A DNA stretch of 64,000 nt from Candidatus Dormibacteria bacterium (GTDB lineage Bacteria; Chloroflexota; Dormibacteria; DASZGP01): contig JBPCPW010000085.1 of assembly GCA_050998755.1 (NCBI GenBank), positions 19,672-83,671 on the forward strand. The letters are read 5' to 3'. The position numbers and the translations under genes were made by a program. Positions 1 to 64,000 of the stretch are shown piece by piece. A model generated the notes under the pieces. The model worked only from the letters and a program-made list of their open reading frames with translations, did no database searches and was not told the DNA's origin. Positions within the stretch are counted from its first letter, which is position 1, and the number at the start of each line of letters is the position of its first letter.

Positions 1-441
1 ACCACCGTGCTGATCACCAGCCCCGAGGCCTACGGCTCCTATCGCCTGGCGCAGTACTACCTGCCGGCATACAGGGTGATCGCAGTTGGCAGGGACCAGC
101 ACAAACATGCCGGTGAAATGTTTGCCACCGGCGGAGCCGCGCAGAGCGGAGCCGCGCCTGAATACGACCTCGCCCGGTTCGATCGAACCGGCGCCTTCGG
201 CCTGCCGGAGACCACGCGTACCGTCGTGGTCCTCGACGCGGATGCCGTCGGGTTCCTGGGTGACCGCGGCGTCCTCACGCCGGTGTTGTTCGGCGACAAC
301 TGGCGCGTCTGGACGGTCCACGTGACCGCTCCTCTGCAACCTCGGGCCTTCGGCTCGTGGGTCTACCTCAATAGCCGCGACTGCCCGTGCCAGGGTGCTG
401 GCACAACCCGGCCGGCACCGGTTGCTCACCAGCCTCTCTGA
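1..441 (+). CDS. Hypothetical protein, C-terminal part (reading frame open at window edge)
   Basis: Frame-1 ORF is open from nt 1 to TGA at 439-441. No family motif recognised. GTG at 7 is only a formal start. Confidence 0.35.
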   Translation, partial: TTVLITSPEAYGSYRLAQYYLPAYRVIAVGRDQHKHAGEMFATGGAAQSGAAPEYDLARFDRTGAFGLPETTRTVVVLDADAVGFLGDRGVLTPVLFGDNWRVWTVHVTAPLQPRAFGSWVYLNSRDCPCQGAGTTRPAPVAHQPL

Positions 442-464
442 CCGACCCAACTTAGAATCCAGGG

Positions 465-1109
465 ATGGCTGGCCCTTTGCCTCTCTTCCTCCTGCGCACG
501 GTGCTCTTCCCGCACATGCCGCTTTCGCTGCACGTATTCGAGGATCGCTACAAGCAGATGCTCGAGGACTGCCTGGAGAGCGGCAAGACCTTCGGGGTGG
601 TGGCCATCAAGCAGGGTGATGAGGTGGGTGGCGAGGCCACCCCTTGCCAGGTTGGAACTCTGGCCAGGATCGTTTCAGTCGAGAAACTGGATGACGGCCG
701 CGTCAATCTCATCATCACCGGTGCTTCGCGCTTTCGCGTCCGGCACCAGGTGCCCGGTAAGCCCTACCTGCAGGCCGAGGTGGACTACCTAAAGGAGGAG
801 GATCCGCCCGCCGACGGTGCCCTGAGTCGCCGCGTGAAACGGGCGTTCGAGAGCTACATCGCCGGCCTCCGCACCCTGGCCCCCAACCTCAGCACCGTCC
901 CGCCGATCCCCGCCGAAGACGAGGTCCTCGGCTACCTGGTCGCTGCCATGGTCGAAACGCCGCTCGAGGCGCGTCAGCGTCTGCTCGAGGCGCCGACCGC
1001 CTCCGATCGCATGGAGATGGAGTTGGGCATCCTGCGATTCGAGGCCGACCTGGTCAGGCGTCAGGTGCTGCCGACCTCGGTGCCCGAGGGGTCTTTCTCC
1101 CGGAACTGA
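465..1109 (+). CDS. Stand-alone Lon N-terminal (LON substrate-binding, PUA-like) domain protein
   Basis: LPLFLLRTVLFPHMPLSLHVFEDRYKQM and GTLARIVSVEKLDDGRVNLIITG match the Lon N-domain pattern. No AAA+ or protease domain follows. Confidence 0.85.
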   Translation: MAGPLPLFLLRTVLFPHMPLSLHVFEDRYKQMLEDCLESGKTFGVVAIKQGDEVGGEATPCQVGTLARIVSVEKLDDGRVNLIITGASRFRVRHQVPGKPYLQAEVDYLKEEDPPADGALSRRVKRAFESYIAGLRTLAPNLSTVPPIPAEDEVLGYLVAAMVETPLEARQRLLEAPTASDRMEMELGILRFEADLVRRQVLPTSVPEGSFSRN

Positions 1110-2232
1110 TCGGCACTGCACTGCCGGCTCTCCTGGCGGGGGTCAGCTTTGCCGCTGCCGCGGGCTGCTTGGCTGGCGCCGCAGACGGCGCTATGGTGGT
1201 GGTTCGGCGTGCCCGTGAGGTGGGGACTACGCTGCGCGCGGGGGGGCCCGTGGGCACCACACTGGTTTCGCTCACCGCGTGCGTCGGGCCCCCCGGCGCC
1301 TCCGCCACGGGTGTCGCGCGGCCACCTTGGTGCCGCCTGAACAAGCGACGCCGATACGGCAGCAGGAAGCTGATCAGAAGCGTCAGGCCCGCCGCCGCGA
1401 AGAGGTACGACGGGCTAATCACAGGCGAGGTGAACTGGGTGCGCACCGTGCCGTCGTGGTGCGCCCGGCCGCTGCTCGCCCGCGTCCCCAGGAGGGTGTC
1501 AATCAGCACCTGGTTGGTGAGGGAGCCGCTGCTCGCCTTGATGACGTGCCGGCCGGGCGTGGTGGACATTGTGAGCCTGGCAATGGCCGAGCCGGTGACA
1601 TCCGTCATGAGCGCGGTGGCCGAAAGGCTCGCGTGGTCATCGGGCTTCTCCGCCAGGTCGAGGGTAACCGGGGCGTTGGGTACCGCGTAGCGGTCTGACC
1701 CGCGGCTGCCACTCAGCGTCACCGTGATCAGGGTCGTCGCGCCTGGCCTGGGATCCTGGGGATCCAGCAGGATGTCCAGGCGTGAGCCGGGGATCGTCGG
1801 CGGCGCAGCCGGACCGCTGCTCTGGCCGACGAGGTTGTCCGAGCTGGGGGGCGGTGGTGGGTTGTTCGCAGGCCCAACAATTGTGCCCGGCGGTCCGACG
1901 GGGTGCGGGTTTCCGCCACTTCCTCCTCCTCCCGAGTTCGACGGCGGCGAATAGGGTAGCTGGGATTGGGACCCTGGCGGATGTTTGCGGGATGCGGAAG
2001 CGGAAGCGGAAGCGGATGCGGATGCGGATGCGGAAGCCGAAGCGGATGCAGATGCGCAGAGGGCCGGCAGCAGACACCGGGTGGCTGATGGTGAGGGGCT
2101 GGCGGCCACGGCGAGGGCGTCCCGGCCGGCGGCGCCTGGCGCCTGGGGCCACGCCAGGGCTGCGCCAGAGGCGAGTAGAGGCAGCATCGCCAGGGCGTTC
2201 CGCCCGCCCCGGCGGGAAATGCGTATGCGCAC
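1054..2232 (-). CDS. Secreted/membrane-anchored protein with (Ala-Ser)n and Pro-rich linkers and a bacterial Ig-like domain
   Basis: GTG start with GGGAGG upstream and a signal-peptide-like N-terminus (LAMLPLLASGAALA). The Ig-like segment reads ITVTLSGSRG...PVTLDL...GRHVIKASSG. A TM helix (YLFAAAGLTLLISFLLPY) is followed by a basic tail. It lies 44 nt downstream of the anti-sigma gene. Confidence 0.6.
   Translation of the reverse strand: MRIRISRRGGRNALAMLPLLASGAALAWPQAPGAAGRDALAVAASPSPSATRCLLPALCASASASASASASASASASASASRKHPPGSQSQLPYSPPSNSGGGGSGGNPHPVGPPGTIVGPANNPPPPPSSDNLVGQSSGPAAPPTIPGSRLDILLDPQDPRPGATTLITVTLSGSRGSDRYAVPNAPVTLDLAEKPDDHASLSATALMTDVTGSAIARLTMSTTPGRHVIKASSGSLTNQVLIDTLLGTRASSGRAHHDGTVRTQFTSPVISPSYLFAAAGLTLLISFLLPYRRRLFRRHQGGRATPVAEAPGGPTHAVSETSVVPTGPPARSVVPTSRARRTTTIAPSAAPAKQPAAAAKLTPARRAGSAVPISSGRKTPRAPRSAAPDA
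1991..2056. repeat. In-frame hexanucleotide microsatellite GCGGA(A/T) x11 encoding (Ala-Ser)n on the minus strand
   Basis: Direct reading: gatgcggaagcggaagcggaagcggatgcggatgcggatgcggaagccgaagcggatgcagatgcg. Confidence 0.9.
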
Positions 2233-2276
2233 GACCTCCCGATTATCGCAGCGGCCTCCCCGCGCGCCGCCGGTGT

Positions 2277-4175
2277 CTACCGGAGTTCGATCACCAGGCG
2301 AGCTGGGCCGGTCAGGTAGTAGATCGTGTAGCGGGCGGCGCGAGACGTAGTCAGCTTGAGACTCGTCGCGTCGCCGCCGGTGGGAGCGATCGAACTGACC
2401 GGCCCGGTGCCCTGGAACGCGGTGGCGATCGCAGGATCTATGGTGGTCCCCGCTGACTGCAGGTACAGGGTGTTGTCACCTGCCTGTCCCAGCTGGAAAT
2501 CGGGGAGCGGTCCGGAGCCCTGGAGGTCGAAGACGATCAGGTTCAACCCTGCGGAGGGGTTGCGGGTGCGGATGCGCAGGACCTGGTACCCGGTGCCCGC
2601 GTTGCCGGCAGTAACCACACCGCTGAGGGGCGGAACAACGGGTGCGGCGGAGACCTGCGGGGAGGGCGCGGCCGCCACTGCCGGACTGGCTTGCGCCGAG
2701 GGCGCAGTCGACGGGTGCGAGGCGGCGGTCGTCGCGACCGGCTGCGGGCGGTGAGTGAGCAATCGCGGCAGGAAGACAAGGGCGGCCACCAGCAGGACAA
2801 TCGCGCCGGCGACCGCGAGCCCGATCCTCACCTGGGTGCTGAGGGATTCAAGCCCCGACGGTCGGCCCCTTGCCGCCGTCTGATTCCGGAGCGCTCCCCG
2901 GTACTCATCGACATTCACAGCCCCGACTTCGGTGCCGCCCAGCTCACCACGCAGCCCGGCAACGGCCGCCGCAACCTCGTCCTCCGGTTGGTGCTCAAAT
3001 GCAGGCTCGAACTCGCCGGTCGGCGCCAGCATCGCGGGCGACTCCCACGGATCGGCGGCCGGCCGGCTCCAGGTTCCACCTTCGGCCTCCGCCACGGGCC
3101 CCAGGTTAGGGGCTGTCTCCGCGGCCGGCTCAGCCTCAGCCTCCACTCCGGGTTCGGGTTCAAGTTCAGGTTCGGGTTCGGGTTCGGGTTCGGGTTCAGG
3201 CTCGGGTTCGGGTTCGGGTTCGGCCTCAGGTTCGGGCCCGGCTGTGGCCTCAGATTCGATCGCAGCCGTTGTTCCACCGGCGGCCCAGCGGTGACCGGCG
3301 GCCTCCATACGCTCTGCTTCGAGGTCTTCCTCCACCACCCGGCGGCCGTGGGCCTCCATGTCCTCGGCGTCGGCTGCCTCAGCGTCGACCCACGGCGCGA
3401 CAGGCTGGGGGGTGGGGGCCTCCGGCCGCTCCTCGAGGGCCGCACCGGCCGCCATTTCGAGGGCGTACTGCTCCTCGGGACTGCTGGCCCCCTCCGTGTT
3501 GGCGCCGAGCCAGCGCGCGTTGGCGGGCTGCTCGTCGGCGGCCGGGTCGAGGACCTCGGGTTCGGGCTCGGGCGTGGTCTGAGGGGCGTGATGGTGCGCC
3601 GTCGCCGAGAACTCGGGCCAGGTGGCGATCGCCGGGGGTTCGATCACCGGCGGCTCGGGGATGGGAGGGGGACCCGAGGCCACCGGGGCCTCATGAGCCG
3701 GGGCTTCCGCGATGTCCGGGATCGGCGGCGGGTCGGGAACCGACACCACGTTCACCCAGGTCGGGGCGCCGGACTCTCCTTCCAGCTCGGGTGCCGGGGT
3801 GTTCACCACCGCGGCATAGCGCTCATCATCGTCGTATTGGGCCTCGCCCACGCCGCCGGCCGCGTCCTCAATCATGACCGCGACCGGTTCGCTCGTCGTC
3901 GGTAAGGCAACTTCGGCCCGCCGGGTGGGGCTCGACTGGCTGATACCGCCCTTGTCCCGGAGGATCTCCAGCGCAGGCATCAGGACGGTGTCCGGGATGA
4001 TGGCGCGGCCCATTCCGCGCACCCGCTCCCGCGCCGAGGTCACCTCGTCGAGGAGGGCGCCGCATGACGCGCAACTGCGTAGATGTTCCTCGACCTGGGC
4101 ACGGTTATCAGGCGCCAGTTCGTCGTCGAGGTAAGGGGTGAGGGACTTGGGCTGGCACTTCTTCGCTGGTGGCAT
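2277..4175 (-). CDS. Anti-sigma factor (zf-HC2 type), single TM, very long acidic/Pro-rich extracytoplasmic region, AMIN-like C-terminus
   Basis: N-terminus reads MPPAKKCQPKSLTPYLDDELAPDNRAQVEEHLRSCASCGALLDEV (H-x3-C-x2-C motif). ATG at 4175 lies 19 nt after the sigma-factor stop. The longer ORF to 4370 would overlap the sigma gene and was trimmed. TM helix: IGLAVAGAIVLLVAALVFL. Confidence 0.8.
   Translation of the reverse strand: MPPAKKCQPKSLTPYLDDELAPDNRAQVEEHLRSCASCGALLDEVTSARERVRGMGRAIIPDTVLMPALEILRDKGGISQSSPTRRAEVALPTTSEPVAVMIEDAAGGVGEAQYDDDERYAAVVNTPAPELEGESGAPTWVNVVSVPDPPPIPDIAEAPAHEAPVASGPPPIPEPPVIEPPAIATWPEFSATAHHHAPQTTPEPEPEVLDPAADEQPANARWLGANTEGASSPEEQYALEMAAGAALEERPEAPTPQPVAPWVDAEAADAEDMEAHGRRVVEEDLEAERMEAAGHRWAAGGTTAAIESEATAGPEPEAEPEPEPEPEPEPEPEPEPELEPEPGVEAEAEPAAETAPNLGPVAEAEGGTWSRPAADPWESPAMLAPTGEFEPAFEHQPEDEVAAAVAGLRGELGGTEVGAVNVDEYRGALRNQTAARGRPSGLESLSTQVRIGLAVAGAIVLLVAALVFLPRLLTHRPQPVATTAASHPSTAPSAQASPAVAAAPSPQVSAAPVVPPLSGVVTAGNAGTGYQVLRIRTRNPSAGLNLIVFDLQGSGPLPDFQLGQAGDNTLYLQSAGTTIDPAIATAFQGTGPVSSIAPTGGDATSLKLTTSRAARYTIYYLTGPARLVIELR
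3149..3237. repeat. In-frame hexanucleotide repeat GGTTCG (about 14 units, some variant) encoding (Glu-Pro)n on the minus strand
   Basis: Direct reading of ggttcgggttcaagttcaggttcgggttcgggttcggg... The protein reads EAEPEPEPEPEPEPEPEPEPELEPEP. Confidence 0.9.
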
Positions 4176-4194
4176 TAGTGGACTGTCACGGCTG

Positions 4195-4728
4195 CTAGAA
4201 CTTGATGTAGTCGTAGGCCCGCTGGAAGCCGTGGCGGGCGCGGTCCAGCTCCTTGCCCACCGCCGATCGCCCGATTCCAGCGGCCCGCGCCACCTCGTCG
4301 TAGCTGAGCTGGCAGTAGTCCTTGAGCAGCAGGATGGCCCGGTCGTTGAACTCCAGTGTCGAAAGCGCACGCTGCTCGGTTCCGTGCGTGAGACTGTGCA
4401 CTTGGTCCTCGGTGAAGATCACCGCGGGCTCGTCCGACTTGCTGAACAGCCGCTGCCAGAGAGTCTTCTTTTCGCCCTTGCGCAGGTAGTCGCGGGCCCG
4501 GGCCGTGGCAATCAGGTACATCAGCGAGCGAGGCTGATTCGGCACCTTGTCCTTGCGGTAGTACCGCGCGAGTTGCTCGAAGGTCTCCTCGCTGAGGCGA
4601 TGAGCCACGCCGATATCACCCACCAGCCTCTCCAGGTAACTGATCACCTGGTTGAAAGAGGACAGGAACAGGGTGTCGAAATCGGGCTGAGTGCTGGAAA
4701 AGTTCAGCACAAGGCTTAGCTCATTCAT
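4195..4728 (-). CDS. ECF-type RNA polymerase sigma-70 family factor
   Basis: The size (177 aa), a region-2-like YLIATARARDYLRK and a region-4 HTH-like LSYDEVARAAGIGRSAVGKELDRAR fit an ECF sigma. A zf-HC2 anti-sigma gene follows immediately. Confidence 0.85.
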   Translation of the reverse strand: MNELSLVLNFSSTQPDFDTLFLSSFNQVISYLERLVGDIGVAHRLSEETFEQLARYYRKDKVPNQPRSLMYLIATARARDYLRKGEKKTLWQRLFSKSDEPAVIFTEDQVHSLTHGTEQRALSTLEFNDRAILLLKDYCQLSYDEVARAAGIGRSAVGKELDRARHGFQRAYDYIKF

Positions 4729-4819
4729 TACAAAGACGTATAGAGGACGCTGCGGCCAGTGTAGACGTGTGCTTCCCTATAAGCAACTCGGGCCCCGGCT
4801 GACGCCGGACGCTGCGCAT

Positions 4820-6815
<1,996 letters not shown>

Positions 6816-6817
6816 TC

Positions 6818-7588
6818 TTGTTGGCCATGGGGATTTTGGACGGCAAGGCGGCCCTGGTCACCGGTGGCTCATCGGGAATCGGCCTGGCGACGGTCAGGCG
6901 GTTCCTTGACGCTGGCGCCGTGGTCACGGTGGTGGACCTCAAGCCGCCCTCCGACGAGGTGAAGTTCATCGAGGCCGACGTGGGCGACAGCAGCGCGTGG
7001 CCGGTGATCGTCGAGAAGGCGGTGCAGGGGATGGGTGGCATCGATGTCGCCTTCCTCAACGCCGGCGTGACCACGGGCGAGGGCGCCGTCGAGAAGGTCA
7101 CAGATGACCAGTACCACCGGATCATGCGGGTCAACCTGGACCAGGTGTTCTACGGCATCCGCGAGCTCACCCCACTGATGACCGAACGGGGCGGTGGCTG
7201 GATAGTGGCCACGGCGTCGTTGGCGGGCCTGGTTGGGGTGACCCTGGACCCCGTCTACGCCGCCACCAAGCACGCGGTCGTCGGCCTGGTTCGCTCGCTC
7301 GGTCCGGTGCTTGAGGGACAGGGAATCAGGCTCAACGCGATTTGCCCCGGCTTCACCGACACGCCACTCCTGGGCGACGGCGGTGGGGATGCCCTCAAGC
7401 AGATGGGTTTCCCGCTGCTCAACGCCGAGCGCATCGCCGACGCGGTGATGATCGCCATCGAAGGCGGTGCCGGCGGCCTCTGCTACCCGATCCAGCCCGG
7501 GCGCGAGATCGAGCCGTACCGCTTCGCGAGCATCCCCGGCGCCCGCACCGAGAGCGGTGACGGGGCCGGTCTCCCTAGCCTCGCCTAG
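6818..7588 (+). CDS. SDR family oxidoreductase (short-chain dehydrogenase)
   Basis: It carries the TGGSSGIG cofactor motif and the YAATKHAV catalytic Y-x3-K. The start may instead be ATG at 6827. Confidence 0.9.
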   Translation: MLAMGILDGKAALVTGGSSGIGLATVRRFLDAGAVVTVVDLKPPSDEVKFIEADVGDSSAWPVIVEKAVQGMGGIDVAFLNAGVTTGEGAVEKVTDDQYHRIMRVNLDQVFYGIRELTPLMTERGGGWIVATASLAGLVGVTLDPVYAATKHAVVGLVRSLGPVLEGQGIRLNAICPGFTDTPLLGDGGGDALKQMGFPLLNAERIADAVMIAIEGGAGGLCYPIQPGREIEPYRFASIPGARTESGDGAGLPSLA

Positions 7589-7611
7589 CCGGGATCCACC
7601 GATCCCGGCTA
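7586..7611. terminator. Perfect 11-bp stem / 4-nt loop hairpin between convergent genes (candidate bidirectional terminator, no U-tract)
   Basis: TAGCCGGGATC-cacc-GATCCCGGCTA. It includes the SDR stop codon and ends 3 nt before the FHA gene stop. Confidence 0.5.
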
Positions 7612-7613
7612 AG

Positions 7614-8567
7614 TTAGAACTTCCAGCGCTTCTTCTTCTCGCCGCCGGCGTCAGGAGCGGGCGCTGCGCCCGGCATCGGCGCCGGTGCGGGCATGCCGCC
7701 GGGCGTCGGCGAACCACCCGAGGGCGCCGGGAACGGGGCCTGTTGGTGGGGCTGCGCGAAGGCCGTGGCGCCGGCGGAAGGGGCTGGCACCGCCTGCACC
7801 GCGACGGCCAGGCGGTAGCTGATCCCGGCGCAGCGGTTGCAGACCATCAGTCCGTCCTCGCGCTCGGGGAGGCAGTCAACACAGAAGGGCTCGAGGCAAC
7901 CGGGGCAGAGGCCCACCGCCGGCAGGTGAGAGTGGTTGGAGCAGGCGGTATAGGCCTCAACCGGCTCTGGTGGGGCCGCCGCGGCCGCCACGGCCGGCTC
8001 CGGCTCAATTGCCGGCTCAAGCTCCTGCGCCGGCTCAGGCTCCTGCGCCGGCTCCGGGAGCGCCATGGGCTGGTCAGACTGGGTCGGCTCCTCGCCGGAA
8101 GGGGGCGCGAAGACGGCGGTTTCCGAGGGGTCAGCCGCCGGCGGGGCCACCATGGTCTCCTCGGCCATGGGTCCGGCGATCATGGTCTCTTCGGGGGCCG
8201 CCTCCGGCACTTCGGGCGGCCACTCGGCCTTGACGCCCTCGGGCCACTCGGCCTCGCGCACGAAGGTCATGGTCACCGCGCCGAATGCGACCTCATCGCC
8301 GTCCTTCAGCTGGCGGTCAACCTGGTGCACCAGGCGCTCGCCATTCACCGTCGAGCCGTTGGTCGAGCCGACGTCTCGGATGGAGATGACCCCATGCTCA
8401 TAGCTCAGTTCGGCCTGGCGCCGGGATACGCTGCGCTCCTGGTCGAGGGTGCCAAGGTCCACGTCGGGGACCATGTTGGTGATGCGGTCCTTGCGGCCCA
8501 CCGAGTTGGTGACCTTGTTCAGCGGGAAGTTGAGCTGGCCAAAGGCCAGTGCGGGTCCGGTGGCCAT
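7614..8567 (-). CDS. FHA domain protein with acidic Pro-rich linker and C-terminal Cys/His zinc-binding module
   Basis: FHA pattern: VGRKDRI...SVSRRQAELSYEHGVISIRDVGSTNGSTVNGERL. ATG at 8567 is preceded by AGGAGGGA. Zinc module CxxH-x8-CxxC-x4-CxxC-x10-CxxC lies at nt 7830-7943. Confidence 0.85.
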   Translation of the reverse strand: MATGPALAFGQLNFPLNKVTNSVGRKDRITNMVPDVDLGTLDQERSVSRRQAELSYEHGVISIRDVGSTNGSTVNGERLVHQVDRQLKDGDEVAFGAVTMTFVREAEWPEGVKAEWPPEVPEAAPEETMIAGPMAEETMVAPPAADPSETAVFAPPSGEEPTQSDQPMALPEPAQEPEPAQELEPAIEPEPAVAAAAAPPEPVEAYTACSNHSHLPAVGLCPGCLEPFCVDCLPEREDGLMVCNRCAGISYRLAVAVQAVPAPSAGATAFAQPHQQAPFPAPSGGSPTPGGMPAPAPMPGAAPAPDAGGEKKKRWKF

Positions 8568-8601
8568 GGCTAGTCCCTCCTGATTTGTGACACAGGCTGC
8601 A

Positions 8602-9384
8602 TTATGGCGCAGGGGTCGGTGGTGAGACCTTGATGGCCGCACCGAAGTCGCTGAAGTCAATCTGGATCAGCCCGCTGCCGAGCGCCCCGGAGCGGGGGTC
8701 AATGTCCTCGGCCACCAGGCGCCCAGAGGCCTGGTCCACGTACATTACGATCGCCGCCGGCGAGGCGGCATCTCCTGCGCCCGCTGCCAGGGACGCGGTG
8801 TATTTCTCCGTCGTGAGCCCGTTGCGGTCGCCGGGCCCCGCATCGGCGAACCCTGTCGACTTCGAGAGGTAGCCGAGGTACGCCTGCGGGCCGGACGGGG
8901 GGGCGTTGGCGACGGGCTTCCAGGCCTCCTGGCCGGAACGCGTGACCGTGACCCCGTCATACGTCACTGTTTCGGTTGTCGCGTAATGCTGCGGCAGCGT
9001 CACGCTGGTCAACACGCGAGAGCGCGTGGCTGATTCGCTGTCGCCGCTGGACACGATCGCGGCCTTCTGGCCGTTGGTGGCGCCCGAGAACTCGGCGTTG
9101 AGGCGAAAGCGGAAGGACCCGCTTTCGGCGGTCTTCCGCGCCGCGGCGAGTACGGCCTGCGCCGCCGGGCTGGCATCTTTGATCTCCAGCGGCCCGCTGG
9201 GTGGAGGGGCGATGGCTGCCAGGGGTGCCACGGGGCCGGTGGCCGCCGAACCGCTCGACGACGCTTGAGGCGTTGGGCCGGCATCGGTCGTGGGCGCTGC
9301 GCTGTCGCAGGCCGTCAACAGTCCCGCGACCACTGTCAGCAGCAGCCAGCTTCCCTGCCGGCGTGAGTGATCGATCAGGCTCAA
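8602..9384 (-). CDS. Putative lipoprotein (possible LolA/LppX-like fold)
   Basis: Lipobox LLTAC follows a hydrophobic segment. TTG start overlaps the upstream stop (TTGA). The fold assignment is only a guess from FRFRLNAEFSG-type strands. Confidence 0.55.
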   Translation of the reverse strand: MSLIDHSRRQGSWLLLTVVAGLLTACDSAAPTTDAGPTPQASSSGSAATGPVAPLAAIAPPPSGPLEIKDASPAAQAVLAAARKTAESGSFRFRLNAEFSGATNGQKAAIVSSGDSESATRSRVLTSVTLPQHYATTETVTYDGVTVTRSGQEAWKPVANAPPSGPQAYLGYLSKSTGFADAGPGDRNGLTTEKYTASLAAGAGDAASPAAIVMYVDQASGRLVAEDIDPRSGALGSGLIQIDFSDFGAAIKVSPPTPAP

Positions 9385-9899
9385 GAGTGGGGATTCTGCA
9401 CGATGTAGGTCACGCCGGTTACATCCTCGGTGCGGAAGGCCTCCACCTGTACGGTCTCCGCGCCCTTGACGAAGACCGCTTGCCAGAGCGCATCCGACAC
9501 TGGATGAGGGGAGGCGGGGGCGGCGAGCGATTTCCAGCCACTTGCCGCCAGGGTGGTCTCCAACTCGCGGCGAACCTCGGCGACCCCGGTGTGTTCGGCG
9601 TAGATAACGGTCACCACCGGCCCCTTGTCCAGGTAGTAGCTGCGTGTCGCGCCGCGGGGGCGAGGTAGCCCGGCGACGTCTGAGCCGGGAACGTCGCGGT
9701 CCGGGACCCGCGTCAGGGCCTGGTTGATGTTCGGCGCAGCTGAGCTCTCGACCGCGGGCGGGGGCGACTGCGCCAGGTAGACCATGGCGACGACAACCAG
9801 CACCACAACCCCGGCGGCCACGGCGACACCAGCTCCCCCGCTGCCCTTGCGGCGTGGACGAGCCGGGGTAACAGCGCGCCGGGTACGAGCCCTAGCCAT
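9381..9899 (-). CDS. Single-pass membrane protein, hypothetical
   Basis: A basic N-terminus is followed by the TM helix GVAVAAGVVVLVVVAMVYL. It lies 24 nt downstream of the last tad pseudopilin gene. Confidence 0.5.
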   Translation of the reverse strand: MARARTRRAVTPARPRRKGSGGAGVAVAAGVVVLVVVAMVYLAQSPPPAVESSAAPNINQALTRVPDRDVPGSDVAGLPRPRGATRSYYLDKGPVVTVIYAEHTGVAEVRRELETTLAASGWKSLAAPASPHPVSDALWQAVFVKGAETVQVEAFRTEDVTGVTYIVQNPHS

Positions 9900-9923
9900 C
9901 CTGGGGCTGCGTGCGGGGTGGCC

Positions 9924-10496
9924 TCAGCAGATCTGGGCCTGGGACTTGCTGAAGGGGAACCAGGTTTCGGTGTACTTGGAGTAGTTGAGGACGTATTTGA
10001 TCGGCATGCTGAACCCGGCGGAGAAGCCCGGGTCGTAGTTGTAAGTGATCTTCATCGTCCCCAGTCCGGTGTTGAGGTGGGAGAGAACATCCCCGATTGG
10101 CCCGCTGGCCAGGCTTCCGAAGCCCTTGAAGATCGCACTGTGGTTGCCGGGCTCCAGCCCCGGAGGGAAGTTGCCGGAGTCGTACTTCCACTGCGGCGTG
10201 GTTCCGGGTGTGCAGACGATGCTGTTCTTGCCGTCGATGCTGTTATCCATCATGTGGGCGCTGGCGCGAATCCAGTCGAGGAGCTGGGGCTCGTTCATCT
10301 GAAAGGAGTCCGTGCCAGCGGGGTTGAGGCGGTCGATCGCGGCCATCTTGCTGGCCTCGGACACGCTCTCCTGGACGATGGCGGCGTCGTAGGCCGCCTT
10401 CCCCAGGCTGAGCGACCCCACGAACATCAGCGCCAGCAGCGGCATCGTCATGGCAAACTCGATCAGCGACTGTCCACGCTGGTTGCGGCACCTCAT
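9924..10496 (-). CDS. TadE-like pseudopilin
   Basis: N-terminus MRCRNQRGQSLIEFAMTMPLLALMFVG (TadE N-terminal motif). The ATG overlaps the TadG stop (ATGA at 10493-10496). The ORF-track extension to 10904 was rejected. Confidence 0.75.
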   Translation of the reverse strand: MRCRNQRGQSLIEFAMTMPLLALMFVGSLSLGKAAYDAAIVQESVSEASKMAAIDRLNPAGTDSFQMNEPQLLDWIRASAHMMDNSIDGKNSIVCTPGTTPQWKYDSGNFPPGLEPGNHSAIFKGFGSLASGPIGDVLSHLNTGLGTMKITYNYDPGFSAGFSMPIKYVLNYSKYTETWFPFSKSQAQIC

Positions 10497-12736
10497 TTCT
10501 TGGGCCCATTGCAGGTCGATACGTCCTGGAACCCGGACAGATTCTTGGTGTCGGAGACCGTGTTCAGCATCTTGTCCCAGTTGCTGCTGCTGATGTTCTT
10601 GACCTTGGCCTTGGCCTGGACGACGTAGCCGGCAATGTTGGCTACCTCCGACACCGCCGGGACGCAGGCCACCGAGACCAGGGCGATGTGCCAGTTGCGG
10701 GCGTCCGGGGGCTGGGGGCCGAGCACGTAGTCCACCAGCTTGGCGATGATGGTGGCAAACCAACAGAACGGACAGATGGTGCCCAGGAAGCCGAGGTCGA
10801 TCTTGAAGGCCCGTAGCGGATTGATGATGTTGTCGTAGAAGAACGAGTGGATCGCCGTGTAGATGGCGACGATGCTGTCGAAGAACCCCAGTAACACCCA
10901 GCACCAGCCAAACACCGAAGCGGGAAGGGTGTTGATCAGGGGAATCGGACCGCCAATCCTCTCGTAGACCGCGCCGCCGCTCTGGTCTCGCATGTTCTTG
11001 CCGTCGTCGGTCTTGGCAAAGTCGCAGAGGTCGGCCACCATGAGTCGGTCCTTTGTGCTGTCGGCTCGGTGCACGATCGCCTTGCTGGCGGTGATCGCAT
11101 AATCTGCGGTCGGGCCGTCCTTCCTGCCGGCCGCGTGGTAGGCCAACTGCTGCATGTAGCTCGGCTCGATCTCGCTGACCTCAAGAAAGTCCTGCACCAC
11201 GTCCTTGGTCTGCGCGTCAGCCCCCATGACGCTGGCTGGATGGTCGAACTTCTTCCACTCCGCCAGTGAGTTGACCAGGTTTCCCGCGTCGTCGGTGGGC
11301 TCGCCCGGCGGTTCCACCTCATCTCGATAAGTTGAGGTGTCGCGGTAGTCGACCGGGAGCTTGGGGTCGAGCGGGCCGGTTTTGACCAGCTGGGCGTGAT
11401 CTTTGTCCCATCCCCAGAACGCCCAGCAGGGGTTGGGGTCGGGTGTCGGCAAGGGGGGATTTGCCTTGGGGTCGGGGGGCGGAGGCGTCTTGCAGGCATC
11501 CGGGGCGTCGGCGTGGAACTGGCCGTCACATTTGAAGCCGAATTGCGTTGGTTGGCCGCTCGGCGCGACCTTGTTGGGATCCTTGGGGCAGTGGTTCAGC
11601 GGGGCGTCCGTGGGCTTGTAGCCATCGATCTTGGCGATGAAGTCTTTGACCTTCTGGTCCACGGTCTCGCCGCCAGTGTCCACCGCGATGTGGCGGAGGG
11701 ACGCCTCGGCGTCGTCCATCGCCTTCAGGGCATCGGTTTTGTCCTGGTCGCTTCCGTCAAACCGCTCCGGGCTGTCAGCCTCCTGCTTCTGGTTGATGTT
11801 GACCTTGATGCGCAGCTCATGGATCGCCTGGATCTGCTCGAAGTACCACGCCTGGACCTGCTCCTTGAACCACAGCCGCTCGTCACACTGCCGGTGCCAC
11901 TGCGTGCCTGTGGCGTCTGCCGGGGGAGTCAGGGGGTCGGTCCAGGCGGGCGGCGACGTGCACCCGGGTGTGTCCGGCCAGAGGTGGAAGGTGTCGCGGT
12001 CGGCCGATCCGCCACCGCGCAGCTCCTGGGTGGAAACCGGGCACGCCGGCTTGCCGGGCTGGCCGCAGTCCGATGCTGGTGGCGGCGTCTTGCCGCTGCC
12101 GCCCCAGATGTTGTGGAGTGCGCCCCAGTAGATCTGCGGTATCAGCGCCGGGGTGGCCTTGTCGTGGGCCTTGTCCGAGATCTGCAGGGCGTGTTCGGTG
12201 ATCGCCTGGATGTCCGCGAGGTTGTACTTGGTGACCGCCGCCTGGTCCAGGAAGTTGGTGGGCAGGATGAAGCCGATGTAGCCGTTGTTGGCCGCCACCA
12301 TGGTCGCGTTTATCGTTGCTAACACCTGTTTAGCGGCATTGAGGAGCTTGTTTATCGACTTCTTGATGTTGGCGAACGCCTTTTGGGCAGTTTTGGCTAT
12401 GTTTTTTATTACGTTGGCCACGGCTTGTATCACCGCTCCGAAGACGGACCCGACGTAGGGGATGGCGGAGATCGCCCGCCCGATCTGCAGCAACATCGAG
12501 GCCAGGCGCTGGATGAAGCCAAGGCCCCAGTCGATGAGGTCGAAGACCACCTCGTCGTTGATCACCGCGATGTAGGTCTCGGCCGCGGTTATCGCGGCGC
12601 CATCGCTGGCGGCCTGCATGCGCGTGGCCTGGCTGGTCTGGTTCCCGATGCCGGTGGCCATCACCACGACCATCACCATCAGCAGCGACGTCATGGCGGT
12701 GATCAGGGTGACGTTGCCGCGCTGCGGGTTCAGCAT
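10493..12736 (-). CDS. Giant TadG-like pilus-associated protein (747 aa) with C-terminal hydrophobic/Cys-rich region
   Basis: N-terminus MLNPQRGNVTLITAMTSLLMVMVVVMATGIGN...MQAASDGAAITAAE resembles the TadG N-terminal domain. The ATG at 12736 overlaps the upstream stop by 1 nt (TGATG). Confidence 0.7.
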   Translation of the reverse strand: MLNPQRGNVTLITAMTSLLMVMVVVMATGIGNQTSQATRMQAASDGAAITAAETYIAVINDEVVFDLIDWGLGFIQRLASMLLQIGRAISAIPYVGSVFGAVIQAVANVIKNIAKTAQKAFANIKKSINKLLNAAKQVLATINATMVAANNGYIGFILPTNFLDQAAVTKYNLADIQAITEHALQISDKAHDKATPALIPQIYWGALHNIWGGSGKTPPPASDCGQPGKPACPVSTQELRGGGSADRDTFHLWPDTPGCTSPPAWTDPLTPPADATGTQWHRQCDERLWFKEQVQAWYFEQIQAIHELRIKVNINQKQEADSPERFDGSDQDKTDALKAMDDAEASLRHIAVDTGGETVDQKVKDFIAKIDGYKPTDAPLNHCPKDPNKVAPSGQPTQFGFKCDGQFHADAPDACKTPPPPDPKANPPLPTPDPNPCWAFWGWDKDHAQLVKTGPLDPKLPVDYRDTSTYRDEVEPPGEPTDDAGNLVNSLAEWKKFDHPASVMGADAQTKDVVQDFLEVSEIEPSYMQQLAYHAAGRKDGPTADYAITASKAIVHRADSTKDRLMVADLCDFAKTDDGKNMRDQSGGAVYERIGGPIPLINTLPASVFGWCWVLLGFFDSIVAIYTAIHSFFYDNIINPLRAFKIDLGFLGTICPFCWFATIIAKLVDYVLGPQPPDARNWHIALVSVACVPAVSEVANIAGYVVQAKAKVKNISSSNWDKMLNTVSDTKNLSGFQDVSTCNGPKK

Positions 12737-13296
12737 CAGCAGTTCTGGTCCGGTGTCGGCACGCAGGACGGGGGAGGTTCGTACTGGTTGGCCAGCCGCG
12801 CCGCGACGCCGGTCTCCTGGAATGTCCCCAGCCTCGAGCCGTAGATCGAGGTGAGAACCTCCCATCCGGGAATCGTTGGGTGATAGGAGATGGTCACCGA
12901 TACCGCCATGTTGCAATAGAACTCGGTGTCCCCGATCTTGGGACCGGTGCTGACTCTCACCACGGTGGGCTTGGAGGCCATGCTCCGCATCATCGGCGAA
13001 TTCTGGTATTCGAGAGCGAGCACCGCCTCGGCGGAGGCCTTGGTGCCATTCTGGGCCGAGATGTCAGTTGGCGGACAGCCGCTGACCAGGTCCTTGGTGA
13101 GGTCGTGATTCTCCTTGGCGACGTGCCGCGCGGCATCGTAGGCCGCCTTCTGCTCCTGGATCCGCACCGAATAGAGAAGGCTGGCCGCGATGGTGATGAA
13201 GATGATCGCGATCAGTAGCGGCAGCACCAGCGCGAACTCGACCATCGCCTGGCCGCCGGCCTCACGCTGACCCCGCGGGCGGTGTGGGTGCGTCAT
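12736..13296 (-). CDS. TadE-like pseudopilin
   Basis: RGQREAGGQAMVEFALVLPLLIAIIFITIAASLLY. The start overlaps the flp stop (ATGA at 13293-13296). Confidence 0.8.
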   Translation of the reverse strand: MTHPHRPRGQREAGGQAMVEFALVLPLLIAIIFITIAASLLYSVRIQEQKAAYDAARHVAKENHDLTKDLVSGCPPTDISAQNGTKASAEAVLALEYQNSPMMRSMASKPTVVRVSTGPKIGDTEFYCNMAVSVTISYHPTIPGWEVLTSIYGSRLGTFQETGVAARLANQYEPPPSCVPTPDQNC

Positions 13297-13538
13297 TGGA
13301 GTGGGAGCTGCTGGTTGAACGTCTTGGTCAGCTTGAGGATCGCCTCTGGGCTGACTTCGTCGGGCAGCAATTGGATGTTGTAGGTGCTCTGGGCGTTGTC
13401 GATGTAGTGGAGGAACACGTCCGAGAACCCCATTTGACTAGCTGCGGCAAAGGCGACCACCACGGTGGCGCTGATCAGCGAGTACTCAAGCATCGCCTGT
13501 CCGCCCTGCTTGCGCAGACGGCGCGGGATCCCCTTCAC
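13293..13538 (-). CDS. flp: Flp/Fap family type IVb pilin precursor
   Basis: RKQGGQAMLEYSLISATVVVAFAAA carries the Flp G/xxxxEY processing motif followed by a hydrophobic helix. 81 aa. The GTG start overlaps the tadC stop (GTGA). Confidence 0.75.
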   Translation of the reverse strand: MKGIPRRLRKQGGQAMLEYSLISATVVVAFAAASQMGFSDVFLHYIDNAQSTYNIQLLPDEVSPEAILKLTKTFNQQLPLQ

Positions 13539-14419
13539 TTGTTGCCGATCTGCAGGAAGGCCAGGGAGCCGAGGATGATCAGCAGCGCGAGCATGTTGAT
13601 CATGGTGGGGAACGTCATCAGCACCGGCGCTCGCAGCGAGCGTGCCTTTACCTCCTGCTCGCGCTTGATGCGCAGCTCGACCGACTGACCCTTGAGCATG
13701 TCCTTGAGGTCGCGGCCGCCGACCTGGGTGGCCTGCCCCACGGCCGCTACCAGGAAGGTGAGGTCGTCGTTGCGGTTCTTGCGCAACAGCTCCTCCATTG
13801 CCGTACTCAAGCGTTCCTTCAATTGCGTGGTTCGCTGCACCACGTAGCCCAGCTCCTGGGCCAGGACCTCGCTCTGGAAGTAACGGCAGTAGTAGGCGAT
13901 GCCGGTGTCAATGGACGTGCGCTCGACCGCCAGCCCGATGACCTCTAGCGCCAGGGGGAGGGCGCGACTGATCTTGTTCTGGCGCAGCAGAGCCGCCTGG
14001 GCAATGGTGCCGTTGGGCGACCTGAAGCCGATGGCGAGCCCACCGACCAGGAACAGGACGGCGGCGATGATGTTGCCCAGGAGCAGGCCCACCACGAGGC
14101 CCAGCGCCCCGAGGATGGCCATCATCATCAGCTTCATCCGGGCCACGTCCTCGACGGACACTTCGCGGGCGACATCGGCCTGCTCCAGCTGGCGGGGAAT
14201 GTCGCTGCGCTTGACCAGCTCAACCAGGATGCCCAGCGCAGGCAGCCGGCGGCTCTGCCGCTGCAGCTTGAGAACCGCCGTCTTGTCGGTGGTCAGCGCC
14301 TCAGGCTCGGCGGCCTGCTGCTTCTTGCTGCGGCGCCTGCCGCGGATGAGGATCGCCGCTACGACCGCCACCAGGAGGACGAAGACGCCTACGACTATCA
14401 GCAGGGTTGTGGTGTCCAT
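13535..14419 (-). CDS. tadC: Tad pilus inner-membrane platform protein TadC-like (T2SS F-type domain)
   Basis: Polytopic membrane protein with N-terminal and C-terminal TM helices and a T2SSF-like cytoplasmic helical region. It sits after the tadB-like gene. Confidence 0.75.
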   Translation of the reverse strand: MDTTTLLIVVGVFVLLVAVVAAILIRGRRRSKKQQAAEPEALTTDKTAVLKLQRQSRRLPALGILVELVKRSDIPRQLEQADVAREVSVEDVARMKLMMMAILGALGLVVGLLLGNIIAAVLFLVGGLAIGFRSPNGTIAQAALLRQNKISRALPLALEVIGLAVERTSIDTGIAYYCRYFQSEVLAQELGYVVQRTTQLKERLSTAMEELLRKNRNDDLTFLVAAVGQATQVGGRDLKDMLKGQSVELRIKREQEVKARSLRAPVLMTFPTMINMLALLIILGSLAFLQIGNK

Positions 14420-14421
14420 CT

Positions 14422-15366
14422 CTAAGACTCGATCTGCTTGAGGATTCGCTTGGTGGCGAGCCGGCTGATGTAGTTCATGCCCAGCGAGATGATGATCACC
14501 ACGATGCCGACCACGGTGGTGAACAGCGGCGTGATGAATTTCGGTGTGATGAGGTAGATGAGCAGGACGAAGAACACCGGCAGGTAGGAGACGACGGTCG
14601 CCGTCGAGCGAACCTGGGATGTGACCGCCTCCAGCTCGCTGCGTCCGCGGATCTCATCCTGGATCGAGGAGGACAGGCTGCGCAGCAACCCGTAGGTCTC
14701 AAGTCCGACCTGCTGCCCGATCGCCAGGGCACTGGCGATGGTGTGCAGCTCTGGGTACGGCAGCCGCTCCGCCCAGATCTCAAACGCCTCGGCCTCGCTG
14801 ACCCGGAGCGCTGAGATGCGGTTGGCCAGCGCGATCAGCTCGCCCTTGATGGGGTCGGCCAGGTTGGGGGTGGTGGCCTCCAGGGCGTTGACGAAGTTGC
14901 GCCCTGCTGCCATGCCGCTGCTAACCAGCAGCAGCGCGTTTGGCAGCTGCAGCAGGAACTTGGCCCGGTATGCGCGCGCCCGCCGAAGGGAGAGCGAGTA
15001 GTCGATGGCAGGGCCCGCGAGCCCGACGATGATCGCCAGCACCGGGGTGTGGAAGATCACAAAGGCCATACCCAGCGCGATCAGGAAGATGGACACCTGC
15101 CGATCGAGGAACGGGCCCCACTGGAAGTCGGCTCCGACGTCGACTGGGCGGCGGTAGCGTTGCATGAACCCGGTGCCGCTCAGCGGCGAGAGCAGGCGCT
15201 CGGTCGGGCTGATATACCGTGCCGCCTCCGCCTCGGCCGCGCCGCCGCTGCCACCCGTGTGGGCCGCGTACGGGTTGGCCTTCGATGACCGCATCACCGG
15301 CAGGATCATGCTGATCACCAGGTAGACGAAGCCGATCCCCGCCAGCACCAGCCCGACGGTTGTCAT
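14422..15366 (-). CDS. tadB: Tad pilus inner-membrane platform protein TadB-like (T2SS F-type domain)
   Basis: [24 protein letters not shown] plus a T2SSF-like core. The ATG overlaps the cpaF stop (ATGA at 15363-15366). The ORF-track extension to 15762 was rejected. Confidence 0.78.
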
Positions 15367-16631
15367 GCGCCGATCTCCAGGGCGATCTTGGCCTCGCAGT
15401 CGGCGGGGTCCTTGACCCGGACGTACTCGCCGGTGAACTTCCCGTTCTCGTCCTGCCCGGTGCGCTGGAACTTGAAGATGGTCTCCACCCTCACCTCTCC
15501 CTTGTTGTCGATGCCACAGAGCTCCGCCACTTCGATGACGCGGCGCGAGCCGTCCGAGAGGCGCATGGTCTGCACGATCAGGTTGACGGCGCTGGAGATC
15601 TGCTTGCGGATGGCGGATACCGGCAGCTCCTTGGCCATCAGGATCATGGTCTCGAGCCGGCTGATGGTGTCCTCGGGGTTGTTGGCATGGACCGTCGAGA
15701 GCGAGCCGTCGTGGCCGGTGTTCATTGCCGTGAGCATGTCGAAGGCCTCCTCGCCGCGGCACTCACCGACGACGATGCGATCGGGGCGCATTCGCAGGGC
15801 GTTCTTGACCAGGTCGCGGATGCTCACCTCGCCCTGACCGGACAGGTTCGCGGGCCGTGCCTCGAGGCGCTTGATGAAGGGGTGGCGCAGCTGCAGCTCC
15901 GCCGCATCCTCGATGGTGATCACATGCTGGTGGTCGGGGATGAAGCTGGAGAGAATGTTCAGCAGCGTCGTCTTTCCGGAGCCGGTGCCGCCCGAGACCA
16001 GGATGTTCATCCGCGCCTTTACAGCGCGGGCCAGCCAGTCGGCCATGTCCTGGGTCATCGCGCCCATGTTGACCAGCTGCTCGACGCCCAGTTTGTCCTG
16101 GGAGAACTTGCGGATGTTGATCGAGATGCCGTCGATGGCCAGCGGCGGCATGACCACGTTCACGCGACTCCCGTCGGGCAACCGTCCATTCACCAGCGGG
16201 TTGGACTCGTTGGCGGGGCGGTTGAGGGGGCGCAGGATGACCTGGACGATCTGGTCCAGGTGAGTGTTGTCCTCGAAGACCACACTGGTGGGCTCAAGTT
16301 TGCCCCTTTTCTCGATGAACACCCGCTTGGGGCCGCTGACGATGATCTCGGTCACCGCCTCGTCGCGCAGCAGGTCGTCGAGTGGGCCGAAGCCGAAGAT
16401 GTTGTCGGTGATGTACTGGAGGACCTTCTCCCGGTCCTCGACGCCCAGGGCGTAGTCGTTCATCAAGCGTCCGACCACCACCGCCAGGTCCTTCTTGGCG
16501 CGCTCCGGCCTGGTCTTGACCAGTTCCGCGAAGGCCGGGTCCGCCAGTTGCTCGTCGAGAACCCGGCGCCGAAGCTCGGCCTTGATCGGGGTCAGGTCAC
16601 GCGGAGTTGCTGCCCGGACCGGCGCGGCCAC
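15363..16631 (-). CDS. tadA: Tad/Flp pilus assembly ATPase CpaF/TadA (T2SS E family)
   Basis: It has Walker [13 protein letters not shown], Walker B/Asp box ITIEDAAEL and a His box [13 protein letters not shown]. Start is GTG. Confidence 0.95.
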
Positions 16632-16731
16632 AGGGGCGGGTGCGTCCTCAACCGGTCCGCCCTTGCGCAGGTACTTGTTTACGCCGATGGAAGATCCCCT
16701 CTCATGTCAGGCAGGGCCACATGGTACTCGC

Positions 16732-18306
16732 TCAGCGCGGACTGCGCCATAGGGCGGCGGCGCCGCCGGCAAGCAGGAGGAGGCCCAGGCCGAGCGCCAG
16801 GAGGGGCGGGGTGCCTGTCGTCTTGGGGGTTATGCCGGCCCTGGGCAGGGTCGGGACATAGGGAACGTAGATCACCACGTCCTGGACCGTGAACGATGGC
16901 GAGGGGCTGGGCGAGGGCGTGGTATCGGCTGCCTGGTACTCGAAAGCGCCGATGTCGCATTTCGTGCCCGTCCGGGCAGCAGCGCTGGCCCGTAGGATGC
17001 CGCGCTGGTCGCGGCTGGGCGGCGGGCACGGGCCGGCGACCGCGTCGGCGGCGGGGCTGGTGGGGCCGATGGCCCGGGTCCGGGTCGCGCCGCCGTTGTC
17101 TGCCAGCGGCCCCAGGCCGGCGCTGGTGGCCTGCTTGTCGCCTGCCGCGGTGAACAGGCAGGACAGCCCATCGTCGATGTTTGAGCCCCCGCTGGCCAGC
17201 GGGGGTCCCTTCGGGCTGGTGGTGTCCTCGATCTGGGCGCATTCGTCTAGAGGGTTGCCGTTGACGATGCTGCTCGTCAGCGTCGCCGAGGTCGAACCGA
17301 ACGCCTCGGCCATGACGGCGGCCCCCCGCAGCGGGGTGGGGGTTGCGACGTTCCTGGCCGCGCGGGGCCGAGCCTGGCCGAGGATGATCGGGTTAAGGCT
17401 GTTCGAGCTGAAGGTCACATTGGTCGCGGAGGTCGGGCCGCTGTAGCTGTACAGCCCTCCGCCGCGTTGGGCGTTGTTGCCGTCGATGGTGTCGTTGAGC
17501 AGGTGGAGTTCGGACGTCGCGTAGATCCCGCCACCGTCGCATAACGAAAGGCAGTGGTTGGAGGCAATGGTGGAGTTGTAGATGGTGTTTGGCGTGCTGG
17601 CGTAGACTCCGGCCCCGCTGGCGTCAGCGACATTGTTGCTGATGGTCACGTCGTGGAGGATGGAGGGCGGCCTGAAGGAGCCCATCAACGCGATCCCGCC
17701 ACCGTACCCGCCCACGGCCTGGGGGTCGGACCCGAGGATCGCCCGGTTGCCGGTCACCACGGAGTTGCTCAGGTCCAGCGACCCGTAATAGACCAGGATC
17801 CCACCGCCGACATTGCCGGGGTAGCTGGGGTCCGCTACGGCGGTCCCGCCTCGGACCGTTACCCCGCTGATCCGCACGGTGCTTTGGATATCGAAAACCC
17901 GGTCCTGGACATCGTGGGCGTCAGCGTGGCTCTGCTCGATGATGGTGGTGGCCGCCCCCGCGCCGACGATCTGGATCCCATCGACCACCAGCTCCAGGTC
18001 TCCGCCGGCCGCAGTGTCTGCGTCGGCTGGCACCGGCTCCGTCAGCACGTAGTCACCCGCCGGGAGGTTGATGATCGTGCCACCCGTGCGCCGGCTGTTG
18101 GCGAACTGGACGGCCTTGCGCAGGCTGCAGGGGTCGTGGCAGTCGGGGTGGGTGTTGCTGTTGGCGGTGCCGACGATGTCCAGCTTTGTGTTCACTGTGA
18201 CCTGCAGTGGCGCCGCGGCACTGGCGCTCACCACCACGGCCGCCGCCGCCGTCGCCACCCCCAGGACGATGAGCACCCAACCGAGCCTCTGCGCCACCGG
18301 TCTCAC
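16732..18306 (-). CDS. Secreted right-handed parallel beta-helix repeat protein with C-terminal sorting-signal-like tail
   Basis: Signal peptide: LGWVLIVLGVATAAAAVVVSASA. CSLRKAVQFAN is followed by repeated GGGI/GGGL-containing turns. The C-terminus reads LPRAGITPKTTGTPP, a hydrophobic stretch, then RSPR. GTG start overlaps the kinase stop (GTGA). Confidence 0.7.
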   Translation of the reverse strand: MRPVAQRLGWVLIVLGVATAAAAVVVSASAAAPLQVTVNTKLDIVGTANSNTHPDCHDPCSLRKAVQFANSRRTGGTIINLPAGDYVLTEPVPADADTAAGGDLELVVDGIQIVGAGAATTIIEQSHADAHDVQDRVFDIQSTVRISGVTVRGGTAVADPSYPGNVGGGILVYYGSLDLSNSVVTGNRAILGSDPQAVGGYGGGIALMGSFRPPSILHDVTISNNVADASGAGVYASTPNTIYNSTIASNHCLSLCDGGGIYATSELHLLNDTIDGNNAQRGGGLYSYSGPTSATNVTFSSNSLNPIILGQARPRAARNVATPTPLRGAAVMAEAFGSTSATLTSSIVNGNPLDECAQIEDTTSPKGPPLASGGSNIDDGLSCLFTAAGDKQATSAGLGPLADNGGATRTRAIGPTSPAADAVAGPCPPPSRDQRGILRASAAARTGTKCDIGAFEYQAADTTPSPSPSPSFTVQDVVIYVPYVPTLPRAGITPKTTGTPPLLALGLGLLLLAGGAAALWRSPR

Positions 18307-20174
18307 GTGGCCCCGAATCCTGCGCAGGCCCAGTACATCGGCTGCTCCGAGGAGAGGGTGTGCTGACCTGCGCCGTCAGTCCAGGACAGGGTGTAGGTGG
18401 CGCTTCCGTATACCGGGTTCATGGTGCGCGTGAACCCGGGCTGCGACTGCGGGGCCGAGGCCGTCGCGCCGTGCGTTCCCGCGGTCCCCGCGCGGATCGT
18501 GTCACTGACGTGGCCGCCGGATACCCTGGCCCCGTTCGCCCAGTTTATTGCCCACGTTATGGTCACCGGGATGTCGCCGGTGGATGGGTTGCTGAAGTCG
18601 TACTGCTCGGCGATGCTCCAACCACCGTCGAAGGTACAGTCCATGCCCCGACTGGACGGGTAGGCGGTGGACTGGCTGTAGTAGGGCTGGCCGTCGCTGT
18701 AAAACCCGCAAGTCAGGGTGGGGCTGGGCGTGCTGTAGTCAGAAGTGCACTGATCGTAATAGACGCGCTGGTTGCTGATATTGAGGGGGGCGGCCGGGTA
18801 CTTGTTGGCGATGATCACGAACGTGTGGCTGGGCGAAGGTACCGGGCGGGCGGCGATCGACCGCTGGGGGCTGGGGACGGTGGGGTTGGCGCTCGGTGCG
18901 TTGGCGCTCGGGGTGATGCCGGTCGGGCCGCCGGACGTCGGGGATGGCTCCGGACTGACCGAGGGGGCGGTCTCGGGGGAAGTGCTGGGGGTGACCTGAG
19001 GCGACGGTTTCGGCGTCGGGGAGGCCAAGGCAACCGCCCCGTTGGACGCCCGCGCGGACCCGCCGCCATTTGTGCTGTTGCCACCGGCGCTGCTCTTGTT
19101 GTGGAGCGCGAGGTAGCCACCGCCCACCGCCAGGACGGCAACCAGAGCGGCGCCGGCGATCCAGGCGCTGGCCCCCATCACCCCGCCGCTGCCCGCCGCC
19201 GCACCCGCAGCGCTGGCCACCGCGGCGGTGCCCACCGCGCCGGCCGCCGCCAGGCCACCGGCGGTGGCCAGCATCGCCAGCAGTCCCATACCGGCGCCGA
19301 CGGTCGCAGCGACCTTCTTCTTCACTGAGGAACGCTTCTCCCAGTCGGCGCCGTAGGCTTCGACCGCCGCGGCCTCCAGTGCGGTCAGCATCGCTTCAGC
19401 GCTCTGCGGCCGGTCGGCGGGGTCCTTGGCCAGGCCGCCCGCAAGCAGGCCGGTCATGGCGGGGCCGAGTTTGGGGTTGACGGTGTGCGCGTCCGGTACC
19501 GGAGCTTCCCGCTGCATCCGCATCACAGCGAGTGGGTTGTCAGCCACAAACGGCGGCCGCCCGGTAAGCAGTTCGAAGAGCACCGCACCGGCGGAGTAGA
19601 GGTCTGAACGCGCGTCCAGGGTGCCGCCGCCAACCATCTCCGGGCTCATGTAGGCAGGGCTACCTGCCGGCATGCCGCCGGCGGCCCCGGGCCCCGACTG
19701 GCTCGCAGCCTGGCCGAAGTCAGCCAGCTTGCTCACTCCCTCACCGTCCAGGAGCACGTTCTCAGGCTTGATGTCGCGGTGGATCAGGCCGAGGCTGTGG
19801 GCGTGTGCCAGTCCCTGCAGGGCACCCTTGATGACGCCCAGGGATTCCTCGGGGGTCAGCTCGCCGGAGTGCTGGACAAGTCCGCGAAGCGACGCACCTT
19901 CGATCAGCTCGCTGACCAGGTAGTCGTTCTTCTCACGCTGGAAGAAGTCGAAGACCCGCACGCAGTGGTCGTTGTCGAGGCGGGCCATGATCTCTGCCTC
20001 GGCGCGGAAACGCTCGCGGAAGACAGGGTCGGCGGTGAGCTCGGTGCTCAGCTCCTTGAGCGCCACCCGGCGATCGACGAATTCCTGGTAGGCGAGGTAA
20101 ACGGTGCCTGATGCACCGCGGCCCAGGACGCCCCGGACCTGGTAGTCGCCGATGTTGCTGGGAAGCGAAGACAA
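18303..20174 (-). CDS. Transmembrane Ser/Thr protein kinase (Hanks type) with Cys-containing extracellular domain
   Basis: Kinase motifs: [31 protein letters not shown] and [10 protein letters not shown] helix AWIAGAALVAVLAVGGGYLAL is followed by a Ser/Pro-rich linker and a roughly 180-aa ectodomain. Confidence 0.95.
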   Translation of the reverse strand: MSSLPSNIGDYQVRGVLGRGASGTVYLAYQEFVDRRVALKELSTELTADPVFRERFRAEAEIMARLDNDHCVRVFDFFQREKNDYLVSELIEGASLRGLVQHSGELTPEESLGVIKGALQGLAHAHSLGLIHRDIKPENVLLDGEGVSKLADFGQAASQSGPGAAGGMPAGSPAYMSPEMVGGGTLDARSDLYSAGAVLFELLTGRPPFVADNPLAVMRMQREAPVPDAHTVNPKLGPAMTGLLAGGLAKDPADRPQSAEAMLTALEAAAVEAYGADWEKRSSVKKKVAATVGAGMGLLAMLATAGGLAAAGAVGTAAVASAAGAAAGSGGVMGASAWIAGAALVAVLAVGGGYLALHNKSSAGGNSTNGGGSARASNGAVALASPTPKPSPQVTPSTSPETAPSVSPEPSPTSGGPTGITPSANAPSANPTVPSPQRSIAARPVPSPSHTFVIIANKYPAAPLNISNQRVYYDQCTSDYSTPSPTLTCGFYSDGQPYYSQSTAYPSSRGMDCTFDGGWSIAEQYDFSNPSTGDIPVTITWAINWANGARVSGGHVSDTIRAGTAGTHGATASAPQSQPGFTRTMNPVYGSATYTLSWTDGAGQHTLSSEQPMYWACAGFGAT

Positions 20175-20233
20175 GCGCAGTTACCCCTGTTGGTGTGACG
20201 ACATAGTACGTGCAGGTGCCTGCGAACGCCGGA

Positions 20234-21460
20234 CTACTTCTTGCCCGCGGCGCCCCCGACGCCGAGGAAGGTGGCCAGGCCGGCGACCGCTTTGCCCACG
20301 CCCGAGCTCGCGACCTTGGCATAGGGCTCGTGCTTTTCGACGAAGCCTTCCATGAACTTCTTGTCGTCGGGGATGGTCGCGGCGACGGCCACGGGCATGG
20401 GCACCTCCAGCTTCTTCTTGCTGCTGCGGTTGACCACCAGGAAGCAGCGGTCCTGCACCCGCAGGTCGCGGGCCTCGATCATCGGCCCCAGCACCAGGTT
20501 GAGCATCCGTGCCACCTTGATCTGGCTGGGGATGTCATCGGGGGTGACGACCAGGATGCGGTCGGACTGGAACAGCGCCGGGGCGGTGAACATGTCGACG
20601 GTGTTGGGCAGGTCGAGCACCACCACGTCGAAGTTGTTGGCCAGGATCTGGACCAGGGCTTCCATGTGAGTGGAAGGGTCGGCGTAGTCGTCGATGGCTG
20701 CTGGGTCGTCAAGGGCGCAGAGGATGTACAGGTTGTCCTTGCGGTAGCACTTGTTGAGCAGGATCTCCTCTGAGATCACCGCGCCGGCCTCCGCCGGGAC
20801 CCGTTCCATCTTGCCCTCGGCACGCACCAGGATCTCATCAACCAGCGGTTTCAGGCCGAGGACGCTGGACCGCTTCATCTCGGTGACGTCGAAGAAGTAG
20901 GACTGGCTGCCGTTCTGCAGGTCGAGGTCGACCAGGAGAACCCGAAGTGAGGCATCCTGGGCGATCTTCGAGGCCAGCGCGGCCGCCAGCAGGCTGGTGC
21001 CGGACCCACCGCGAGGGCTGTAGCAGGCAAACACCTGGCCCTTGCCACCGGACTTCCGCGGCTGCACCGCGTCGAGCTGGCCGGGGGCGGACAGCACGGG
21101 CATGCTGGGCATCGAGGATTGGGCCGGCGGGGTCGGTGCGAGGGGCGTTTCCATCGGTGACGCCATGGGGCTACCCATAGGCCCGGGTGCGGGGAAGCCC
21201 CCGGTGCCGTCAGATGGCGCGTCTGGCATCGGACTCGGCTCAAAGGAGGGTGCCGGGAAGGCAGGCGCGTCCAGCACCGCCGGCCCGGCGCTCCCGGTGG
21301 GCTCGCCCACCAGGCGGTAGGGGAACCGGGCGCTGTGGGCCTGCGCCGACTCGAGGTTGAGGAAGGCCGCCATGACCTGGTTGCCGGCGGAGGCCTGCTC
21401 GCTCACGATGCGCGTGAGTCGGGCGCGGTTGGGTGAATAGGCGACGACCTTGTCGGTCAT
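20234..21460 (-). CDS. TadZ/CpaE-like ParA/MinD-fold protein with degenerate Walker A
   Basis: VFACYSPRGGSGTSLLAAALA...VLLVDLDLQNGS fits the CpaE/TadZ ATPase-like core. RGGSGTS replaces KGGxGK[ST]. An N-terminal domain of about 55 aa and a Pro-rich linker precede it. Confidence 0.7.
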   Translation of the reverse strand: MTDKVVAYSPNRARLTRIVSEQASAGNQVMAAFLNLESAQAHSARFPYRLVGEPTGSAGPAVLDAPAFPAPSFEPSPMPDAPSDGTGGFPAPGPMGSPMASPMETPLAPTPPAQSSMPSMPVLSAPGQLDAVQPRKSGGKGQVFACYSPRGGSGTSLLAAALASKIAQDASLRVLLVDLDLQNGSQSYFFDVTEMKRSSVLGLKPLVDEILVRAEGKMERVPAEAGAVISEEILLNKCYRKDNLYILCALDDPAAIDDYADPSTHMEALVQILANNFDVVVLDLPNTVDMFTAPALFQSDRILVVTPDDIPSQIKVARMLNLVLGPMIEARDLRVQDRCFLVVNRSSKKKLEVPMPVAVAATIPDDKKFMEGFVEKHEPYAKVASSGVGKAVAGLATFLGVGGAAGKK

Positions 21461-21482
21461 TTAGTTCCTCTCCTCTTCAGTC

Positions 21483-23255
21483 TTAGGGGCAGCGATACTG
21501 TACGCCCGCGGCGTTGGAATCGAGCGCGGTCGGCTTCAGAACCTTGAGGTGGGCGGCACCGCTGGTGCTGCCGTTGCCGGTGTAGGTGAACTGCAGCGCG
21601 ACGTCAAGCTCCTTCTGGCCGCTCTGCACGTTCTGGATGGTATCGGGGCCTGCCGCCGGCGTTCCGTCGGGCTGGATCCAGTGGTAGGTGATATCCCCGG
21701 AGCCTCCGTTGAGCAGGATCTTGCCGATGAATTTGTACTGGGCCTGGGGGCAATGGCCAACAGCGGGGTCGGCAGCGACCTGCACGCCGGTGACGACGAC
21801 CGCCGGGCCCGATGTCCGCACCACGAAGTACCAGAACGCGGCGGCGGCAAGCAGCGCGAGGATCAGCACGAGGACCAGGGCGCGCAACAGGCGCGCCGCG
21901 AACCCCCGGCCCTGTTTGGTTTTCGGCGGCGTGTAGACGGGCGCCTGGACCACCGGCATGGAGAATGCCGGTAGTGCTGGGAGCGGTGCCGCGGCCGGAT
22001 GCGCGGCCGGCGGGGGCACGAACGACGGCGCGCCCGTCGGCTGACCGGCGTGGATCGACTGGGGTGGTTGGATCACTGTCGAGTCACCCCCGACCGGGGC
22101 TCCGTGCACCATGGTCTCGTCACCCATCGGCTGGACCATTGTCGCGTCGGGAGCGGCGCCGATCGCCATGGTGTCGTCGGGCGAGGCGGACGGCCGGACC
22201 ATCGTCTCCTCGCTGCCCGCCATCAGGGCCGTCGTGTCGATTGGCGAGATAGTCCACTGCGGGGGATCCGGCGGCAGCGGGGTGGCGCCGGCGACCGAGG
22301 TGGCGGCAGGTAGTGGAGCAGTCGGTACGGTCTGGGTTGCCCCCGCTTCCTGCGCGACCGCCTGCGGCGAAGGGGGGGCAAGCGCGGCCGCGATCACCGA
22401 GAGGTCGGACTCTCCCGCCCACCCGGGCCAGGACTTCTGCGCGGCGTCGGCCAGCTTGACCCAGAAATCGCCCGCGCTCTTGGGCCTTTTCTTGGGGTCC
22501 TTGGCCAGGCCGGCGAGCAACACGTCCTCCACCTTGGATGGAAAGCCGGGGACCAACTGGCTGGGCCGCGGCGGCGGCGTGGAGATGTGGGCTTCGACGC
22601 TGGCCATGACGTTTCCAGGCACCGGCGGGAAGGGCAGCCTGCCCACCAGCATCTCGAAGCTCATGACCGCGAGGGAATACACATCGGCGCGCTGGTCGAT
22701 CTCCGCCGCGCCCGCGGCCTGCTCCGGGGACATGTACGACGGCGTGCCCAGGATGGTGCCCACCTGGGTCACAAAATTGCCCTGGCCCCCCATCATCTTG
22801 ACCAGCCCGAAGTCGCCGAGCTTGCACATGCCGGTGGTGGTCACGAAGATATTGCCGGGCTTCAGGTCACGGTGGAGGATGCCCTGCTTGGAGGCGTATT
22901 CCAGCGCCGCTGCCACTTCGCTGATAACCCGCAGGGACTGCCCGGTGGTCAGTTTGTTGCCCGTCATGACCGCCTTGAGTGAGGGGCCATGGACGTACTC
23001 CTGGACCATGTAGAGGTCGCTGCCGACGGCCTCCAGGTTGTAGATGCCGACCACGTTGGGGTGGTTCATCTTGGCCAGCGCGCGGGCCTCGCGACGGAAG
23101 CGCTCCAGGGCCTGGGGGTCGCCGTTCCACGCGCCGAGCACCTGCTTGATGGCGACAAAGCGGTTGAGGGCGGTCTGCCGGGCGAGGTACACCGAGCCCA
23201 TGGCGCCCTTGCCCACGGCCTGGATGAACTCGTACCCGGCGAGGTTGTTACTCAC
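21483..23255 (-). CDS. Transmembrane Ser/Thr protein kinase (Hanks type)
   Basis: Kinase motifs: GKGAMGSVY, VAIKQV, HRDLKPGNIFV, DFGLVK and TPSYMSPE. TM helix LVLVLILALLAAAAFWYFVV is followed by a roughly 110-aa ectodomain ending in RCP. Confidence 0.95.
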   Translation of the reverse strand: MSNNLAGYEFIQAVGKGAMGSVYLARQTALNRFVAIKQVLGAWNGDPQALERFRREARALAKMNHPNVVGIYNLEAVGSDLYMVQEYVHGPSLKAVMTGNKLTTGQSLRVISEVAAALEYASKQGILHRDLKPGNIFVTTTGMCKLGDFGLVKMMGGQGNFVTQVGTILGTPSYMSPEQAAGAAEIDQRADVYSLAVMSFEMLVGRLPFPPVPGNVMASVEAHISTPPPRPSQLVPGFPSKVEDVLLAGLAKDPKKRPKSAGDFWVKLADAAQKSWPGWAGESDLSVIAAALAPPSPQAVAQEAGATQTVPTAPLPAATSVAGATPLPPDPPQWTISPIDTTALMAGSEETMVRPSASPDDTMAIGAAPDATMVQPMGDETMVHGAPVGGDSTVIQPPQSIHAGQPTGAPSFVPPPAAHPAAAPLPALPAFSMPVVQAPVYTPPKTKQGRGFAARLLRALVLVLILALLAAAAFWYFVVRTSGPAVVVTGVQVAADPAVGHCPQAQYKFIGKILLNGGSGDITYHWIQPDGTPAAGPDTIQNVQSGQKELDVALQFTYTGNGSTSGAAHLKVLKPTALDSNAAGVQYRCP

Positions 23256-23292
23256 GGTTCAGAAGTATGGGGCCGCCCGCGAAGTTGCTTTC

Positions 23293-24993
23293 TCAGCAGA
23301 CCCACTGGACGGGCGTTAGCGCCATCGTGTGTTGCGTGGTGTCCGTCCAGTCGAGCGTGAAGAAGATCGTGCCGAGCGCCTGGTAATTGAAATTGGCGGT
23401 CGTGACCGGGCTGAACTGCGTCGGTCCGTTGCCGGGCGCCCCAGCGTAGCTTCGGCCGGGCGGCTGCACGTAGTACTGATAGGAGGCGGGAGACGGGACG
23501 ATTTTCTGGGGGGTCGGCCTTTGCTGGGTCACTGTCCACTGGACATGGACCAAGACTGGATTGCTTCCGGAAACGTAGGCATACCGGAACGTTTCCTGCG
23601 CAACGAAATAGCTACCGGGGAAGCATGTGCCCCCGTTGGCTGCCGACCCCGGTGTATATGGTCTGCAGGTAGGGGTGGCTCCCGGGACGCAGAACTGCAT
23701 GGCTATGCCAAGGGTAGAGACATTCATGTTGGTCGGCGGGGGCGGGGGCGGCGGGTTGGTCTGTGTAGGAGTCGGCTGCACCGTCCGGGTCGGGCTTGGG
23801 GACGGCGTCGGTGCCGCTGATGGCGACGGCGACGGCGACGGGGATGGCGAAGGCGAGGGGCTGGCGTCAGGCGTCGGCGACGGGGTGTCGGTTGGGCTGG
23901 GGGTTGGCGCCGACGACGGGCTCGGTGTTGCCACCACGACGGCAACACCGCCCTTGTTGTTCCCCCCGAACAGCCCGCTGGCGAAGCCGAACACGATGAA
24001 CCCGAGGAGGGCGATGCCCGCTATCCCACCGGCGATCAGCCATTTGCTGACGCCGCCCACCGCGGCCTCTCCAACCGCCCCCGTTGCCGCTGCGGCGCTG
24101 GCGGCGCCGACCAGCAGCAGGCCGAGGGCGGCCATCGTCGCCTCGACCAGGCGCTTGATCGAGGAGCGCTTCTCCCAGTCCGCGCCGTAGCCCGCGACCG
24201 CGGCGGCCTCCAGCTCGTCGAGGAACTGCTCGGCGGTGCGTTGGCGATCCCCGGGGTTCTTGGCCATCGCCCGGCTCACCAGGCCGCTGACCTCGGGTGG
24301 CAGGTCGCTGTTCAACGATCGCGGGTCCGGAACGGGGTCGTTGAGCTGCTTGCGCATCACCGCCAGCGGGTTGTCCCCGGTGTAGGGCGCCCGGCCGGTG
24401 AAGAACTCGAAGAGCACCGCCCCCAGCGCGTAGATGTCCGTACGCAGGTCGACCAGCCCCCCGGAGATCATCTCCGGGCTCATGTACGCCGGGCTGCCGG
24501 CGGGCATGCCTCCGGCCGCCCCGGGACCGCTCGCCACCAGGGCCTGCCCGAAGTCCGCCAGCTTGCTCACGCCCTGGGTGTCGGCCAGCATGTTCTCGGG
24601 CTTGATGTCGCGATGGATGAGCCCCTTGCCGTGGGCGTATGCCAGGCCGCTCAGCGCCCCCTTGAGAACGCCCAGCGATTGCTCGGGGCTGAGGTGACCG
24701 GCGTGATCCAGCACCTGGCGCAGCGATGCCCCACGAACGTACTCGCTGACCAGCACGGCGCGCCCGCCCTCCTCGAAGAAGTCCCAGACCTTGACACAGT
24801 TGGGATCGTCCAGCGACGCCATGATCCGGGCCTCGGCCCGGAAGCGCTCGATGAAGGTGGGGTCCAGGGCCAGCGCCGGCGCCAGCTCCTTGAGCGCCAC
24901 CTCGCGATCCAGCGCGATCTCTCGCGCCAGGTAAACGGTCCCCGTGGCCCCCGTCCCCAGGGTGCCGAGAACCTCGTAGTTTTCAGCCTTCAA
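23293..24993 (-). CDS. Transmembrane Ser/Thr protein kinase (Hanks type), paralogue of 18303-20174
   Basis: Kinase motifs: [32 protein letters not shown] and [11 protein letters not shown] start overlaps the GNAT stop (TTGA). A TM helix, a (Ser-Pro)n linker and an ectodomain ending in WVC follow. Confidence 0.95.
23818..23860. repeat. In-frame hexanucleotide repeat GGCGA(C/A/T) encoding (Ser-Pro)n linker on the minus strand
   Basis: tgatggcgacggcgacggcgacggggatggcgaaggcgagggg. The protein reads [15 protein letters not shown]. Confidence 0.85.
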
Positions 24994-25499
24994 TCGCGGA
25001 GGTCTGAGGAGGTGCGCTTCATCATCAGGATCCCGGTGGTCCGGAAGCCGTGGCGCTCCTGGTAGAAGCGGATGGCGTCAAGGTTGGCGACATGCGTCTG
25101 CATCGTCATCACGGCTGCACCGTGCTGAGCCGCCCAGGCCTCGGCCGCGGCCACCAACCGCGAGCCGACGCCATGTCCGCGGTGTTGCGGCAGCACCGCG
25201 ATGTCGATCTCCACCGAAACCGCGTCACGCATCATGCGCGGCTGCCCGGTGGCCGGCCGCAATTGCATGTCGATCCAGCCCACGACCTCACCGTCCATCT
25301 CCGCGACCAGGATCTCCTCGTCGTCCGGGAGCGGCAGGCGCCGGCTGTAGCGTTCCTTCATAGCCCGGTAATCGGGGGTCGAATAGAGGCTGGGGTCGAG
25401 GCGTATGTGGTGTTCGGCACTGGCCTGGTAGATGTCCGCCAGGGCACCGACGTCGTCGGGGGTCGCTGCGCGGATCGTGACGTCTGCGGTTCGTTCCAT
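24990..25499 (-). CDS. GNAT family N-acetyltransferase
   Basis: [24 protein letters not shown] is the acetyl-CoA binding motif A. Confidence 0.9.
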
Positions 25500-25541
25500 T
25501 TCTCGTCAGGATAGATCCTGCAACGACCACGGAGGACCCCA

Positions 25542-26717
25542 ATGCCTGTCAGCCGCCGCACCAAGCGCGTCCTGGAGACCCTGAGCCCCTTCCTCGAGGG
25601 CATGATCGGCCAGGACCGCAGCCACCCCAACCCCTGCGACTTCATGGCGGGCAATCCCCAGGAGATTGCCGGGCGCGAGTACGTGGAGACCCTGCAGAAG
25701 TGGCTCGAGCCCAAGAACCCGCAGTGGTTTGGTTACGGCACCCCGACCCAACCCGCCCAGGAGGCCGCCGCCGAAGGCCTGACGGCGGAGTTGGGCATCA
25801 ATTTCGAGCCTGCCGACATCCTGCTGTGCCGGGGCGCCCACGCCGGCCTCGCCGGGATCCTCAACCTGGTGGTCGACCCCGGCGACGAGGTCATCTACAT
25901 ATCTCCGCCGTGGTTCTTCTACGAGGCCATGATCCTCAGCGTCGGCGCCGAGCCGGTCAAGGTCTACGTCAAGCGTGATGGGTGGGACCTCGACGTGCCG
26001 GCGATCGAGGCGGCGATCACTCCCAGGACGGCCGCGGTGCTGATCAACACGCCCAACAACCCGACCGGCAAGGTCTACCCGCCGGCAACGCTGGCGGCCC
26101 TGGCCGAGGTCCTCACCCGCAAGAGCGCCGAGCGGGGGCGGCCGATCTACATCGTCTCGGACGAGGCCTACAGCCGGATCCTGTTCCCGGGAACGGAGAT
26201 GTTCACGCCGGCGAGCCATTACCCCAACAGCCTGCTGGTTCATACCTACAGCAAGACCGCCCTGGCCCCCGGACAGCGGCTGGGGTACGTCGCGCTGCCG
26301 CCTGACATGCCGGATCGCGACGAACTGCGGATGTCGTGGTTCGCGTCGTCGCTGGGCAGCAGCAATACCCTGCCCGACGCGGTGATGGTGTATTCGCTGC
26401 CCGAGATCGACCACATGTCGATCGACCTCCCGGCGCTCGCCCGCCGGCGCGATTCGATGGTCTCGGCGTTGCAGGAGATGGGCTATGAGTTGCACTCACC
26501 CGAGGCCACCTTCTACGTGATGCCCAAGGTGCCGGGTGGCGACGAGGGCGGTTTCGTCAAGCGGCTGGCCAGGGACGGGGTGCTGGTGTTGCCGGGGCGG
26601 GCCTGCGACCTGCCCGGCTACTTCCGTATTTCGCTGACCGCCACCGACGACATGGTCCAGCGCTCGCTGCCGGTCTTCGAAGCCGCGATCAAGGAGCTCC
26701 AGCCACTCGCCAGCTGA
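25542..26717 (+). CDS. PLP-dependent aminotransferase, class I/II
   Basis: INTPNNPTGKVY, DEAYSRI and the lysine motif YSKTALAPGQRLGY. Confidence 0.9.
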   Translation: MPVSRRTKRVLETLSPFLEGMIGQDRSHPNPCDFMAGNPQEIAGREYVETLQKWLEPKNPQWFGYGTPTQPAQEAAAEGLTAELGINFEPADILLCRGAHAGLAGILNLVVDPGDEVIYISPPWFFYEAMILSVGAEPVKVYVKRDGWDLDVPAIEAAITPRTAAVLINTPNNPTGKVYPPATLAALAEVLTRKSAERGRPIYIVSDEAYSRILFPGTEMFTPASHYPNSLLVHTYSKTALAPGQRLGYVALPPDMPDRDELRMSWFASSLGSSNTLPDAVMVYSLPEIDHMSIDLPALARRRDSMVSALQEMGYELHSPEATFYVMPKVPGGDEGGFVKRLARDGVLVLPGRACDLPGYFRISLTATDDMVQRSLPVFEAAIKELQPLAS

Positions 26718-26745
26718 CCACCCCGCGGCTTATGATGCGGCCGAG

Positions 26746-28389
26746 GTGGAGGGACAGATCGGCAAATACCAGGTCCGAGGAACGCTGGGCAGCGGCGCCT
26801 ACGGGACCGTCTACCTGGGATGGCAGGCCGACCTCCAGCGACCGGTGGCCATCAAGGAGCTGGGCCAGGCGATGGTGGCCGACCCCGCGTTCCTCGAGGC
26901 CTTCCGCGAGGAGGCCCGGATCATGGCGCTCCTCGACCACCCCAACTGCGTCCGGGTCTTCGACTTCATCGAGACCGGGACCCAGGCGTTCCTGGTCTCC
27001 GAGTTCGTCGATGGCGCCTCCCTGCGGGCGGTGGTGCTGTCATCCGGCTCGCTGGCGCCGCAACAATCACTGGGGGTGCTGAAGGGCTCGCTCAAGGGGC
27101 TCGGTCACGCCCACCAGCTTGGGCTGGTCCACCGCGACATCAAGCCCGAGAACATCCTGGCCGATCGAGAGGGCACCTCCAAGCTGGCTGACTTCGGCCA
27201 GTCGTACTTCGGCGGCGGCCCGGGCGCGGCGGGATCGCTGACCGGCTCACCACCTTACATGAGCCCAGAGCAGGCGCAGGGGGCACCTTGTGACGCCCGC
27301 AGCGACCTCTACTCCGCCGGGGCAATCCTCTTCGAGTTCCTCACCGGCCGCCCGCCGTTCGTGGCCGACAACCCCATGGCGATCATGCGGATGCACGTCA
27401 GCGAGCAGCCGCCCGACCCGCGGAAGTTGAATAAGAAACTGCCCAAGCAGGCCACCGCGATGATGGCGCGGGCCCTGGCCAAGGACCCCGGCAAGCGCTT
27501 CCAATCGGCAGACGAGATGCTGGCGTCGCTGGAGGACACCGCCCGCCACGGGTACGGCAAGAACTGGGAGGAATCGGCAGCGATCAAGGGGCTGGTGGCG
27601 ACCGCGGCAGCCGGCGCGGCAATGGCGGTCGGGGCGGCTGGAGTGGCCGCGGCCGGGGCCGGTGCGGCGGGCGCGTCGGGTACGGTCGCCGTGGGTAGCG
27701 CCACGGTGGGGGCGAGCGGAACGGCCGCAGCGGGCACGACCGCCGGGATTTCGGGCACAACGATTGCCGCCGGCGCCGGGGTCGCGGCGGTTGCAGGTGC
27801 CGCCGCGGTGGCCTTCGTGGTGGTCACCAACGCGCTCTTCGGCCACAACCTGGTGGTCAACGGCAACGCCGAGCAGGGCAGTGGCGCCGTCGACGCCTCG
27901 CAGGTGGTCAAGCCGGAGCATTGGACCGCGACCGGTCCCTTCACGGTGCTCAAGTACGGCTCACCCGAGTTCCCTTCGGCGACCGATTCCGGGCCCCCTG
28001 ACCGTGGCGACTACCTCTTTGCCGGCGGTCCAAACAACTCGAGGTCCAGCGCCACCCAGACCATCGACCTCTCGGGCGGGTCAGGGGGCATCGATGGCGG
28101 CGGTAAGCGGTTCAACCTGAGCGGGTATCTCGGCGGCTTTGGCGGGCAGAATGACGCGGCGACGATCTCCGTCAGGTTCCAGGATGCCGCCGGCCGCGAT
28201 ATCGGAGACGCGCACATCGGCCCCGTCACCGACCTCACCCGCAAGGGCAAAACCGGCCTGGTCAAATCCCAGACCAGTGGGGCGGTGCCCAAGGGAGCGC
28301 GCAAGGCGGTGATCACCATCGTCATGAACCGCACCGACGGCGTGTACAACGACGGCTACGCCGACGATATCTCGCTCGTAATCAGCTGA
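26746..28389 (+). CDS. Transmembrane Ser/Thr protein kinase with galactose-binding-like (jelly-roll) extracellular domain
   Basis: Kinase motifs: [32 protein letters not shown] and SPPYMSPE. An Ala/Gly-rich TM region precedes the C-terminal NGNAEQG...ATQTIDL...NLSGYLGG...YADDISLVI. Start is GTG. Confidence 0.92.
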   Translation: MEGQIGKYQVRGTLGSGAYGTVYLGWQADLQRPVAIKELGQAMVADPAFLEAFREEARIMALLDHPNCVRVFDFIETGTQAFLVSEFVDGASLRAVVLSSGSLAPQQSLGVLKGSLKGLGHAHQLGLVHRDIKPENILADREGTSKLADFGQSYFGGGPGAAGSLTGSPPYMSPEQAQGAPCDARSDLYSAGAILFEFLTGRPPFVADNPMAIMRMHVSEQPPDPRKLNKKLPKQATAMMARALAKDPGKRFQSADEMLASLEDTARHGYGKNWEESAAIKGLVATAAAGAAMAVGAAGVAAAGAGAAGASGTVAVGSATVGASGTAAAGTTAGISGTTIAAGAGVAAVAGAAAVAFVVVTNALFGHNLVVNGNAEQGSGAVDASQVVKPEHWTATGPFTVLKYGSPEFPSATDSGPPDRGDYLFAGGPNNSRSSATQTIDLSGGSGGIDGGGKRFNLSGYLGGFGGQNDAATISVRFQDAAGRDIGDAHIGPVTDLTRKGKTGLVKSQTSGAVPKGARKAVITIVMNRTDGVYNDGYADDISLVIS

Positions 28390-28421
28390 GGCGCGGCCGC
28401 CCTGCGGCGACCGCGGAGGCC

Positions 28422-29453
28422 TCAGTGCCCGGAGGGTGTTGGCTGCGGGTTGTCCGAGGGCGAGAGCGAGCCGGGTACCGAGGGCGTGGCACCCGGCGCC
28501 GCGGACTGCCCCAGCGTGATGTTGAAGGGCAGGTCCGCCTGCTCCTCGGCGGAGTTGGCGCCGTATTTGCCCTTGACGATGAAGTCGTAGGCCCCATCGG
28601 CCGTTTTGAACACGAAATCGACAAAGTCATCGGGGGCGGTTGTGCCCTTCGGACCAATGGAACAGCAGCTGCCGCTGGTCGCGACGATGGCGGTTCCGTC
28701 GGGCAGCTTGAGGTCGGCATTGTCGCTGCTGAAGCAGCAGGTGTTGTCCTTGTTGGAGGTCAGCGAGAAATTGAGACGGAGGCTAACGTCGCCGGCCTTC
28801 GTCTCCTGGTGTTGCTTGGGGTTGTCGTAGCTCAGGTCCCCGCCGGACACCGCCAGTGAAAAGGCGTCGGGCAGGGTGATGGTGCCGTTGGCGGCTACTC
28901 TCTGGGGTGCCAGCGCGACCAATTTGCCAGCGCTACCCAATGGCACCGACGCCTGGTTGAAGTTGGCATTGCCCACCATCAGCACCGCGTTCTTGAAGCT
29001 GAACTGCTCGTCGACCTTGAAGGAGATCATTCCCGAGCTGCTCGCAAGCCCCGGCACGTCGGGGATTTTCTCGGTCGCCGAGTCATGGTCGAGGTAGCTC
29101 TGGGTGCCCGACTGCAGTACCAGGTCTTCGTTGTACGGCGTGAAGTTGTCGGGACCAAGGTTGCTCCAGGTCGCCTCGATGGTGACCTTCTCGGGAGCAG
29201 TGACGAACGTCGGCGGAGTCGGGGTGATCGCCTTGATGATCGTGGCCTGGCCCAGGGCGACCTTGAATCCTCCCCACCAGAAGGTCTTTCCCACGGTGAT
29301 GCTGCCGGCGGATCCCGGGCCGCCGCCTGACGAGGCGCTGGGCGTGACGGTGCTGCCGCCCGATTGGGTCTTGGGCTGGGCCGCTGTCCCGCCGCACGCG
29401 GCGATGAACAGTAGGGCGACGGTGGCGACGGCGGCGCGGGTGTGCATTCTCAT
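28422..29453 (-). CDS. Putative lipoprotein, two beta-rich domains
   Basis: Signal plus lipobox: VATVALLFIAACGG. No enzymatic motif recognised. Confidence 0.65.
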   Translation of the reverse strand: MRMHTRAAVATVALLFIAACGGTAAQPKTQSGGSTVTPSASSGGGPGSAGSITVGKTFWWGGFKVALGQATIIKAITPTPPTFVTAPEKVTIEATWSNLGPDNFTPYNEDLVLQSGTQSYLDHDSATEKIPDVPGLASSSGMISFKVDEQFSFKNAVLMVGNANFNQASVPLGSAGKLVALAPQRVAANGTITLPDAFSLAVSGGDLSYDNPKQHQETKAGDVSLRLNFSLTSNKDNTCCFSSDNADLKLPDGTAIVATSGSCCSIGPKGTTAPDDFVDFVFKTADGAYDFIVKGKYGANSAEEQADLPFNITLGQSAAPGATPSVPGSLSPSDNPQPTPSGH

Positions 29454-29498
29454 CCTCCGGTTGGTAGATCGGCCGCCAGTGTACGACCATCTGACTAT

Positions 29499-31064
29499 AT
29501 GACGGCACCCTTCTCGCCAAAATCGCGATTCCGGCGACCTGTATTGCTGCTGGCGCTGGTGGCCGCCCTGCTGCCGGCGCCTGCCAGCGTCGCCCCATCA
29601 TCCCCCTCGAACGTCATCACCGGGACGATGCCGCCTGACCCCGCGCGCTCGCACTCGCCGTGGTCGTGGGAACCCGGCATGGCCGCGGATCCTCGCGGGT
29701 GGACCTGGGTCGCCGGCAACCACTGCCCATTGGCGGACAACCACCTCTTCACCTCCCAGGGGCTGTGCCACGACCCCTCCAGCCAGGGCCCCCTGGCGAC
29801 CTTCGCGCCCGTATGGGTATCGAAGGACGGCGGCCGGACGTATCGCTTCGTGGCTGACCCCCTCGCCACCGTCAAGGCCGCGGCGGCGGAGAGCCCCGGG
29901 GGCGAGGACACCGACGTGGTGGTGCAACCGGCGGCCCGCGCCGGGAGGCCGCCGCTGCTCTACGTGGTGTCGGCCTGGGCGCTGAGCGCAACCCTGGCAA
30001 TCAGCGGCGACGATGGCGCCTCGTGGCGCCTGGCAGACATCACCGCGGCCCCGTTCACGGCCGCGGGCATCGATCGGCCCTGGCTCGCCGCGTCGGGGAC
30101 CTGCGACCTGTTTCTGCAATATCACCCGCTGTCGGGCTCACAGAACCTCGCCGCCGCGCCGCGAGTCGATCACTTCGACGGGTGCGCGCTGTTCGACACG
30201 GCCGCGGCGGGCGAGGTTGCCGCGACCCCGCTCAGCAGCACCTCCGTCGAGCCGCCCGCGGAGCAACTCAACGGCGTGCAGGTCATGGGCAAGCTGGTGG
30301 CCAGCGCTGGCCGAGTGTTCCTGGCGTACCTGGCATGTGACGTCGTCCCGGAGACCAATCTCAACTGCAACGGGTCAGCGGATCACCAGGGGCTGCATAT
30401 CGCCACCAGCTCCGACGCGGGCGCCAGCTGGCAGGATCAGCTCTTACCTGACGCCGCGCTGCGGGTTCCTCTCAACGACGGCGTCTGGCCCATGAGCATG
30501 GGCGCCGATGGGCCCAATCTGGCGGTCGCGGTCACCGACACGCAGCACGTCCACCTCTGGACCTCGGGCGACGCTGGGAGGTCCTGGCGGCTCCACCCCC
30601 GTCCGCTGGACGCCCCGCTGGGTTGGAACCTCGCCACGGTGCCGAGCGTCGCCGTACGCGGGGCGCTGGTTTCGGTGGCGTGGTACGGCAGCGGCCCTGC
30701 TGCTGGCGCATCGCAGGAGTGGCACCTTGTGCTGGCGCGCTCAAGCGACAGTGGCGCGGCCTTTGCGGTCACTCCCCTCGACCCGGTCCTGGCCGCCACG
30801 CCCTCGGGCACCCCCCTGGGCGACTTTCTCTACGACGACTTCGGTGCCCTGGTGACTGCCGATGGCGCAACCCTGCTGACGTACACGCAGTCCTGCTCCG
30901 GGAAGCCGGCGACGGACCCGGTGTGCCCCGGCCCTCCCACGAGCGACGCCCAGGGTACTTACGAGGTGGTCCGCTACGCCCGGATCGAGGCCGTCGCCGA
31001 TAGGCGACGTGGCAGCGTCCCGGCCGTCCCTTCGCCCCAGTATTTACCCAACACATCCCGGTAG
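29499..31064 (+). CDS. Secreted BNR/Asp-box repeat protein (sialidase-like beta-propeller)
   Basis: Five Asp-boxes: SKDGGRTY, SGDDGASW, SSDAGASW, SGDAGRSW and SSDSGAAF. Signal peptide begins at ATG 29499 (MTAPFSPKSRFRRPVLLLALVAALLPAPA). The ORF-track start 29442 overlaps the convergent lipoprotein gene. Confidence 0.8.
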   Translation: MTAPFSPKSRFRRPVLLLALVAALLPAPASVAPSSPSNVITGTMPPDPARSHSPWSWEPGMAADPRGWTWVAGNHCPLADNHLFTSQGLCHDPSSQGPLATFAPVWVSKDGGRTYRFVADPLATVKAAAAESPGGEDTDVVVQPAARAGRPPLLYVVSAWALSATLAISGDDGASWRLADITAAPFTAAGIDRPWLAASGTCDLFLQYHPLSGSQNLAAAPRVDHFDGCALFDTAAAGEVAATPLSSTSVEPPAEQLNGVQVMGKLVASAGRVFLAYLACDVVPETNLNCNGSADHQGLHIATSSDAGASWQDQLLPDAALRVPLNDGVWPMSMGADGPNLAVAVTDTQHVHLWTSGDAGRSWRLHPRPLDAPLGWNLATVPSVAVRGALVSVAWYGSGPAAGASQEWHLVLARSSDSGAAFAVTPLDPVLAATPSGTPLGDFLYDDFGALVTADGATLLTYTQSCSGKPATDPVCPGPPTSDAQGTYEVVRYARIEAVADRRRGSVPAVPSPQYLPNTSR

Positions 31065-31144
31065 ACGCTCGTCAGCTCGAGTGATCATTCAGGTCCCCAG
31101 CGAGTGCCACCGTACTGTCGCTGTCCCGCTGCGATTCGCCGCGG

Positions 31145-31546
31145 CTACCGACCTGTTGCCGGTATCCCTGATGTGGGCGCAGGTCCAAAGACGTCCCTGA
31201 TGGCCGCGTCAAGCTCTTCGGTGCTCACCTTCGGCGGTCGGAACTTCAGGCTCCGAACGTAGGTAAGGAAGGGTTCCTTCGGGGCGTACCCGTAAGTCTG
31301 GAGGTAGTACGTAACTTCGTCGTTCCAGGTCCACGTGCCGTCGGTGCGGAAGTTCATCGGAACGACGTCCTCCCCGTCTGGGCCTGCCAGGCGGTCGAGC
31401 ATTTTATCCGTGGTGGCGGCCACGACCGCCCCCGCGTTGAGGTACCGCACCAATTTGGCGCGCTCCGCCCTGGGAATGGTCGGATGGTCAGGGTCGATTG
31501 CTGGGACGCCATCCACCAGCCTGTCCCATAGGGCTACCTGCTTCAT
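31145..31546 (-). CDS. Small cytoplasmic orphan protein (133 aa), candidate immunity/partner of upstream gene
   Basis: The ATG overlaps the upstream stop (ATGA at 31543-31546). It has no signal peptide or TM helix. No family recognised. Confidence 0.6.
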   Translation of the reverse strand: MKQVALWDRLVDGVPAIDPDHPTIPRAERAKLVRYLNAGAVVAATTDKMLDRLAGPDGEDVVPMNFRTDGTWTWNDEVTYYLQTYGYAPKEPFLTYVRSLKFRPPKVSTEELDAAIRDVFGPAPTSGIPATGR

Positions 31547-34275
31547 GGGACGGTCACCGTCGGAGGCTTGAAAACGTTCCAGAAGCTCTCCGCACCTGCT
31601 CTCATGCGGATCTCCGTCACCTTGGTGGTCACAGTGCTCCCGTCCGCCATGGTCGTTATCGAATCGACCTTTGTCTCATACCAGTATGGTGTGCGGGCGT
31701 ACGGCAGCTGACCCTTGGGCGACCAGGCAAGCGTCGCCGGGGCCTTTACCTCCACGCCCAGGATGGTCGCCAATCTCTGGGCGAAGCCGTCCACCTCGGC
31801 GCCGGTCCGGCATGAGGCGAGCAGGACGTTCTGTCCTTCCTTCCAGTCGCTCTGGCGGAGGAGCCTGGCAAAGTCAGCGGCGCTCACCGCACGACCCCCG
31901 ATGTAGACCTCCTGGCGCCCACCGTGGACGGTCGCGATGAAGGCCCCGTCCGCCGGCGCGGGAACGGTAGTGGCATTCGCAATTGCACTGTCGCTGGCGG
32001 CCCCAAAGGCGGCGCCGCCAGGCGTCTCGATCTTTGACGCGAGGATTTCGTTGAACTCCACCGCGGAGAGCCGCGGGGGCTCCCGCACCCGGTGCGCGGG
32101 AAGCAGGTCAGCGGGCCCGCCCTCGTGGGAGGGTGATCCGGGCACATCGGCGGGCGCCGCCGGCGGGGGGGGCGGCGTGGCCGCGGGGGGCGCGGCCGCA
32201 TCGGGAACCGCGGGCGTCGCTGCCGGTGGCGCAGGCTTTGCTGGCGCGGGGGCAGCCTCGGGGGGGGGTGGGGCCTCGGGCCGTGGTGCGGCCTCCGGTG
32301 GGGTTGGCGGCGGTGCTTCGGGGACCACTGGGACTTCCGGCGGCGCTTCGGGGACGGTTGGCCTCGGCGCAGTCGCGGACCCGGCGGCCGCCTCTACTGA
32401 GCCGGCGGCTGCCTCCGTTGAGGCGCCGATGACGCCCGCCGCGGGAGCCACGGCATCGGCCCCGGCGGCCGCGGCCCTGGCCGCTGCCCGCGCGGCGACC
32501 ACTCCCTTGTACCCGTCCATTAGCTGTCCCACGAGGGCGTCTTGCGCACTGAACAACACGGCCTGAATCTGGGCCTCGCCGGCCAACTCACCGATGATCC
32601 GGCTGGCCTTCTGGTCGTCGTGCCGATACACGGCGTCGTTGAACTCGCCAACATTGTCTCGCAGGGCCATGGCCTGCGCGGTGGTCATGCCCTTGAACTT
32701 TTCGAATCCCTCTCTGGACAGCATGCTGAGCGCGTCGGCCATGCCCTTCTTGGTCGCGTCCGACGCGCCTTCCCACTGATCGGGATGAGCGATGATGTCG
32801 CCCGCCTTTCGGAGTGGGTCGACGATCATCGTCTTGAGGCCGCGCTCGAACTTGTCGTCCATCGACACCAGGGTGTTGACGATGTTGTCCAGGGTCCGTC
32901 CGTTGGCGAGGTCGCGCCAGGCATTGTCGAGGAAGGCCTCCTCGGTGGTTGGTCCTCGCCTCTCCGCCTTGCCGGCATCAGTCTCGGCATAGGCCCGGTT
33001 GAACCTCGTGACCGGATCGTCGAAGGCATCCCCCGGGGAGAACCGGTTGCGGTCGGGGTCTTCGGGGTGGGCACGGCGGTAATCGCGGACCGCCTTCGCC
33101 CGAGGGTTCGACCACCGGTCAGGGTCCCAGCCCCCTCCCACGCCGCCACCGGCGACACCGCCGCCGGCGCTCGCGATCGCCCCCAGCCCGGCGCTCCCCA
33201 AGACGGGGCCTGCCCCGCAGCTCAGCCAGTCCTGCACCGTCCCGCCACATGAGGTGTAGCCGCCGTCGCACGCAAGCGCCGATATTTCGTGCCCAAGCGC
33301 CACGAGCAAGGCCGATCCGAGGGCGAGCAGCGCCAGGACAGCCGGTGCGGGGATGGGCATGGGGGTGCGCCGGCTGATCAGGAACGCTGCTCCCCCAGCA
33401 GAGAGCGCCAGCGCGATTTTCACCGCTGGGTTGGTAATTGCGACAGACCCGGCAAGCGCAACGGCGCTTCCAAGCAGCGCCATCGCGAGCGCCGCTTCTT
33501 CTGGCGGCCGCGTTCGCCCGCCGGCAATTCGTTTCACCACTGTCCGCCAGATGCTGCTGACGGCGGCGCTCGCCACCGGCCGGAGGAAGCGACCCACGAA
33601 GAAAAGTAGGCCCAGCGCGAAAGCGCCACCTAGCGCGGGCGAGACGACGACCCCCACGAGCATGGCACCGCCGAATCCCCAGAGCAGGCTCGAGCCAGTG
33701 GCGGCACGCTCGACCCTGGCCAGGGTGAGAAGCGATTTCGGGAAGCCACGGAGGTCTTTCCAGAATCGCTCCTTGCCGACCCGCAGCCGGTAGCTGATGA
33801 GTCCAGATACAACCGAGGAGAGAATGGCCCAGAAGATCGCGCCTGACACCTGGTTGTGAGTGCCGGTGGCGAGGTTGGCGCGCGGCGCGGTGCCAATGCC
33901 TTCGTAGACAAAAGCCAGCAGGACGATGTTGGCAAGCCAACCGACCACCAGGCCACCGACGGCAAACAGGATGCATCTGGGAACGTTGGCGCGGATCCAT
34001 GTGCCGGCGCCGTTGGCGACAAGGGCGACGCTGTCAATGAAGCCAAACGGCGGAGAGGATTCGTCCGGCGCGACGGCAGGAGCGGGCTCTGCGACGGAAG
34101 CCGGTGCGGCGTTGGCCACGAAATCGACCGATTCCTCTGGGGATGTACTGTCGGGCGTCGAGGCGCGCTTGGGGGCACGCTTCGGCCTGGTCGCGCCTTT
34201 GGATCCCGCGGGCTTGGGGACACGCTTAGCCCTGGTCTCGCCTTTGGATCCCGTGGGCTCGGGGCTCTCTTTCAC
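31543..34275 (-). CDS. Polytopic membrane protein with helical middle region, Pro/Ala-rich linker and C-terminal His-Gly...Ser-Cys domain (polymorphic-toxin-like architecture)
   Basis: GTG at 34275 overlaps the upstream stop (GTGA). A basic tandem-repeat N-terminus is followed by about 6-7 hydrophobic helices, then about 90 aa of PEAPPPP-type linker. The C-terminal roughly 190 aa carry ATVHGG and LLASCRTGA. Confidence 0.6.
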   Translation of the reverse strand: MKESPEPTGSKGETRAKRVPKPAGSKGATRPKRAPKRASTPDSTSPEESVDFVANAAPASVAEPAPAVAPDESSPPFGFIDSVALVANGAGTWIRANVPRCILFAVGGLVVGWLANIVLLAFVYEGIGTAPRANLATGTHNQVSGAIFWAILSSVVSGLISYRLRVGKERFWKDLRGFPKSLLTLARVERAATGSSLLWGFGGAMLVGVVVSPALGGAFALGLLFFVGRFLRPVASAAVSSIWRTVVKRIAGGRTRPPEEAALAMALLGSAVALAGSVAITNPAVKIALALSAGGAAFLISRRTPMPIPAPAVLALLALGSALLVALGHEISALACDGGYTSCGGTVQDWLSCGAGPVLGSAGLGAIASAGGGVAGGGVGGGWDPDRWSNPRAKAVRDYRRAHPEDPDRNRFSPGDAFDDPVTRFNRAYAETDAGKAERRGPTTEEAFLDNAWRDLANGRTLDNIVNTLVSMDDKFERGLKTMIVDPLRKAGDIIAHPDQWEGASDATKKGMADALSMLSREGFEKFKGMTTAQAMALRDNVGEFNDAVYRHDDQKASRIIGELAGEAQIQAVLFSAQDALVGQLMDGYKGVVAARAAARAAAAGADAVAPAAGVIGASTEAAAGSVEAAAGSATAPRPTVPEAPPEVPVVPEAPPPTPPEAAPRPEAPPPPEAAPAPAKPAPPAATPAVPDAAAPPAATPPPPPAAPADVPGSPSHEGGPADLLPAHRVREPPRLSAVEFNEILASKIETPGGAAFGAASDSAIANATTVPAPADGAFIATVHGGRQEVYIGGRAVSAADFARLLRQSDWKEGQNVLLASCRTGAEVDGFAQRLATILGVEVKAPATLAWSPKGQLPYARTPYWYETKVDSITTMADGSTVTTKVTEIRMRAGAESFWNVFKPPTVTVP
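34176..34265. repeat. Tandem 45-nt duplication (2 units, about 87 percent identical by hand alignment) encoding a basic 15-aa motif
   Basis: cacgcttcggcctggtcgcgcctttggatcccgcgggcttgggga versus cacgcttagccctggtctcgcctttggatcccgtgggctcggggc. The protein units are PTGSKGETRAKRVPK and PAGSKGATRPKRAPK. Confidence 0.85.
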
Positions 34276-37200
34276 GGCTCGAGCATCTGGAGAAGTTCGC
34301 GCCGCCGCCGCACGCACCAGACCGCGAACGAGGCGAGCAGCACGAGGATCACGACAGCGATCAGGTTGGCCGGTGTAAGCAACGCAGTCAGCAGCGCCGT
34401 CGTGCCCGGGTCACGGGTACCGGCGAGCAGCCGGGCGGTGTCGGGAGCCTTGATCACCGCGGGACGGACCGCGATCGTCGCGGTGGCCGGCACGTAACCC
34501 AGCTGCGAAACCGTCACCTTCAGCGGAGCTGTGGTGAGGGGCGCGACCTTCAGCCTGACGGTCCCATCTGGTCCCGTCCAGGCGTGGAAATCGTTGGCGG
34601 CGTTGACAAGCTGGACCCGGGCACCGGCGATAAGGGCACCGTAGTCGTCCACCACGGTCACCTTGGGGGTCTCGGTGCTGAGCGCAGTGAGCCTCTGCGG
34701 CAGACCCTGGACATGAAGCCGCGGGCCGGCGGCTGCCTTCACCGTCCTGCCGCCGACCCGCACGGTCTGGTCTGTCGTTCCGTCGGCCGCGAGCTGGATG
34801 ACGGCGGTGTCCCCCGAGGTTGCACTGAAGGCAAAGGAGGTGAAGGGAGTGCTCCCCGCGCCTGAGGCGATCTCCACGGCGGCCGGACCTGAGGACGTGC
34901 CGGTCAGCGTGATGTCGTAGTCACCAGGCGGGACCAGGATCAGATCGGCGTCGGCGAGCGCCGACTCGGCCGCGACCGGAAGGCCAGGCGCACTCACCGA
35001 GCTCGCCAGCTTGAACTGGGCACGGGCGATGATCTCGGCACCTCCGATCTCGTTTATGGCGCGCGTGCCGCTGCTCCCGCTATCCAACAGGAACCCGACG
35101 CGGCTACCGGCCGGCGCCCCGGTGGTCAGGGTAGCCGCTCGCTGAACGACGGTTGCGGCAACCGCGCCGCGCACTCTTATCAGCGGCCGCGCATTCAGAC
35201 TCGCACCGAGGGCCTTGTCCCGGGGGGTCCTTCTCTGAACCGACCGGGGGCTGGGGTAGCCGAGGTAGAGCGAGCTGGATGCGTCGCTCTTGTCGAGCAT
35301 CCCGACGCTGGTTGTCCTGCCCGCGGCCCAGGTCGTGAGCGGGATGAGTTTCGCGGGAATGATCCGCTTGGACGCAGGGTCTTTGACCAGCTTGCTGACC
35401 TCATCCATGTCGATCACCTGCGCCTGGGTGATCGCCGGGCTCGTGGGCGACGTCTTCTTTCCGGCGATGTAAGCGGCAAGGGAACGTGCGTCTTTCGCGT
35501 CGACGTTCTTCGGGTAGGCAACCACCCCGCCCTTGCCGTCCGCGGTCCTGAGGGGAACGAAATCGGCATTCCCAGTGTCGCTAAGTGCGAGCAGGGAATT
35601 GAGCACCGTGGCCTGCAGGTCGGCAGCCGTGGAGGACGGCGCCGGGCGCGCGGCCAGCCTGCCGCGCACTCCCCTGTCCAGGATGTCACCGAGGTCGGGC
35701 GGGAGACTCGGCCCGCCGCCGCCCGCCGCCGGGGGCTCGGCGGGAAGGTCGGCCTGCTCGCTGCGCACGGTCGAAAGCTGCGGGGCCGTATCGCCGTTGT
35801 CGATGACCGCCTTTACCGTCAGTGTCCCTGCCTGCGAACCTATGCCTGTCCACGCGTCGATCACGACCAGGCCCTGACCGTCGGTGATTCCGGTGAAGGT
35901 GCCCGGCGGCAGGCCTTCGACATCAGGTCCGGGGTCCGCGGTTGGATACAACAGGTGGCCCTCGGGATCACCAAGCACCACGCGCCCCACTGGCACTTCG
36001 GCGGTGAACTGGACCTTGGCCCCTGCCACCGCGTCACCCAGCCCGTCCGTTACCGCGGCGGTTATCTCGTGCACGTTGCGGCCGGGGATGAGGTTGGTCG
36101 GATCCTTCTTGAGCTCGAGGTTGAACTCGTTGTTGAAGACGAAGTCGACGTTGTCTCGATCCCCGATCGCGTCCAGGACGCATTGGGCCGTGTGCGATGC
36201 CACCCCGCCGACCACGCACTGATACGGCGCGCCCGCAATCGATTCGCCCGCTCGCAGCGGCGGCGGAGTCAGTCCCTCGCCGACGTATGCCTCCTCCGGC
36301 ACGGTGATGCGGTACTTGCCCTTGGCGTCGGTGACCGCCTCGCGATTGGTGCCCTGCTTCCCGGTGAAGGCGATGTGCACCCCGGCGAGGGGCTTGTCGC
36401 CAGGATGTGTCACCTTGCGCGTGACCTGGCCGGAGAAGTTGTAGCCGCCCTCTGCGAAATTCTGAGTCGTGTACCCGTCGATAGTGAGCTTTGGCGCATC
36501 GGGGGTGAACCTGTCAGGCGGCCCCTGGTTGAGGCGATTGTCCTTGAAGAAACAGGCACAGACGGTGTACGTGCCAGCGTCAACGAACGCGCTGTAGTAG
36601 CCGGTTGAATCCGTAAGGGCGACCGATCGCTTGTTGTCCTCGGACCGGATCTGGATATATACGCCCGCGACCGGCGTCTTCCCATCCTTCTGGGTCACGA
36701 CACCGTCCAGGAAGCCGACGTTGTAAGGAAGGATCGCGTAGTAATCGCTGGCGACCGTTGAAAGGCAGCCGGCGAACTCGGCGTGGCCGGACTGCGCCGC
36801 GGCGACTGATCCGCAGAACCCGGTGATGCCGATGGACAGCGTGGTCCATCCCCCGGTGGCCCCCGTCGCCTCGGCGCTGCAGGTGTTGGTGCCTCCAATC
36901 TTTCCCGGGGCGATATCCGCCGCGGGTGAGAAATGGCTGGTGCACTTGCCAAAGCTCATCTGCCAGGCGGCCGCCCCGCTATAGATGTCCCCGCCGACCT
37001 TCGGGCTGAACGTTGCTGTGATCTTGGGACAATTACCCGGGCTGGTCCCCGGCTTGCACGCCTGGACTACGTGCGGCGACACGCTCAGGGTGCCAAGGCG
37101 TGTGTCCTGGACGCACTTCTGACCAGGGTCCGGCATCGGGTCACGACAGTCGCCTGTGGGACTGGGACCCGGCCGCGGACCCAATCCCTTTGCCTGCGGC

Positions 37201-37322
37201 AGCTCGGGTCGGGTACGCGCCGCTACGGGCGCAGCGACGACTGGCTGGGCGGCGATCAGGACGAGGATGGCGACCAGCACTCGGAGCACCGTCGCAGCGA
37301 GACCTCGGTGGCGGCGCTTCAC
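34272..37322 (-). CDS. Large surface protein with carboxypeptidase-regulatory-like and Ig-like beta-sandwich domains and a C-terminal TM anchor
   Basis: GTG 37322 has GGAGAGGAG upstream. Signal peptide: LAATVLRVLVAILVLIAAQPVVA. Domain-like segments are GKTPVAGVYIQIRSEDNKRSVALTDSTGYYSAFVDAGTYTV and PLAGVHIAFTG...TDAKGKYRITV. C-terminus: LIAVVILVLLASFAVWCVRRRR. Confidence 0.7.
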   Translation of the reverse strand: MKRRHRGLAATVLRVLVAILVLIAAQPVVAAPVAARTRPELPQAKGLGPRPGPSPTGDCRDPMPDPGQKCVQDTRLGTLSVSPHVVQACKPGTSPGNCPKITATFSPKVGGDIYSGAAAWQMSFGKCTSHFSPAADIAPGKIGGTNTCSAEATGATGGWTTLSIGITGFCGSVAAAQSGHAEFAGCLSTVASDYYAILPYNVGFLDGVVTQKDGKTPVAGVYIQIRSEDNKRSVALTDSTGYYSAFVDAGTYTVCACFFKDNRLNQGPPDRFTPDAPKLTIDGYTTQNFAEGGYNFSGQVTRKVTHPGDKPLAGVHIAFTGKQGTNREAVTDAKGKYRITVPEEAYVGEGLTPPPLRAGESIAGAPYQCVVGGVASHTAQCVLDAIGDRDNVDFVFNNEFNLELKKDPTNLIPGRNVHEITAAVTDGLGDAVAGAKVQFTAEVPVGRVVLGDPEGHLLYPTADPGPDVEGLPPGTFTGITDGQGLVVIDAWTGIGSQAGTLTVKAVIDNGDTAPQLSTVRSEQADLPAEPPAAGGGGPSLPPDLGDILDRGVRGRLAARPAPSSTAADLQATVLNSLLALSDTGNADFVPLRTADGKGGVVAYPKNVDAKDARSLAAYIAGKKTSPTSPAITQAQVIDMDEVSKLVKDPASKRIIPAKLIPLTTWAAGRTTSVGMLDKSDASSSLYLGYPSPRSVQRRTPRDKALGASLNARPLIRVRGAVAATVVQRAATLTTGAPAGSRVGFLLDSGSSGTRAINEIGGAEIIARAQFKLASSVSAPGLPVAAESALADADLILVPPGDYDITLTGTSSGPAAVEIASGAGSTPFTSFAFSATSGDTAVIQLAADGTTDQTVRVGGRTVKAAAGPRLHVQGLPQRLTALSTETPKVTVVDDYGALIAGARVQLVNAANDFHAWTGPDGTVRLKVAPLTTAPLKVTVSQLGYVPATATIAVRPAVIKAPDTARLLAGTRDPGTTALLTALLTPANLIAVVILVLLASFAVWCVRRRRELLQMLEP

Positions 37323-37434
37323 GCTTGGGGACTCCTCTCCGCAGGCTTCTGTGCCAGTGGGGCCATAGGTTCCGCTGCTGTCCCTCTCTCTATATGGCAC
37401 ACTGGGCCAACGTACTCGGGCGTCAGTGTAGAAC

Positions 37435-37469
37435 AAAAAAAGAGCCGCCTGGGTTTCCCCGGACGGCCC
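37435..37469 (-). terminator. Intrinsic terminator of groEL (GC-rich hairpin followed by a U7 tract on the minus strand)
   Basis: The minus strand reads GGGCCGTCCGGGG-AAA-CCCAGGCGGCTC-TTTTTTT and begins 32 nt after the groEL stop. Confidence 0.7.
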
Positions 37470-37501
37470 TTGATGGTCCCTGTGTCTTCTGAGGCTTAGG
37501 C

Positions 37502-39112
<1,611 letters not shown>

Positions 39113-39191
39113 GCTGAATCCTCCTGGTGGTTTTCCTGTCCCGTTGGGTCAGTGGAGAGACTCAAAGCTCTCCCAGTCTTGCAAGGCGATA

Positions 39192-39218
39192 TTAGCACTC
39201 TACCCTCGCTAGTGCTAA
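39192..39218. promoter_or_regulatory. CIRCE operator (HrcA binding site) upstream of groEL
   Basis: TTAGCACTC-N9-TAGTGCTAA compared with consensus TTAGCACTC-N9-GAGTGCTAA (1 mismatch). It lies 80 nt upstream of the groEL start. Confidence 0.85.
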
Positions 39219-39345
39219 GCCAACCCGAGTGCCAAGAGACAGCGGGCGCAGCAACTCGGGCCAGGGGCTATTCATGGATCGTCAGCGATCCGTGACCGTT
39301 CCTTGTGGGGCGGCCCCGGTACGACCGCAATAGGCTGGAGGGGTC

Positions 39346-40647
39346 ATGCGCGCCCTCGTTGCCGCCGTCGCCGCGCTTCTCTCCGGGCCCGTGTTCGCCG
39401 CGCCGGCGGCCGCCGCGGTGCCGGGAACGGGGTGCAGCGTGTTCCCGGCCAACAACGTGTGGAACACCGACATCTCGACCCTTCCCGTGAGCGCCAACAG
39501 CGCCGCCTGGATGGCTGCCACCGACGCAACCGCCGGTCGAAACCTGCACCCGGACTTCGGACCGTCGGACGACCCGAACGCTCCCTACGGGATCCCGTTC
39601 AACGTGGTCGACAGCTCGCACCAGAAGGTCAGTGTCACGTTCCAGTACGCCAGCGAGAGCGACCGCGGGCCCTATCCGCTGGGACCGGACACCCAGATCG
39701 AAGGCGGGGCCGCCGCCAGCGGCGACCGGCATGCCCTGATGGTCGATCGCGGCAGCTGCACCCTTTATGAGCTGTACGACGCCCACTACCAGGCGGGCGG
39801 TTCGACCGCCGGCTCGGGCGCGGTGTTCAATCTCAACGGCAACGGGCTCCGGCCCGCCGGCTGGACCTCCGCTGATGCTGCCGGCCTGCCGATCTTCCCG
39901 GGGCTGCTGCGCCTCGACGAGGTCAACAGTGGGGCGGTCAACCACGCGATCCGCTTCACGGTGCAGCGCTCGGCAGCGGCATACATCTGGCCCGCGCGCC
40001 ACCAGGCCGGCTCTGGGTCGGCGGCCGTGAACCCGCCGATGGGGGCGCGGTTCCGGATGAAGGCCGGCGTGAGCCTGGCCGGGTTCAGCCCCAGGGCCCA
40101 GGTGATCATGCGGGCGTTCCAGCACTACGGCGTCATCGCAGCCGATAACGGCTCCAACTGGTACTTCCAGGGCGACGCCAACAACGCCTGGCCCGACAGC
40201 CTCCTGAGTGAGCTTAAGGGTATCCCCGCCGCGGATTTCGAGGCCGTCGATGAGTCCTCGGTGATGCTCGATCCCAACTCCGCGCAGGCGCGCCAGTCCG
40301 GAAGCGGGGCCGGCTTGCCGGTCATACCCCCCGCCCCGCCCCCGCCACCCCAGGTCGCACCGCCCGCCGCAGCAGCGGCCACCCAGCCCGCCACGGTCGC
40401 CGGTCAAGCCTCCAGTGACCCGGCGGCCCCCGCCGCCGACCAGGGGGCGGCGGTATCACCCGGCGCCTCGGCTGGCCTCGCGGCGCCGCAGATCGCCCAT
40501 CGCCGTGCACCCGCCACGGTGGCCGCTGCTGCGCTGGCGCCCGCCACGCCGGCCTGGCGATCCCCCCTCGCGATCGCGCTGGGCTGCGCCCTGCTGGCTG
40601 GGCTTCTCGCACTGTTCCTCGGACGGGGTCACTTGACACCGCCATAG
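39346..40647 (+). CDS. Secreted conserved hypothetical protein with Pro/Ala-rich stalk and C-terminal TM anchor
   Basis: GGAGGGG RBS and signal peptide MRALVAAVAALLSGPVFAAPAAA. The globular part contains NNVWNTDIS...DRHALMVDRGSCTLYELY...NHAIRFTV. C-terminus: PLAIALGCALLAGLLALFL. Confidence 0.7.
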   Translation: MRALVAAVAALLSGPVFAAPAAAAVPGTGCSVFPANNVWNTDISTLPVSANSAAWMAATDATAGRNLHPDFGPSDDPNAPYGIPFNVVDSSHQKVSVTFQYASESDRGPYPLGPDTQIEGGAAASGDRHALMVDRGSCTLYELYDAHYQAGGSTAGSGAVFNLNGNGLRPAGWTSADAAGLPIFPGLLRLDEVNSGAVNHAIRFTVQRSAAAYIWPARHQAGSGSAAVNPPMGARFRMKAGVSLAGFSPRAQVIMRAFQHYGVIAADNGSNWYFQGDANNAWPDSLLSELKGIPAADFEAVDESSVMLDPNSAQARQSGSGAGLPVIPPAPPPPPQVAPPAAAAATQPATVAGQASSDPAAPAADQGAAVSPGASAGLAAPQIAHRRAPATVAAAALAPATPAWRSPLAIALGCALLAGLLALFLGRGHLTPP

Positions 40648-40663
40648 TGCTGTACGCTATAGT
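40633..40663 (+). promoter_or_regulatory. Candidate sigma-70-type promoter of padR-ABC operon (TTGACA - 19 nt - TATAGT)
   Basis: TTGACA at 40633-40638 and TATAGT at 40658-40663. The spacer is long (19 nt). The predicted transcript start would be only a few nt before the ATG, and no SD is present. Confidence 0.35.
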
Positions 40664-40677
40664 GCAAGTTGCACTAT
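40644..40677. promoter_or_regulatory. Candidate PadR operator: three ATAGTGC half-sites including a perfect 9-1-9 palindrome over the start codon
   Basis: One ATAGTGC is at 40644-40650. ATAGTGCAA-g-TTGCACTAT is at 40659-40677. The padR ATG is at 40676. Confidence 0.5.
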
Positions 40678-41362
40678 GGAGAAACGCACAAGCCAGCGGG
40701 ACATGGTCGCTCTGACCGCCCTCGCGCTGCTCAGCGAGCAGCCCAGCCATCCCTACGAGATCCAGCGCCAGATGCGCGGGCGGCACAAGAACTTCGCCGC
40801 TGGGAAGACCCGGGCCCTGTACCACGCCATTGATGAGCTGGTGCGCGAGGGACTGGTCGAGGCCATGGAGACCAGCCGCGACGGGCGACGGCCCGAGCGG
40901 ACCGTCTTCCGGATCACCGACCACGGTCAGGACGAGTTGATCGACTGGCTCACCGAGCTGCTGGAGCGACCAATTCCCGAACCCTCGGTGTTCAACATCG
41001 CAGTGGGGTTTCTGGCCTACCTCCCGCAGGATCGCGCCAGGGAAGCCCTCTACAGCCGCAGCGTCGCGCTCCGAGGCGAGATCGCCGGACTGAAGGAGGG
41101 GATGCGGGTTCTCCTGGAAGAGGGAAGGCTGCCGCGTCTTGTCGTGTTGGAGCTTGAGCACTCGATGGCCACGGGGACCGCGGAGCTGGCCTGGGTGAAC
41201 AGCGTGCTCGCCGAAATCGACGCCGGGACGCTGGGATGGAGCAGGGAATGGCTCCACGAACAGTTCGCCGATTACATCGCCGAGAGCCAGCATCGCCGAG
41301 GCCAGGACCCGCTCTACGCCGACGCATTGAATCCACAGACAAAGAGAGAGGAGACAGCATGA
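40676..41362 (+). CDS. PadR family transcriptional regulator
   Basis: LLSEQPSHPYEIQRQMR...ALYHAIDELVREGLVE is the PadR winged-helix pattern. Confidence 0.9.
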   Translation: MEKRTSQRDMVALTALALLSEQPSHPYEIQRQMRGRHKNFAAGKTRALYHAIDELVREGLVEAMETSRDGRRPERTVFRITDHGQDELIDWLTELLERPIPEPSVFNIAVGFLAYLPQDRAREALYSRSVALRGEIAGLKEGMRVLLEEGRLPRLVVLELEHSMATGTAELAWVNSVLAEIDAGTLGWSREWLHEQFADYIAESQHRRGQDPLYADALNPQTKREETA

Positions 41363-42309
41363 TCGAGACGCGCGGCCTCAGCCGCACATTCAAATCCCGC
41401 AAGTCCGTGGTCGAGGCCGTCAAGGGCGTCGACCTCAAGGTTGAGAAGGGCGAGATCTTCGGCTTCCTCGGCCCCAACGGCGCAGGTAAGACGACGACCC
41501 TGCGCATGCTCTCGACCCTGCTTCCGCCATCGGGGGGCGAGGCCACCGTGGCCGGCGCCGACCTCCGCAAGGAGCCGGGCAGGGTGCGCGAGCGCATCGG
41601 TTACGTCAGCCAGGCCGGCAGCAGTTTCCCCGACGTCTCCGGCCGCACCGAACTGGTGCTGCAGGGCCGCCTCTACGGCATGAACTCCAGGGACGCCAAC
41701 GCGCGCGCCCAGGAGCTGCTGGAGACCCTCGACCTGACCGACGCCGGGGACCGCCGCACCAAGACCTACTCAGGGGGGCAGAAGCGCCGCCTGGACATCG
41801 GCATCGGGCTGATGCACAAGCCGTCGTTGCTCTTCCTCGACGAGCCCACCACGGGCCTCGACCCGCAGAGCCGGGCCCACATGTGGGACGAGGTGCGCAA
41901 GCTCAGCGACACCGGCACCACGGTCTTCCTCACCACCCACTACCTCGAGGAGGCCGACGCGCTCTGTGACCGCCTGGCGATCATCGACCAGGGCACGATC
42001 GTCGCCGAGGGGACACCCGATGCGCTCAAGCGGCAGGTCGCCGGTGACGTCGTCACGCTGGGCGTCAACGGTGCCCACGACCAGGCGCTGGAGCTGTTGC
42101 GCACGCAGACATTCGTGCGCGAGGCCAACCTCGACGAGGGAAGCCTGGTGCGTCTTTACGTGGAGCGCGGCGACACCGCGATGCCCGCCATCCTGCGCTT
42201 GCTCGACGGTGCCGGGATCGAGATGGCCAGCCTAGCCATGTCGCGACCAAGCCTTGACGACGTTTTCCTGCGCCAGACCGGACGTTCGCTGCGCGAGACC
42301 GCGGCCTAA
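41359..42309 (+). CDS. ABC transporter ATP-binding protein (DrrA/ABC-2 type exporter)
   Basis: Walker A GPNGAGKTT, signature YSGGQKRRL and Walker B LLFLDEPTTGLD. The ATG overlaps the padR stop (ATGA) with GAGAGGAG upstream. Confidence 0.95.
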   Translation: MIETRGLSRTFKSRKSVVEAVKGVDLKVEKGEIFGFLGPNGAGKTTTLRMLSTLLPPSGGEATVAGADLRKEPGRVRERIGYVSQAGSSFPDVSGRTELVLQGRLYGMNSRDANARAQELLETLDLTDAGDRRTKTYSGGQKRRLDIGIGLMHKPSLLFLDEPTTGLDPQSRAHMWDEVRKLSDTGTTVFLTTHYLEEADALCDRLAIIDQGTIVAEGTPDALKRQVAGDVVTLGVNGAHDQALELLRTQTFVREANLDEGSLVRLYVERGDTAMPAILRLLDGAGIEMASLAMSRPSLDDVFLRQTGRSLRETAA

Positions 42310-42323
42310 GAGAGAGGAGAGAG

Positions 42324-43085
42324 ATGAAATTTGCTCGCGACACATGGCTGGTGTTCCAGCGCTACATCGGGATCTTCCTGAGTAACCCGGCCTGGGTGAT
42401 CATCGGGTTGATCCAGCCCATCCTGTACCTGGTGCTCTTCGCGCCGCTGCTCAAGAGCATCTCCGCGACCCAGGGGTTCCCACCCGGGGGCGCCTACAAC
42501 GTCTTTGTCCCCGGCCTGTTGATCCAGCTGGGTCTGTTCGGCGCCAGCGGGGTCGGATTCGGGCTCATTGCCGAGCTTCGTGCCGGGGTCATCGAGCGGT
42601 TCCGGGTCACGCCCGTGAGCCGTTTCGCACTGCTCATGGGTCGCGCTCTCCGCGACATCCTGGTGCTTGTTGCGCAGTCGCTCATACTGCTGCTGCTCTC
42701 GATTCCCTTCGGCCTCAAACCCACCCTCTTCGGGGTCGTCGTCATGCTCGGCCTGGTCGCCCTGATCGGGCTTGGGATGTCGTCCCTCTGTTACGCCGCC
42801 GCGCTCGCGCTGCGCAGTGAGGACTCGTACGCTCCGCTGATCTTCACCCTCAGCCTTCCCCTGCTGCTGCTGTCCGGGGTGCTGCTGCCCCTGACGCTGG
42901 CGCCGAAGTGGCTCCAGAACGTGGCCGCCGGCAACCCCCTCTCATACGCGGTGACGGCCGCGCGCGACCTCTTCAACGGCAACTCCGGCAGCCCCGACGT
43001 TCTCAAAGGACTGGCGATCATGGTCGCGCTTTGCATCGTTGGGGTGGTCATCGGTGCGAGGTCGTTCAACCGGGCGGTCGCCTAG
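42324..43085 (+). CDS. ABC-2 type transporter permease
   Basis: It has six hydrophobic helices and follows the ATPase by 14 nt. Confidence 0.88.
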   Translation: MKFARDTWLVFQRYIGIFLSNPAWVIIGLIQPILYLVLFAPLLKSISATQGFPPGGAYNVFVPGLLIQLGLFGASGVGFGLIAELRAGVIERFRVTPVSRFALLMGRALRDILVLVAQSLILLLLSIPFGLKPTLFGVVVMLGLVALIGLGMSSLCYAAALALRSEDSYAPLIFTLSLPLLLLSGVLLPLTLAPKWLQNVAAGNPLSYAVTAARDLFNGNSGSPDVLKGLAIMVALCIVGVVIGARSFNRAVA

Positions 43086-43094
43086 ACAAGGAGT

Positions 43095-43126
43095 CGGCTG
43101 GGCGGCCCCTGATGCCCGCCCAGCCG
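43095..43126. terminator. Perfect 11-bp stem / 10-nt loop hairpin between convergent genes (candidate bidirectional terminator)
   Basis: CGGCTGGGCGG-cccctgatgc-CCGCCCAGCCG, with no U-tract. Confidence 0.5.
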
Positions 43127-43127
43127 C

Positions 43128-43658
43128 TCAATCCAGCGTGAGTCGGTAACGCACCCGCGCCACGCTCGTCGCGCCCCAGCAGTCCGCGGCGCTGGCGCCG
43201 TCGGTCACCCACCCGCCCCGCTCGTAGAACCGGCGGCCGCGCTCGTTCTGCTCCAGGACCCAGAGCACCACCTCGGTGAATCCCTCGGACCGCAGGTGGT
43301 CGAGGGCTGCGGTCATCAGGAGCTGTCCGATCCCCTGGCCGTAATGAGCGGCGCCCATATATATGGTGTGGAGTTCCGCGACCGAGGTGGGCAGGTTCTC
43401 CGAGGGGTCCGGCCGCCCAACGCTGGCGAAGCCGATCACCCGGCCCCCCTCCTCGGCCACCAACGCCATGGTGTCGCCGGCGAAGAAATGCGCCCGCCAC
43501 GATTCGACCCACTGGGCCATCGGGATGTCCTCCAGGAAAGCCTCATCGACGATGCCGCGGTACGCGCTCCGCCAGCTCGCGGCCTGCACCGCGACGATCG
43601 TCGGGACGTCGGCCAGCCCCGCCGCGCGCAGCGCCACCCCGGTTGATGCCCCGGTCAT
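43128..43658 (-). CDS. GNAT family N-acetyltransferase
   Basis: HYGQGIGQLLMTAALDHLRSEGF motif A. Confidence 0.9.
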   Translation of the reverse strand: MTGASTGVALRAAGLADVPTIVAVQAASWRSAYRGIVDEAFLEDIPMAQWVESWRAHFFAGDTMALVAEEGGRVIGFASVGRPDPSENLPTSVAELHTIYMGAAHYGQGIGQLLMTAALDHLRSEGFTEVVLWVLEQNERGRRFYERGGWVTDGASAADCWGATSVARVRYRLTLD

Positions 43659-43693
43659 TGTTCGAGCATAGGCCCACCTAGAATCAATTCCTC

Positions 43694-44296
43694 GTGAGCT
43701 TCATGTTCCGCAAGACGCCTGATCCGCGGGTTGTCCAGAACCCGGAGCGGCTACCCGCCGGGCAGGTACTCACCGAAAAGTGGCCGGTGCTCCACTACGG
43801 CGACATTCCGCGTTACGACATGGCCCGCTGGCGCCTCCGCGTGCACGGCCTGGTGGCCAACGAGACGGTCCTGACCCTCGACGAGGTCAAGGCACTTCCC
43901 ACCAAGATCGTGCACTGCGACATCCACTGCGTGACCACGTGGTCCAGGCTGGACAACGACTTCAACGGGGTCGCGTTCAGCGAGGTGGTGAAGCTGGTTC
44001 AGCCCTCGACCGATGCCCACTTCGTGATCTTCCATTGCAACGCCGGCTTCACCACCAGCCTGCCGCTTGAGGCGCTGATGGACGAAGACGTCCTGCTGAC
44101 CTGGGCCCACGACGGCGAGGACCTGGCCCCCGAGCATGGCTTCCCGTTGCGGGCGCTGGTGCCCAAGCGCTACTTCTGGAAGAGCGCCAAGTGGATCGAG
44201 TCGATCGAGTTCGTCGAAAAGGACCAGCTGGGGTTCTGGGAGCGCGCCGGTTACAACAACTCGGCCGACCCATGGCGAGAGGAGCGCTACTGGTAA
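43694..44296 (+). CDS. Sulfite-oxidase-like molybdopterin-binding oxidoreductase (small, single domain)
   Basis: WRLRVHGLV...LTLDEVKALP...HCVTTWS...FPLRALVPKRYFWKSAKWI fits the molybdopterin oxidoreductase domain. The start is GTG 43694 or ATG 43703. Confidence 0.8.
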   Translation: MSFMFRKTPDPRVVQNPERLPAGQVLTEKWPVLHYGDIPRYDMARWRLRVHGLVANETVLTLDEVKALPTKIVHCDIHCVTTWSRLDNDFNGVAFSEVVKLVQPSTDAHFVIFHCNAGFTTSLPLEALMDEDVLLTWAHDGEDLAPEHGFPLRALVPKRYFWKSAKWIESIEFVEKDQLGFWERAGYNNSADPWREERYW

Positions 44297-44850
44297 AGGA
44301 CTGACCCCGGCATCCCGTGCCACTCGTCGCGCAGCAGGCTGTAGAGGTAGAAGTCGCGGCGCCCCTCGGGCATCCTGGCGAAGGCCCGCATGGTCCCCTC
44401 GCGCTGGAAGCCGAGGCTCTCCATGAGGTGGAAGCTGCGCTCGTTTTCAACGTCGCAATCCGCCTCCACCCGCTGCATCCGCCCCGGCATGAAGGCCAGG
44501 TCCAGAACCAGCGCCACACCGCGCCGTGCAATCCCTTTCCCCTGCGCCCAGGGGGCAATTGAGAACCCCACGCTCGCCGACTTGGCATACCAGTCAACGT
44601 GGCGCAAGGACACCCAGCCCGCGGCGTTGCCGTCGGCCTCGATGATCCAGGTCACCCCGCGCCCTCGCTGCCCCTCGAGCGAGAAACCGCTCTGGCGGCG
44701 GAGGTTGCGGCGCAGCTGTGAGGCCGGCACCCCGGGGAAGAGCGGTTGGTAGCGCCGCACCTCGGGGATATTCCGCCACGCGGCCATCAACGGCGCGTCG
44801 CTCTCGCGGGCCCGCCGGATGGTCACCTCGACCTCTTCACCCATCGGCAC
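44287..44850 (-). CDS. GNAT family N-acetyltransferase (RimJ/RimL-like)
   Basis: AAWRNIPEVRRY and APWAQGKGIARRGVALVLD. Confidence 0.9.
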   Translation of the reverse strand: MPMGEEVEVTIRRARESDAPLMAAWRNIPEVRRYQPLFPGVPASQLRRNLRRQSGFSLEGQRGRGVTWIIEADGNAAGWVSLRHVDWYAKSASVGFSIAPWAQGKGIARRGVALVLDLAFMPGRMQRVEADCDVENERSFHLMESLGFQREGTMRAFARMPEGRRDFYLYSLLRDEWHGMPGSVLYQ

Positions 44851-44877
44851 CTATTGTGCGTTGCGCTAACGTCTCGT

Positions 44878-45993
44878 ATGGCCCTCCGTAAGCCGCCCAA
44901 AGGCCGCGCCCAACTGCTCAGCGGTTTGGTGCTGACGGCCGGCGCCCTGGTCGCACGCGAGCTTTCGAAGCCCCGGCCCGATGAGCGGGCCCGTCTGATC
45001 GACTGGGACGTCGTCCGCCGCCGGGCGATAGGACGGTCCGGCGAGACCGGCCACCCCAAAATCGCCTTCAACGCGACGGAGCTCGGCCACCGGTACGATG
45101 CCGCCCTCGCCGAACTGCGGCCCTGGATGTCCGAGGCACTCGGCGAGGACCTCCCCAGGACGCCCTTCCCGACCTTCACCGTGCTCGACCGGCGGGGCTG
45201 GATCGATGTCAACCTGGGCCTCTTCCAGGACCTCCTCGAGCCGGTTCTCAAGGTGCAGGAGATGCTCCCGGCCAGCTACGCCACCGACCTGGGGAGGCGC
45301 GGCGTCAGCGAGTACATGGGTGTTCTCCTGGGGTTCCTCTCCAAGCGCGTGCTGGGGCAGTACGACCCGGTGTTGATGGCCGCACCGGGCGTCGCCAAAC
45401 CCACCGCCCTCTACCTGGTCGAGCCGAACATCGAGAACTGGGAGAAGAAGACCGACCTGCCATCCGAGCAGGTGCGGCAGTGGTTGGTGCTGCATGAGGT
45501 CACCCACGCGTGGGAATTCGAGGGGCACCCGTGGCTGCGCGAGCACATGAACGACATGATTCGCGAACTGATCGCGCACCGGCTGCTGTCGGCCGAGCGT
45601 CCGGGAAAATTCGAGGTGCTGCGCGCCATGACGGTCGGCGCTCGGGAGCAATGGCAGGCGATGCAGCAGGTGCAGGCAACGATGTCCCTGCTCGAGGGTT
45701 TCAGCAACGTGATGATGCGACGCGTCGGCCGCGCCCACCTGCCGAATTTCGACCAGGTCGACGCGGAGTTCAACCAGCGCTCCGCCAACCGCAGCGCCGC
45801 GGAGCGGGCGTTCTTCAAGATCACGGGGATGGACATGAAGCTGCAGCAGTACGTCCAGGGTGAGGCGTTCTGCGACGCGGTGATGAAGCAGGGCGGGATG
45901 AAGCGGCTCTCCGCGGTGTGGGAATCAGCGGGGAACCTGCCCACGCTGGCCGAGGTCCGCGACCCGAAGCTCTGGCTGAAGCGCGTTTCGTAG
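44878..45993 (+). CDS. Zinc-dependent metalloprotease (zincin, DUF2342-like)
   Basis: HEVTH (HExxH) sits within LVLHEVTHAWEFEGHPWLREH. ATG 44878 was chosen because the longer ORF overlaps the divergent GNAT gene. Confidence 0.78.
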   Translation: MALRKPPKGRAQLLSGLVLTAGALVARELSKPRPDERARLIDWDVVRRRAIGRSGETGHPKIAFNATELGHRYDAALAELRPWMSEALGEDLPRTPFPTFTVLDRRGWIDVNLGLFQDLLEPVLKVQEMLPASYATDLGRRGVSEYMGVLLGFLSKRVLGQYDPVLMAAPGVAKPTALYLVEPNIENWEKKTDLPSEQVRQWLVLHEVTHAWEFEGHPWLREHMNDMIRELIAHRLLSAERPGKFEVLRAMTVGAREQWQAMQQVQATMSLLEGFSNVMMRRVGRAHLPNFDQVDAEFNQRSANRSAAERAFFKITGMDMKLQQYVQGEAFCDAVMKQGGMKRLSAVWESAGNLPTLAEVRDPKLWLKRVS

Positions 45994-46022
45994 CCACAGT
46001 GATGGCGCCGGACCGCCGCCGA

Positions 46023-46052
46023 TTGTGACAGTTCGGTGACAGGTGATACGAT
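46023..46052 (+). promoter_or_regulatory. Candidate promoter (TTGTGA - 18 nt - TACGAT) for the 46074 gene
   Basis: Hexamers were read directly. GGAGGGA RBS lies 5 nt before GTG 46074. Confidence 0.3.
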
Positions 46053-46073
46053 GCGCATCCCGGAGGGAATGCC

Positions 46074-46409
46074 GTGAAGCAGGTCACAGACCAGGAGTTC
46101 TACTCACCGCTCGACGAGAACGACCGGCGGGCGGGCCTACGACGGCTCGACGACCTGTTGCTGGCTCTGGAGGAGCTCAACATGCGCGAGGCCGGGTCGA
46201 TGACCCCGGCGCTGCGGGACAAGCTCCTTCATGAAGGTATCCCGGTGCGCGAGGACAGCACCGTCACCGACCTGATCGACATCGTACTGAGCAGCCAGGA
46301 GCAATTCATGCTCAAGGAGCGCCGCACGGGTCGTCGCCGGCGCCGTCTGACCTTCATTCCCACCGAAGAGGAGCTGGTGTCGGTGATTTCGCGGCGCTAC
46401 TCGGGCTGA
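46074..46409 (+). CDS. Hypothetical protein (111 aa)
   Basis: GTG start with GGAGGGA RBS. No motif recognised. There is an Arg cluster RRTGRRRRR near the C-terminus. Confidence 0.5.
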   Translation: MKQVTDQEFYSPLDENDRRAGLRRLDDLLLALEELNMREAGSMTPALRDKLLHEGIPVREDSTVTDLIDIVLSSQEQFMLKERRTGRRRRRLTFIPTEEELVSVISRRYSG

Positions 46410-46482
46410 CCGCGCCCCACCTTCGCCAAGGTGATACCATCGATATCACTAATTCTGGGGCTTTGGACCTGAGGAGGTTGCG

Positions 46483-46905
46483 ATGAAGCGGATGTTGATG
46501 GGCGTTGCCGTTGGAGCGGGTGCGATGTACTTGCTGGACCCTGACCACGGTGCCGAACGGCGCGGCAAGCTGCTTGGTTTCTACAGCGAGAACAAGGACA
46601 CCATGCAGGACTACGCACAGACGGCGACCCAGGCCGCGGTCACGGTGAGCCACACGGCGGCGAGCGCCGCCAGCACCGTCGCCGATAAGGCCGGCGAGAT
46701 GGTCGGCAAGAGCGACGACAATAAGACCGACGACGCCAAAACCGACGCCGCGGCACCCAAGAGCAGCAACGGGAAGGGGTCGACCGAGAACGTCGACAGC
46801 CTGTTGGAGACCCGCGACGCCTCCCGCAGGTCGAACGCGAGCACGCTCACAGACCCGGCCCCCGGAGAAACCTCCCCGGGCCTGGGCGGCTCCCTCAGCA
46901 GCTAG
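46483..46905 (+). CDS. YtxH-like membrane-associated stress protein
   Basis: GAGGAGG RBS. The N-terminus GVAVGAGAMYLLDPDHGAERRGKL fits the YtxH pattern. The tail is low-complexity and charged. Confidence 0.55.
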   Translation: MKRMLMGVAVGAGAMYLLDPDHGAERRGKLLGFYSENKDTMQDYAQTATQAAVTVSHTAASAASTVADKAGEMVGKSDDNKTDDAKTDAAAPKSSNGKGSTENVDSLLETRDASRRSNASTLTDPAPGETSPGLGGSLSS

Positions 46906-46964
46906 AGCATCCAGGGGCCAGGGAGGGCGTCCATCGGGCGCCCTCCTTGTGTTTAATCTCGACG

Positions 46965-48326
46965 GTGTTCAAGCGCATCCTGGTCGCCAACCGCGGGGAG
47001 ATCGCCTCCCGGTTGATTCGGGCCGCCCACGACGCCGGGGCCGAAGCGGTGGCCGTCTACTCCGAGGCTGACGAGAACGCGCCGTTTGTTGGCCAGGCCG
47101 ACCTGGCTATCTCGATCGGGCCGTCGCCGGCCGCCGAAAGCTATCTCAATGCCGAGAAGATCCTCGCCGCGGCACGGCAGTCAGAGGCCGAGGCCATCCA
47201 CCCGGGCTACGGGTTTCTCTCTGAAAACCCCGGGTTTGCCGAGGCCTGCGCGAAGCAGGGGGTGACCTGGGTGGGACCGCCCCCCGCGGCGATGCGTGCG
47301 ATGGCCGACAAGGTTGACGCCCGCAACATCGTCTCCGCGGCGGGCGTCCCGGTGGTCCCCGGCAGCGATGGCCCGGTCACCGTGGAAGGCGCGGCGGCCG
47401 AGGCGGAGCGGATCGGGTTCCCCTTGATGGTCAAGGCCTCCAAGGGCGGCGGCGGCATCGGCATGACAGTTGTCAGATCCGCCGCCGAGCTGGAATCGGC
47501 GATGGGGACCGCGAGGGCGCGAGCGGGCGCCGCGTTCGGCGACGCCTCGGTGTTCCTTGAGCGCTACGTCGAGAACCCGCGCCACGTTGAGGTACAGGTC
47601 CTGGGCGAGGCCGACGGCCGCATCTATCACCTGTACGAGCGCGAATGCTCGGTGCAGCGGCGACACCAGAAGGTGATCGAGGAAACGCCGTCCACGGCCC
47701 TGACTCACGAGGCGCGCGAGGACCTCTGTGCCGCCGGCGCGCGCGCCGCGGAGGCAGTGGGCTACCGCAGCGCCGGAACGGTGGAGTTCATCCACGGGCG
47801 CAGCGGGGACTCAGAGCCCGGCTTCTACTTCCTGGAGATGAACACCCGGCTGCAGGTGGAGCACCCCATAACCGAGGAGACCCTCGGGGTGGACCTGGCG
47901 GTCGCCCAGCTGAGAATCGCGGCGGGCGAGGACTCCGGGATCGATGTGCTGCACCGCTCAGGGCACGCCATCGAGTTTCGGATCTACGCCGAGGACCCGG
48001 TGCGCTTCTTCCCGTCGCCCGGGGAGATCACTGTGTGGGATCCGCCATCAGGTCAGGGCATCCGAGTCGACGCCGGTGTCGCGGCGGGCTACCGTGTGAG
48101 CCACTTCTACGACCCACTGCTGGCCAAACTGATCGTTCACGCCGATGACCGTGAAATGGCGATCGAGCGCTCCATCGCTGCGCTGGAGGCCTTCCGGGTC
48201 GAGGGCGTGAAGAACAATCTCTCGACCCACCTCGAGGTGCTGCGCTCCGACGAATTTCGCTCCGGGGTCTACGACACCGGTCTGCTCGAGGTGCTTGCCA
48301 GGCGACGCAAGGCCGCCACCGGCTGA
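46965..48326 (+). CDS. accC: Biotin carboxylase subunit of an acyl-CoA carboxylase (no fused BCCP domain)
   Basis: FKRILVANRGEIASRLIRAA, the ATP-grasp motif GGGGIGM and EMNTRLQVEHP. The likely start is GTG 46965 (ORF track 46947). Confidence 0.95.
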   Translation: MFKRILVANRGEIASRLIRAAHDAGAEAVAVYSEADENAPFVGQADLAISIGPSPAAESYLNAEKILAAARQSEAEAIHPGYGFLSENPGFAEACAKQGVTWVGPPPAAMRAMADKVDARNIVSAAGVPVVPGSDGPVTVEGAAAEAERIGFPLMVKASKGGGGIGMTVVRSAAELESAMGTARARAGAAFGDASVFLERYVENPRHVEVQVLGEADGRIYHLYERECSVQRRHQKVIEETPSTALTHEAREDLCAAGARAAEAVGYRSAGTVEFIHGRSGDSEPGFYFLEMNTRLQVEHPITEETLGVDLAVAQLRIAAGEDSGIDVLHRSGHAIEFRIYAEDPVRFFPSPGEITVWDPPSGQGIRVDAGVAAGYRVSHFYDPLLAKLIVHADDREMAIERSIAALEAFRVEGVKNNLSTHLEVLRSDEFRSGVYDTGLLEVLARRRKAATG

Positions 48327-48339
48327 CTAGCATTCGGCC

Positions 48340-49920
48340 ATGACGGAGACGACCCAGCAGCCAATCACATTGGAGACCCTCGCGGCCGAGGTCCACGCCC
48401 GGCGCGCGAAGGCGCTGAGGATGGGCGGTGACGACAAGGTCGCCAGGCAGCACGAGAAGAACAAGCTCTCGGTTCGCGAGCGGATCGACCTGCTCTTCGA
48501 CCCCGGCACCTTTGTCGAGTTCGGCCTGCTGGCCACCGGGAAGTCGACCAAGGGCGAGGACTACGATCCGGAGAAGACCGCCGCCGACGGCGTCGTCACC
48601 GGGCATGGCAAGGTCGACGGGCGCGACGTCTACGTCGTGGCCTACGACTTCACCGTGATGGCCGGCTCGATCGGGTTCGTCGGCGAGGCGCAGAAGACCA
48701 GCCGCGCGCGGGACATGGCGCTGCGCAACCGCTGCCCGCTGGTGTGGCTGCTGGACTCCGCGGGGGCGCGCATCCAGGATGCCACCGGGTCGACGTTCGC
48801 CTCCACCGGCTTCCTGTTCTGGGACCAGGTCAACATGAGCGGGGTGGTGCCGCAGGTGTCCGCAATGATGGGCCCCTGCTCCGCCGGCACCGCGTACATC
48901 CCGGGCCTTGCGGACTTCGTGCCCATGGTCAAGGAGACCTCCTCAATGTCACTCGCCGGCGCGCGCCTGGTCAAGGCCGCCACGGGGGAGGAGGTGACCG
49001 ACCACGAGATGGGCGGGTCGCAGGTGCACTGCTACCAGTCGGGGGTGGGCGATAACGAGGTCGACGACGACGCCGCATGCATCGCCAGCGTCCGGGAGTT
49101 CCTCGGCTTCATGCCTTCCAACAACCTCGATCAACCACCACTCAAGGCCACCGAGGACCCGTCGGACCGCCTGATCGAGGGACTCGAGAAGATCGTGCCG
49201 ACCAACATGCGGCAGGCCTACGACATGCGCAAAGTGATCAAGAAGATCGCCGACGACGGCCACTTCTTCGAGGTCAAGCCGACCTGGGCGAAGAACATCC
49301 TCATCGGCTTTGTCCGCATGGGCGGGCGACCCGTCGGCGTGGTGGCCAACCAGCCCATGGTCAAGGCCGGCTCGCTGGACAACGACTCCGCCGACAAGGC
49401 GGCGCGGTTCATCCGCATGTGCGACGCCTTCAATGTGCCGCTGCTGTTCATGCAGGACGTCCCCGGGTTCATCGTCGGCAAGGAGGTCGAGAGCAAGGGC
49501 ATCATCCGCCACGGCGCCAAGATGCTCTACGCGGTGAGCGAGGCCACCGTGCCCAAGATCACCGTCATCGTTCGCAAGGCGTACGGCGCGGGCTACTACG
49601 TGATGTGCGGGAAGGGCTATTACCCCGACCTCATCGTCGCGTGGCCCACCGCGGAGATATCGGTCATGGGTCCCGAGGGCGCGGTCAACATCATCTTCAA
49701 CAAGCAGATAGAGGCCGCTGAGGATCCCGCCGCCGCGCGCAAGGGTTACGAGGACATGATCCGGGAGACGATCAGCCCTTACATCGCCGCCAGCTGGGGG
49801 ATGATCGACGACGTCATCGATCCCGCCGAGACCCGCAAGGTGATCATCGAGGGACTGGAGATAGCATCACGGAAGAAGGTGGAGAGGCCCTGGCGCAAGC
49901 ACGGAAACATCCCCGTCTGA
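48340..49920 (+). CDS. Acyl-CoA carboxylase carboxyltransferase (beta) subunit, PccB-like
   Basis: KLSVRERIDLLFDPGTFVEFG, the duplicated crotonase-like CT domains and a size of 526 aa. Confidence 0.93.
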   Translation: MTETTQQPITLETLAAEVHARRAKALRMGGDDKVARQHEKNKLSVRERIDLLFDPGTFVEFGLLATGKSTKGEDYDPEKTAADGVVTGHGKVDGRDVYVVAYDFTVMAGSIGFVGEAQKTSRARDMALRNRCPLVWLLDSAGARIQDATGSTFASTGFLFWDQVNMSGVVPQVSAMMGPCSAGTAYIPGLADFVPMVKETSSMSLAGARLVKAATGEEVTDHEMGGSQVHCYQSGVGDNEVDDDAACIASVREFLGFMPSNNLDQPPLKATEDPSDRLIEGLEKIVPTNMRQAYDMRKVIKKIADDGHFFEVKPTWAKNILIGFVRMGGRPVGVVANQPMVKAGSLDNDSADKAARFIRMCDAFNVPLLFMQDVPGFIVGKEVESKGIIRHGAKMLYAVSEATVPKITVIVRKAYGAGYYVMCGKGYYPDLIVAWPTAEISVMGPEGAVNIIFNKQIEAAEDPAAARKGYEDMIRETISPYIAASWGMIDDVIDPAETRKVIIEGLEIASRKKVERPWRKHGNIPV

Positions 49921-49940
49921 CGAGCCATTAGCCTCGGAGG

Positions 49941-51044
49941 GTGGCTGAAGAAAAGGGCAGGCCGGACCTCGACTCACTGATCGAGCGGTTCGAGGAGGAC
50001 GTGCGCCTCCGCCCCCTGCCGGCGGCCGAGGAGACCTCGTCCACTGCCCCAATGACGGCGCCCGCGCAGGGTTCCCCGATGCCGGCGGCGGTGGTGGAGG
50101 AGATCCGCGCTGAGCTTGCTGAGCCCACAGCGGCGCCCGTCCCGGCGCTTCAGCCCCTGCCAGGGGACATCGAGGGTTGGTGGCAGCAGGGCAGGCGGAT
50201 CGAACTGCAGCTGCCCGGCAACGTCCGGCGGACGGTCTTCGCCCGGGTGTATGGGAGCGGGCCGTGGCTGACCATGATCCACGGTTTCCCAACCTCGTCC
50301 TTGGACTGGCTGCCCATCCTGCCGCTTCTCGCGGCGCGGCACACCGTGGTGGTCCTGGACCTCCTGGGCTTCGGCGACTCCGACAAGCCTTCGGGGCACG
50401 ACTGGAGCGCCTTCGAGCAGGCCGACATCGTCGAGGCGCTGTGGAAGGAGCTGGGCATCCACCAGACACGCGTCGTCGCTCACGACGTCGGCCTCACCGT
50501 CTCGCTCGAGCTGTTGGCCCGCCAGCAGGAGGGCAGGCTCGGAGTGCGCTTACAGGACCTGACGCTCTTGAACGGCGGGGTCTATACCGGCTTCCACCGG
50601 CCACGCCCGATCCAGGTCTGGCTACAGCGCCCGCTGATCGGACCGCTGATCGCCCGGTTGCTATCGGAGCGCCGCTTCGGGCCGGCGCTGGCGGAGATCT
50701 TTGGCCCTGACCACCAACCGACCAAGGCGGAGCTGCACCAGCACTGGCTGTCCGTCGCCCGCCGCAACGGGTCGCGCAACTATCACCGCTTGATCAGGTA
50801 CATCCCGGAGCGGCGGGCCAACGCGACGCGGTGGGAGGCGGCGCTGGAGAAGACAGGGGTGCCCACCAGGTTCGTCTGGGGGATGGCCGACCCGGTGTCC
50901 GGTGCCCACATGGTGGAGGTCATCAGGGAACGCCGGCCCGGAGCCGACGTCGTCGAGCTGGCCGGCGTCGGCCACTACCCCCAGCTGGAGGCGCCGGAAC
51001 GGGTGGCGTCGGCGATCCTCGAGGGTCCCCGCGACATCGCTTAG
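49941..51044 (+). CDS. Alpha/beta hydrolase (epoxide hydrolase / haloalkane dehalogenase-like) with an N-terminal extension of about 80 aa
   Basis: MIHGFPTSSLDW (oxyanion HG motif), the nucleophile elbow VVAHDVGL and C-terminal GHYPQLE. The start is uncertain because GTG 49941 abuts GGAGG with no spacer. Confidence 0.8.
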   Translation: MAEEKGRPDLDSLIERFEEDVRLRPLPAAEETSSTAPMTAPAQGSPMPAAVVEEIRAELAEPTAAPVPALQPLPGDIEGWWQQGRRIELQLPGNVRRTVFARVYGSGPWLTMIHGFPTSSLDWLPILPLLAARHTVVVLDLLGFGDSDKPSGHDWSAFEQADIVEALWKELGIHQTRVVAHDVGLTVSLELLARQQEGRLGVRLQDLTLLNGGVYTGFHRPRPIQVWLQRPLIGPLIARLLSERRFGPALAEIFGPDHQPTKAELHQHWLSVARRNGSRNYHRLIRYIPERRANATRWEAALEKTGVPTRFVWGMADPVSGAHMVEVIRERRPGADVVELAGVGHYPQLEAPERVASAILEGPRDIA

Positions 51045-51069
51045 GCTTTTTGGCGCATCGGGAGGAACC

Positions 51070-52017
51070 ATGGAAGCGATCAAGCGCGACAGGGTCATCA
51101 TCACCGCCGCCCTCACCGGGGCGCTCACCACCCGCAAGCAGTGCGAGTACATCCCCTACACGCCCGTGGAGATCGCCGAGGAGGCGAAGCGCTGCGCCGA
51201 TGCAGGCTGCGCGGTGGTCCACATCCACGCCCGCGAGGACGATGGTCTGCCCAGCTTCAAGGTCTCGAAGTACGCCGAGATCATGGCCGAGATCCGCGAG
51301 CGGACTGACATCATCATCAATTTCTCAACCGGTGCGGTGGGCATCCCGATGGAGGACCGCGTAGGGCACATCGCCAGGCTGCGCCCAGAGATCGGCGCGT
51401 TGAACATGGGCTCGATGAACTACGCGATCTACTCGAAGTCCAAGAAGCAGTTCTATTTCGACTTCGTCTTCTCAAATCCATTCAAGGACATCGCCTACCT
51501 CTTGGAGAAGATGAACGGGTCCGGGGTCAAGCCCGAGCTTGAATGCTTCGACAACGGGCACATCGGCAACACCCGGCCGCTGCTGGACCAGGGCATCCTT
51601 CGCACCCCGATGGACTTCTCGCTGGTCATGGGGGTCCTTGGGGGCATCCCCTCGACCACCCGCGCCCTGCTCTTCCAGGCCGAGTCGCTGCCGCCGGGAT
51701 CCACCTGGAAGCTGGTCGGCATCAGCCAGGACCAGTGGCCGCTGCTGGCGGCGACGCTGACCATCGGAGGCAACGTCCGTGTGGGGCTGGAGGACAACTT
51801 CTACCTGCCCAGCGGGGAGAGGGCGAAGGGCTCCTCATTCCTGGTGGAGAAGGCGGCGGCGATGTCCGCGGACGCCGGTCGCCCGGTGGCAACGATTTCC
51901 GAAGCCCGCCAGATGCTCGGTCTCAGCGCCACCCCATCGCAGGTGCCCACCGACTACGTCCACGACGACCGCGAGCCAGCACCTCTGCCCAGCCTGGAAG
52001 CCCTGCAGCGCGGCTGA
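51070..52017 (+). CDS. Beta-keto acid cleavage enzyme family (BKACE, 3-keto-5-aminohexanoate cleavage enzyme-like)
   Basis: VIITAALTGA...PYTPVEIAEEAKRCADAGCAVVHIHARED...INFSTG...LRPEIGALNMGSMNY. ATG 51070 has a GGAGGA RBS. Confidence 0.85.
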   Translation: MEAIKRDRVIITAALTGALTTRKQCEYIPYTPVEIAEEAKRCADAGCAVVHIHAREDDGLPSFKVSKYAEIMAEIRERTDIIINFSTGAVGIPMEDRVGHIARLRPEIGALNMGSMNYAIYSKSKKQFYFDFVFSNPFKDIAYLLEKMNGSGVKPELECFDNGHIGNTRPLLDQGILRTPMDFSLVMGVLGGIPSTTRALLFQAESLPPGSTWKLVGISQDQWPLLAATLTIGGNVRVGLEDNFYLPSGERAKGSSFLVEKAAAMSADAGRPVATISEARQMLGLSATPSQVPTDYVHDDREPAPLPSLEALQRG

Positions 52018-52044
52018 TCAGGACCACTTTGGGGCGCTCTCCGG

Positions 52045-52572
52045 CTAGTCCGAACTTCCTGACCGTTCGGATTGGCGCCGCGCACGCGCCCGAGTTGCCA
52101 CCGCAACCCGACCCGCGAACTCGCGAGCAGTGATGATCGGGACGGTTCGCCAGGGAGACAACTCGAGGAGATGATGGTCCTCGGTCACAACGAGGTCGGC
52201 ATCGGCGTCCAGGGTCAGTTCGAGAATCCGGTTGTCCTCCTCGTCGGCCGCGCAGTCGGAAACGCGGCTTTGGGGATCTATGTACGTGCCTCCCGTGCGG
52301 CTAATGATCTCTAACAGAAGGGCGACGAACACCTCAACCTGAACTCTCCGCCAGCGGTATGCGTTGATCAGAACGTCGGCGACGTTCCACAGGATGTGGG
52401 GGGAGGTCGCTAGGACAAAGTCCTGACCCGAGTTGAGCGTACCTAGGGTATCCGCCCAGGGATTGGTGGTTCGAGGCGGCACCTGGGCCAGGATCGCACC
52501 CTCGGCTGGTGCGCCTGCGCGAGTCACCGCATTGACCAGCACGTTGACGTCGCATATCACGATCCGCGGCAA
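52045..52572 (-). CDS. PIN domain toxin (type II TA system)
   Basis: IVICDVNVL, DEEDNRILELT and LVVTEDHHLL supply the acidic PIN residues. Confidence 0.8.
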   Translation of the reverse strand: MPRIVICDVNVLVNAVTRAGAPAEGAILAQVPPRTTNPWADTLGTLNSGQDFVLATSPHILWNVADVLINAYRWRRVQVEVFVALLLEIISRTGGTYIDPQSRVSDCAADEEDNRILELTLDADADLVVTEDHHLLELSPWRTVPIITAREFAGRVAVATRARARRQSERSGSSD

Positions 52573-52614
52573 GGCAGCCTGGCTAGTAGTGCCCCGCCTC
52601 AGAGACGCGGGACA

Positions 52615-52935
52615 TTAGCGCCGCGGTATCGACTTCAGGATACCGCCAGCTGAGGGGGTGCCTATCGGCAGTCGCGCAGAGCCTCGCTCCCGACGGCGCA
52701 CGTGAGTGATCTCGACAGCGTCGGTGGCGCCCATACCGGTCTGGCCCGCCAGCTCAACTCCGTACGCTTGGATGGACACCAGTCGCTCCCACCGCTCCAA
52801 CGCCTTCAGCTGCTCCAGCGCGAACCGGAAGAGCTTGGTGCGCTCGCCACCGCCGTAGCGAGCGGCGAGCCGGTCCACGACCGCCTCCTCCTCGGGGTAG
52901 ATCGAGAACGAAATCGGTTTAGTCTGCCTGGCCAT
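52615..52935 (-). CDS. Putative ribbon-helix-helix antitoxin for the adjacent PIN toxin
   Basis: N-terminus KPISFSIYPEEEAVVDRLAARYGGGERTKLFRFALEQL is RHH-like. It lies 42 nt upstream of the PIN gene on the same strand. Confidence 0.6.
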   Translation of the reverse strand: MARQTKPISFSIYPEEEAVVDRLAARYGGGERTKLFRFALEQLKALERWERLVSIQAYGVELAGQTGMGATDAVEITHVRRRERGSARLPIGTPSAGGILKSIPRR

Positions 52936-53025
52936 CGGTCATACTCGTTATGAACAGGGTACCACCTCGGCGCGGCCTGCTAACGCTAGAGTAAGGGCTG
53001 CAAATCCAGCTCAAAGGAGTGACCC

Positions 53026-53238
53026 GTGGCTGAAGTCAAGGCGGAGCTCGTCGGCAACCTGTGGAAGATCACGACCGAGGTCGGTCAACAGGTCGAAGAA
53101 GATGACACGATCATGATCCTGGAATCGATGAAGATGGAGATTCCCATCGTCGCGCCCCAGGCAGGGACGATCAAGGAATTTCTGGTCAAGGAAGGCGAAG
53201 TGGTCCAGGAGGGCCAGACGGTAGCCATCATCGAGTGA
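53026..53238 (+). CDS. Stand-alone biotinyl/lipoyl carrier domain protein (BCCP-like, 70 aa)
   Basis: ILESMKMEIPIVAP carries the biotinyl-lysine MKM motif. GTG start has an AAGGAG RBS. Confidence 0.9.
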   Translation: MAEVKAELVGNLWKITTEVGQQVEEDDTIMILESMKMEIPIVAPQAGTIKEFLVKEGEVVQEGQTVAIIE

Positions 53239-53621
53239 CTGGCGCGGCGGCGGACAACCTGCTCGTCGAGAGCCCGAGGAGCGGGCTGCAGCGGATAACC
53301 ATCAATGACCCGGAGCGGCGCAACCCGCTGTCCTCAGCATTGTTTCGACGCCTCGAGTCAGGGCTGCGCAACATCGGTGACGATGTCCGGGTGGTCGTCC
53401 TGACCGGCGCGGGTGACCGCGTCTTCGCATCGGGCGCCGACCTGAAGGAGCTGGGGCAGGACGATGGTGCGGGGCTTGGGGGCGGGTTCGGGCTGGCGAT
53501 GGAGGCCGCCCAACGGGCCATTGAGGACTGCCCGGTACCGGTTATCGCGCGGATCCAGGGGCACTGCCTCGGCGCCGGTTATCAGCTCGCCCTGGCGTGC
53601 GACCTCCGCGTGGCGAGCTGA
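53235..53621 (+). pseudogene. Enoyl-CoA hydratase/isomerase (crotonase) family gene truncated after about 128 codons
   Basis: VVVLTGAGDRVFASGADLKE and GHCLGAGYQLALACDLRVAS are the N-terminal half of the crotonase fold. A stop follows directly, with lower-G+C vapBC sequence after it. Full-length family members are about twice this size. Confidence 0.7.
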
Positions 53622-53666
53622 CGGAGGGCCAACCCCTGAGGTGCAGCCTGGTGTATCGTTGTGTAT

Positions 53667-53876
53667 ATGGGTAGAACAAATATCGACCTGGACGACGAGT
53701 TGGTGGCGTCGGCCATGCGGCTATACCGGGTTAGGACAAAGCGTGAGGCGGTTGACCTGGCCCTGCGCCAACTGGTGGGCGATCCGCTGACGGTTACGGA
53801 GGCCCTGGCCCTTGAGGGTTCGGGTTGGGATGCGGACCTCTCCGTCATCCGCGGAGCAGAAGGGCCCTGGTCCTAG
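53667..53876 (+). CDS. vapB: VapB-type antitoxin (type II TA)
   Basis: [37 protein letters not shown] is the typical VapB (DUF2191-like) N-terminus. Confidence 0.85.
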
Positions 53877-54265
53877 CCGACACCTCGGCCTGGGTCGAGT
53901 TCCTGCGCGCGACGGGAAGCCCGGTCCATTCTGCTGTGAGACGACTTATCGAGGAGGAGTCGCTGGCCACCACGGAGGTGGTTGTCATGGAGATCCTCGC
54001 GGGGGCGCGCGATCGGCGTCACCTTGTGGCGCTTCGTCGCCTGATGCTCTCATGCCGCCTGGTTCCGCTCGAGGGGCTGATCGACTATGAAGCGGCGGCG
54101 GCCCTTCACCGTCTCTGCCGAGCTCGCGGCGAGACCGTGCGGGCCCTGACCGATTGCCTCATCGCTGCAGTCGCGATCCGAGCCGACCTCGCCGTGCTCC
54201 ACGCTGACAGCGATTTTGACGCCATCGCGCGGCACACGGACCTGGAATTGGCGGTGATCGCCTGA
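53825..54265 (+). CDS. vapC: VapC PIN-domain ribonuclease toxin
   Basis: [30 protein letters not shown] and LHADSDFD provide the four PIN acidic positions. The start is uncertain: TTG 53825 overlaps vapB by 52 nt, and no ATG or GTG lies closer. Confidence 0.85.
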
Positions 54266-54771
54266 TGCCGATCTGGGGCTACTTCGTAATCGGATTCCTG
54301 ATCCTCTCCCTGGTCTTGCTCACCGCGCGGCGCAACCAGGTCGCCTACCACCAGGAGGCGGTGGACTACGGCGCGGATTTCCGGACCGTGATCGACACCA
54401 GCATTCCGGCAGTTGAAGAGATCCAGGAGGCATTGCGCGAGGGTGAGCCCCAGACCCTGAGCCGCGCATCGGCGTCCGCCCGGACCCGCATCCATGCCAA
54501 CATCTCCAACCTCGACCGGCTGGGGTTTGCCGAGTCCCTCGACCCCGAGGTCGGTGCGCTGCTGGAGAACCTGCGCCTGATGCTGCGACAGGCCATGGAG
54601 AACTACGAGTGGGCCGCCCGCATCTCCGAGACCACCGACCTGCTGGAGAACACCGGGCTGCGCCGGGCCTTCGATTCGCTGGTGGCTTCCGGCGACCAAC
54701 TCTGCGTCGAGGCGCGCTTCAAGCTGATGGGCCTTCAGCCCCAGCCGGCTGAGGAACCCGCTCCCTCCTGA
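54265..54771 (+). CDS. Hypothetical N-terminally anchored membrane protein
   Basis: IWGYFVIGFLILSLVLLTA forms a TM helix. The ATG overlaps the vapC stop by 1 nt (TGATG). Confidence 0.5.
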   Translation: MPIWGYFVIGFLILSLVLLTARRNQVAYHQEAVDYGADFRTVIDTSIPAVEEIQEALREGEPQTLSRASASARTRIHANISNLDRLGFAESLDPEVGALLENLRLMLRQAMENYEWAARISETTDLLENTGLRRAFDSLVASGDQLCVEARFKLMGLQPQPAEEPAPS

Positions 54772-54787
54772 CCAGCCCCGTGCCGGG

Positions 54788-55717
54788 TCAGTCCCGTGCG
54801 CTCTCCTTCCGGAAGTATTCAACTGTCAATGGGACGCCCTCTTTCAGAGAGACGCGTGGGTGCCAACCTAGGTCGCGCTCGACCAGGCCGATGGCCACGC
54901 AGCTCCGGCGTTGTTCTCCAGGTCGGGCAGCGCCATGCTCCGCCGGCCTCTGCACGCCTGCTGCTGCGGCGATCAGCTCGTAGAGCTGGTTCACGTCAGT
55001 CTCGATCGAGGTCCCCACGTTGTACGCGCCGGTGACATTGCTCTTCAGCGCTGCCATGACCGCCGCGGCGACATCGCCAACGTATACGTAGTCGCGCGTC
55101 TGGCCGCCGTCGCCATTGATCAGGGCGGTCCCGCCGGCGAGCAGGGCGCGGGAGAAGATGGCGACCACCCCCGCCTCGCCATGGGGGTCCTGGCGGGGGC
55201 CGTACACATTCGCGAAGCGCATGGCCACGCTGCTCAGTCCGTGCACCGCGCGATAAACGTGCAGGTAGTGCTCGAACGAGAGCTTGCTCGCGCCATATGG
55301 TGACACCGGCGCAGCGGCGTAATTCTCCCCCGTGGGAATCAGGTCGGCGTCGCCATAGATCGCTCCGCCGGTCGAGGCGAAGACCACTCGCTTGACCCCA
55401 TGCGCGTGGCAGGCCGCGAGCAGCCCGATGCTGGCCATCACGTTCACCCGTGCGTCGAAGAGTGGTTCCCGCACGCTGCGCGACACGCTGATCTGGGCCG
55501 CGAGGTGGGCCACGGCGTCGGGCTGCTCGCGCTCTATGACGCGGTCCAGCCAGCGGGACTCGACATCCATGTGATAGAAATTCGCCCCCGCCGGCACCTG
55601 GTCGCGCTTACCACTGGAGAGGTCATCCACCACCACCACCTGGTGGCCGTCCTCCACCAGCAGGTCGGCAAGGGTGGAACCGATGAAACCGGCTCCCCCG
55701 GTGACCATCACCTTCAC
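54788..55717 (-). CDS. NAD-dependent epimerase/dehydratase (UDP-glucose 4-epimerase-like)
   Basis: VTGGAGFIGS Rossmann motif and YGASKLSFE catalytic Y-x3-K. GTG start overlaps the upstream stop (GTGA). Confidence 0.92.
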   Translation of the reverse strand: MKVMVTGGAGFIGSTLADLLVEDGHQVVVVDDLSSGKRDQVPAGANFYHMDVESRWLDRVIEREQPDAVAHLAAQISVSRSVREPLFDARVNVMASIGLLAACHAHGVKRVVFASTGGAIYGDADLIPTGENYAAAPVSPYGASKLSFEHYLHVYRAVHGLSSVAMRFANVYGPRQDPHGEAGVVAIFSRALLAGGTALINGDGGQTRDYVYVGDVAAAVMAALKSNVTGAYNVGTSIETDVNQLYELIAAAAGVQRPAEHGAARPGEQRRSCVAIGLVERDLGWHPRVSLKEGVPLTVEYFRKESARD

Positions 55718-56241
55718 TGCGGTCCGGTCCGGTCCAGCAGCGGCTGCGGCCTCTGCTCGGTGACCTGCTCGTCCGGCTTGAGCCGGGCATGGACGTCGCG
55801 CTCAGAGAGGATCCGAGCCACCTGCCAGAAGGCATCTTCGGTCTCCTCGCCGCGGCTGTCCCAGGCCTTGACCTTGAAGATCGCCTTGACCGCGGTGTAG
55901 GGAACCCCGAGGCGCCGTCGCACCTGACGTTCGGGGTCTACCAGGCTGTAGATGACGCCGTACGGCCCCCCGAGCGTCTGCCGCCCGGCATAGGCGCGGA
56001 TCACGTCGTGATCGACGAAATGGATGACCACCTTGCCATGCTCCTCGAGGGGCTCGTCCGGCTGCTCCTCCTCTCCCCCGAACACGACGTACTTGACGCT
56101 GCTGAGGGGGACGATGATCTCGCGGTTGTTGTCCTCAGGGGCGTTGGTGCTCACAGTGAGCACCGGTTGGCTGAAGTCGATCAGCGGGGCCTCGGCAGGC
56201 ATGACCTCCCCGTCAAGGAAGGTGAGCAGGAACTCAGGCAT
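55714..56241 (-). CDS. Hypothetical cytoplasmic protein (175 aa)
   Basis: The ORF has coding-like third-position G/C bias. No motif recognised. It lies 27 nt downstream of the histidine kinase gene. Confidence 0.55.
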   Translation of the reverse strand: MPEFLLTFLDGEVMPAEAPLIDFSQPVLTVSTNAPEDNNREIIVPLSSVKYVVFGGEEEQPDEPLEEHGKVVIHFVDHDVIRAYAGRQTLGGPYGVIYSLVDPERQVRRRLGVPYTAVKAIFKVKAWDSRGEETEDAFWQVARILSERDVHARLKPDEQVTEQRPQPLLDRTGPQ

Positions 56242-56268
56242 GCTGTGAAGCTCGCATCTGGCGGAGAA

Positions 56269-57666
56269 TTATGACGCGGGCAGCCGGAGGCGAACCACAA
56301 AGCGGGCGCCATGACCGGGCGCCTGGTCGAGATGAATCGACCCGTGATGGAGTTGAGCGATGGCCGCGCATAGGGCGAGGCCCAACCCGGCGCCGCCGGT
56401 GGGTGGGGTGCGGGATTGGTCGATCCTGGAAAAGCGCTCGAAGATCGAAGCCCGCGCCTCGACCGGGATCCCCGGCCCAGAATCGGTCACGGTGACCTCG
56501 ACCGCCAGGTCGACCACCCGGCAGGCGACGTCCACCTGACCGCCGGGCGGGGAGTGCCGCAATGCGTTGTCGATGAGGTTGTCGAGCAACCGCCGCAGTA
56601 GGTCCGCGTCGCCCAAAACCTCCACCGCCGCTTCAGCGCGGCTGGTCAGGTTCACGCTTCGTGCGAGAGCCAGCGGCTGCCACAGGCGGACGGTCTCCTC
56701 GAGCAGGGCCGCCAGCTCAACCCTGGTCACCGGCGTCACCAGTGCCCCCGCCTCGGCCCTGGCCAGGGTCAGCAGCTGGTCGGCCATGCGAGCGAGGCGT
56801 TCGGCCTCTGCCAGGACGGTCTGCAGGCTGGCCTGGTATTCCTCCGCCGAGCGCGGCCGGCGCAGGGTGACCTCCGCCTCGGTGCGGATCAGGGTGAGCG
56901 GCGCGCGCAGCTCGTGGGCGGCGTCGGCGGTGAACCGGCGGAGGCTTTCGAAGGCCGTCTCCAACCGGGTCAACATGCCGTTGAAGGTCTCCGCCAATTC
57001 GCCGAGCTCGTCGTCCGGCAGGTCCAGGGTGATCCTGCGGTGAAGATCCTGCTCGCCAAGTGCCCGTGCTGCCGCGACGATCTCACGGACCGGCCGTAGT
57101 GCGGTGCCCGCCAGCCCGTAGCCAAGGACAGTCGCGGCGATCATCAGCACCACGGTTCCCAGCAGTAGCACGGTTGCGGTGGTCGTCGCGACCTGGTCGG
57201 CCTCGGCCCGCGACCGCATCAGCACCAGCACCCGGGTCTCGCCGGTGCTGAGGGCAAATCGGTCGCCTCGCACACGCTGCACGACTCCCTCGATCCGCAG
57301 CATTCTGATGACAGGCGTACTGGAGGCTGCCGCGGCGCTGGCCACCGGACACAGCGCGTCGACGACGGGGCTGTCGCCGGCACCTTCCAGGAGGCCGCCA
57401 TGATCGTCGAAGAGCAACACTGCGATGCCCACAGCTCCTTGCGCGGAGGCGTCAGGAGCTGCGTTCCTGGCGGGAAGCCTCCCCCCGCCGGCCAACGAGG
57501 TCTGCACCGACCGGGCCTCAGACGCCAGGCTGTCATCGATCGCCGCGTATTCGATGCGGGCGATCGCCAGCGCCAGGACGACCGCCGCCGCCAGCGCCAC
57601 CATGCCGAAGATCCCCGAGTACGCCAGTGCCAGCCGGACGCGGGTCCGGCGGAACCAAGCGGTCAC
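56269..57666 (-). CDS. Sensor histidine kinase (two TM helices, HAMP, HisKA, HATPase_c)
   Basis: H-box AAHELRAPLT, N-box DNALRHS and G-boxes DSGPGI and GGAGLGLA. GTG start overlaps the regulator stop (GTGA). Confidence 0.93.
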   Translation of the reverse strand: MTAWFRRTRVRLALAYSGIFGMVALAAAVVLALAIARIEYAAIDDSLASEARSVQTSLAGGGRLPARNAAPDASAQGAVGIAVLLFDDHGGLLEGAGDSPVVDALCPVASAAAASSTPVIRMLRIEGVVQRVRGDRFALSTGETRVLVLMRSRAEADQVATTTATVLLLGTVVLMIAATVLGYGLAGTALRPVREIVAAARALGEQDLHRRITLDLPDDELGELAETFNGMLTRLETAFESLRRFTADAAHELRAPLTLIRTEAEVTLRRPRSAEEYQASLQTVLAEAERLARMADQLLTLARAEAGALVTPVTRVELAALLEETVRLWQPLALARSVNLTSRAEAAVEVLGDADLLRRLLDNLIDNALRHSPPGGQVDVACRVVDLAVEVTVTDSGPGIPVEARASIFERFSRIDQSRTPPTGGAGLGLALCAAIAQLHHGSIHLDQAPGHGARFVVRLRLPAS

Positions 57667-58349
57667 GGCCGGGATGTGTCCAGCCGGTACCCGGCTCCCC
57701 TCACGGTGATGATGGGGTCAGGACTCCCTGCCGCGACCAGCTTGCGCCGCACCCGGCCGACGAATACCTCGACCAGGTTGGACTCGCTTGCCCAGTCGTC
57801 GGCGTCCCGCCAGGCGTGGCGCAGCAGCTGGTCGCGGCTGAGCACCTGACCGGGGTGGAGAAGGAAGCACTCCAGCACTGAGATCTCCTTGGCGGTCATC
57901 GGTACAGCGCGGTCGTCAACCCAGGCGGTCCGCCCCGAGGTGTCCAGACTCACGCGGCCCGCGCGCAGGACCGCGCTTCGCTCCGGGAGGTGACGGCGGG
58001 TGAGTGCACGGATCCTGGCCACCAATTCGTCGAAGGCGAACGGCTTGAGCAGGTAGTCATCCGCTCCGGACTCCAGCCCGCGGACTCTATCCTCGACCGC
58101 GTCCCGCCCGGTGAGCATCAGGACCGGGGTGGCGACGCGTCCGGCTCGCAGCCGGGCTGCAACCTGGAAGCCGTCAAGCTCACCCGGCAGCATGATGTCG
58201 AGAACGATCGCGTCGAAGCCCCCCGACCACGCGGCGGCCACCGCCTCGTGGCCGTCCGCCGCGTGAACTGCCACGAACCCAGACTCCGAGAGCCCGCGCA
58301 CCAGGGCGGCGGCCAGCCGCCGGTCGTCCTCAACGACAAGGACACGCAT
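57663..58349 (-). CDS. OmpR/PhoB family response regulator
   Basis: MRVLVVEDD with a D-containing receiver (DAIVLDIMLP) and a winged-helix C-terminus (LSRDQLLRHAW...VEVFVGRVRRKL). Confidence 0.95.
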   Translation of the reverse strand: MRVLVVEDDRRLAAALVRGLSESGFVAVHAADGHEAVAAAWSGGFDAIVLDIMLPGELDGFQVAARLRAGRVATPVLMLTGRDAVEDRVRGLESGADDYLLKPFAFDELVARIRALTRRHLPERSAVLRAGRVSLDTSGRTAWVDDRAVPMTAKEISVLECFLLHPGQVLSRDQLLRHAWRDADDWASESNLVEVFVGRVRRKLVAAGSPDPIITVRGAGYRLDTSRP

Positions 58350-58392
58350 CGCGCTAGCCTACTGCCCGAGGGCGCCCGCACAGCCTGATGTC

Positions 58393-58409
58393 GTTGCAAG
58401 GCTGTTGCA
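58393..58409. promoter_or_regulatory. Direct repeat GTTGCA-N5-GTTGCA (11-bp periodicity), candidate OmpR-family binding site
   Basis: Read directly in the 117-nt divergent intergenic region between the response regulator and the second pseudopilin operon. Confidence 0.3.
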
Positions 58410-58466
58410 CGCCTGGGCGCACACTTTCAGGAACGGTACATAATCCGGTGCGATGGTTGGATCCTG

Positions 58467-59450
58467 ATGAAGGGAAGCCTGCGCGATGTCCTGCGCGTCG
58501 CCAATCCGCTGAGCTGGCGCCGTCTGACCCTGGCGACCCTGGTGTGGACGGCCGGCGGCCTTGGCCTCTGCGCCCTGCGCTTCGCCACCGTTCTCCAGGG
58601 TGCGGTCTGCTCAGATGCCGGCGGAACGGCGTCCTTTTGCCGTTACCAGGCGATCAACACCGCGCGCGATCTGACGATCGGCCCACTGGCGGTGATCGTC
58701 GTCGGCGCCCTGGCGCTGGGACTGGCTTGGCTGCTCACGATGTCCGACCGCCCGCCGTGCCCCGAGTGCGGATCGGCCGCCAGGGACCAGCGGGGCGGCT
58801 GCCGGCGCTGCGGCTTCGACCCCTTCGCTTCGCCCCCCGTAGGCGCCACCGGCCTCACCGGAAGCCGGTCCCGCGGACAATCGATGGTGGAGTTCGCCCT
58901 CGTTCTCCCGCTGTTCTTCTTCATCCTGTTTGGGATCATCGAATTCTCGGTGCTCCTGTTCGACGTGACCACGACGCGCTTCGCGGCGGGCGAGGGAGCC
59001 CGCGTGGAGGCTCAGGCGGGTGACGTGTCGGTAAAATGCGCCACCCTGACCGGTTGCGGGGCGCTCAACAACACCAACTTCACGCCCAATTGCGACGCCG
59101 ACTGTCAGGCGCTGGTGGCGATCCGCGCAACGGCGCTGGGCGGAGACAAGCTGGAGGCCGTCAACTACGTGGACATCCAGCACATGCAGGTCAGCGGCAA
59201 CTCCTTCAAAGTTTTTGATGCGGTCTCGTGCCAGCGTTACAACCTGGACGGCAGCCTCTACAGTGGCTCGGCGGGAGGCTGCTCCGGCTATCCGGCCTCC
59301 GGGCGCAACGTGACCACCGGCCAGATGGACTACATCCAGGTGAATATCAACTTCACCTACAAATGGCTGACCGGGATGTTCTCCAGCATCGCGGCGTCGC
59401 CCACCTTGGACTCCAAGTTCATCGTTCGGCTGGAGCCCCAGAAGTTCTGA
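58467..59450 (+). CDS. TadE-like pseudopilin with an unusually long N-terminal extension (two TM helices plus CxxC-x10-CxxC zinc ribbon)
   Basis: The TadE motif SRGQSMVEFALVLPLFFFILFGIIEF begins at residue 136. The same frame is open upstream to ATG 58467. An alternative start is ATG 58740. Confidence 0.65.
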   Translation: MKGSLRDVLRVANPLSWRRLTLATLVWTAGGLGLCALRFATVLQGAVCSDAGGTASFCRYQAINTARDLTIGPLAVIVVGALALGLAWLLTMSDRPPCPECGSAARDQRGGCRRCGFDPFASPPVGATGLTGSRSRGQSMVEFALVLPLFFFILFGIIEFSVLLFDVTTTRFAAGEGARVEAQAGDVSVKCATLTGCGALNNTNFTPNCDADCQALVAIRATALGGDKLEAVNYVDIQHMQVSGNSFKVFDAVSCQRYNLDGSLYSGSAGGCSGYPASGRNVTTGQMDYIQVNINFTYKWLTGMFSSIAASPTLDSKFIVRLEPQKF

Positions 59451-60100
59451 TGCGGTCTCTGCTTCGGGCGCTGACGGGATCGACACGGCGGCGCCGCGGC
59501 GCCGGCCAGGCGATCACCGAGCTGGCCCTGATCACCCCACTCTGCCTTCTGCTGATCCTCGGCGGCTACGACGTGTCGCTGATGGGCACCGACACCGCCC
59601 TTACGGTGGCCGCCGTGCGGCACGGCGCCCGCCTGGCCTCGGAGCTGGGCGGCACCAACACCGACCAGATCAGTTGCACAGGGACCCTGGCCGCCGGCAC
59701 CAGTCTCGCCAGCATCGACCGCCCGATCGTGCAGACCGTGCTGGCGGTGACCACGAACGCCTCCTACATGGGAGGCAACGGGGCGGGCTACGCCCCCGCC
59801 GGTCTGCCGGAGGAGATCGACATCTACCGTCCCTCTCAGACCGATGGGACCATCGACACCGCCAACGACCACTACGACGAGTACGTGTACACCGATAACT
59901 TTAAGAACCGCAAGATCGGCCCGCCCCCTTACCTGCTCAGCCAGCGCTGCCAGGGCCCGTTGCCCCACGAGACGGATATTGGGGTGCGGATGATCTGGTA
60001 CTACCGGCCCGCAAACGGCATCCCCGGTCCCAGCTTCAAGATGATCGAGTACGCCGTCGAGAAAATCGCCCTCTGCAGCGACAACTGCACCCCTGGATAG
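59450..60100 (+). CDS. TadE-like pseudopilin
   Basis: RRRRGAGQAITELALITPLCLLLILGGYDV. The ATG overlaps the upstream stop by 1 nt (TGATG). Confidence 0.7.
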   Translation: MRSLLRALTGSTRRRRGAGQAITELALITPLCLLLILGGYDVSLMGTDTALTVAAVRHGARLASELGGTNTDQISCTGTLAAGTSLASIDRPIVQTVLAVTTNASYMGGNGAGYAPAGLPEEIDIYRPSQTDGTIDTANDHYDEYVYTDNFKNRKIGPPPYLLSQRCQGPLPHETDIGVRMIWYYRPANGIPGPSFKMIEYAVEKIALCSDNCTPG

Positions 60101-60109
60101 GAGACGTTT

Positions 60110-62083
60110 TTGAGAATCAGCAGCTTCCGCAGGATTGCAGTCCCCGCCCAGGGCCAGCGCGGCCAGGGCCTGGTGATCTTCGCCCTGGCCTTTGTCTTCC
60201 TGATCGGCATTGTGGGCCTGGCCACCGATGGGGCCTTTGCCTACTTCCGCAGCGTCTCGGTGGAACGCGCGGCCTCCGCCGCGGCACTCGCCGGGGTGCC
60301 GTACATGCCCCTGCAGTTCAAGGCGCCCCCCAGCGGCAACGCCTGGGACCGCGCCCGGGCTGAGGCCGCGTCCAACGGCTTTGCCGACGGGGTCGGCGGG
60401 GTCACCGTGACGCCGTTCCCGACCGGCAGCGACCGCGAGCTGGGGGTCACCGTCACCGCGCCCTCCGCCACCTTCTTCATGAACGCCCTCGGCTTCCGCA
60501 CCTTCAACGTCAGCCGCACCGCGGTGGCCGGCTACAAGCCGCCCATCGCGCTGGGTCAGCCCGGCGCGCAAACCGGCTCCGAGGTCTCCAAGCTGGGCAG
60601 CGGCACGTCCTTCTACTTCCCGCGCTACAAGGGATGGAACAACCTGCGCTCCGAGGGCGACGCCTTCACCCCCAACCCCCTGGACAACGGCAGCGCGGGG
60701 GCCGGCACCTCCGCGGACGTGCACCAGTTCAGCAAGATCAACGGCATCGAGTCCTCCCAGGTGGACTGCATGGGCGGCAGCTCGTACGCACTGCCGTGCC
60801 GCGGAGGCTACAACTGGCGCGTCGTGGTCCCGGACAACGTGAACGCGGAGGTCGATGTGTACAACGCCGCCTACGCCCCGGACTTCGGCAACAAAAAGAA
60901 CACCTGCGAGAACAGTAAGAACCTTCCGAGCTGCAACGCCAGCGGGTATCACTACCATGAGGACGACGTCGGTGGCGGTAACCATTGCGCCCCGACCTGT
61001 TCTGCCGCCCAGAAGGCCGCCTACAACGCGACCGGCTACACCCTGTTCCAGGTGCCGGACCTCTTCCTGCGGGCCCAGGACAAGGTGCTCACCCAGACCA
61101 AGGTATTGCCCATCGACGCCACGAACTGGGATGGCGCGGGCGGGGGCACGGGCGGCGGCTCGAGTGCCACTCCCAGCTACGTGAACGTCAACACCGGCGC
61201 GGTCATCACCCAGAACTACACAGGTGTGCTCGGCGGTTCCCCCCCGTGCAACATGAACATCTATCACTCCTGGATCGACATCGCCAACTACGACGGATCG
61301 GGCACCGGCTGCCTCAGTGGCGACGGAGGGCTGGTCAGCCGGCAGACCAACTGCCTGACCCCGTGCACCTCCAACAACAACCTTGTCCCCGTCCCGGGCA
61401 CCTTGGGTGGTGGAACCTACCGGCTGCGCGTCGACGCCCTGAACTCTGATGGCACCTTCACCCCCAACCTGACCGGCGCGGAGATCGGGGGCAACGCCAG
61501 CAAGGGCTACTCGGTGCGGGTGGTCGATCCGATCACCAAGTTGCCGTGCGCCGGCTGCACCATCGCCGCCTGGCAGGACATCTGTGTATACACCCCGCTG
61601 AACGCAGGTACCGGTACGGTGCCGCTGTTCGAGCTGACCTCCGACTACGCCGGCGCGACCATCGATGTCGACGTGTTTGACATCGGCGACTCCGGAGGCG
61701 ACGTGGCGCTCTCGATTCTCGACCCATCGGGGAACCCGGCTGCGCTGGGGGCCACCGGCAGCATCAGCAATAGCGGCATCAGCCGGCTGGTGCCGGGCAC
61801 CCAGCACATTCCCCCCCAGTCACCCGCGCCCCTGCCGCTGGGGTCCATCACCCCGCTGGTGACCACTCCCCCCGAGGCCACCTACTCCGCGGCCACCTCC
61901 GCCTACGGACCCGAGTACCAGGGAAGCTGGATCCGGCTCACCATCCCCATTCCCGCCGGCTACTCCCCCGGCGCCTACCCCGCCGACTTCTGGAGCCTGC
62001 GCTACGTCAACACCGGCGGTGCCAATGACACCTTCACCTTCACCGTCACCGCCCGTGGCGGCCCGGTCCACCTGAGGAACTGA
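60110..62083 (+). CDS. TadG-like pilus-associated protein (657 aa)
   Basis: GQRGQGLVIFALAFVFLIGIVGLATDGAFAYFRSVSVERAASAAALAGV fits the TadG N-terminal domain. Start is TTG. The C-terminal region is large and Gly/Asn/Thr-rich. Confidence 0.7.
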   Translation: MRISSFRRIAVPAQGQRGQGLVIFALAFVFLIGIVGLATDGAFAYFRSVSVERAASAAALAGVPYMPLQFKAPPSGNAWDRARAEAASNGFADGVGGVTVTPFPTGSDRELGVTVTAPSATFFMNALGFRTFNVSRTAVAGYKPPIALGQPGAQTGSEVSKLGSGTSFYFPRYKGWNNLRSEGDAFTPNPLDNGSAGAGTSADVHQFSKINGIESSQVDCMGGSSYALPCRGGYNWRVVVPDNVNAEVDVYNAAYAPDFGNKKNTCENSKNLPSCNASGYHYHEDDVGGGNHCAPTCSAAQKAAYNATGYTLFQVPDLFLRAQDKVLTQTKVLPIDATNWDGAGGGTGGGSSATPSYVNVNTGAVITQNYTGVLGGSPPCNMNIYHSWIDIANYDGSGTGCLSGDGGLVSRQTNCLTPCTSNNNLVPVPGTLGGGTYRLRVDALNSDGTFTPNLTGAEIGGNASKGYSVRVVDPITKLPCAGCTIAAWQDICVYTPLNAGTGTVPLFELTSDYAGATIDVDVFDIGDSGGDVALSILDPSGNPAALGATGSISNSGISRLVPGTQHIPPQSPAPLPLGSITPLVTTPPEATYSAATSAYGPEYQGSWIRLTIPIPAGYSPGAYPADFWSLRYVNTGGANDTFTFTVTARGGPVHLRN

Positions 62084-62129
62084 CCGGCGGCCGGAGCCCT
62101 GTCGCTCCGGCACTCCATAATTAGCGGCC

Positions 62130-63272
62130 GTGATCGACCCGCTGGAACATATACGCGAGCTATCCCAGGTGATCGGGCCGCGGCCCTCCACCGGGGAGGG
62201 CGAGCGCCTGGCGGCCGGGTACGTCACCGAACAGCTTGAGAAGTTTGGCTACCTCGTGAAGCAGGAGCCGTTCCGATCGCCCAACTCGTTCAGCCAGGTC
62301 TACATCCCGATCTATCTGTTGGCGCTGATGGGCTTTGTCGCCGATGCCCTGGGGAGCCTGGCGTTTGCCCTCCTGCTCACGGGGGTGGCGTTCGTCTGCT
62401 TCGTCGGTGAGAACACCACCTCCCTGAAGCTGATCTCGGCGGTGATCCCCAAGGCCAAGAGCCTGAACGTCGTCGCCCGGCTTGCGCCCCGTGAACTGCC
62501 GCGGCGCCGCCTGGTGCTGGTGGCTCACCTGGACTCCACCCGCTCCGGCCTGATGTGGCACCCCCGGCTGGTCAAGAGCTTCCGCGCGACTTTCCTGATC
62601 CTCGCCGTCTGCCTGGCCGTCCTGCCGGTGCTGATCGTCCTCGAAGTCGCGACAGGCAAGCGCTTCTTCTTTCCCCTGGCCATCCCCTTCACCGTCTACG
62701 TGGCGTACGCGCTGTTCCTGTTGATCCACCGCGAGGCCTTCTACCGCCATGTTGACGGCGCCAACGACAACGCCAGTGGTGTCGGGGTGATGCTGACGCT
62801 GGCCGAGGTCATGGCCCTTGATGCCCCCGCGGAGACCGAGGTGCTGATCGTGGCCACGGGGTGCGAGGAGGCTGGGCTCGTCGGTATGCAGAGCTTTCTG
62901 CGCCGCCACAAGGAGGAGCTGGCTCGATCCTGGATCATCAACATCGATAACGTCGGTGCCGGTGAGGTCAGCTACACCACCAAGGAGGGGATGTTGCTGC
63001 CGCACAAGACCGGACGCGAGCTGAACGAGACCGCGGCCAAGGTTGCCGCGCTCCCCGGCATCAATGTCAACGCGGCGGCATTCCGAACCATGAGTAACGA
63101 CACCGAGCCGGCGCTGCTGCGGGGGCTTGAGGCGATCACCGTGATCGCCACCACGGACGGGGTGCCGGTCAACTGGCACTGGAAGACCGACACCTTTGAC
63201 AACATCGACCCCGACAGCGTGGACATGGCCTACCGCTTCGTGGAGCAGATGGTCCGCCGCCTGCTGGCGTAG
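62130..63272 (+). CDS. M28 family metallopeptidase with TM helices inserted into the catalytic domain
   Basis: Motifs LVLVAHLDS, GANDNASGV and CEEAGLVG. Hydrophobic helices lie both before the HxD motif and between HxD and DNASG. Confidence 0.82.
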   Translation: MIDPLEHIRELSQVIGPRPSTGEGERLAAGYVTEQLEKFGYLVKQEPFRSPNSFSQVYIPIYLLALMGFVADALGSLAFALLLTGVAFVCFVGENTTSLKLISAVIPKAKSLNVVARLAPRELPRRRLVLVAHLDSTRSGLMWHPRLVKSFRATFLILAVCLAVLPVLIVLEVATGKRFFFPLAIPFTVYVAYALFLLIHREAFYRHVDGANDNASGVGVMLTLAEVMALDAPAETEVLIVATGCEEAGLVGMQSFLRRHKEELARSWIINIDNVGAGEVSYTTKEGMLLPHKTGRELNETAAKVAALPGINVNAAAFRTMSNDTEPALLRGLEAITVIATTDGVPVNWHWKTDTFDNIDPDSVDMAYRFVEQMVRRLLA

Positions 63273-64000
63273 TTGGAGGGCACGGGCGGACTCCGCCGCG
63301 GCCTCGGCCTGCGGACCACGGTCGCCACCAGCACGGGCCTGGCCTTCTCAGCCTTCAACTTTCTCGGCGCGGTCACCGTCGCTCTCTTCGTCGCCGGGAA
63401 CGCAGCCTGGCTCGCCATCCTCATCGCGGGCCTCCTGGCCCTGCTGGCGGCCTCGGCCTTCGGCGAGCTCAACAGCCTCTATCCCAGCGCCGCCGCCATA
63501 CGCGTGTACATGAAGCACTCGATGGACGACCGGGTCGCCCTGACCATCGCCTTGACCTACATGCTGACCATCGTCCTGGTCATCGCGGCCGATGCGTTCA
63601 TCATCGGGCGGGCGCTGCAGTACGTCCTGTTCCCGGACCAGGTGCTGCTGTCGTTCCCGATCATCGCGGTGCTGATCCTGCTTGCGGTTATCGCCAACCT
63701 GCGCGGTGTTCGCATCGCCGGCCGGGTCGAGGAGATAGCGACCTTCATCACCTTGGCGGTGACCACCATCGTCTCGGTATGGGCGCTCTCGATCCACGGC
63801 TTCGCCCTCAAGTTGCCGGTGAGCGGGCTTTTCTCGGGTCACAACGCCAACCCTCTGGCGGCGGTGGTTGCCGGGGTCTTCCTCTTCTCCGCGTTCGAAT
63901 GGGTGACGACCACAGCGGAGGAGGTCCGCTCACCCAGGCTGATCCCGCAGTCGATGCTGATCGCCCTGGTCCTTTTGTATATTGCCACCGCCGCATTCGC
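63273..64000 (+). CDS. APC family amino acid permease, N-terminal part (runs off the window)
   Basis: My own translation of frame 3 from TTG 63273 reads LRTTVATSTGLAFSAFNFLG...AFGELNSLYPSAAAIRVY...ANLRGVRIAG...FSAFEWVTTTAEEV. It has no stop before nt 64000 and is not in the supplied ORF track because it is open-ended. Confidence 0.85.
   Translation, partial: MEGTGGLRRGLGLRTTVATSTGLAFSAFNFLGAVTVALFVAGNAAWLAILIAGLLALLAASAFGELNSLYPSAAAIRVYMKHSMDDRVALTIALTYMLTIVLVIAADAFIIGRALQYVLFPDQVLLSFPIIAVLILLAVIANLRGVRIAGRVEEIATFITLAVTTIVSVWALSIHGFALKLPVSGLFSGHNANPLAAVVAGVFLFSAFEWVTTTAEEVRSPRLIPQSMLIALVLLYIATAAF

Follow-up and report, generated by a model that had tools for sequence, protein, structure and literature searches.

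Organization of the gene block

We examined a gene block at positions 7614-25499 of a 64 kb stretch of DNA (the window) from Candidatus Dormibacteria, an uncultured soil bacterium of the phylum Dormibacterota. The block was single, co-directional and on the minus strand, with 16 genes (Table 1) and without a convincing terminator, and is read 5' to 3' in the order GNAT, STK1, STK2, TadZ, STK3, surface protein, TadA, TadB, TadC, Flp, TadE, TadG, TadE, membrane protein, lipoprotein and FHA protein. The genes named by the first-pass annotation were recovered at their coordinates and strand by ORF, start-codon and Pfam analysis; its count of 17 coding sequences was not, as 16 were found, the number in its own gene list. 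Start-codon analysis also returned the eight start/stop overlaps that it had reported (GNAT/STK1, STK3/surface protein, TadA/TadB, TadC/Flp, Flp/TadE, TadE/TadG, TadG/TadE and membrane protein/lipoprotein), including the GTGA at 18306-18303 where the STK3 stop overlaps the surface-protein start; the intergenic gaps were 2-100 nt. The proposed check for strong internal terminators yielded none in the block: the minus-strand scan returned one weak terminator-like site only, within tadG, and the 100-nt gap 5' of tadA was without unusual structure (z = 0.9).

Table 1. Features of the block and of the neighbouring divergent kinase gene, with window coordinates.
Feature	Position	Strand	Evidence or note
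GNAT acetyltransferase	24990..25499	-	Pfam Acetyltransf_1 2.7e-21; first gene of block
STK1, Hanks Ser/Thr kinase	23293..24993	-	Pkinase 7.4e-47
STK2, core Hanks kinase	21483..23255	-	Pkinase 5.1e-48
STK2 juxtamembrane repeats EETMV, DDTMA, DATMV, DETMV, DSTVI	22071..22223	-	candidate phospho-acceptor and FHA-docking sites
TadZ/CpaE-like ParA/MinD ATPase	20234..21460	-	Pfam AAA_31/CbiA/ParA
STK3, Hanks kinase between tadZ and tadA	18303..20174	-	Pkinase 3.6e-49
Choice-of-anchor Q / CSLREA surface protein, 524 aa	16732..18306	-	NF041518 and TIGR04214
TadA/CpaF secretion ATPase	15363..16631	-	T2SSE 3.7e-60
TadB platform protein	14422..15366	-	T2SSF 24.8 bits, slightly under 25.2 cut-off
TadC platform protein	13535..14419	-	T2SSF 25.5 bits
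Flp-type prepilin	13293..13538	-	motif G/xxxxEY
TadE-like pseudopilin 1	12736..13296	-	PF07811 1.8e-12
TadG-like large pseudopilin or tip protein	10493..12736	-	PF13400 22.9 bits
TadE-like pseudopilin 2	9924..10496	-	PF07811 2.8e-07
Single-pass membrane protein, 172 aa	9381..9899	-	TM segment aa 25-43
Lipoprotein	8602..9384	-	lipobox LLTAC
FHA + B-box-like zinc-finger protein	7614..8567	-	FHA 2.4e-13; last operon gene
FHA linker repeats EETMI / EETMV / SETAVFAPP	8100..8200	-	alignment
Zinc module C-x2-H-x-H-x6-C-x2-C-x4-C-x2-C-x10-C-x2-C	7782..7970	-	7-8 invariant Cys/His
STK4, fourth Hanks kinase	26746..28389	+	Pkinase 8.7e-50

Profile-HMM searches backed most of the gene calls through Pfam; Flp, without a match in Pfam or NCBIfam, was called by motif from a leader ending in KQGG followed by QAMLEYSLISA, such that MKGIPRRLRKQGG/QAMLEYSLISA matches G/xxxxEY. 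TadA had no fused FHA domain, and its nearest NCBIfam model was the actinobacterial-type TadA (TIGR03819; 313 bits, under its 373 cut-off). TadB had five hydrophobic segments and was kept in all relatives; the 747-aa TadG had a TIGR03816 Rv3654c-type N-terminus. The small membrane protein was found in every Dormibacteria locus reaching that position, at 31-43% identity (tblastn), and the lipoprotein gene in most relatives. The surface protein, earlier described as a beta-helix protein, agrees with a choice-of-anchor Q / CSLREA assignment (NF041518, 61.3 bits with a cut-off of 25; TIGR04214, 20.8 bits), and both its ends are hydrophobic, a signal/anchor at the N-terminus and an anchor at the C-terminus.

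The TadZ P-loop was SPRGGSGTS in alignment; the lysine is absent, as had been reported, and the sequence with R in its place fits the published Walker A consensus of TadZ, K/RGGXGXS/T (bioRxiv 10.64898/2026.07.08.737194). All that is left of the N-terminal receiver-like domain is a mini-domain of 52 aa (beta-alpha-beta-alpha-beta), and a Pro/Ala-rich disordered linker of about 70 aa comes next (AF2 model pLDDT 93-96 at aa 1-52, and <50 at aa 57-127), and Foldseek matched the model to ParA/MinD/FlhG with TMt up to 0.80. The best NCBIfam model for TadZ was TIGR03815, "septum site-determining protein Ssd", and in Actinobacteria division is well known to be under STK/FHA control; the protein might thus be an Ssd-like septum-site protein, with kinases and FHA protein acting as do PknB/FhaA/FhaB in division or dormancy control, and the tad neighbours historical. 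We consider this very unlikely, as the score of 49 bits was far under the 154 cut-off, the gene occupies the canonical tadZ place before tadA-tadB-tadC (with a variable kinase and/or surface-protein gene between tadZ and tadA in some lineages), in all loci the FHA gene comes after the pseudopilin genes, and no division genes lie nearby.

Kinases, FHA protein and a shared threonine motif

The catalytic motifs of all the kinases were intact (G-loop, VAIK Lys, HRD, DFG and SPE), and each had hydrophobic segments C-terminal to the kinase domain. STK2 is laid out as a kinase domain, a disordered linker with DETMV repeats, a transmembrane segment (aa 461-479) and an ectodomain of about 110 aa with two Cys. 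STK1 has one or two hydrophobic segments after the kinase domain, then a stalk rich in Pro/Ser/Thr and a C-terminal ectodomain that contains Cys and Trp; it is a paralog of STK3 and STK4 (55-63% identity between kinase domains). STK4 is divergent and lies one gene past the block, outside the coordinates of the first-pass annotation. No PP2C-type phosphatase was found within the window, so that an "off" step is missing, which counts against the phosphorylation switch proposed below.

The start of the FHA gene is more likely ATG 8567 than TTG 8660, because an AGGAGG ribosome-binding site is found there. From the N-terminus, the protein comprises the FHA domain, the EWPEGVEAEWPPE motif, EETM[IV]/ETAVFAP repeats, an acidic linker, the zinc module and an invariant C-terminal tail, EKKKxWPF. 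The domain retains the phosphothreonine-binding Arg, Ser and Asn, within residues invariant in the alignment (G24-R25, S48-R49, N70-G71), and the closest solved FHA domains, by PDB sequence and by fold of the AF2 model, were those of GarA, OdhI, Rv0020c and DgcB; of these, GarA, OdhI and DgcB are phospho-switch proteins, and the DgcB domain was solved with the protein's own phospho-tail bound. The zinc module is lineage-restricted (20 representative clusters of 1.84 billion match at E<=1e-3) and almost confined to this FHA/Zn family; three relatives matched Pfam zf-B_box, two over the cut-off and one slightly under. B-boxes mostly make protein-protein contacts rather than bind DNA.

The motif [DE]-E-T-M/A-V/I ("DETMV") is repeated in the disordered cytoplasmic linkers of STK2 and the FHA protein, with one copy in the TadZ linker in some lineages, and so links these proteins. 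In a six-frame translation of the 64 kb window (ORFs of 60 aa or more; 90,911 aa in total), the five matches fell in the STK2 linker (three) and the FHA protein (two). Six-frame ORFs from nine loci (260,908 aa) gave 43 matches to [DE]ET[MALV][VIM], all in STK2, FHA or TadZ orthologs; STK2 orthologs bore 3-9 copies, and the motif was absent from the STK1/3/4 paralogs. This common motif in kinase and FHA protein suggests that the pilus machine may be switched by threonine phosphorylation. Two observations count against this: in L090, the deepest relative with DNA, STK2 has D[DE]T[VI][VI] repeats and the FHA protein no motif repeats, and the pT+3 residue, the usual position of FHA specificity, varies in the motif.

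Conservation beside the pilus genes

Related loci (n = 11) ranged from 95% down to 74% in TadA identity, with lowest identities of 56% for TadZ, 48% for STK2 and about 45-50% for FHA; the sample is small, about 11 loci from one phylum and several from the same study. A Hanks kinase was found 5' of tadZ/tadA, and the FHA/Zn gene at the operon end, in each related locus whose contig extends that far (kinase first and FHA last in the window, L001, L002, L005, L081, L082, L083, L088, L089, L090 and L093; L003 has the STK2 tail, TadZ and FHA). The kinase and FHA genes, whose conservation beside tad genes had been proposed as a check, were thus kept in every locus of sufficient length, despite changed flanks: L081/L082 are flanked by sulfate-assimilation genes, the window block and L088 by SDR/enolase genes. 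STK2 orthologs adjoin tadZ on its 5' side in L001, L002, L003 (tail only), L005, L081, L082, L083 and L090. In the reverse direction, FHA/Zn homologs (38 clusters) were 3'-terminal in tad operons in both of the two contigs looked up, and the TadZ and FHA match lists share ten long contigs. One case counts against the proposed switch: in the 8 kb locus P0126, where FHA is present, a non-kinase gene on the opposite strand lies directly upstream of tadZ, at the contig end.

The conserved core is STK2-TadZ-TadA-TadB-TadC-Flp-TadE-TadG-TadE-membrane protein-(lipoprotein)-FHA/Zn protein, with one kinase, STK2, and the FHA protein; STK1, STK3, GNAT (only in the window, L001 and L002) and the surface protein (2/11 loci; the window and L001) are lineage-variable. 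Three kinases bracketing tadZ, as the first-pass annotation had it, hold for the window, but not as a general feature: STK1 and STK3 come and go between relatives (STK3, found in many, is missing from L003 and L081), so this arrangement is a lineage detail.

Dormibacteria may simply be rich in kinases, with kinase and FHA genes adjoining tad without a functional tie; the extra kinases (STK1/3/4) do differ in number and position between loci, with one on the opposite strand in L002, one interrupting the operon in L005 and one divergent in the window. This is nonetheless highly improbable: STK2 and FHA hold their exact positions in all sampled relatives though flanks change, about 104 kb of DNA around the Dormibacteria blocks was free of kinases while the blocks themselves held 23, the threonine motif is common to STK2, FHA and TadZ only, and the zinc module is almost exclusive to this FHA family. 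With the kinase HMM, about 150 tad loci from outside Dormibacteria gave no match within 10 kb of TadA; they belong to a set of 154 kinase-negative loci (2.5 Mb) that also contains L003 and L004, two Dormibacteria loci that are truncated.

A proposed phosphorylation switch and known systems

The most probable reading (about 0.6) takes the block for a Tad/Flp adhesion-pilus operon of the monoderm, actinobacterial type that has acquired a dedicated threonine-phosphorylation module; this module would act on the Tad machine as PpkA-Fha does on type VI secretion systems. The built-in phospho-signalling layer first suggested for this DNA is favoured by conservation, the lack of strong terminators and the shared motif, but its core is reduced to STK2 and the FHA protein. 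STK2 would sense an extracellular cue via its small two-Cys ectodomain, possibly assisted by the co-encoded membrane protein and lipoprotein, and would autophosphorylate its membrane-proximal DETMV threonines, forming a multivalent FHA docking site that would recruit the FHA protein to the membrane. There, more speculatively, the B-box-like zinc module and the invariant KKKWPF tail might engage TadZ and/or the TadA-TadB-TadC platform, and this engagement would turn pilus assembly on or off or set its position. Phosphorylated EETM repeats could close the FHA protein on itself (a GarA/OdhI-type switch) or, alternatively, link FHA molecules into head-to-tail chains. Extra, lineage-specific inputs may come from STK1, STK3 and STK4.

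The kinases could instead set an FHA/Zn protein acting as an ArnA-like repressor or activator of flp/tad transcription or translation. ArnA, which with ArnB and the kinases ArnC/ArnD controls archaellum expression in Sulfolobus, has the same domain content, zinc finger and FHA (PMC6509490, PMC4858521); the IETT motifs repeated in ArnB are phosphorylated and read by ArnA (PMC6509490); P0250, a distant zinc-module relative, fuses vWA, FHA and B-box (the domain types of ArnA and ArnB); and the FHA gene is operon-terminal with its own strong ribosome-binding site. We regard expression control as unlikely, however. The zinc module resembles a B-box, and the locus encodes no vWA partner. ArnA has its domains in the opposite order and is similar in sequence within the FHA domain only, and type IV pilus loci never encode ArnA/ArnB (PMC4858521). 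The docking motif lies close to the membrane in the kinase linker and, in some lineages, in TadZ, which points to assembly on the machine.

The statement that FHA readers are absent from canonical tad loci was wrong: class III CpaF bears a fused FHA domain (PMC12019362), which we observed directly in Bordetella/Achromobacter loci, and the Tad-like Kil system of Myxococcus, a machine assembled on contact, has many FHA proteins (PMC8460266). As Kil is the best-studied FHA-rich Tad-like machine, the block could encode, rather than an adhesion pilus, a comparable contact-dependent device (effector, killing or secretion) that the kinase/FHA cascade would fire, with the choice-of-anchor Q protein as cargo or tip adhesin; the large TadG and the surface protein within the operon would fit, and a Kiritimatiellia locus (L092) unites a secretin, FHA-CpaF, two FHA proteins and a kinase. 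This too is very improbable, given that neither an FHA-fused ATPase nor a secretin is present, the surface protein occurs in only two of the 11 loci, and no toxin/effector domains were detected with Pfam or NCBIfam; it departs from the proposed Tad pilus switch in output only, the regulatory logic being the same.

The likeness to the T6SS, which is activated when Fha binds phospho-TssL (PMC3953482), would lie in kinase/FHA control of a machine; the ArnB phosphosites, repeated and read by an FHA protein, are a second precedent for the proposed switch (PMC6509490). FHA domains in Tad-like systems were thus already known; what is new here is a putative threonine-phosphorylation module encoded within the operon.

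Gene organization of the tad block

The tad block consisted of 16 consecutive minus-strand genes (one fewer than counted in the first-pass annotation), bounded on both sides by plus-strand genes. In order of transcription they encode a GNAT acetyltransferase, the Hanks kinases STK1 and STK2, TadZ, STK3 and a surface protein of the choice-of-anchor Q / CSLREA group, followed by TadA/CpaF, TadB, TadC, Flp, TadE, TadG, a second TadE, a single-pass membrane protein, a lipoprotein and the FHA protein; with minor corrections, this set of tad, kinase and FHA genes agreed with what had been read from the sequence, as judged by Pfam and NCBIfam models. Start-codon analysis gave eight start/stop overlaps, as previously claimed, and intergenic gaps of 2-100 nt. 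The sole terminator-like site on the coding strand was weak and lay within tadG, in agreement with a block free of strong internal terminators. The longest gap (100 nt, 5' of tadA) was searched for a structured RNA or terminator and no unusual fold was found; a sigma-70 promoter scan gave no match and is uninformative for this phylum. The block genes are likely co-transcribed.

Coordinates of features in the window and in loci from other contigs
Locus	Feature	Coordinates	Strand	Description
Window	SDR gene	6818-7588	+	One boundary of block
Window	tad block	7614-25499	-	G+C about 67%
Window	FHA gene start	8567	-	Most likely ATG, preceded by AGGAGG ribosome-binding site
Window	Surface protein gene	16732-18306	-	C-terminal hydrophobic anchor, Arg-rich tail, LPRAG before anchor
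Window	GTGA overlap	18306-18303	-	Kinase stop / surface protein start; real
Window	STK3 activation loop	19630-19720	-	Gly/Ala-rich, little or no Thr
Window	STK1 activation loop	24450-24550	-	Gly/Ala-rich, little or no Thr
Window	Aminotransferase gene	25542-26717	+	Other boundary of block
Window	STK4	26746-28389	+	Fourth Hanks kinase, 547 aa
Window	STK4 activation loop	27190-27270	+	Gly/Ala-rich, little or no Thr
Window	Two very large ORFs	31543-37436	-	924 and 1054 aa
Window	Response regulator and histidine kinase	56269-58349	-	OmpR-type; HAMP
Window	Satellite pseudopilin genes	~58400-62083	+	TadE-like (PF07811, 3.6e-13) and TadG-like (PF13400)
L001	Second FHA-like ORF	870-1223	-	37% identity to window FHA domain
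L005	Insertion between tadA and tadB	11248-15831		About 4.6 kb, with opposite-strand Hanks kinase
L092	Kiritimatiellia Tad-like cluster	3514-16038		Kinase, FHA and Tad genes

The ATPase (422 aa, without an FHA domain) was of the TadA/CpaF type (PF00437, 3.7e-60), with 46-58% identity to CpaF from many phyla. TadB and TadC, positioned after TadA and each with several TM segments, scored 24.8 and 25.5 bits with PF00482, around its cut-off of 25.2. Pseudopilins of the TadE/TadF/TadG kind were recognized with PF07811 (twice) and PF13400 (once), and the Flp prepilin, which the Pfam Flp_Fap model did not match, by its G/xxxxEY processing motif (KQGG/QAMLEY). The secretin RcpA and RcpC were absent from the locus, which fits a monoderm-type locus; both occurred in distant loci of the diderm type (L084, L086, L087 and L092). 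The ORFs scanned across the 64-kb window included neither a TadV/CpaA prepilin peptidase (Peptidase_A24) nor a PP2C-family phosphatase, and these two functions must have their genes elsewhere in the genome; TadV is commonly encoded away from the locus in monoderm tad systems. The surface protein was found only in the window and in L001, the locus of a relative, and is therefore accessory; it is possibly an adhesin. Elsewhere in the window, a satellite pseudopilin set adjoins a divergent response regulator and histidine kinase, and may form an alternative tip complex, or feed a two-component signal into the same pilus as a second input. Of the two very large ORFs, one (924 aa) had no family match; the other (1054 aa), with CarboxypepD_reg and Ig-like repeats, probably encodes a surface protein.

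All block kinases had complete catalytic motifs, with hydrophobic segments after the kinase domain. STK2 comprises a kinase domain, a disordered linker, one TM helix and an ectodomain of ~110 aa with two conserved Cys. STK4, divergent in orientation and one gene upstream of the block, has a kinase domain 55-58% identical to its paralogs STK1 and STK3, and all four kinases of the 64-kb window fall within 18.3-28.4 kb; L002, a related locus, has a similar extra kinase on the opposite strand. The STK2 activation loop contains Thr (FVTQVGTILGTPSYMSPE), of which those of STK1, STK3 and STK4 have little or none, and judging by these loops activation probably differs between the two kinase types.

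The FHA protein stands alone, i.e., unfused to any Tad component. In its alignment (A2) the pThr-binding residues GR, SR and NG were invariant, as was a segment, EWPEGVEAEWPPE, after the FHA domain; there follow Thr repeats and an acidic linker that varies, then a zinc module whose Cys/His residues are invariant, and lastly the C-terminal tail EKKKxWPF, also invariant. At the level of sequence, these residues and the kinase motifs show that the kinases are competent for catalysis and the FHA domain for binding. In the AF2 model the FHA domain folded with confidence and the zinc module with moderate confidence, and the linker was disordered, which kept the whole-protein pTM at 0.36. Foldseek with this model matched only the FHA domain and did not place the zinc module by fold. 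The closest solved FHA domains were GarA, OdhI (by sequence the nearest of all, together with GarA; E = 4e-5), Rv0020c and, in complex with its own phospho-tail, DgcB. The zinc module has an extremely narrow distribution, with matches at E<=1e-3 in just 20 representative clusters among 1.84 billion; in three relatives the module matched Pfam zf-B_box (two above the cut-off, one just below), and for this reason we call it B-box-like. One relative, P0250 (544 aa), which came up solely through the similarity of its zinc finger to that of the window's FHA protein, has a vWA domain, an FHA domain and a B-box zinc finger fused in a single chain; in Sulfolobus these domain types are divided between ArnB and ArnA.

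TadZ had the ParA/MinD ATPase fold, with the P-loop SPRGG[SA]GTS in all Dormibacteria. Its N-terminal receiver-like domain was reduced to a 52-aa beta-alpha-beta-alpha-beta unit, very confident in the AF2 model, and was followed by a disordered Pro/Ala-rich linker of ~70 aa. A TadZ lacking the P-loop lysine had been singled out as novel, and this we withdraw: GT[ST] for GK[ST] is common in canonical TadZ, and since the published consensus, K/RGGXGXS/T, allows Arg at the first position (bioRxiv 10.64898/2026.07.08.737194), the R-for-K change in RGGSGTS is not unusual in itself. Loss or transfer of the receiver domain likewise has a precedent, in Bdellovibrio TadZA. A role for the block in cell division, exerted through TadZ acting as an Ssd-like protein, would be another reading of this protein; we regard it as highly improbable.

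Conservation and specificity of the kinase-tad linkage

By a TadA-based scan of genomes, the window was assigned to Candidatus Dormibacteria (phylum Dormiibacterota, kingdom Bacillati). Related loci came from species-representative genomes (L001-L005) or were reached through TadZ or FHA homologs (L081-L083, L088 and L089); L090 and L093 represent a deeper lineage (TadA 74-75%, TadZ 56%, STK2 48%). A scan of metagenome contigs added one relevant locus, L093, and 72 proteobacterial loci that served as extra negative controls. The comparative sample is small, and within it all relatives shared a common skeleton: an STK2-type kinase directly 5' of tadZ, then tadA-tadB-tadC-flp-pseudopilins, with the gene for the FHA protein and its zinc module last. 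L081 had the STK2-type kinase only, so that the GNAT, STK1, STK3 and surface protein genes are optional; in L003 tadZ was directly followed by tadA. Flanking genes varied (sulfate assimilation in L081 and L082, SDR/enolase in the window and L088), so the block itself forms the conserved unit. On an 8-kb contig with TadA at 69% identity, the FHA gene still closed the tad operon. The phospho-signalling layer proposed in the first-pass annotation thus held up in so far as its genes are conserved beside tad genes; its three kinases are a lineage detail. In L005 (TadA 82%), the operon is interrupted by an insertion carrying an opposite-strand kinase, and L001 has a second FHA-like ORF on the opposite strand just upstream of its GNAT gene.

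The four kinases of the window served to build an HMM, which was positive in only 11 of the 165 loci collected (ten Dormibacteria-type and one Kiritimatiellia). No Hanks kinase was detected with it within 10 kb of TadA in the other 154 loci (2.5 Mb), which were mostly proteobacterial but also included Acidobacteriota-type and Chloroflexi loci, as well as L003 and L004, which are truncated Dormibacteria loci. The kinase-negative result for proteobacterial loci was retained only after this re-test by HMM. An earlier 'no FHA' control, tblastn of proteobacterial tad loci with the FHA protein, was unreliable and was rejected because it missed FHA domains fused to CpaF in Bordetella and Achromobacter. 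These 75 loci (L006-L080, from Bordetella, Achromobacter and related bacteria) carry class III CpaF genes in which the N-terminal FHA fusion was seen directly; none has a Hanks kinase within 10 kb, and the kinase feeding their FHA domains, if any, is therefore unlinked.

The kinases and tad genes of Dormibacteria could be coincidental neighbours. The DNA flanking the Dormibacteria blocks (~104 kb, including 43 kb of the window) was kinase-free, compared to 23 kinases inside the blocks; kinase richness alone thus fails to explain the adjacency, and we consider coincidence most improbable.

Shared threonine repeats and the proposed phosphorylation module

The strongest new evidence, again read from sequence, is a Thr motif shared by proteins of the block. 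The disordered STK2 linker had 3-9 copies of (P)-D/E-E-T-M-V-(R/Q/H)-(P) across orthologs (EETMV, DDTMA, DATMV, DETMV and DSTVI in the window), and the FHA protein had 2-4 copies just past its FHA domain (EETMI, EETMV, SETAVFAPP); one copy, E-E/Q-T-A-V-F/Y-A-P, was present in the disordered TadZ linker in the L081/L082/L083 lineage. When the six-frame ORFs of nine loci (260,908 residues in total) were searched for [DE]ET[MALV][VIM], all 43 occurrences lay in STK2, FHA or TadZ orthologs. A related pattern occurred five times in the whole 64-kb window (six-frame ORFs of at least 60 aa), i.e., three times in STK2 and twice in the FHA protein, and the motif was absent from the paralogous kinases STK1, STK3 and STK4. 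Acidic-Thr-hydrophobic repeats set in disordered linkers beside an FHA domain match the expectation for phospho-acceptor and FHA-docking sites, and we take them as candidates for such sites. GarA's ETTS motif is one parallel. ArnB's IETT repeats are a published one (PMC6509490).

We place at about 60% the probability that the block equips this Tad machine with a phospho-Thr module dedicated to it; our confidence in each of the following steps is lower. STK2 would autophosphorylate its juxtamembrane repeats on an extracytoplasmic cue, in the sensing of which the co-encoded membrane protein and lipoprotein may join. The FHA protein would then dock on the phosphorylated STK2 repeats, and its zinc module and basic-aromatic tail would engage TadZ and/or the TadA/B/C platform, thereby licensing or positioning pilus assembly; the FHA protein, once phosphorylated on its own repeats, may become auto-inhibited or polymerise. 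In its fullest form, i.e., a phylum-wide, operon-encoded Thr-phosphorylation pathway of a monoderm Tad pilus in which the kinase autophosphorylates an array of DETMV sites that an FHA/B-box adaptor couples to TadZ/TadA, the proposal is tentative and falls somewhat short of even odds. Against the mechanism count the small sample of loci, the lack of a PP2C gene in the window, a pT+3 position that is not conserved within the motif, and L090, where D[DE]T[VI][VI] repeats were kept in STK2 and lost from the FHA protein.

If this is correct, it would be the first demonstrated case, to our knowledge, of a Hanks kinase gating a Tad system post-translationally. In many bacteria the colonisation of surfaces is driven by Tad pili. 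Transcription, c-di-GMP and polarity are the known modes of their control, and a kinase/FHA switch encoded within the operon would make a fourth. The combination of kinase, FHA protein and Tad genes is apparently undescribed, is conserved across the phylum and can be tested with peptides and recombinant domains. The DETMV motif offers concrete, cheap experiments for an uncultured phylum abundant in nutrient-poor soils, and a sequence signature for locating such modules elsewhere.

Comparison with known systems

Underlying the system is a tad locus of the monoderm, actinobacterial type. Its gene order (tadZ-tadA-tadB-tadC-flp-tadE) is that of Mycobacterium tuberculosis Rv3654c-Rv3660c, likewise without secretin or RcpC, and its nearest NCBIfam models were actinobacterial (TIGR03815, TIGR03819 and TIGR03816), all three scores being below the family cut-offs. 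The mini N-domain and long disordered linker of TadZ set it apart from the actinobacterial loci, and we know of no kinase or FHA gene inside an actinobacterial tad operon.

Other Tad-family machines are associated with FHA domains, and the novelty once claimed for FHA in a Tad system must be given up: class III CpaF carries a fused FHA domain (PMC12019362), the Tad-like Kil system of Myxococcus xanthus includes numerous FHA proteins (PMC8460266), both have been suggested to use phospho-signalling (PMC8460266, PMC12019362), and Bdellovibrio tad genes lie close to FHA genes. Those Kil and class III systems are diderm, with a secretin and with FHA fused to the ATPase; here the FHA protein is separate, the kinase is in the operon, and the fused CpaF and short secretin typical of Kil were not found. 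A contact-fired output like that of Kil would change the output of the proposed module and leave its regulatory logic as it is; we judge it very unlikely. A Hanks kinase within the operon is reported by none of the CpaF, Kil and Bdellovibrio papers (PMC12019362, PMC8460266); a literature search, incomplete in its reach and weak as evidence, found nothing relevant on such a kinase in a tad operon or on pili or kinases of Dormibacterota. The Kiritimatiellia locus L092, a diderm Tad-like cluster, encodes RcpC, secretin, FHA-fused CpaF, TadB, TadC, two further FHA proteins (one of 646 aa, and one of 790 aa with a double FHA domain) and a Hanks kinase bearing LRR_5 repeats. It resembles the Kil system, for which the Kil paper mentions no kinase (PMC8460266), and is an independent case of kinase, FHA and Tad together, which suggests that this coupling arose more than once. 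Homology at the level of the Thr repeats was rejected, the DETMV motif being absent from the Kiritimatiellia kinase and FHA proteins, and L092 is regarded as analogous.

The archaellum network of Sulfolobus places a type IV filament machine under the control of Hanks-type kinases and of a protein with FHA domain and zinc finger, which recognises repeated E-T phosphosites (PMC6509490, PMC5300886); its members are ArnA (zinc finger and FHA), ArnB (vWA), the kinases ArnC, ArnD and ArnS, and PP2A. ArnA and ArnB act on expression, and the ArnA/ArnB/ArnC/ArnD network lies outside pilus loci, neither ArnA nor ArnB ever being encoded in one (PMC4858521). ArnA has its zinc finger N-terminal and its FHA domain C-terminal and is paired with a vWA protein, whereas here the order is reversed and the cluster has no vWA gene; ArnA-like control of expression is an unlikely account of the block. 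GarA and OdhI share with the FHA protein a phosphorylatable ET-rich motif on the same polypeptide as the FHA domain, but regulate TCA-cycle enzymes, and have a single N-terminal ETTS motif and no zinc module.

By analogy, the mechanism proposed for the phospho-Thr module would follow the logic of the T6SS PpkA-Fha pathway (PMC3953482), represented by PpkA, PppA and Fha1 in Pseudomonas aeruginosa and by PpkA-TssL-Fha in Agrobacterium tumefaciens. Given the T6SS and T7SS precedents and the FHA-bearing Tad-like systems, the combination is not conceptually shocking. Differences from the T6SS are that the machine is a Tad pilus in a monoderm-lineage phylum, that the cluster lacks a PP2C phosphatase, that the FHA protein has a B-box-like zinc module and Thr repeats of its own, and that the docking sites appear to be on the kinase itself. 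In both, the cluster of an envelope nanomachine encodes a stand-alone FHA protein and a membrane-bound Hanks kinase that has an extracytoplasmic sensor, with an accessory lipoprotein and membrane proteins near the kinase; shared too, as proposed here, would be an FHA domain that reads pThr on a membrane component and so licenses assembly. If true, the block would have arrived independently at the logic that the T6SS and some T7SS use, and would extend licensing by a receptor kinase and FHA adaptor to the type IV filament superfamily.

Follow-up and report, generated by a model that had tools for sequence, protein, structure and literature searches.

A TadZ/CpaE-type protein with a lysine-free Walker A motif is encoded next to a conserved receptor Ser/Thr kinase in a Tad pilus locus of Dormibacteria

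Organization of the tad/cpa locus

The window analyzed here is a stretch of 64,000 nucleotides from the genome of a Candidatus Dormibacteria bacterium, an uncultured inhabitant of soil (GenBank assembly GCA_050998755.1, contig JBPCPW010000085.1). It contains a tad/cpa locus for an adhesive pilus, in which a CpaE-like protein is encoded, with cpaF, tadB, tadC, flp, tadE, and tadG downstream on the same strand, as shown in Table 1. The gene order is stkB, cpaE, (stkA, beta-helix protein), cpaF, tadB, tadC, flp, tadE, tadG, and tadE, and a gene encoding an FHA-domain protein lies further on. The true start of tadB is probably internal to the predicted frame and close to the stop of cpaF; the orthologue is 314 aa long. 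No Pfam match was obtained for the Flp-type prepilin, in which GGQAMLEYSLISATVVVAF is presumably the G/xxxxEY Flp processing motif.

Table 1. Genes and protein features of the tad/cpa locus, with positions in the window.
Feature	Position	Strand	Evidence
FHA-domain protein	7614..8660	-	Pfam FHA 2.4e-13
Second TadE-like protein, start probably internal	9924..10904	-	Pfam TadE at aa 144-184
TadG-like large pilus-associated protein	10493..12916	-	Pfam Tad 1.1e-4
TadE-like pseudopilin	12736..13296	-	Pfam TadE 1.8e-12
Flp-type prepilin containing GGQAMLEYSLISATVVVAF	13293..13538	-	Translation
tadC platform protein	13535..14419	-	Pfam T2SSF, synteny
tadB platform protein	14422..15762	-	Pfam T2SSF at aa 277-402
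cpaF/tadA secretion ATPase	15363..16631	-	Pfam T2SSE 3.7e-60
Choice-of-anchor Q / beta-helix protein inserted in operon	16732..18306	-	NCBIfam NF041518 7.8e-17
STK_A, receptor Ser/Thr kinase between cpaE and cpaF	18303..20174	-	Catalytic motifs
cpaE/tadZ-type gene, 408 aa (P0001)	20234..21460	-	ORF, Pfam AAA_31 2.1e-10, 3ea0 fold match
ParA/MinD-type nucleotide-binding domain of CpaE, aa 136-400	20261..21055	-	Alignments, AF2, fold matches
Walker-A-like motif SPRGGSGTS of CpaE, aa 148-156	20993..21019	-	Reverse-complement translation, alignments
Hypervariable Pro/Ala-rich disordered linker of CpaE, aa 54-135	21056..21301	-	pLDDT 45-59
N-terminal mini-domain of CpaE, aa 1-53, beta-alpha-beta-alpha-beta	21302..21460	-	AF2, orthologue conservation
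STK_B, receptor Hanks Ser/Thr kinase (HRDLKPGN)	21483..23255	-	Pfam Pkinase 5e-48
Juxtamembrane threonine-motif repeats of STK_B, aa ~348-398	22062..22214	-	Sequence, motif scans
STK_C, receptor Ser/Thr kinase	23293..24993	-	Catalytic motifs
Aminotransferase gene, preceding STK_D	25542..26717	+	
STK_D, receptor Ser/Thr kinase, divergent	26746..28389	+	Catalytic motifs

The operon was syntenic in eight other genomes, and cpaF was 82–95% identical across the related loci. The beta-helix insert was found, among these loci, only in the present genome (G000) and in G156, and cpaF directly follows cpaE in G175, G159, G163, and G171. Judged by titles and the beginnings of abstracts, the papers retrieved on Dormibacterota and pili included none on Tad pili.

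The original prediction placed cpaE between two Ser/Thr kinases. This was confirmed for STK_A and STK_B, one of which is a conserved neighbor. STK_B, with a transmembrane segment at approximately aa 450–480, ends 22 nt upstream of cpaE in this genome; in all seven evaluable genomes, which represent three genera, it lies directly upstream of cpaE on the same strand, with a gap of at most 22 nt or an overlapping start. Genome G167, whose 9.7-kb contig carries cpaE, then two kinases and an FHA-cyclase fusion, and has no cpaF, was counted for the upstream kinase only. STK_A is located between cpaE and cpaF in G000, G156, and G041 and is missing there in G175, G159, G163, and G171 (four of the eight related loci); it is conserved only within part of the genus. 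All four kinases (STK_A to STK_D) possess intact Gly-loop, VA[IL]K, HRD, DFG, and SPE motifs and a transmembrane segment, and four of the eight kinase loci of the assembly are found less than 10 kb from cpaE. No phosphatase gene was identified among the ORFs scanned in the window.

Domain architecture and predicted structure of CpaE

The 408-aa protein had been proposed to be a ParA/MinD-type protein of the TadZ/CpaE kind, and its Pfam AAA_31 match, its fold, and its position in a Tad operon all supported this assignment. The AAA_31 match scored 41.2 bits (cut-off 27), which places the protein in this nucleotide-binding domain family; AAA_31 and the ParA/CbiA models begin at residues 142–147. 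The ParA/MinD core strings VFACYSPRGGSGTSLLAAALA and VLLVDLDLQNGS were both found in the ORF, and the ATPase domain shows switch I D178/D180, Walker B D283, N344-R345, and a terminal helix at 387–398. Structure prediction gave a ParA/MinD fold with a pLDDT above 94 over residues 140–400. The closest solved structure to the model was 3ea0 (Z 27.4 (VIA); rmsd 2.1 Å over 232 residues; Foldseek 1.4e-12), followed by structures of MinD with ATP (Z approximately 24) and by E. rectale TadZ (3fkq; Z 20.2), whose alignment covers model residues 1–401 with 288 aligned. In the PDB profile search, 3fkq ranked 37th with the wider alignment and gave no match with the orthologue alignment.

It is highly improbable that CpaE is a non-pilus protein that is encoded here by chance, such as an Ssd/MinD-like ATPase that positions the septum site or another structure. 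The best NCBIfam match was to TIGR03815, “septum site-determining protein Ssd” (3.5e-13), and MinD structures are close in fold to CpaE; however, the TIGR03815 match scored 49.4 bits, far under its cut-off of 154.45, the nearest structure is the TadZ-like 3ea0 and not MinD, and cpaF, tadB, tadC, and flp follow cpaE in related genomes.

Residues 1–59 showed no Pfam match even at an E value of 10, and the Pfam scan revealed no Response_reg match in CpaE. Strands and helices were nevertheless modeled at residues 4–52 with a pLDDT of approximately 95, and this unit is conserved among orthologues. The mini-domain may be a remnant of the receiver-like domain of TadZ, as the extent of the alignment of the model to 3fkq hints. 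At the other end of the protein, helix 387–398 is followed by GG…KK in a region conserved in orthologues, and this C-terminal helix could bind the membrane.

The linker between the mini-domain and the ATPase domain had been regarded as a Ser/Thr/Pro-rich region suited to accept phosphate. Instead, Pro and Ala dominate. In this CpaE (residues approximately 54–125), the linker is composed of 28% Pro, 15% Ala, and 19% Ser + Thr, and in full-length orthologues it is 23–84 aa long with 23–34% Pro. Ser + Thr make up 0–17% in orthologues, two of which have none at all, and the orthologue alignment contains no conserved Ser/Thr column. These features argue against a conserved role as phospho-acceptor.

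The Walker-A-like motif and its conservation

The absence of both Walker A lysines, which was the central claim of the original prediction, was evident in the translation and in the alignments. Three alignments, with the Pfam models, a paralogue, and PDB profiles, agreed in placing R150 at the position of the signature lysine and T155 at that of the P-loop lysine. YSPRGGSGTS of CpaE stands opposite YGGKGGVGKS of a paralogue from the same genome (BLASTP), and PDB profile alignments set the loop opposite KGGDGGS of 3ea0 and KGGTGKT of MinD. No other segment aligned as a P-loop; the only other xGGxG string, SGGKGQVF, was ruled out, as it precedes strand 1 and is modeled as disordered. CpaE therefore departs from the canonical KGGxGK[ST] of MinD/ParA, with R150 and T155 replacing both lysines. 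It scored 33.5 against a cut-off of 212.9 with the MinD model TIGR01968, and 37 against a cut-off of 90 with NF047398, a model of variant AAA ATPases with a KGGVGR motif, where CpaE has RGGSGT.

Of the 301 genomes in the class, nine (counting G000) encode orthologues, which carry “CpaE family” names in their source annotations, and all nine belong to one family (f1). The signature position is R in 34 of 35 orthologues and S in the remaining one, and the P-loop lysine position is T in all 35. Among 29 aligned orthologues, G151, G152, G154, T155, D178, D180, D283, and R345 are invariant, with R150 reaching at least 90% conservation; position 156 is always S or T in orthologues. In 126 diverse relatives, G151, G152, G154, and D178 do not vary, and conservation of D283 is at least 90%. 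Of 190 non-orthologous relatives that were aligned to the family profile, 159 have K at the signature position, 24 have R, and seven have another residue; at the P-loop lysine position, 38 have K and 152 another residue. Neither lysine is present in 30 of the 190. The proportion of lysine-free forms in this set may be somewhat inflated, since these relatives were picked by similarity to a profile with R and T at the two positions.

A TadZ consensus of K/RGGXGXS/T is printed in the text of a recent preprint (bioRxiv 10.64898/2026.07.08.737194), and R150-G-G-S-G-T-S156 of CpaE fits this atypical Walker A form, K/R-G-G-x-G-x-S/T. Since the motif fits the TadZ consensus, shares the missing P-loop lysine with most relatives, and is fixed in orthologues, the loss of the lysines does not represent decay. 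Judged by these sequences, RGG[SA]GT[ST] is this lineage’s fixed form of the atypical TadZ Walker A motif and not a degraded P-loop.

Predicted nucleotide binding and dimerization

E. rectale TadZ provides a precedent for nucleotide use by such a loop. According to papers that cite the original work, it has ATPase activity although both lysines are missing, a lysine in an adjacent helix compensating (PMC10482377), and its deviant Walker A motif binds ATP for dimerization (PMC13170226). A homodimer of CpaE modeled with ATP and Mg scored 0.76, compared with 0.00 for the best control. In calibration, 20 of the 30 solved pairs and 1 of the 23 single chains attained the mark used for this score, and the prediction, which used a custom alignment and ligands, lies outside that calibration; the pass may also reflect model memory because similar complexes have already been solved. 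Three runs shared at least 95% of contacts, with a partner pLDDT of at least 90. The P-loops are opposite one another (151:151, 152:150), and the interface is formed by residues 149–152, 182–185, 252–256, 285–289, and 311–326. ATP binding and nucleotide-dependent dimerization of CpaE are predicted on the basis of this model, and K315 and R318, at the modeled interface, would be candidates for replacing the lost lysine.

A contrary view is that CpaE is a pseudo-ATPase that neither binds nor uses nucleotide and acts as a static scaffold switched by phosphorylation by the flanking kinases, for instance in the linker. The loss of both lysines, the lack of a receiver domain, the adjoining kinases, one of them conserved in 7/7 evaluable genomes, and the 19% Ser + Thr in the linker of this CpaE would be consistent with this view. 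In addition, a motif like those of STK_B and the FHA protein, E[EQ]TA[VM][FY]A, is present in five of the 26 full-length orthologues within the linker; these five come from a single sister subclade. However, invariance of G151, G152, G154, S/T156, D178, D180, D283, and R345 in sequences with as little as 49% identity would not be expected of a dead pocket, P-loops without the lysine are usual for TadZ/CpaE, and the solved E. rectale TadZ is reported, in the papers cited above, to bind ATP. The modeled dimer is also P-loop to P-loop, and the Ser and Thr residues of the linker are unconserved and absent in two orthologues. We therefore consider a pseudo-ATPase improbable. The earlier expectation that ATP binding or hydrolysis is lost or altered holds only in part: a loss of binding is disfavored by the family norm, the invariant site, and the E. 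rectale precedent, whereas altered hydrolysis is plausible. The further suggestion that phosphorylation replaces nucleotide switching found no support.

Threonine motifs shared by STK_B and the FHA-domain protein

The juxtamembrane repeats of STK_B read EETMV, DDTMA, DATMV, DETMV, and DSTVI. The FHA-domain protein, whose C-terminal part is Cys-rich, carries EETMI, EETMV, and SETAVF, and in G041, G175, and G159 a relative of it is encoded at the corresponding end of the locus (four genomes in all). The pattern [DE][DEQS]T[AM][VIM], defined post hoc after the motif had been seen, matched 29 times in 3,268,932 residues of the six-frame translation of the whole genome, and the only frames with two or more matches were those of STK_B and the FHA protein. 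Orthologous STK_B proteins contain one to six copies and FHA proteins two to three. The threonine motif is absent from the linker of this CpaE itself. Based on these sequences, phosphothreonine control of the pilus machine is plausible.

The kinases might instead be incidental, in that CpaE is an ordinary TadZ/CpaE and the kinase cluster serves another process and merely adjoins the Tad operon in this family. STK_A is missing in four of the eight related loci, the Tad components have no demonstrated phosphosite, no phosphatase was identified among the ORFs scanned, and the synteny is shallow because orthologues are confined to one family (9/301 genomes). Against this stand the spacing of STK_B and cpaE, which are at most 22 nt apart or overlapping on the same strand in 7/7 evaluable genomes of three genera, the presence in four genomes of an FHA protein at the opposite end of this run of genes, and the restriction of repeated [DE]ET[MA]V motifs to the frames of STK_B and the FHA protein in the genome. 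Incidental proximity thus appears rather unlikely.

Comparison with known systems

TadZ of E. rectale (PDB 3FKQ) and of A. actinomycetemcomitans resemble the Dormibacteria protein in having a ParA/MinD-type domain encoded just upstream of tadA/cpaF and an atypical Walker A motif without the canonical lysines, and they are reported to be ATP-binding and dimeric. Identity to the E. rectale entry is approximately 15–18%. These proteins have a full atypical receiver domain, whereas CpaE has a 52-residue unit and an 80-residue Pro/Ala-rich spacer; furthermore, Hanks kinases flank the Dormibacteria cpaE, unlike the tadZ genes of these two species. Caulobacter crescentus CpaE shares the operon position, the family, and a potential membrane-binding C-terminal helix (387–398 here). 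Contacts between its dimers are attributed to its receiver domain, which is truncated in the Dormibacteria protein; therefore, ring formation, if any, must differ from that in Caulobacter. In PMC13170226, six CpaE dimers are described as ringing CpaF.

The ParA-family ATPase of Chlorobium tepidum (3EA0) also lacks the P-loop lysine in its loop, KGGDGGS, and aligned with the CpaE-like proteins at a profile E value of 1e-55. Unlike Dormibacteria CpaE, it retains the signature lysine and consists of the ATPase domain only.

The same genome encodes a REC-ParA paralogue similar to CpaE (contig C75, locus L007, 1036–2574). Its gene is part of a second Tad-like locus, with a CpaB/RcpC gene on one side and a CpaF-like gene on the other, and the protein is 25% identical to CpaE over the ATPase domain. 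In contrast to CpaE, the paralogue combines a canonical receiver domain (Pfam 6e-30) with a canonical KGGVGKS loop that contains both lysines. No kinases were found in the 3.9 kb examined at this locus. Another REC-ParA protein, on contig C4 (RGGSGKS), was set aside as an orphan outside any Tad locus. A 575-aa frame on contig C30 contains YRGGTGTST and belongs to no Pfam family.

Membrane Hanks kinases and FHA proteins occur together within gene clusters for envelope machines, namely, T6SS clusters of the PpkA/Fha type and novel T7SS clusters, as outlined in PMC11217815. The present locus resembles these clusters by analogy only, and no phosphatase was found here. A full-text literature search returned no report of kinase or FHA control of Tad, TadZ, or CpaE; only the T7SS paper came up, with TadZ in another context.

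Proposed function and implications

Taken together, we favor, with moderate confidence, the explanation that CpaE is the TadZ/CpaE of a Tad pilus, an ATP-binding, slow-hydrolyzing dimeric scaffold, and that the pilus is probably under phosphothreonine control. The location in a Tad/Flp operon leads us to read the protein as such a scaffold for the CpaF motor. ATP-Mg would still be bound through the backbone of the glycine-rich loop, S156, D178/D180, and D283. CpaE would form a nucleotide-sandwich dimer in which R150 presumably acts across the interface in place of the signature lysine, and hydrolysis would be slow or absent. By analogy with Caulobacter, the protein would serve as a scaffold that surrounds the CpaF motor close to the membrane. 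What sets the protein apart from classical CpaE, as far as the model indicates, is the receiver-like N-terminus cut to a 52-residue mini-domain with a Pro/Ala-rich spacer.

The conserved receptor kinase and the FHA protein, both with [DE]ET[MA]V repeats, would probably bring assembly or activity of the pilus under phosphothreonine control. Ser/Thr-kinase and FHA signaling acting on the Tad machine, possibly replacing receiver input of the kind seen in the paralogue, fits these observations better than phosphorylation in place of nucleotide switching. In a more specific and tentative version, which we regard as possible rather than likely, receiver input has been swapped for phosphothreonine: STK_B would autophosphorylate its repeats, the FHA protein would dock onto them, and the complex would gate the recruitment of CpaE or its ring around CpaF, in sister genera also through E[EQ]TAV[FY]A in the linker.

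The lysine-free P-loop is a known hallmark of TadZ/CpaE; it is unimportant alone and should not be taken as a loss of function. Its context may matter, as a small uncultured family of Dormibacteria appears to have a receiver-less TadZ/CpaE closely coupled to a receptor kinase and an FHA protein, both of which bear a repeated threonine motif, and the second Tad-like locus of the same genome encodes a classical CpaE that has a receiver domain and both lysines. If this coupling is functional, phosphothreonine/FHA control, which is known for T6SS and proposed for T7SS, would extend to Tad pili, and the two systems would form a natural pair for studying how signals enter the TadZ scaffold. If the swap of receiver for phosphothreonine is true, this would be the first Tad pilus under the control of a Hanks kinase and an FHA protein.

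Walker-A-like motif of P0001

SPRGGSGTS constitutes residues 148–156 of P0001, the 408-aa TadZ/CpaE-type protein of the Tad locus, and is encoded by the reverse complement of positions 20993–21019. According to Pfam analysis, the AAA_31, CbiA, and ParA models cover the protein from residue 142 onward (AAA_31, 41.2 bits; cut-off, 27), confirming the ParA/MinD-type core of the original prediction. Pairwise alignment placed YSPRGGSGTS against YGGKGGVGKS of a paralogue in the same genome, which, together with the Pfam placement, indicates that R150 occupies the signature-lysine position and T155 the P-loop-lysine position; the proposed absence of both Walker-A lysines was thus borne out. When an alternative lysine-bearing P-loop was sought, the sole other xGGxG string, SGGKGQ (approximately residue 137), was ruled out as it directly precedes strand 1, where a stretch predicted to be disordered ends.

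A preprint of 2026 dealing with the Tad machine of Bdellovibrio (bioRxiv 10.64898/2026.07.08.737194) prints the Walker-A-like consensus of TadZ as K/RGGXGXS/T, and RGGSGTS of P0001 fits it exactly. Proteins from two sequence searches were aligned to the orthologue profile, 36 orthologue ids were set aside, and the 190 relatives with an aligned xGGxGxx were read. The signature position was K in 159, R in 24, G in 4, Q in 2, and L in 1, and the P-loop-lysine position was T in 55, A in 46, K in 38, V in 20, C in 12, S in 10, R in 5, G in 3, and N in 1. The P-loop lysine was therefore missing in 152 relatives and both lysines in 30, shares that may be somewhat inflated because the selecting profile has R and T at these positions; the printed consensus is independent of this sample. 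The closest solved structure, the Chlorobium tepidum ParA-family ATPase 3ea0, has the loop KGGDGGS. Eubacterium rectale TadZ, as summarized in papers citing Xu et al. (2012), lost both lysines and kept ATPase activity, with a lysine of a neighbouring helix compensating (PMC10482377), and it uses its deviant Walker A to bind ATP and dimerise (PMC13170226). These results demonstrate that the lysine-free motif is a normal TadZ/CpaE variant and is not unusual in the family.

Nucleotide pocket and dimer model

Among 29 aligned orthologues (49–85% identical to P0001), G151, G152, G154, T155, D178, D180, D283, and R345 were invariant, residue 156 was always S or T, and R150 was at least 90% conserved. 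All 35 orthologues read carried T at 155 and 34 carried R at 150 (S in one). G151, G152, G154, and D178 remained invariant in an alignment of 126 sequences that includes distant relatives, where D283 was at least 90% conserved. By the established mapping onto MinD/ParA, these residues correspond to switch I, Walker B, the Mg ligand, and the P-loop backbone.

The AF2 model (pLDDT > 94 for residues 140–400) was compared by Foldseek and structure superposition, and matched 3ea0 with Z 27.4 and an rmsd of 2.1 Å over 232 residues, and ATP-bound MinD with Z of about 24. A homodimer model of residues 136–408 with ATP and Mg scored 0.76 (best control, 0.00), passing a mark that was cleared by 20 of 30 solved pairs and by 1 of 23 single chains, although this pass may reflect model memory because similar dimers have already been solved. 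The runs agreed in at least 95% of contacts, with partner pLDDT of at least 90. The modelled interface (149–152, 182–185, 252–256, 285–289, and 311–326) brings the two P-loops into contact, which is the family's sandwich-dimer geometry; the model shows likeness to family dimers, not ATP binding.

The pocket of P0001 is not decaying, and the protein most likely still binds nucleotide. The suggestion that nucleotide switching had been lost was not upheld, since the lysine-free loop is the TadZ/CpaE norm and the rest of the pocket is invariant in the orthologues. We consider it highly probable that P0001 is an ATP-binding TadZ/CpaE protein.

N-terminal unit and linker

Residues 1–52 form a confident beta-alpha-beta-alpha-beta unit in the AF2 model, and residues 55–135 are disordered. 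No Pfam receiver-domain match was found in P0001. The alignment of the model with the E. rectale TadZ structure 3fkq (288 residues) extends over the N-terminus, so this unit may be what is left of the receiver-like domain found in TadZ. Its strand and turn KVVAYSPNR (aa 1–53, window 21302–21460) resemble the ATPase-domain strand and P-loop start QVFACYSPRGG, a likeness that may be fortuitous or may go back to an old duplication within the gene.

The linker contains 23–34% Pro and 15–38% Ala in full-length orthologues. Its proposed role as a phospho-acceptor region fails on conservation: Ser plus Thr account for 19% in P0001 and 0–17% in the other full-length orthologues, two of which have none at all, and no Ser/Thr column is conserved among them.

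Related loci in the same genome

A second Tad-like locus (contig C75, locus L007, 237–3938) contains a CpaB/RcpC gene, a 512-aa REC-ParA CpaE-like protein, and a CpaF-like ATPase. In this paralogue the receiver domain (6e-30) and the KGGVGKS loop are both canonical, features that P0001 lacks, and KGGVGK[ST] occurs in several other ParA/MinD/Mrp-like frames of the genome. Canonical loops are thus retained in this organism where they are usual for the family, and the lysine-free loop is specific to the TadZ type of P0001. Further CpaF-like matches lie at C75 10813–11781 and contig C93 3484–4455. On contig C4 (locus L024, 8007–9230), a receiver-ParA orphan has RGGSGKS, with Arg at the signature position and the P-loop Lys kept; it lies outside any Tad locus, beside a glycosyltransferase, an HtrA-like protease, and a two-component pair. 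Two neighbouring LAGLIDADG homing-endonuclease ORFs (L024 5226–5786 and 6799–7320) may lie in introns or inteins that interrupt a gene close by. A 575-aa open frame on contig C30 (L022, 23571–25295) contains YRGGTGTST and matched no Pfam family.

Tad operon and adjacent kinases

Features of the Tad locus and its surroundings in the window
Feature	Position	Strand	Remarks
zf-HC2 anti-sigma-like protein	2277–4370		Pro-rich region; elsewhere in window
FHA protein	7614–8660	-	further downstream
TadE-like and TadG-like genes	9924–13296	-	downstream of flp
Flp-like prepilin	13293–13538	-	81 aa; contains …GGQAMLEY…
tadC	13535–14419	-	downstream of tadB
tadB	14422–15762	-	downstream of cpaF
cpaF	15363–16631	-	T2SSE 3.7e-60
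Choice-of-anchor Q/CSLREA beta-helix protein	16732–18306	-	between STK_A and cpaF; among related loci only in G000 and G156
Kinase STK_A	18303–20174	-	downstream of cpaE
cpaE (P0001)	20234–21460	-	408 aa
Kinase STK_B	21483–23255	-	HRDLKPGN; juxtamembrane segment 22062–22214
Kinase STK_C	23293–24993	-	
Kinase STK_D	26746–28389	+	
CarboxypepD_reg-repeat protein	34272–37436		1054 aa; elsewhere in window
GroEL	37502–39112		elsewhere in window

Close relatives carry source names that assign the organism to Candidatus Dormibacteria. Orthologues occurred in 9 of 301 sampled genomes of the class, the source genome G000 included. All belong to family f1, where 8 of the 10 other genomes have one; the remaining four families, sampled with 290 genomes, yielded none. 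The phylum sample yielded orthologues in 2 of 151 genomes, and a 1.84-billion-protein library only six representatives at or below 1e-30 (next best near 1e-18).

Each of the window's four receptor Hanks Ser/Thr kinases has a transmembrane segment and a full set of intact catalytic motifs. Tblastn detected only eight kinase loci in the assembly, which is 94.6% complete, and these four make up half of them. In 7 of 7 genomes with upstream sequence (G000, G156, G041, G167, G159, G163, and G171; three genera), the end of STK_B either overlaps the start of cpaE or lies no more than 22 nt ahead of it; G175 and G151, whose cpaE loci begin at a contig edge, were left out. STK_A separates cpaE from cpaF only in G000, G156, and G041. 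G167 has a different kinase downstream and no cpaF on its short contig, and cpaF directly follows cpaE in G175, G159, G163, and G171. The described position of cpaE between two kinases is therefore only partly conserved, whereas its position just after a kinase held throughout the sample; the association is real for the upstream kinase STK_B. STK_A and STK_C have extracellular C-terminal domains with similar endings (…TLSWTDGAGQHTL…YWAC and …QWVC), which suggests a shared sensor domain. In G167 (locus L001, 6690–7625), an FHA domain is fused to an adenylate/guanylate cyclase domain beside the kinases downstream of cpaE.

Shared threonine motif and possible phosphothreonine signalling

The juxtamembrane segment of STK_B carries EETMV, DDTMA, DATMV, DETMV, and DSTVI at roughly ten-residue spacing, and in the FHA protein EETMI, EETMV, and SETAVF follow the FHA domain. 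A scan of the genome for [DE][DEQS]T[AM][VIM], covering every six-frame stop-to-stop frame of 100 aa or longer (3,268,932 residues), gave 29 matches, and only the STK_B and FHA protein frames hold two or more. The motif was defined after first being seen and orthologues are non-independent samples; the scan across the whole genome serves as the fair control. At related loci, the copy number is one to six in STK_B orthologues, with six PDETMVRP-like repeats in G159, and two or three in FHA proteins. Among full-length CpaE orthologues, 5 of 26 have one linker copy of E[EQ]TA[VM][FY]A; these five belong to a single subclade, 57–64% identical to P0001, and the copy is absent from P0001 and its closer relatives.

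Phosphorylated juxtamembrane regions are among the features described for other Hanks kinases (PMC12077195; bioRxiv 10.1101/2025.11.01.686061). As in the window's Tad locus, kinase and FHA genes lie inside type VI and VII secretion clusters, according to the account in PMC11217815; full-text literature searches turned up no counterpart in Tad pili, TadZ, or CpaE. That the Tad machine is under phosphothreonine control is a reasonable hypothesis given the upstream kinase and the FHA protein, together with their common threonine motif and the truncation of the receiver domain, and functional control of the pilus by the kinase and FHA module is a tentative proposal that we hold with some doubt. 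The joint claim, signalling clause included, is somewhat favoured: P0001 would be an ATP-binding TadZ/CpaE scaffold of a Tad pilus that may be under phosphothreonine control.

Follow-up and report, generated by a model that had tools for sequence, protein, structure and literature searches.

A probable polymorphic toxin–immunity locus with a previously undescribed membrane-embedded carrier

Polymorphic toxins are the chief protein weapons in bacterial competition. To our knowledge, few routes of toxin delivery are known in Gram-positive or actinobacterial cells, namely the T7SS, Sec-exported Rhs proteins, PrsW and umbrella particles. A three-gene module next to groEL in a Candidatus Dormibacteria bacterium raises the question of whether a toxin and its immunity protein can be carried by yet another kind of protein. 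The module lies on the minus strand of the window, by which we mean the whole stretch of 64,000 nucleotides that was analysed. We consider it probable that the module is a polymorphic toxin–immunity locus with a previously undescribed membrane-embedded carrier.

The initial annotation had described three translationally coupled genes, here called A, B and C. All three ORFs were confirmed, as were the GTGA overlap between A and B (34272-34275) and the ATGA overlap between B and C (31543-31546). The GTGA junction is also kept in a homologous locus (L001). RNA folding bore out the groEL terminator beside the module, which marks the 5' boundary of the three genes. The features are collected in Table 1.

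Table 1. Features of the three-gene module and its boundary
Feature	Residues	Positions	Strand	Basis or remark
groEL intrinsic terminator		37435-37471	minus	GC hairpin and U7 (RNA folding); groEL upstream of module
Gene A		34272-37322	minus	1016 aa from GTG start; longest ORF reaches 37436
A, C-terminal TM anchor	986-1004	~34311-34367	minus	hydropathy
Gene B		31543-34275	minus	910 aa; longest ORF reaches 34317
B, K/R-rich repeated N-terminal tail	1-90	34006-34275	minus	sequence; predicted cytoplasmic
B, conserved polytopic membrane module	91-388	33112-34005	minus	alignments including 7 sequences; 7 predicted TM
B, predicted extracytoplasmic loop DGG..CG...C	331-356	~33208-33285	minus	alignment, loop charges
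B, helical region, partly conserved	389-600	32476-33111	minus	BLAST; aligns with B of L006 to ~residue 574
B, low-complexity linker, Ala- then Pro/Ala-rich	601-718	32122-32475	minus	sequence
B, C-terminal caspase-like (clan CD, DUF4347-related) cysteine peptidase domain, predicted toxin	719-910	31546-32121	minus	
B, His784	784	31924-31926	minus	predicted catalytic pair with Cys822
B, Cys822	822	31810-31812	minus	predicted catalytic pair with His784
Gene C		31145-31546	minus	133 aa

Hydropathy and sequence confirmed the architecture first proposed for B: a basic repeat N-terminus, TM helices, a helical domain, a Pro/Ala linker and, at the C-terminus, a domain of about 190 aa. Residues 1-100 hold 14 K and R, and basic N-terminal repeats also occur in B of L007. 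The hydrophobic segments lie between residues 101 and 330. In an alignment of seven sequences, the membrane module has an invariant cytoplasmic loop (VG..RFW.D.R..P) and, in the extracytoplasmic loop, two invariant Cys and no K or R. A Gly-rich hydrophobic segment (residues 357-383) is kept in all seven homologues and is followed by eight K/R within 30 residues. This segment could be an eighth TM helix, in which case the toxin domain would be in the cytoplasm. The N-terminal module (B of the window and P0001 to P0003) had no Pfam or NCBIfam match at E ≤ 1. By Pfam, B has no WXG100 or LXG domain, and RHS/YD repeats and a DPxGL core are absent from both A and B; no known secretion marker was found in the module.

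What, then, does B carry at its C-terminus? By sequence, we assign residues 719-910 to the DUF4347-related caspase-like peptidase domains of the "Tox-Caspase" kind, with predicted peptidase activity. The domain has 527 relatives, mostly in actinobacterial multi-toxin proteins of the WXG100 or Rhs type. In 50 aligned copies, H66/G67 and C104/T106/G107 of the domain, which include H784 and C822 of B, are at least 90% conserved. Relatives linked to the window domain by HMMER reach the Pfam family DUF4347 (cut-off 24.6 bits) with 25.1 (P0035), 56.9 (P0006), 56.8 (P0008) and 49.1 bits (P0009); B of the window itself matches neither DUF4347 nor Peptidase_C80. An AF2 model of the domain had a pLDDT of 87.6. 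Its top Foldseek matches were all of clan CD (3gcd_A, the MARTX CPD, prob 0.98; legumain; 3pee_B, the TcdB CPD; and caspases), and they were weak, with a best E of 8.6e-3, none at E ≤ 1e-3 and TM of at most 0.34. Among the relatives, the domain co-occurs with WXG100_2, TcdA/TcdB GT, Scabin-like, ART, RelA_SpoT, APH and GT4-conflict domains, and in giant relatives it is internal and repeated beside other toxin domains. Since toxin domains of this kind have been described before (PMC3482391), the initial view that none of the three proteins could be placed does not hold for B.

Relatives of B are rare: there are three among 5.8 billion protein clusters and another four in genome loci, so that the family sample is small (about seven independent loci in public data). 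All seven have the membrane module and the helical region in common, and B residues ~79-441 or more align at 34-49% identity. Their C-termini are of four types. Besides the caspase-like domain of the window, there is a PI3_PI4_kinase-like type (Pfam cut-off 27.1; 36.2 bits in P0003 and 52.6 bits in L005), a type with a kinase-like domain plus an ADP-ribosyltransferase (P0002; ADPrib_exo_Tox 29.3 bits, cut-off 23.4) and an unplaced type (L006 and L007). Every kinase-type B (L001, L003, L004 and L005) is followed by an ORF of a single family of 88-105 aa (E 4e-9 to 3e-20), which is unrelated to C. L003 is 88% identical to L001, yet it has one more ART domain and exactly one more small ORF. No small coupled ORF was found with the B homologues of L006 and L007. 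The survey suggested earlier, for C-terminal domains and small ORFs that vary together over a constant N-terminus, was positive, with L006 and L007 as exceptions among the roughly seven relatives. As to surroundings, a type I R-M system lies close to L001 and a MazF-like pair adjoins L006.

Gene C had been called a cytoplasmic orphan of 133 aa. The cytoplasmic location stands as a prediction (C has no signal peptide), but C is no orphan: family members occur on plasmids of Streptomyces, Embleya and Rhodococcus (16 plasmid records) and in 58 metagenome loci. They share invariant TDG.W.W and YY...Y motifs. Eight members had no Pfam family at E ≤ 1, a profile search of the PDB with the family gave nothing significant, and a comparison at the sequence level alone gave no match to Imm36 (DUF600) or Imm57. 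The single-sequence AF2 model of C had a pLDDT of 38. C-like genes are also found in tandem arrays.

The C family meets the caspase-like domain on other scaffolds too. On a Rhodococcus plasmid (L009), a 272-aa WXG-like protein with the caspase-like domain (HMM E 4e-39) adjoins an FtsK/SpoIIIE ATPase gene, and a C homologue (E 5e-10) follows directly after the domain. In L073, an Rhs protein (RHS_repeat 287.8 bits) contains the domain (E 1e-34) and has a C-family gene directly downstream. Of the 19 metagenome loci that have 4 kb of sequence upstream of the C-family gene, 7 contain the domain in that sequence on the same strand. It was not detectable nearby in 37 of the 45 C-family loci that have 600 bp or more of upstream sequence; since most C-family genes have no nearby caspase-like domain, C could serve other partners or be an orphan. 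Taken by sequence and gene order, C is likely the cognate immunity protein of the caspase-like domain. The polymorphic toxin–immunity layout on a membrane carrier, as first proposed, is supported by the co-variation of C-terminus and ORF and by the recurrence of the cassette in L009 and L073.

Pfam and hydropathy also bear out the description of A as a surface protein with carboxypeptidase-regulatory-like and Ig-like domains and a C-terminal anchor. A matches CarboxypepD_reg (72.2 bits, three stretches), CarbopepD_reg_2 (45.1 bits) and, slightly below the cut-off of 34.9, Big_1 (32.8 bits). It has a signal-like hydrophobic segment at the N-terminus, a Cys-rich region, Ig-like beta-sandwich domains and a short basic tail. 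L001/L002 have a homologue of A (39% identical) on the upstream side of B, and L003 has a partial one. In four B loci an unrelated polytopic protein of 330-360 aa stands in place of A, and A is therefore not essential to the B family. We predict that A is an accessory or partner protein, most likely aiding cell-surface display or contact with target cells.

These data can be put together as follows. B would be made as an integral membrane protein with its basic tail in the cytoplasm. Its polytopic module, with seven or possibly eight TM helices and a disulfide-type extracytoplasmic loop, would anchor the protein and probably present or export the remainder, and the Pro/Ala linker of about 115 residues would have the length needed to span the cell wall. 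We infer that the C-terminal half lies outside, that its terminal domain is a toxic peptidase and that C neutralises it. The caspase-like peptidase would be the cargo, cleaving proteins of neighbouring cells after contact or release, and it may cleave itself off as well. Produced together with B by way of the ATGA overlap, C would bind and inhibit the peptidase in producing and sibling cells. A, coupled upstream and anchored in the membrane, would act at the surface as proposed above. A further proposal is tentative, and we regard it as rather doubtful: the B module may be a self-contained route of toxin display or export in monoderm Actinobacteria, independent of the T7SS, Rhs shells and PrsW proteolysis and working with a coupled partner. 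The partner would be either the beta-sandwich protein A or the alternative polytopic protein, and it is by the module that the C-terminal toxin would be threaded or presented through membrane and wall.

It is unlikely that the module is instead an intracellular, membrane-anchored system of the toxin–antitoxin or abortive-infection type, in which B has eight TM helices, its helical region, linker and effector domain are cytoplasmic and C is an antitoxin that restrains the peptidase. Here a trigger, possibly sensed by A at the surface, would set the effector on the producer's own proteins. The Gly-rich segment after the Cys loop and the K/R-rich stretch behind it are consistent with such a topology, as are the tight coupling of C to B and its lack of a signal peptide; moreover, effectors of the ART, kinase and RelA_SpoT types are also found in toxin–antitoxin and defence systems, and L001 and L006 have the R-M and MazF-like neighbours named above. 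However, the invariant Cys pair in a loop free of K and R and the long Pro/Ala linker fit an extracytoplasmic, wall-spanning protein, and the product of A is predicted to be exported. The pair of toxin domain and partner also occurs on export scaffolds (an Rhs protein and a WXG/T7SS-type protein), and PADLOC gave no defence-system match at E ≤ 0.1 for five proteins (A, B, C, the alternative partner and the kinase-type partner).

The module could also be a non-toxic unit for the maturation of surface proteins, with the caspase-like domain processing B or A, much as in the sortase-independent processing of the clostripain type, and with C as a chaperone or regulator. In polymorphic toxins, the caspase-like domains are indeed mostly grouped with the releasing peptidases (PMC3482391); the giant relatives have the domain internally, in repeated copies beside other toxin domains, and a large surface protein is co-translated with B. 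We nevertheless hold this to be improbable: in sister loci this place in B belongs to toxin domains of the kinase-like and ADP-ribosyltransferase types, which each come with a separate partner, and four B loci are without A. That A, B and C are functionally unlinked and lie together, with their overlaps, by chance is most improbable. Four-base overlaps are common in high-GC genomes, but L001/L002 and L003 keep the order of the genes, the GTGA junction and the coupling downstream, and L004 and L005 keep the coupling of B to a small ORF.

For the toxin–immunity locus that we favour, the kind of weapon, a caspase-like toxin, is already known and the membrane carrier is new: a rare polytopic protein without a Pfam or NCBIfam model that has a coupled partner and exchanges toxin cassettes with proteins of the T7SS and Rhs types. 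Two small families without Pfam models also gain likely functions, the TDG.W.W family of C (133 aa) in immunity to caspase-like peptidase toxins and the family of 88-105 aa as partner of the PI3/PI4-kinase-like toxin domain. The latter domain is absent from the 2012 catalogue (PMC3482391).

How does the module compare with known systems? In actinobacterial polymorphic toxins, caspase-like domains serve as C-terminal toxins or as internal releasing peptidases; the Tox-Caspase kind was described in 2012, with Imm36 and Imm57 as listed immunity partners (PMC3482391). The window domain resembles Tox-Caspase, DUF4347 and C80 (MARTX, TcdA/TcdB) in being a predicted alpha/beta domain with a Cys ~38-50 residues after the His. 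Domains of the Tox-Caspase kind are internal, often repeated and sometimes degenerate, or stand C-terminal-most, in actinobacterial WXG/T7SS and Rhs proteins. The copy in the window differs in being too divergent for a DUF4347 or Peptidase_C80 match and in being followed by C rather than by Imm36 or Imm57. PrsW-type polymorphic toxins, mainly Gram-positive, have an N-terminal domain of ~8 TM, a linker, variable C-terminal toxins and an immunity gene downstream (PMC3482391). B is like them in its polytopic N-terminus, linker, variable C-terminal domains and small downstream gene, but has its own two-Cys loop, Gly-rich segment, helical region and long Pro/Ala linker, and its partner is translationally coupled. 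Membership of B in the PrsW/CPBP family was rejected: the N-terminal module of B and of P0001 to P0003 had no Pfam or NCBIfam match at E ≤ 1, and there was no invariant Glu-Glu or His motif in the seven homologues. Rhs and WXG100/LXG (T7SS) toxins carry the same C-terminal cassette and immunity family in L073 and L009, whereas B has neither RHS/YD repeats nor a WXG100/LXG domain. The actinobacterial CpnT-IFT of Mycobacterium tuberculosis likewise has an N-terminal part associated with the membrane, then a Pro-rich linker and a C-terminal toxin, with a small immunity gene that follows. CpnT is a channel protein of the outer membrane that depends on ESX and whose toxin is an NAD+ glycohydrolase; we liken it to B by description and claim no sequence relationship, B being a polytopic alpha-helical protein of the inner membrane.

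The module consists of three minus-strand genes, A (surface protein), B (predicted toxin precursor) and C (predicted immunity protein), whose coordinates are collected in the table. The TGA stop of A overlaps the GTG start of B (ccGTGAaag), and the TGA of B overlaps the ATG of C (ccATGAag). ORF and junction sequences thus bear out the three coupled reading frames proposed in the initial annotation. The GTGA junction was also found in the homologous locus L001. An intrinsic terminator lies between groEL and A, ≈ 30 nt past the groEL stop codon; it was detected by RNA folding and missed by a simple consensus scan. On the other side, C is flanked by genes judged by eye to encode a Ser/Thr protein kinase, a lipoprotein-like protein and a secreted protein; the kinase has a TM region rich in Ala and Gly and an additional C-terminal domain. 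None of the three is conserved beside B homologues at other loci. A type I restriction-modification system (HsdM/S/R) is located 4.5 kb downstream of the module in L001, and a MazF/PemK-like ORF pair, recognized by eye, directly downstream of it in L006. On a JGI contig 99.8% identical to the window (L077), a G-to-T change at position 520 (≈ window 31612, minus strand) converts a Glu codon to TAG. The last 23 residues of the B toxin domain are thereby lost and the ATGA overlap with C is broken. The change is explained either by natural inactivation of the gene or by an error in sequencing.

Coordinates of the module, its flanks and related features at homologous loci
Feature	Locus	Position	Strand	Basis or remark
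Gene A, 1016 aa	window	34272-37322	-	ORF, from the GTG of the initial annotation
Gene B, 910 aa	window	31543-34275	-	ORF
Gene C, 133 aa	window	31145-31546	-	ORF
groEL gene	window	37502-39112		
Intrinsic terminator, GGGCCGUCC...GGCGGCUC + U7	window	~37435-37471	-	RNA folding; GC-rich hairpin
Ser/Thr protein kinase	window	26746-28389	+	by eye
Lipoprotein-like protein, 343 aa	window	28422-29453	-	by eye
Secreted protein, 540 aa	window	29442-31064	+	by eye
Alternative partner	L004	236-1276		
Alternative partner	L005	4289-5302		
Alternative partner	L006	~6760-7845		
Alternative partner	L007	10684-11670	-	
88-105-aa family ORF	L001	12769-13065		
88-105-aa family ORF	L003	5601-5918		
88-105-aa family ORF	L004	3600-3893		
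88-105-aa family ORF	L005	4053-4319		
B cassette compared	L003	1835-5918		
B cassette compared	L001	10001-13065		
Additional ORF, 83 aa	L003	5353-5604		
HsdM/S/R	L001	17308-22769		
MazF/PemK-like ORF pair	L006	10884-11473	-	by eye
C-like array or fusion	L039	3107-6065		
C-like array or fusion	L024	1461-3587		
Large ORF upstream of C-family gene	L051	1-3591		
Large ORF upstream of C-family gene	L033	1-3465		

Among 5.8 billion protein clusters, only three relatives of B were found (P0001 to P0003). Scanning 185,579 species genomes with the membrane-module alignment yielded four more loci, from Frankiaceae, Actinomycetes and a bin labelled Chloroflexota. The N-terminal module is common to all relatives (34-49% identity). 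Since the B homologue of L006 can be aligned to B of the window as far as residue 574, the helical region counts as part of the constant front. Among the positions invariant in the seven sequences are N116 in the first TM segment, a predicted cytoplasmic VG..RFW.D.R..P loop, LRP, an A.DGG...CG.........C loop with two unchanged cysteines, and the glycines of the Gly-rich hydrophobic stretch that follows this Cys loop. No invariant Glu-Glu or His motif was present among the seven aligned membrane-module sequences, and neither B nor C had a match in Pfam, NCBIfam or PDB sequences. The membrane module was not found by tblastn against 72,556 plasmids or in a scan of viral contigs. With ≈ 8 loci in all collections it is rare, and it is not evidently plasmid- or phage-borne. 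The B-family loci may be placed in variable, conflict-rich regions.

Beyond the constant part, the B proteins split into four C-terminal types. P0001, P0003 and L005 carry a PI3_PI4_kinase-like domain (36.2 bits for P0003 and 52.6 bits for L005, with the motifs GNxDRHxxN and IDHG; cut-off 27.1). P0001 scored 16 bits, under the cut-off, but in this domain it can be aligned with P0003/L004 (E 1e-27) and L005 (E 3e-32). P0002 combines a PI3_PI4_kinase-like domain with ADPrib_exo_Tox (29.3 bits, cut-off 23.4), L006 and L007 have in common a C-terminal region of ≈ 400 aa without assigned identity, and the window protein has its own 190-aa domain. The kinase-like domain also occurs in four copies in the giant protein P0006 and once in P0033, beside caspase-like domains.

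A coupled ORF of 88-105 aa comes after each kinase-type B, and all these ORFs belong to one family (pairwise E 4e-9 to 3e-20). None of its members is similar to C, and the copies of L001, L003 and L004 had no Pfam match. This family is probably the immunity partner of the kinase-like toxin domain. Comparison of the cassettes of L003 and L001 was informative: the two B proteins are 88% identical across 885 residues, L003 B has one additional C-terminal ADP-ribosyltransferase (ART) domain, and L003 contains exactly one additional ORF between B and the kinase-type partner gene. This difference is polymorphic-toxin cassette behaviour. No small coupled ORF follows B in L006 and L007. Apart from these two loci, the survey suggested by the initial annotation gave the expected picture of a constant N-terminus with a C-terminal domain and small ORF that vary together.

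To relate the C-terminal domain of B to other proteins, residues 719-910 were searched against 1.84 billion representative proteins by exhaustive HMMER. This gave 527 relatives at E ≤ 1e-3 and 84 at E ≤ 1e-10; a word-indexed search returned near-identical copies only. A local HMM found 245 domain copies in the best 150 of the 527 proteins. The domain occurs as up to nine repeats within proteins 3-7 thousand residues long, in pairings with other domains, or as the C-terminal half of ≈ 265-aa proteins whose N-terminal 100 residues are helical-hairpin-like. In a sample of relatives, Pfam identified WXG100_2, TcdA/TcdB glycosyltransferase, Scabin-like, ADPrib_exo_Tox/ART, RelA_SpoT, APH and GT4-conflict as companion domains, as well as four PI3_PI4_kinase-like domains alternating with the caspase-like domain. 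Sampled relatives of the domain scored 25.1, 56.9, 56.8 and 49.1 bits against DUF4347 (cut-off 24.6). In a 50-sequence alignment, His66-Gly67 and Cys104-x-Thr106-Gly107 were at least 90% conserved; the His and Cys correspond to His784 and Cys822 of B, the putative catalytic residues. Two degenerate copies without the His also lack the Cys, as judged by eye.

An AF2 model from this alignment (pLDDT 87.6, pTM 0.78) gave as best Foldseek match in the PDB the V. cholerae MARTX cysteine protease domain (3gcd_A; probability 0.98, E 8.6e-3), followed by legumain, the TcdB cysteine protease domain and caspases. The best matches were all of clan CD, none at E ≤ 1e-3 and with TM-scores of at most 0.34. 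Caspase-like (His, Cys) domains of actinobacterial polymorphic toxins were described by Zhang et al. 2012 (PMC3482391). Those acting as releasing peptidases lie inside the protein, in many cases as repeats and in some as degenerate copies, and those acting as toxins ('Tox-Caspase') are C-terminal-most (PMC3482391). Because the pattern of use is the same, the window domain appears to belong to the Tox-Caspase kind, with fold evidence that is weak but consistent. The predicted toxin domain of the window locus is of a kind already known.

A word-indexed search with C returned nothing besides C itself; its family was revealed by tblastn. Sixteen plasmid records from Streptomyces, Embleya and Rhodococcus were obtained (down to E 4e-11), all encoding 'hypothetical protein' of ≈ 135 aa; several of these homologues are solitary and some adjoin transposase genes. 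A metagenome scan with a two-sequence alignment added 58 loci. In an eight-member alignment, TDG..W and Y..YY-type positions are invariant, and neither alignment nor profile had a Pfam or PDB match. The AF2 single-sequence model of C was unusable (pLDDT 38).

On the Rhodococcus pseudokoreensis plasmid NZ_CP070617.1 (L009), a gene for an FtsK/SpoIIIE ATPase comes first, then one for a helical protein of 86 aa, then one for a protein of 272 aa with the caspase-like domain as its C-terminal half (HMM E 4e-39); the gene for a 134-aa C homologue (E 5e-10) follows directly. In the C-family locus L073, the C homologue begins directly behind the gene for a canonical Rhs protein (RHS_repeat 287.8 bits, ten stretches; DUF6531; RHS core) with a caspase-like C-terminal domain (E 1e-34) after the ...DPLGL motif. 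The domain was found in a large same-strand upstream ORF at 7 of the 19 C-family loci with 4 kb upstream, and at L058 a C-like gene lies behind a protein ending in an ADP-ribosyltransferase. Tandem arrays and multi-copy fusions of C-like genes (L039, L024, L018, L054 and L064), with three copies in one ORF and one at the end of the preceding ORF in L039, resemble poly-immunity arrays. The behaviour of the C family is strongly immunity-like, and there is strong evidence that the family has a C-terminal-most caspase-like domain as its specific partner on three carriers unrelated to one another, namely B, a WXG-like protein and an Rhs protein. This immunity family has no Pfam model, and we found no description of it. 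Large ORFs without Pfam match lie upstream of the C-family genes of L051 and L033; by eye, that of L051 has an OTU-like motif (DGNCFY...H) near its C-terminus. They may represent further toxin types served by the C immunity family or by its neighbours.

A matched CarboxypepD_reg (72.2 bits) and CarbopepD_reg_2 (45.1 bits) in Pfam, and Big_1 slightly under the model cut-off (32.8 bits). Its hydrophobic segments at residues 7-25 and 986-1004 show that A is an exported surface protein with a C-terminal anchor, and together with the Pfam domains they confirm the earlier assignment. A is not universal in the B family. Four loci have instead a polytopic protein of 328-361 aa with a C-terminal beta-rich domain of ≈ 90 aa, whose copies are 39-55% identical to one another; those of L004, L005 and L006 had no Pfam match. 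The gene for this alternative partner is upstream and coupled, downstream, or convergent.

The B loops 163-196, 229-261 and 301-309 contain 9, 7 and 2 Lys plus Arg residues, loop 124-142 contains one, and the Cys loop (331-356) none. These charges fit an N-in topology in which B crosses the membrane seven times and the Cys loop is extracytoplasmic. The basic tail of membrane-inserted B would then lie in the cytoplasm. Should the chain remain outside past the Cys loop, the helical region, the ≈ 115-residue Pro/Ala linker and the peptidase would be displayed on the surface, from where the peptidase could reach neighbouring cells or be released towards them. By neutralizing the predicted toxin, C would keep the cytoplasm of producer and kin cells safe, and A would be a surface accessory made together with B. 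The data directly demonstrate architecture, coupling, polymorphism, co-variation and the sharing of cassettes; catalysis, toxicity, neutralization, topology and the function of A are inferred. The Gly-rich stretch 357-383, kept in all seven homologues and Phe-rich in L006, has a mean Kyte-Doolittle hydropathy of ≈ 1.3 (hand estimate) and could be an eighth TM segment, which would place the C-terminal half of B in the cytoplasm. That arrangement would call either for export through a conduit, of the kind proposed for PrsW toxins, or for an intracellular toxin-antitoxin or abortive-infection system. PADLOC gave no match and thus lends the intracellular reading no support, and the locus was not classed as a known defence system; the occurrence of the cassette on Rhs and T7SS-type proteins argues for export. 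The caspase-like domain as purely a processing peptidase is disfavoured, since it is C-terminal-most and has a dedicated partner gene, and since in sister loci its place is taken by kinase and ART toxin domains.

The locus has the three computable characteristics of a polymorphic toxin system. There is neither a Pfam nor an NCBIfam model for its carrier module, and no description of it was found in the literature searchable here, which covered work on DUF4347, Tox-Caspase and membrane-anchored actinobacterial polymorphic toxins. Membership of the membrane module in the PrsW family was rejected because there was neither a family match nor the catalytic motifs. In layout, PrsW-type toxins are nonetheless the closest known system: in them, as in B, a linker connects a polytopic N-terminal domain to a variable toxin.
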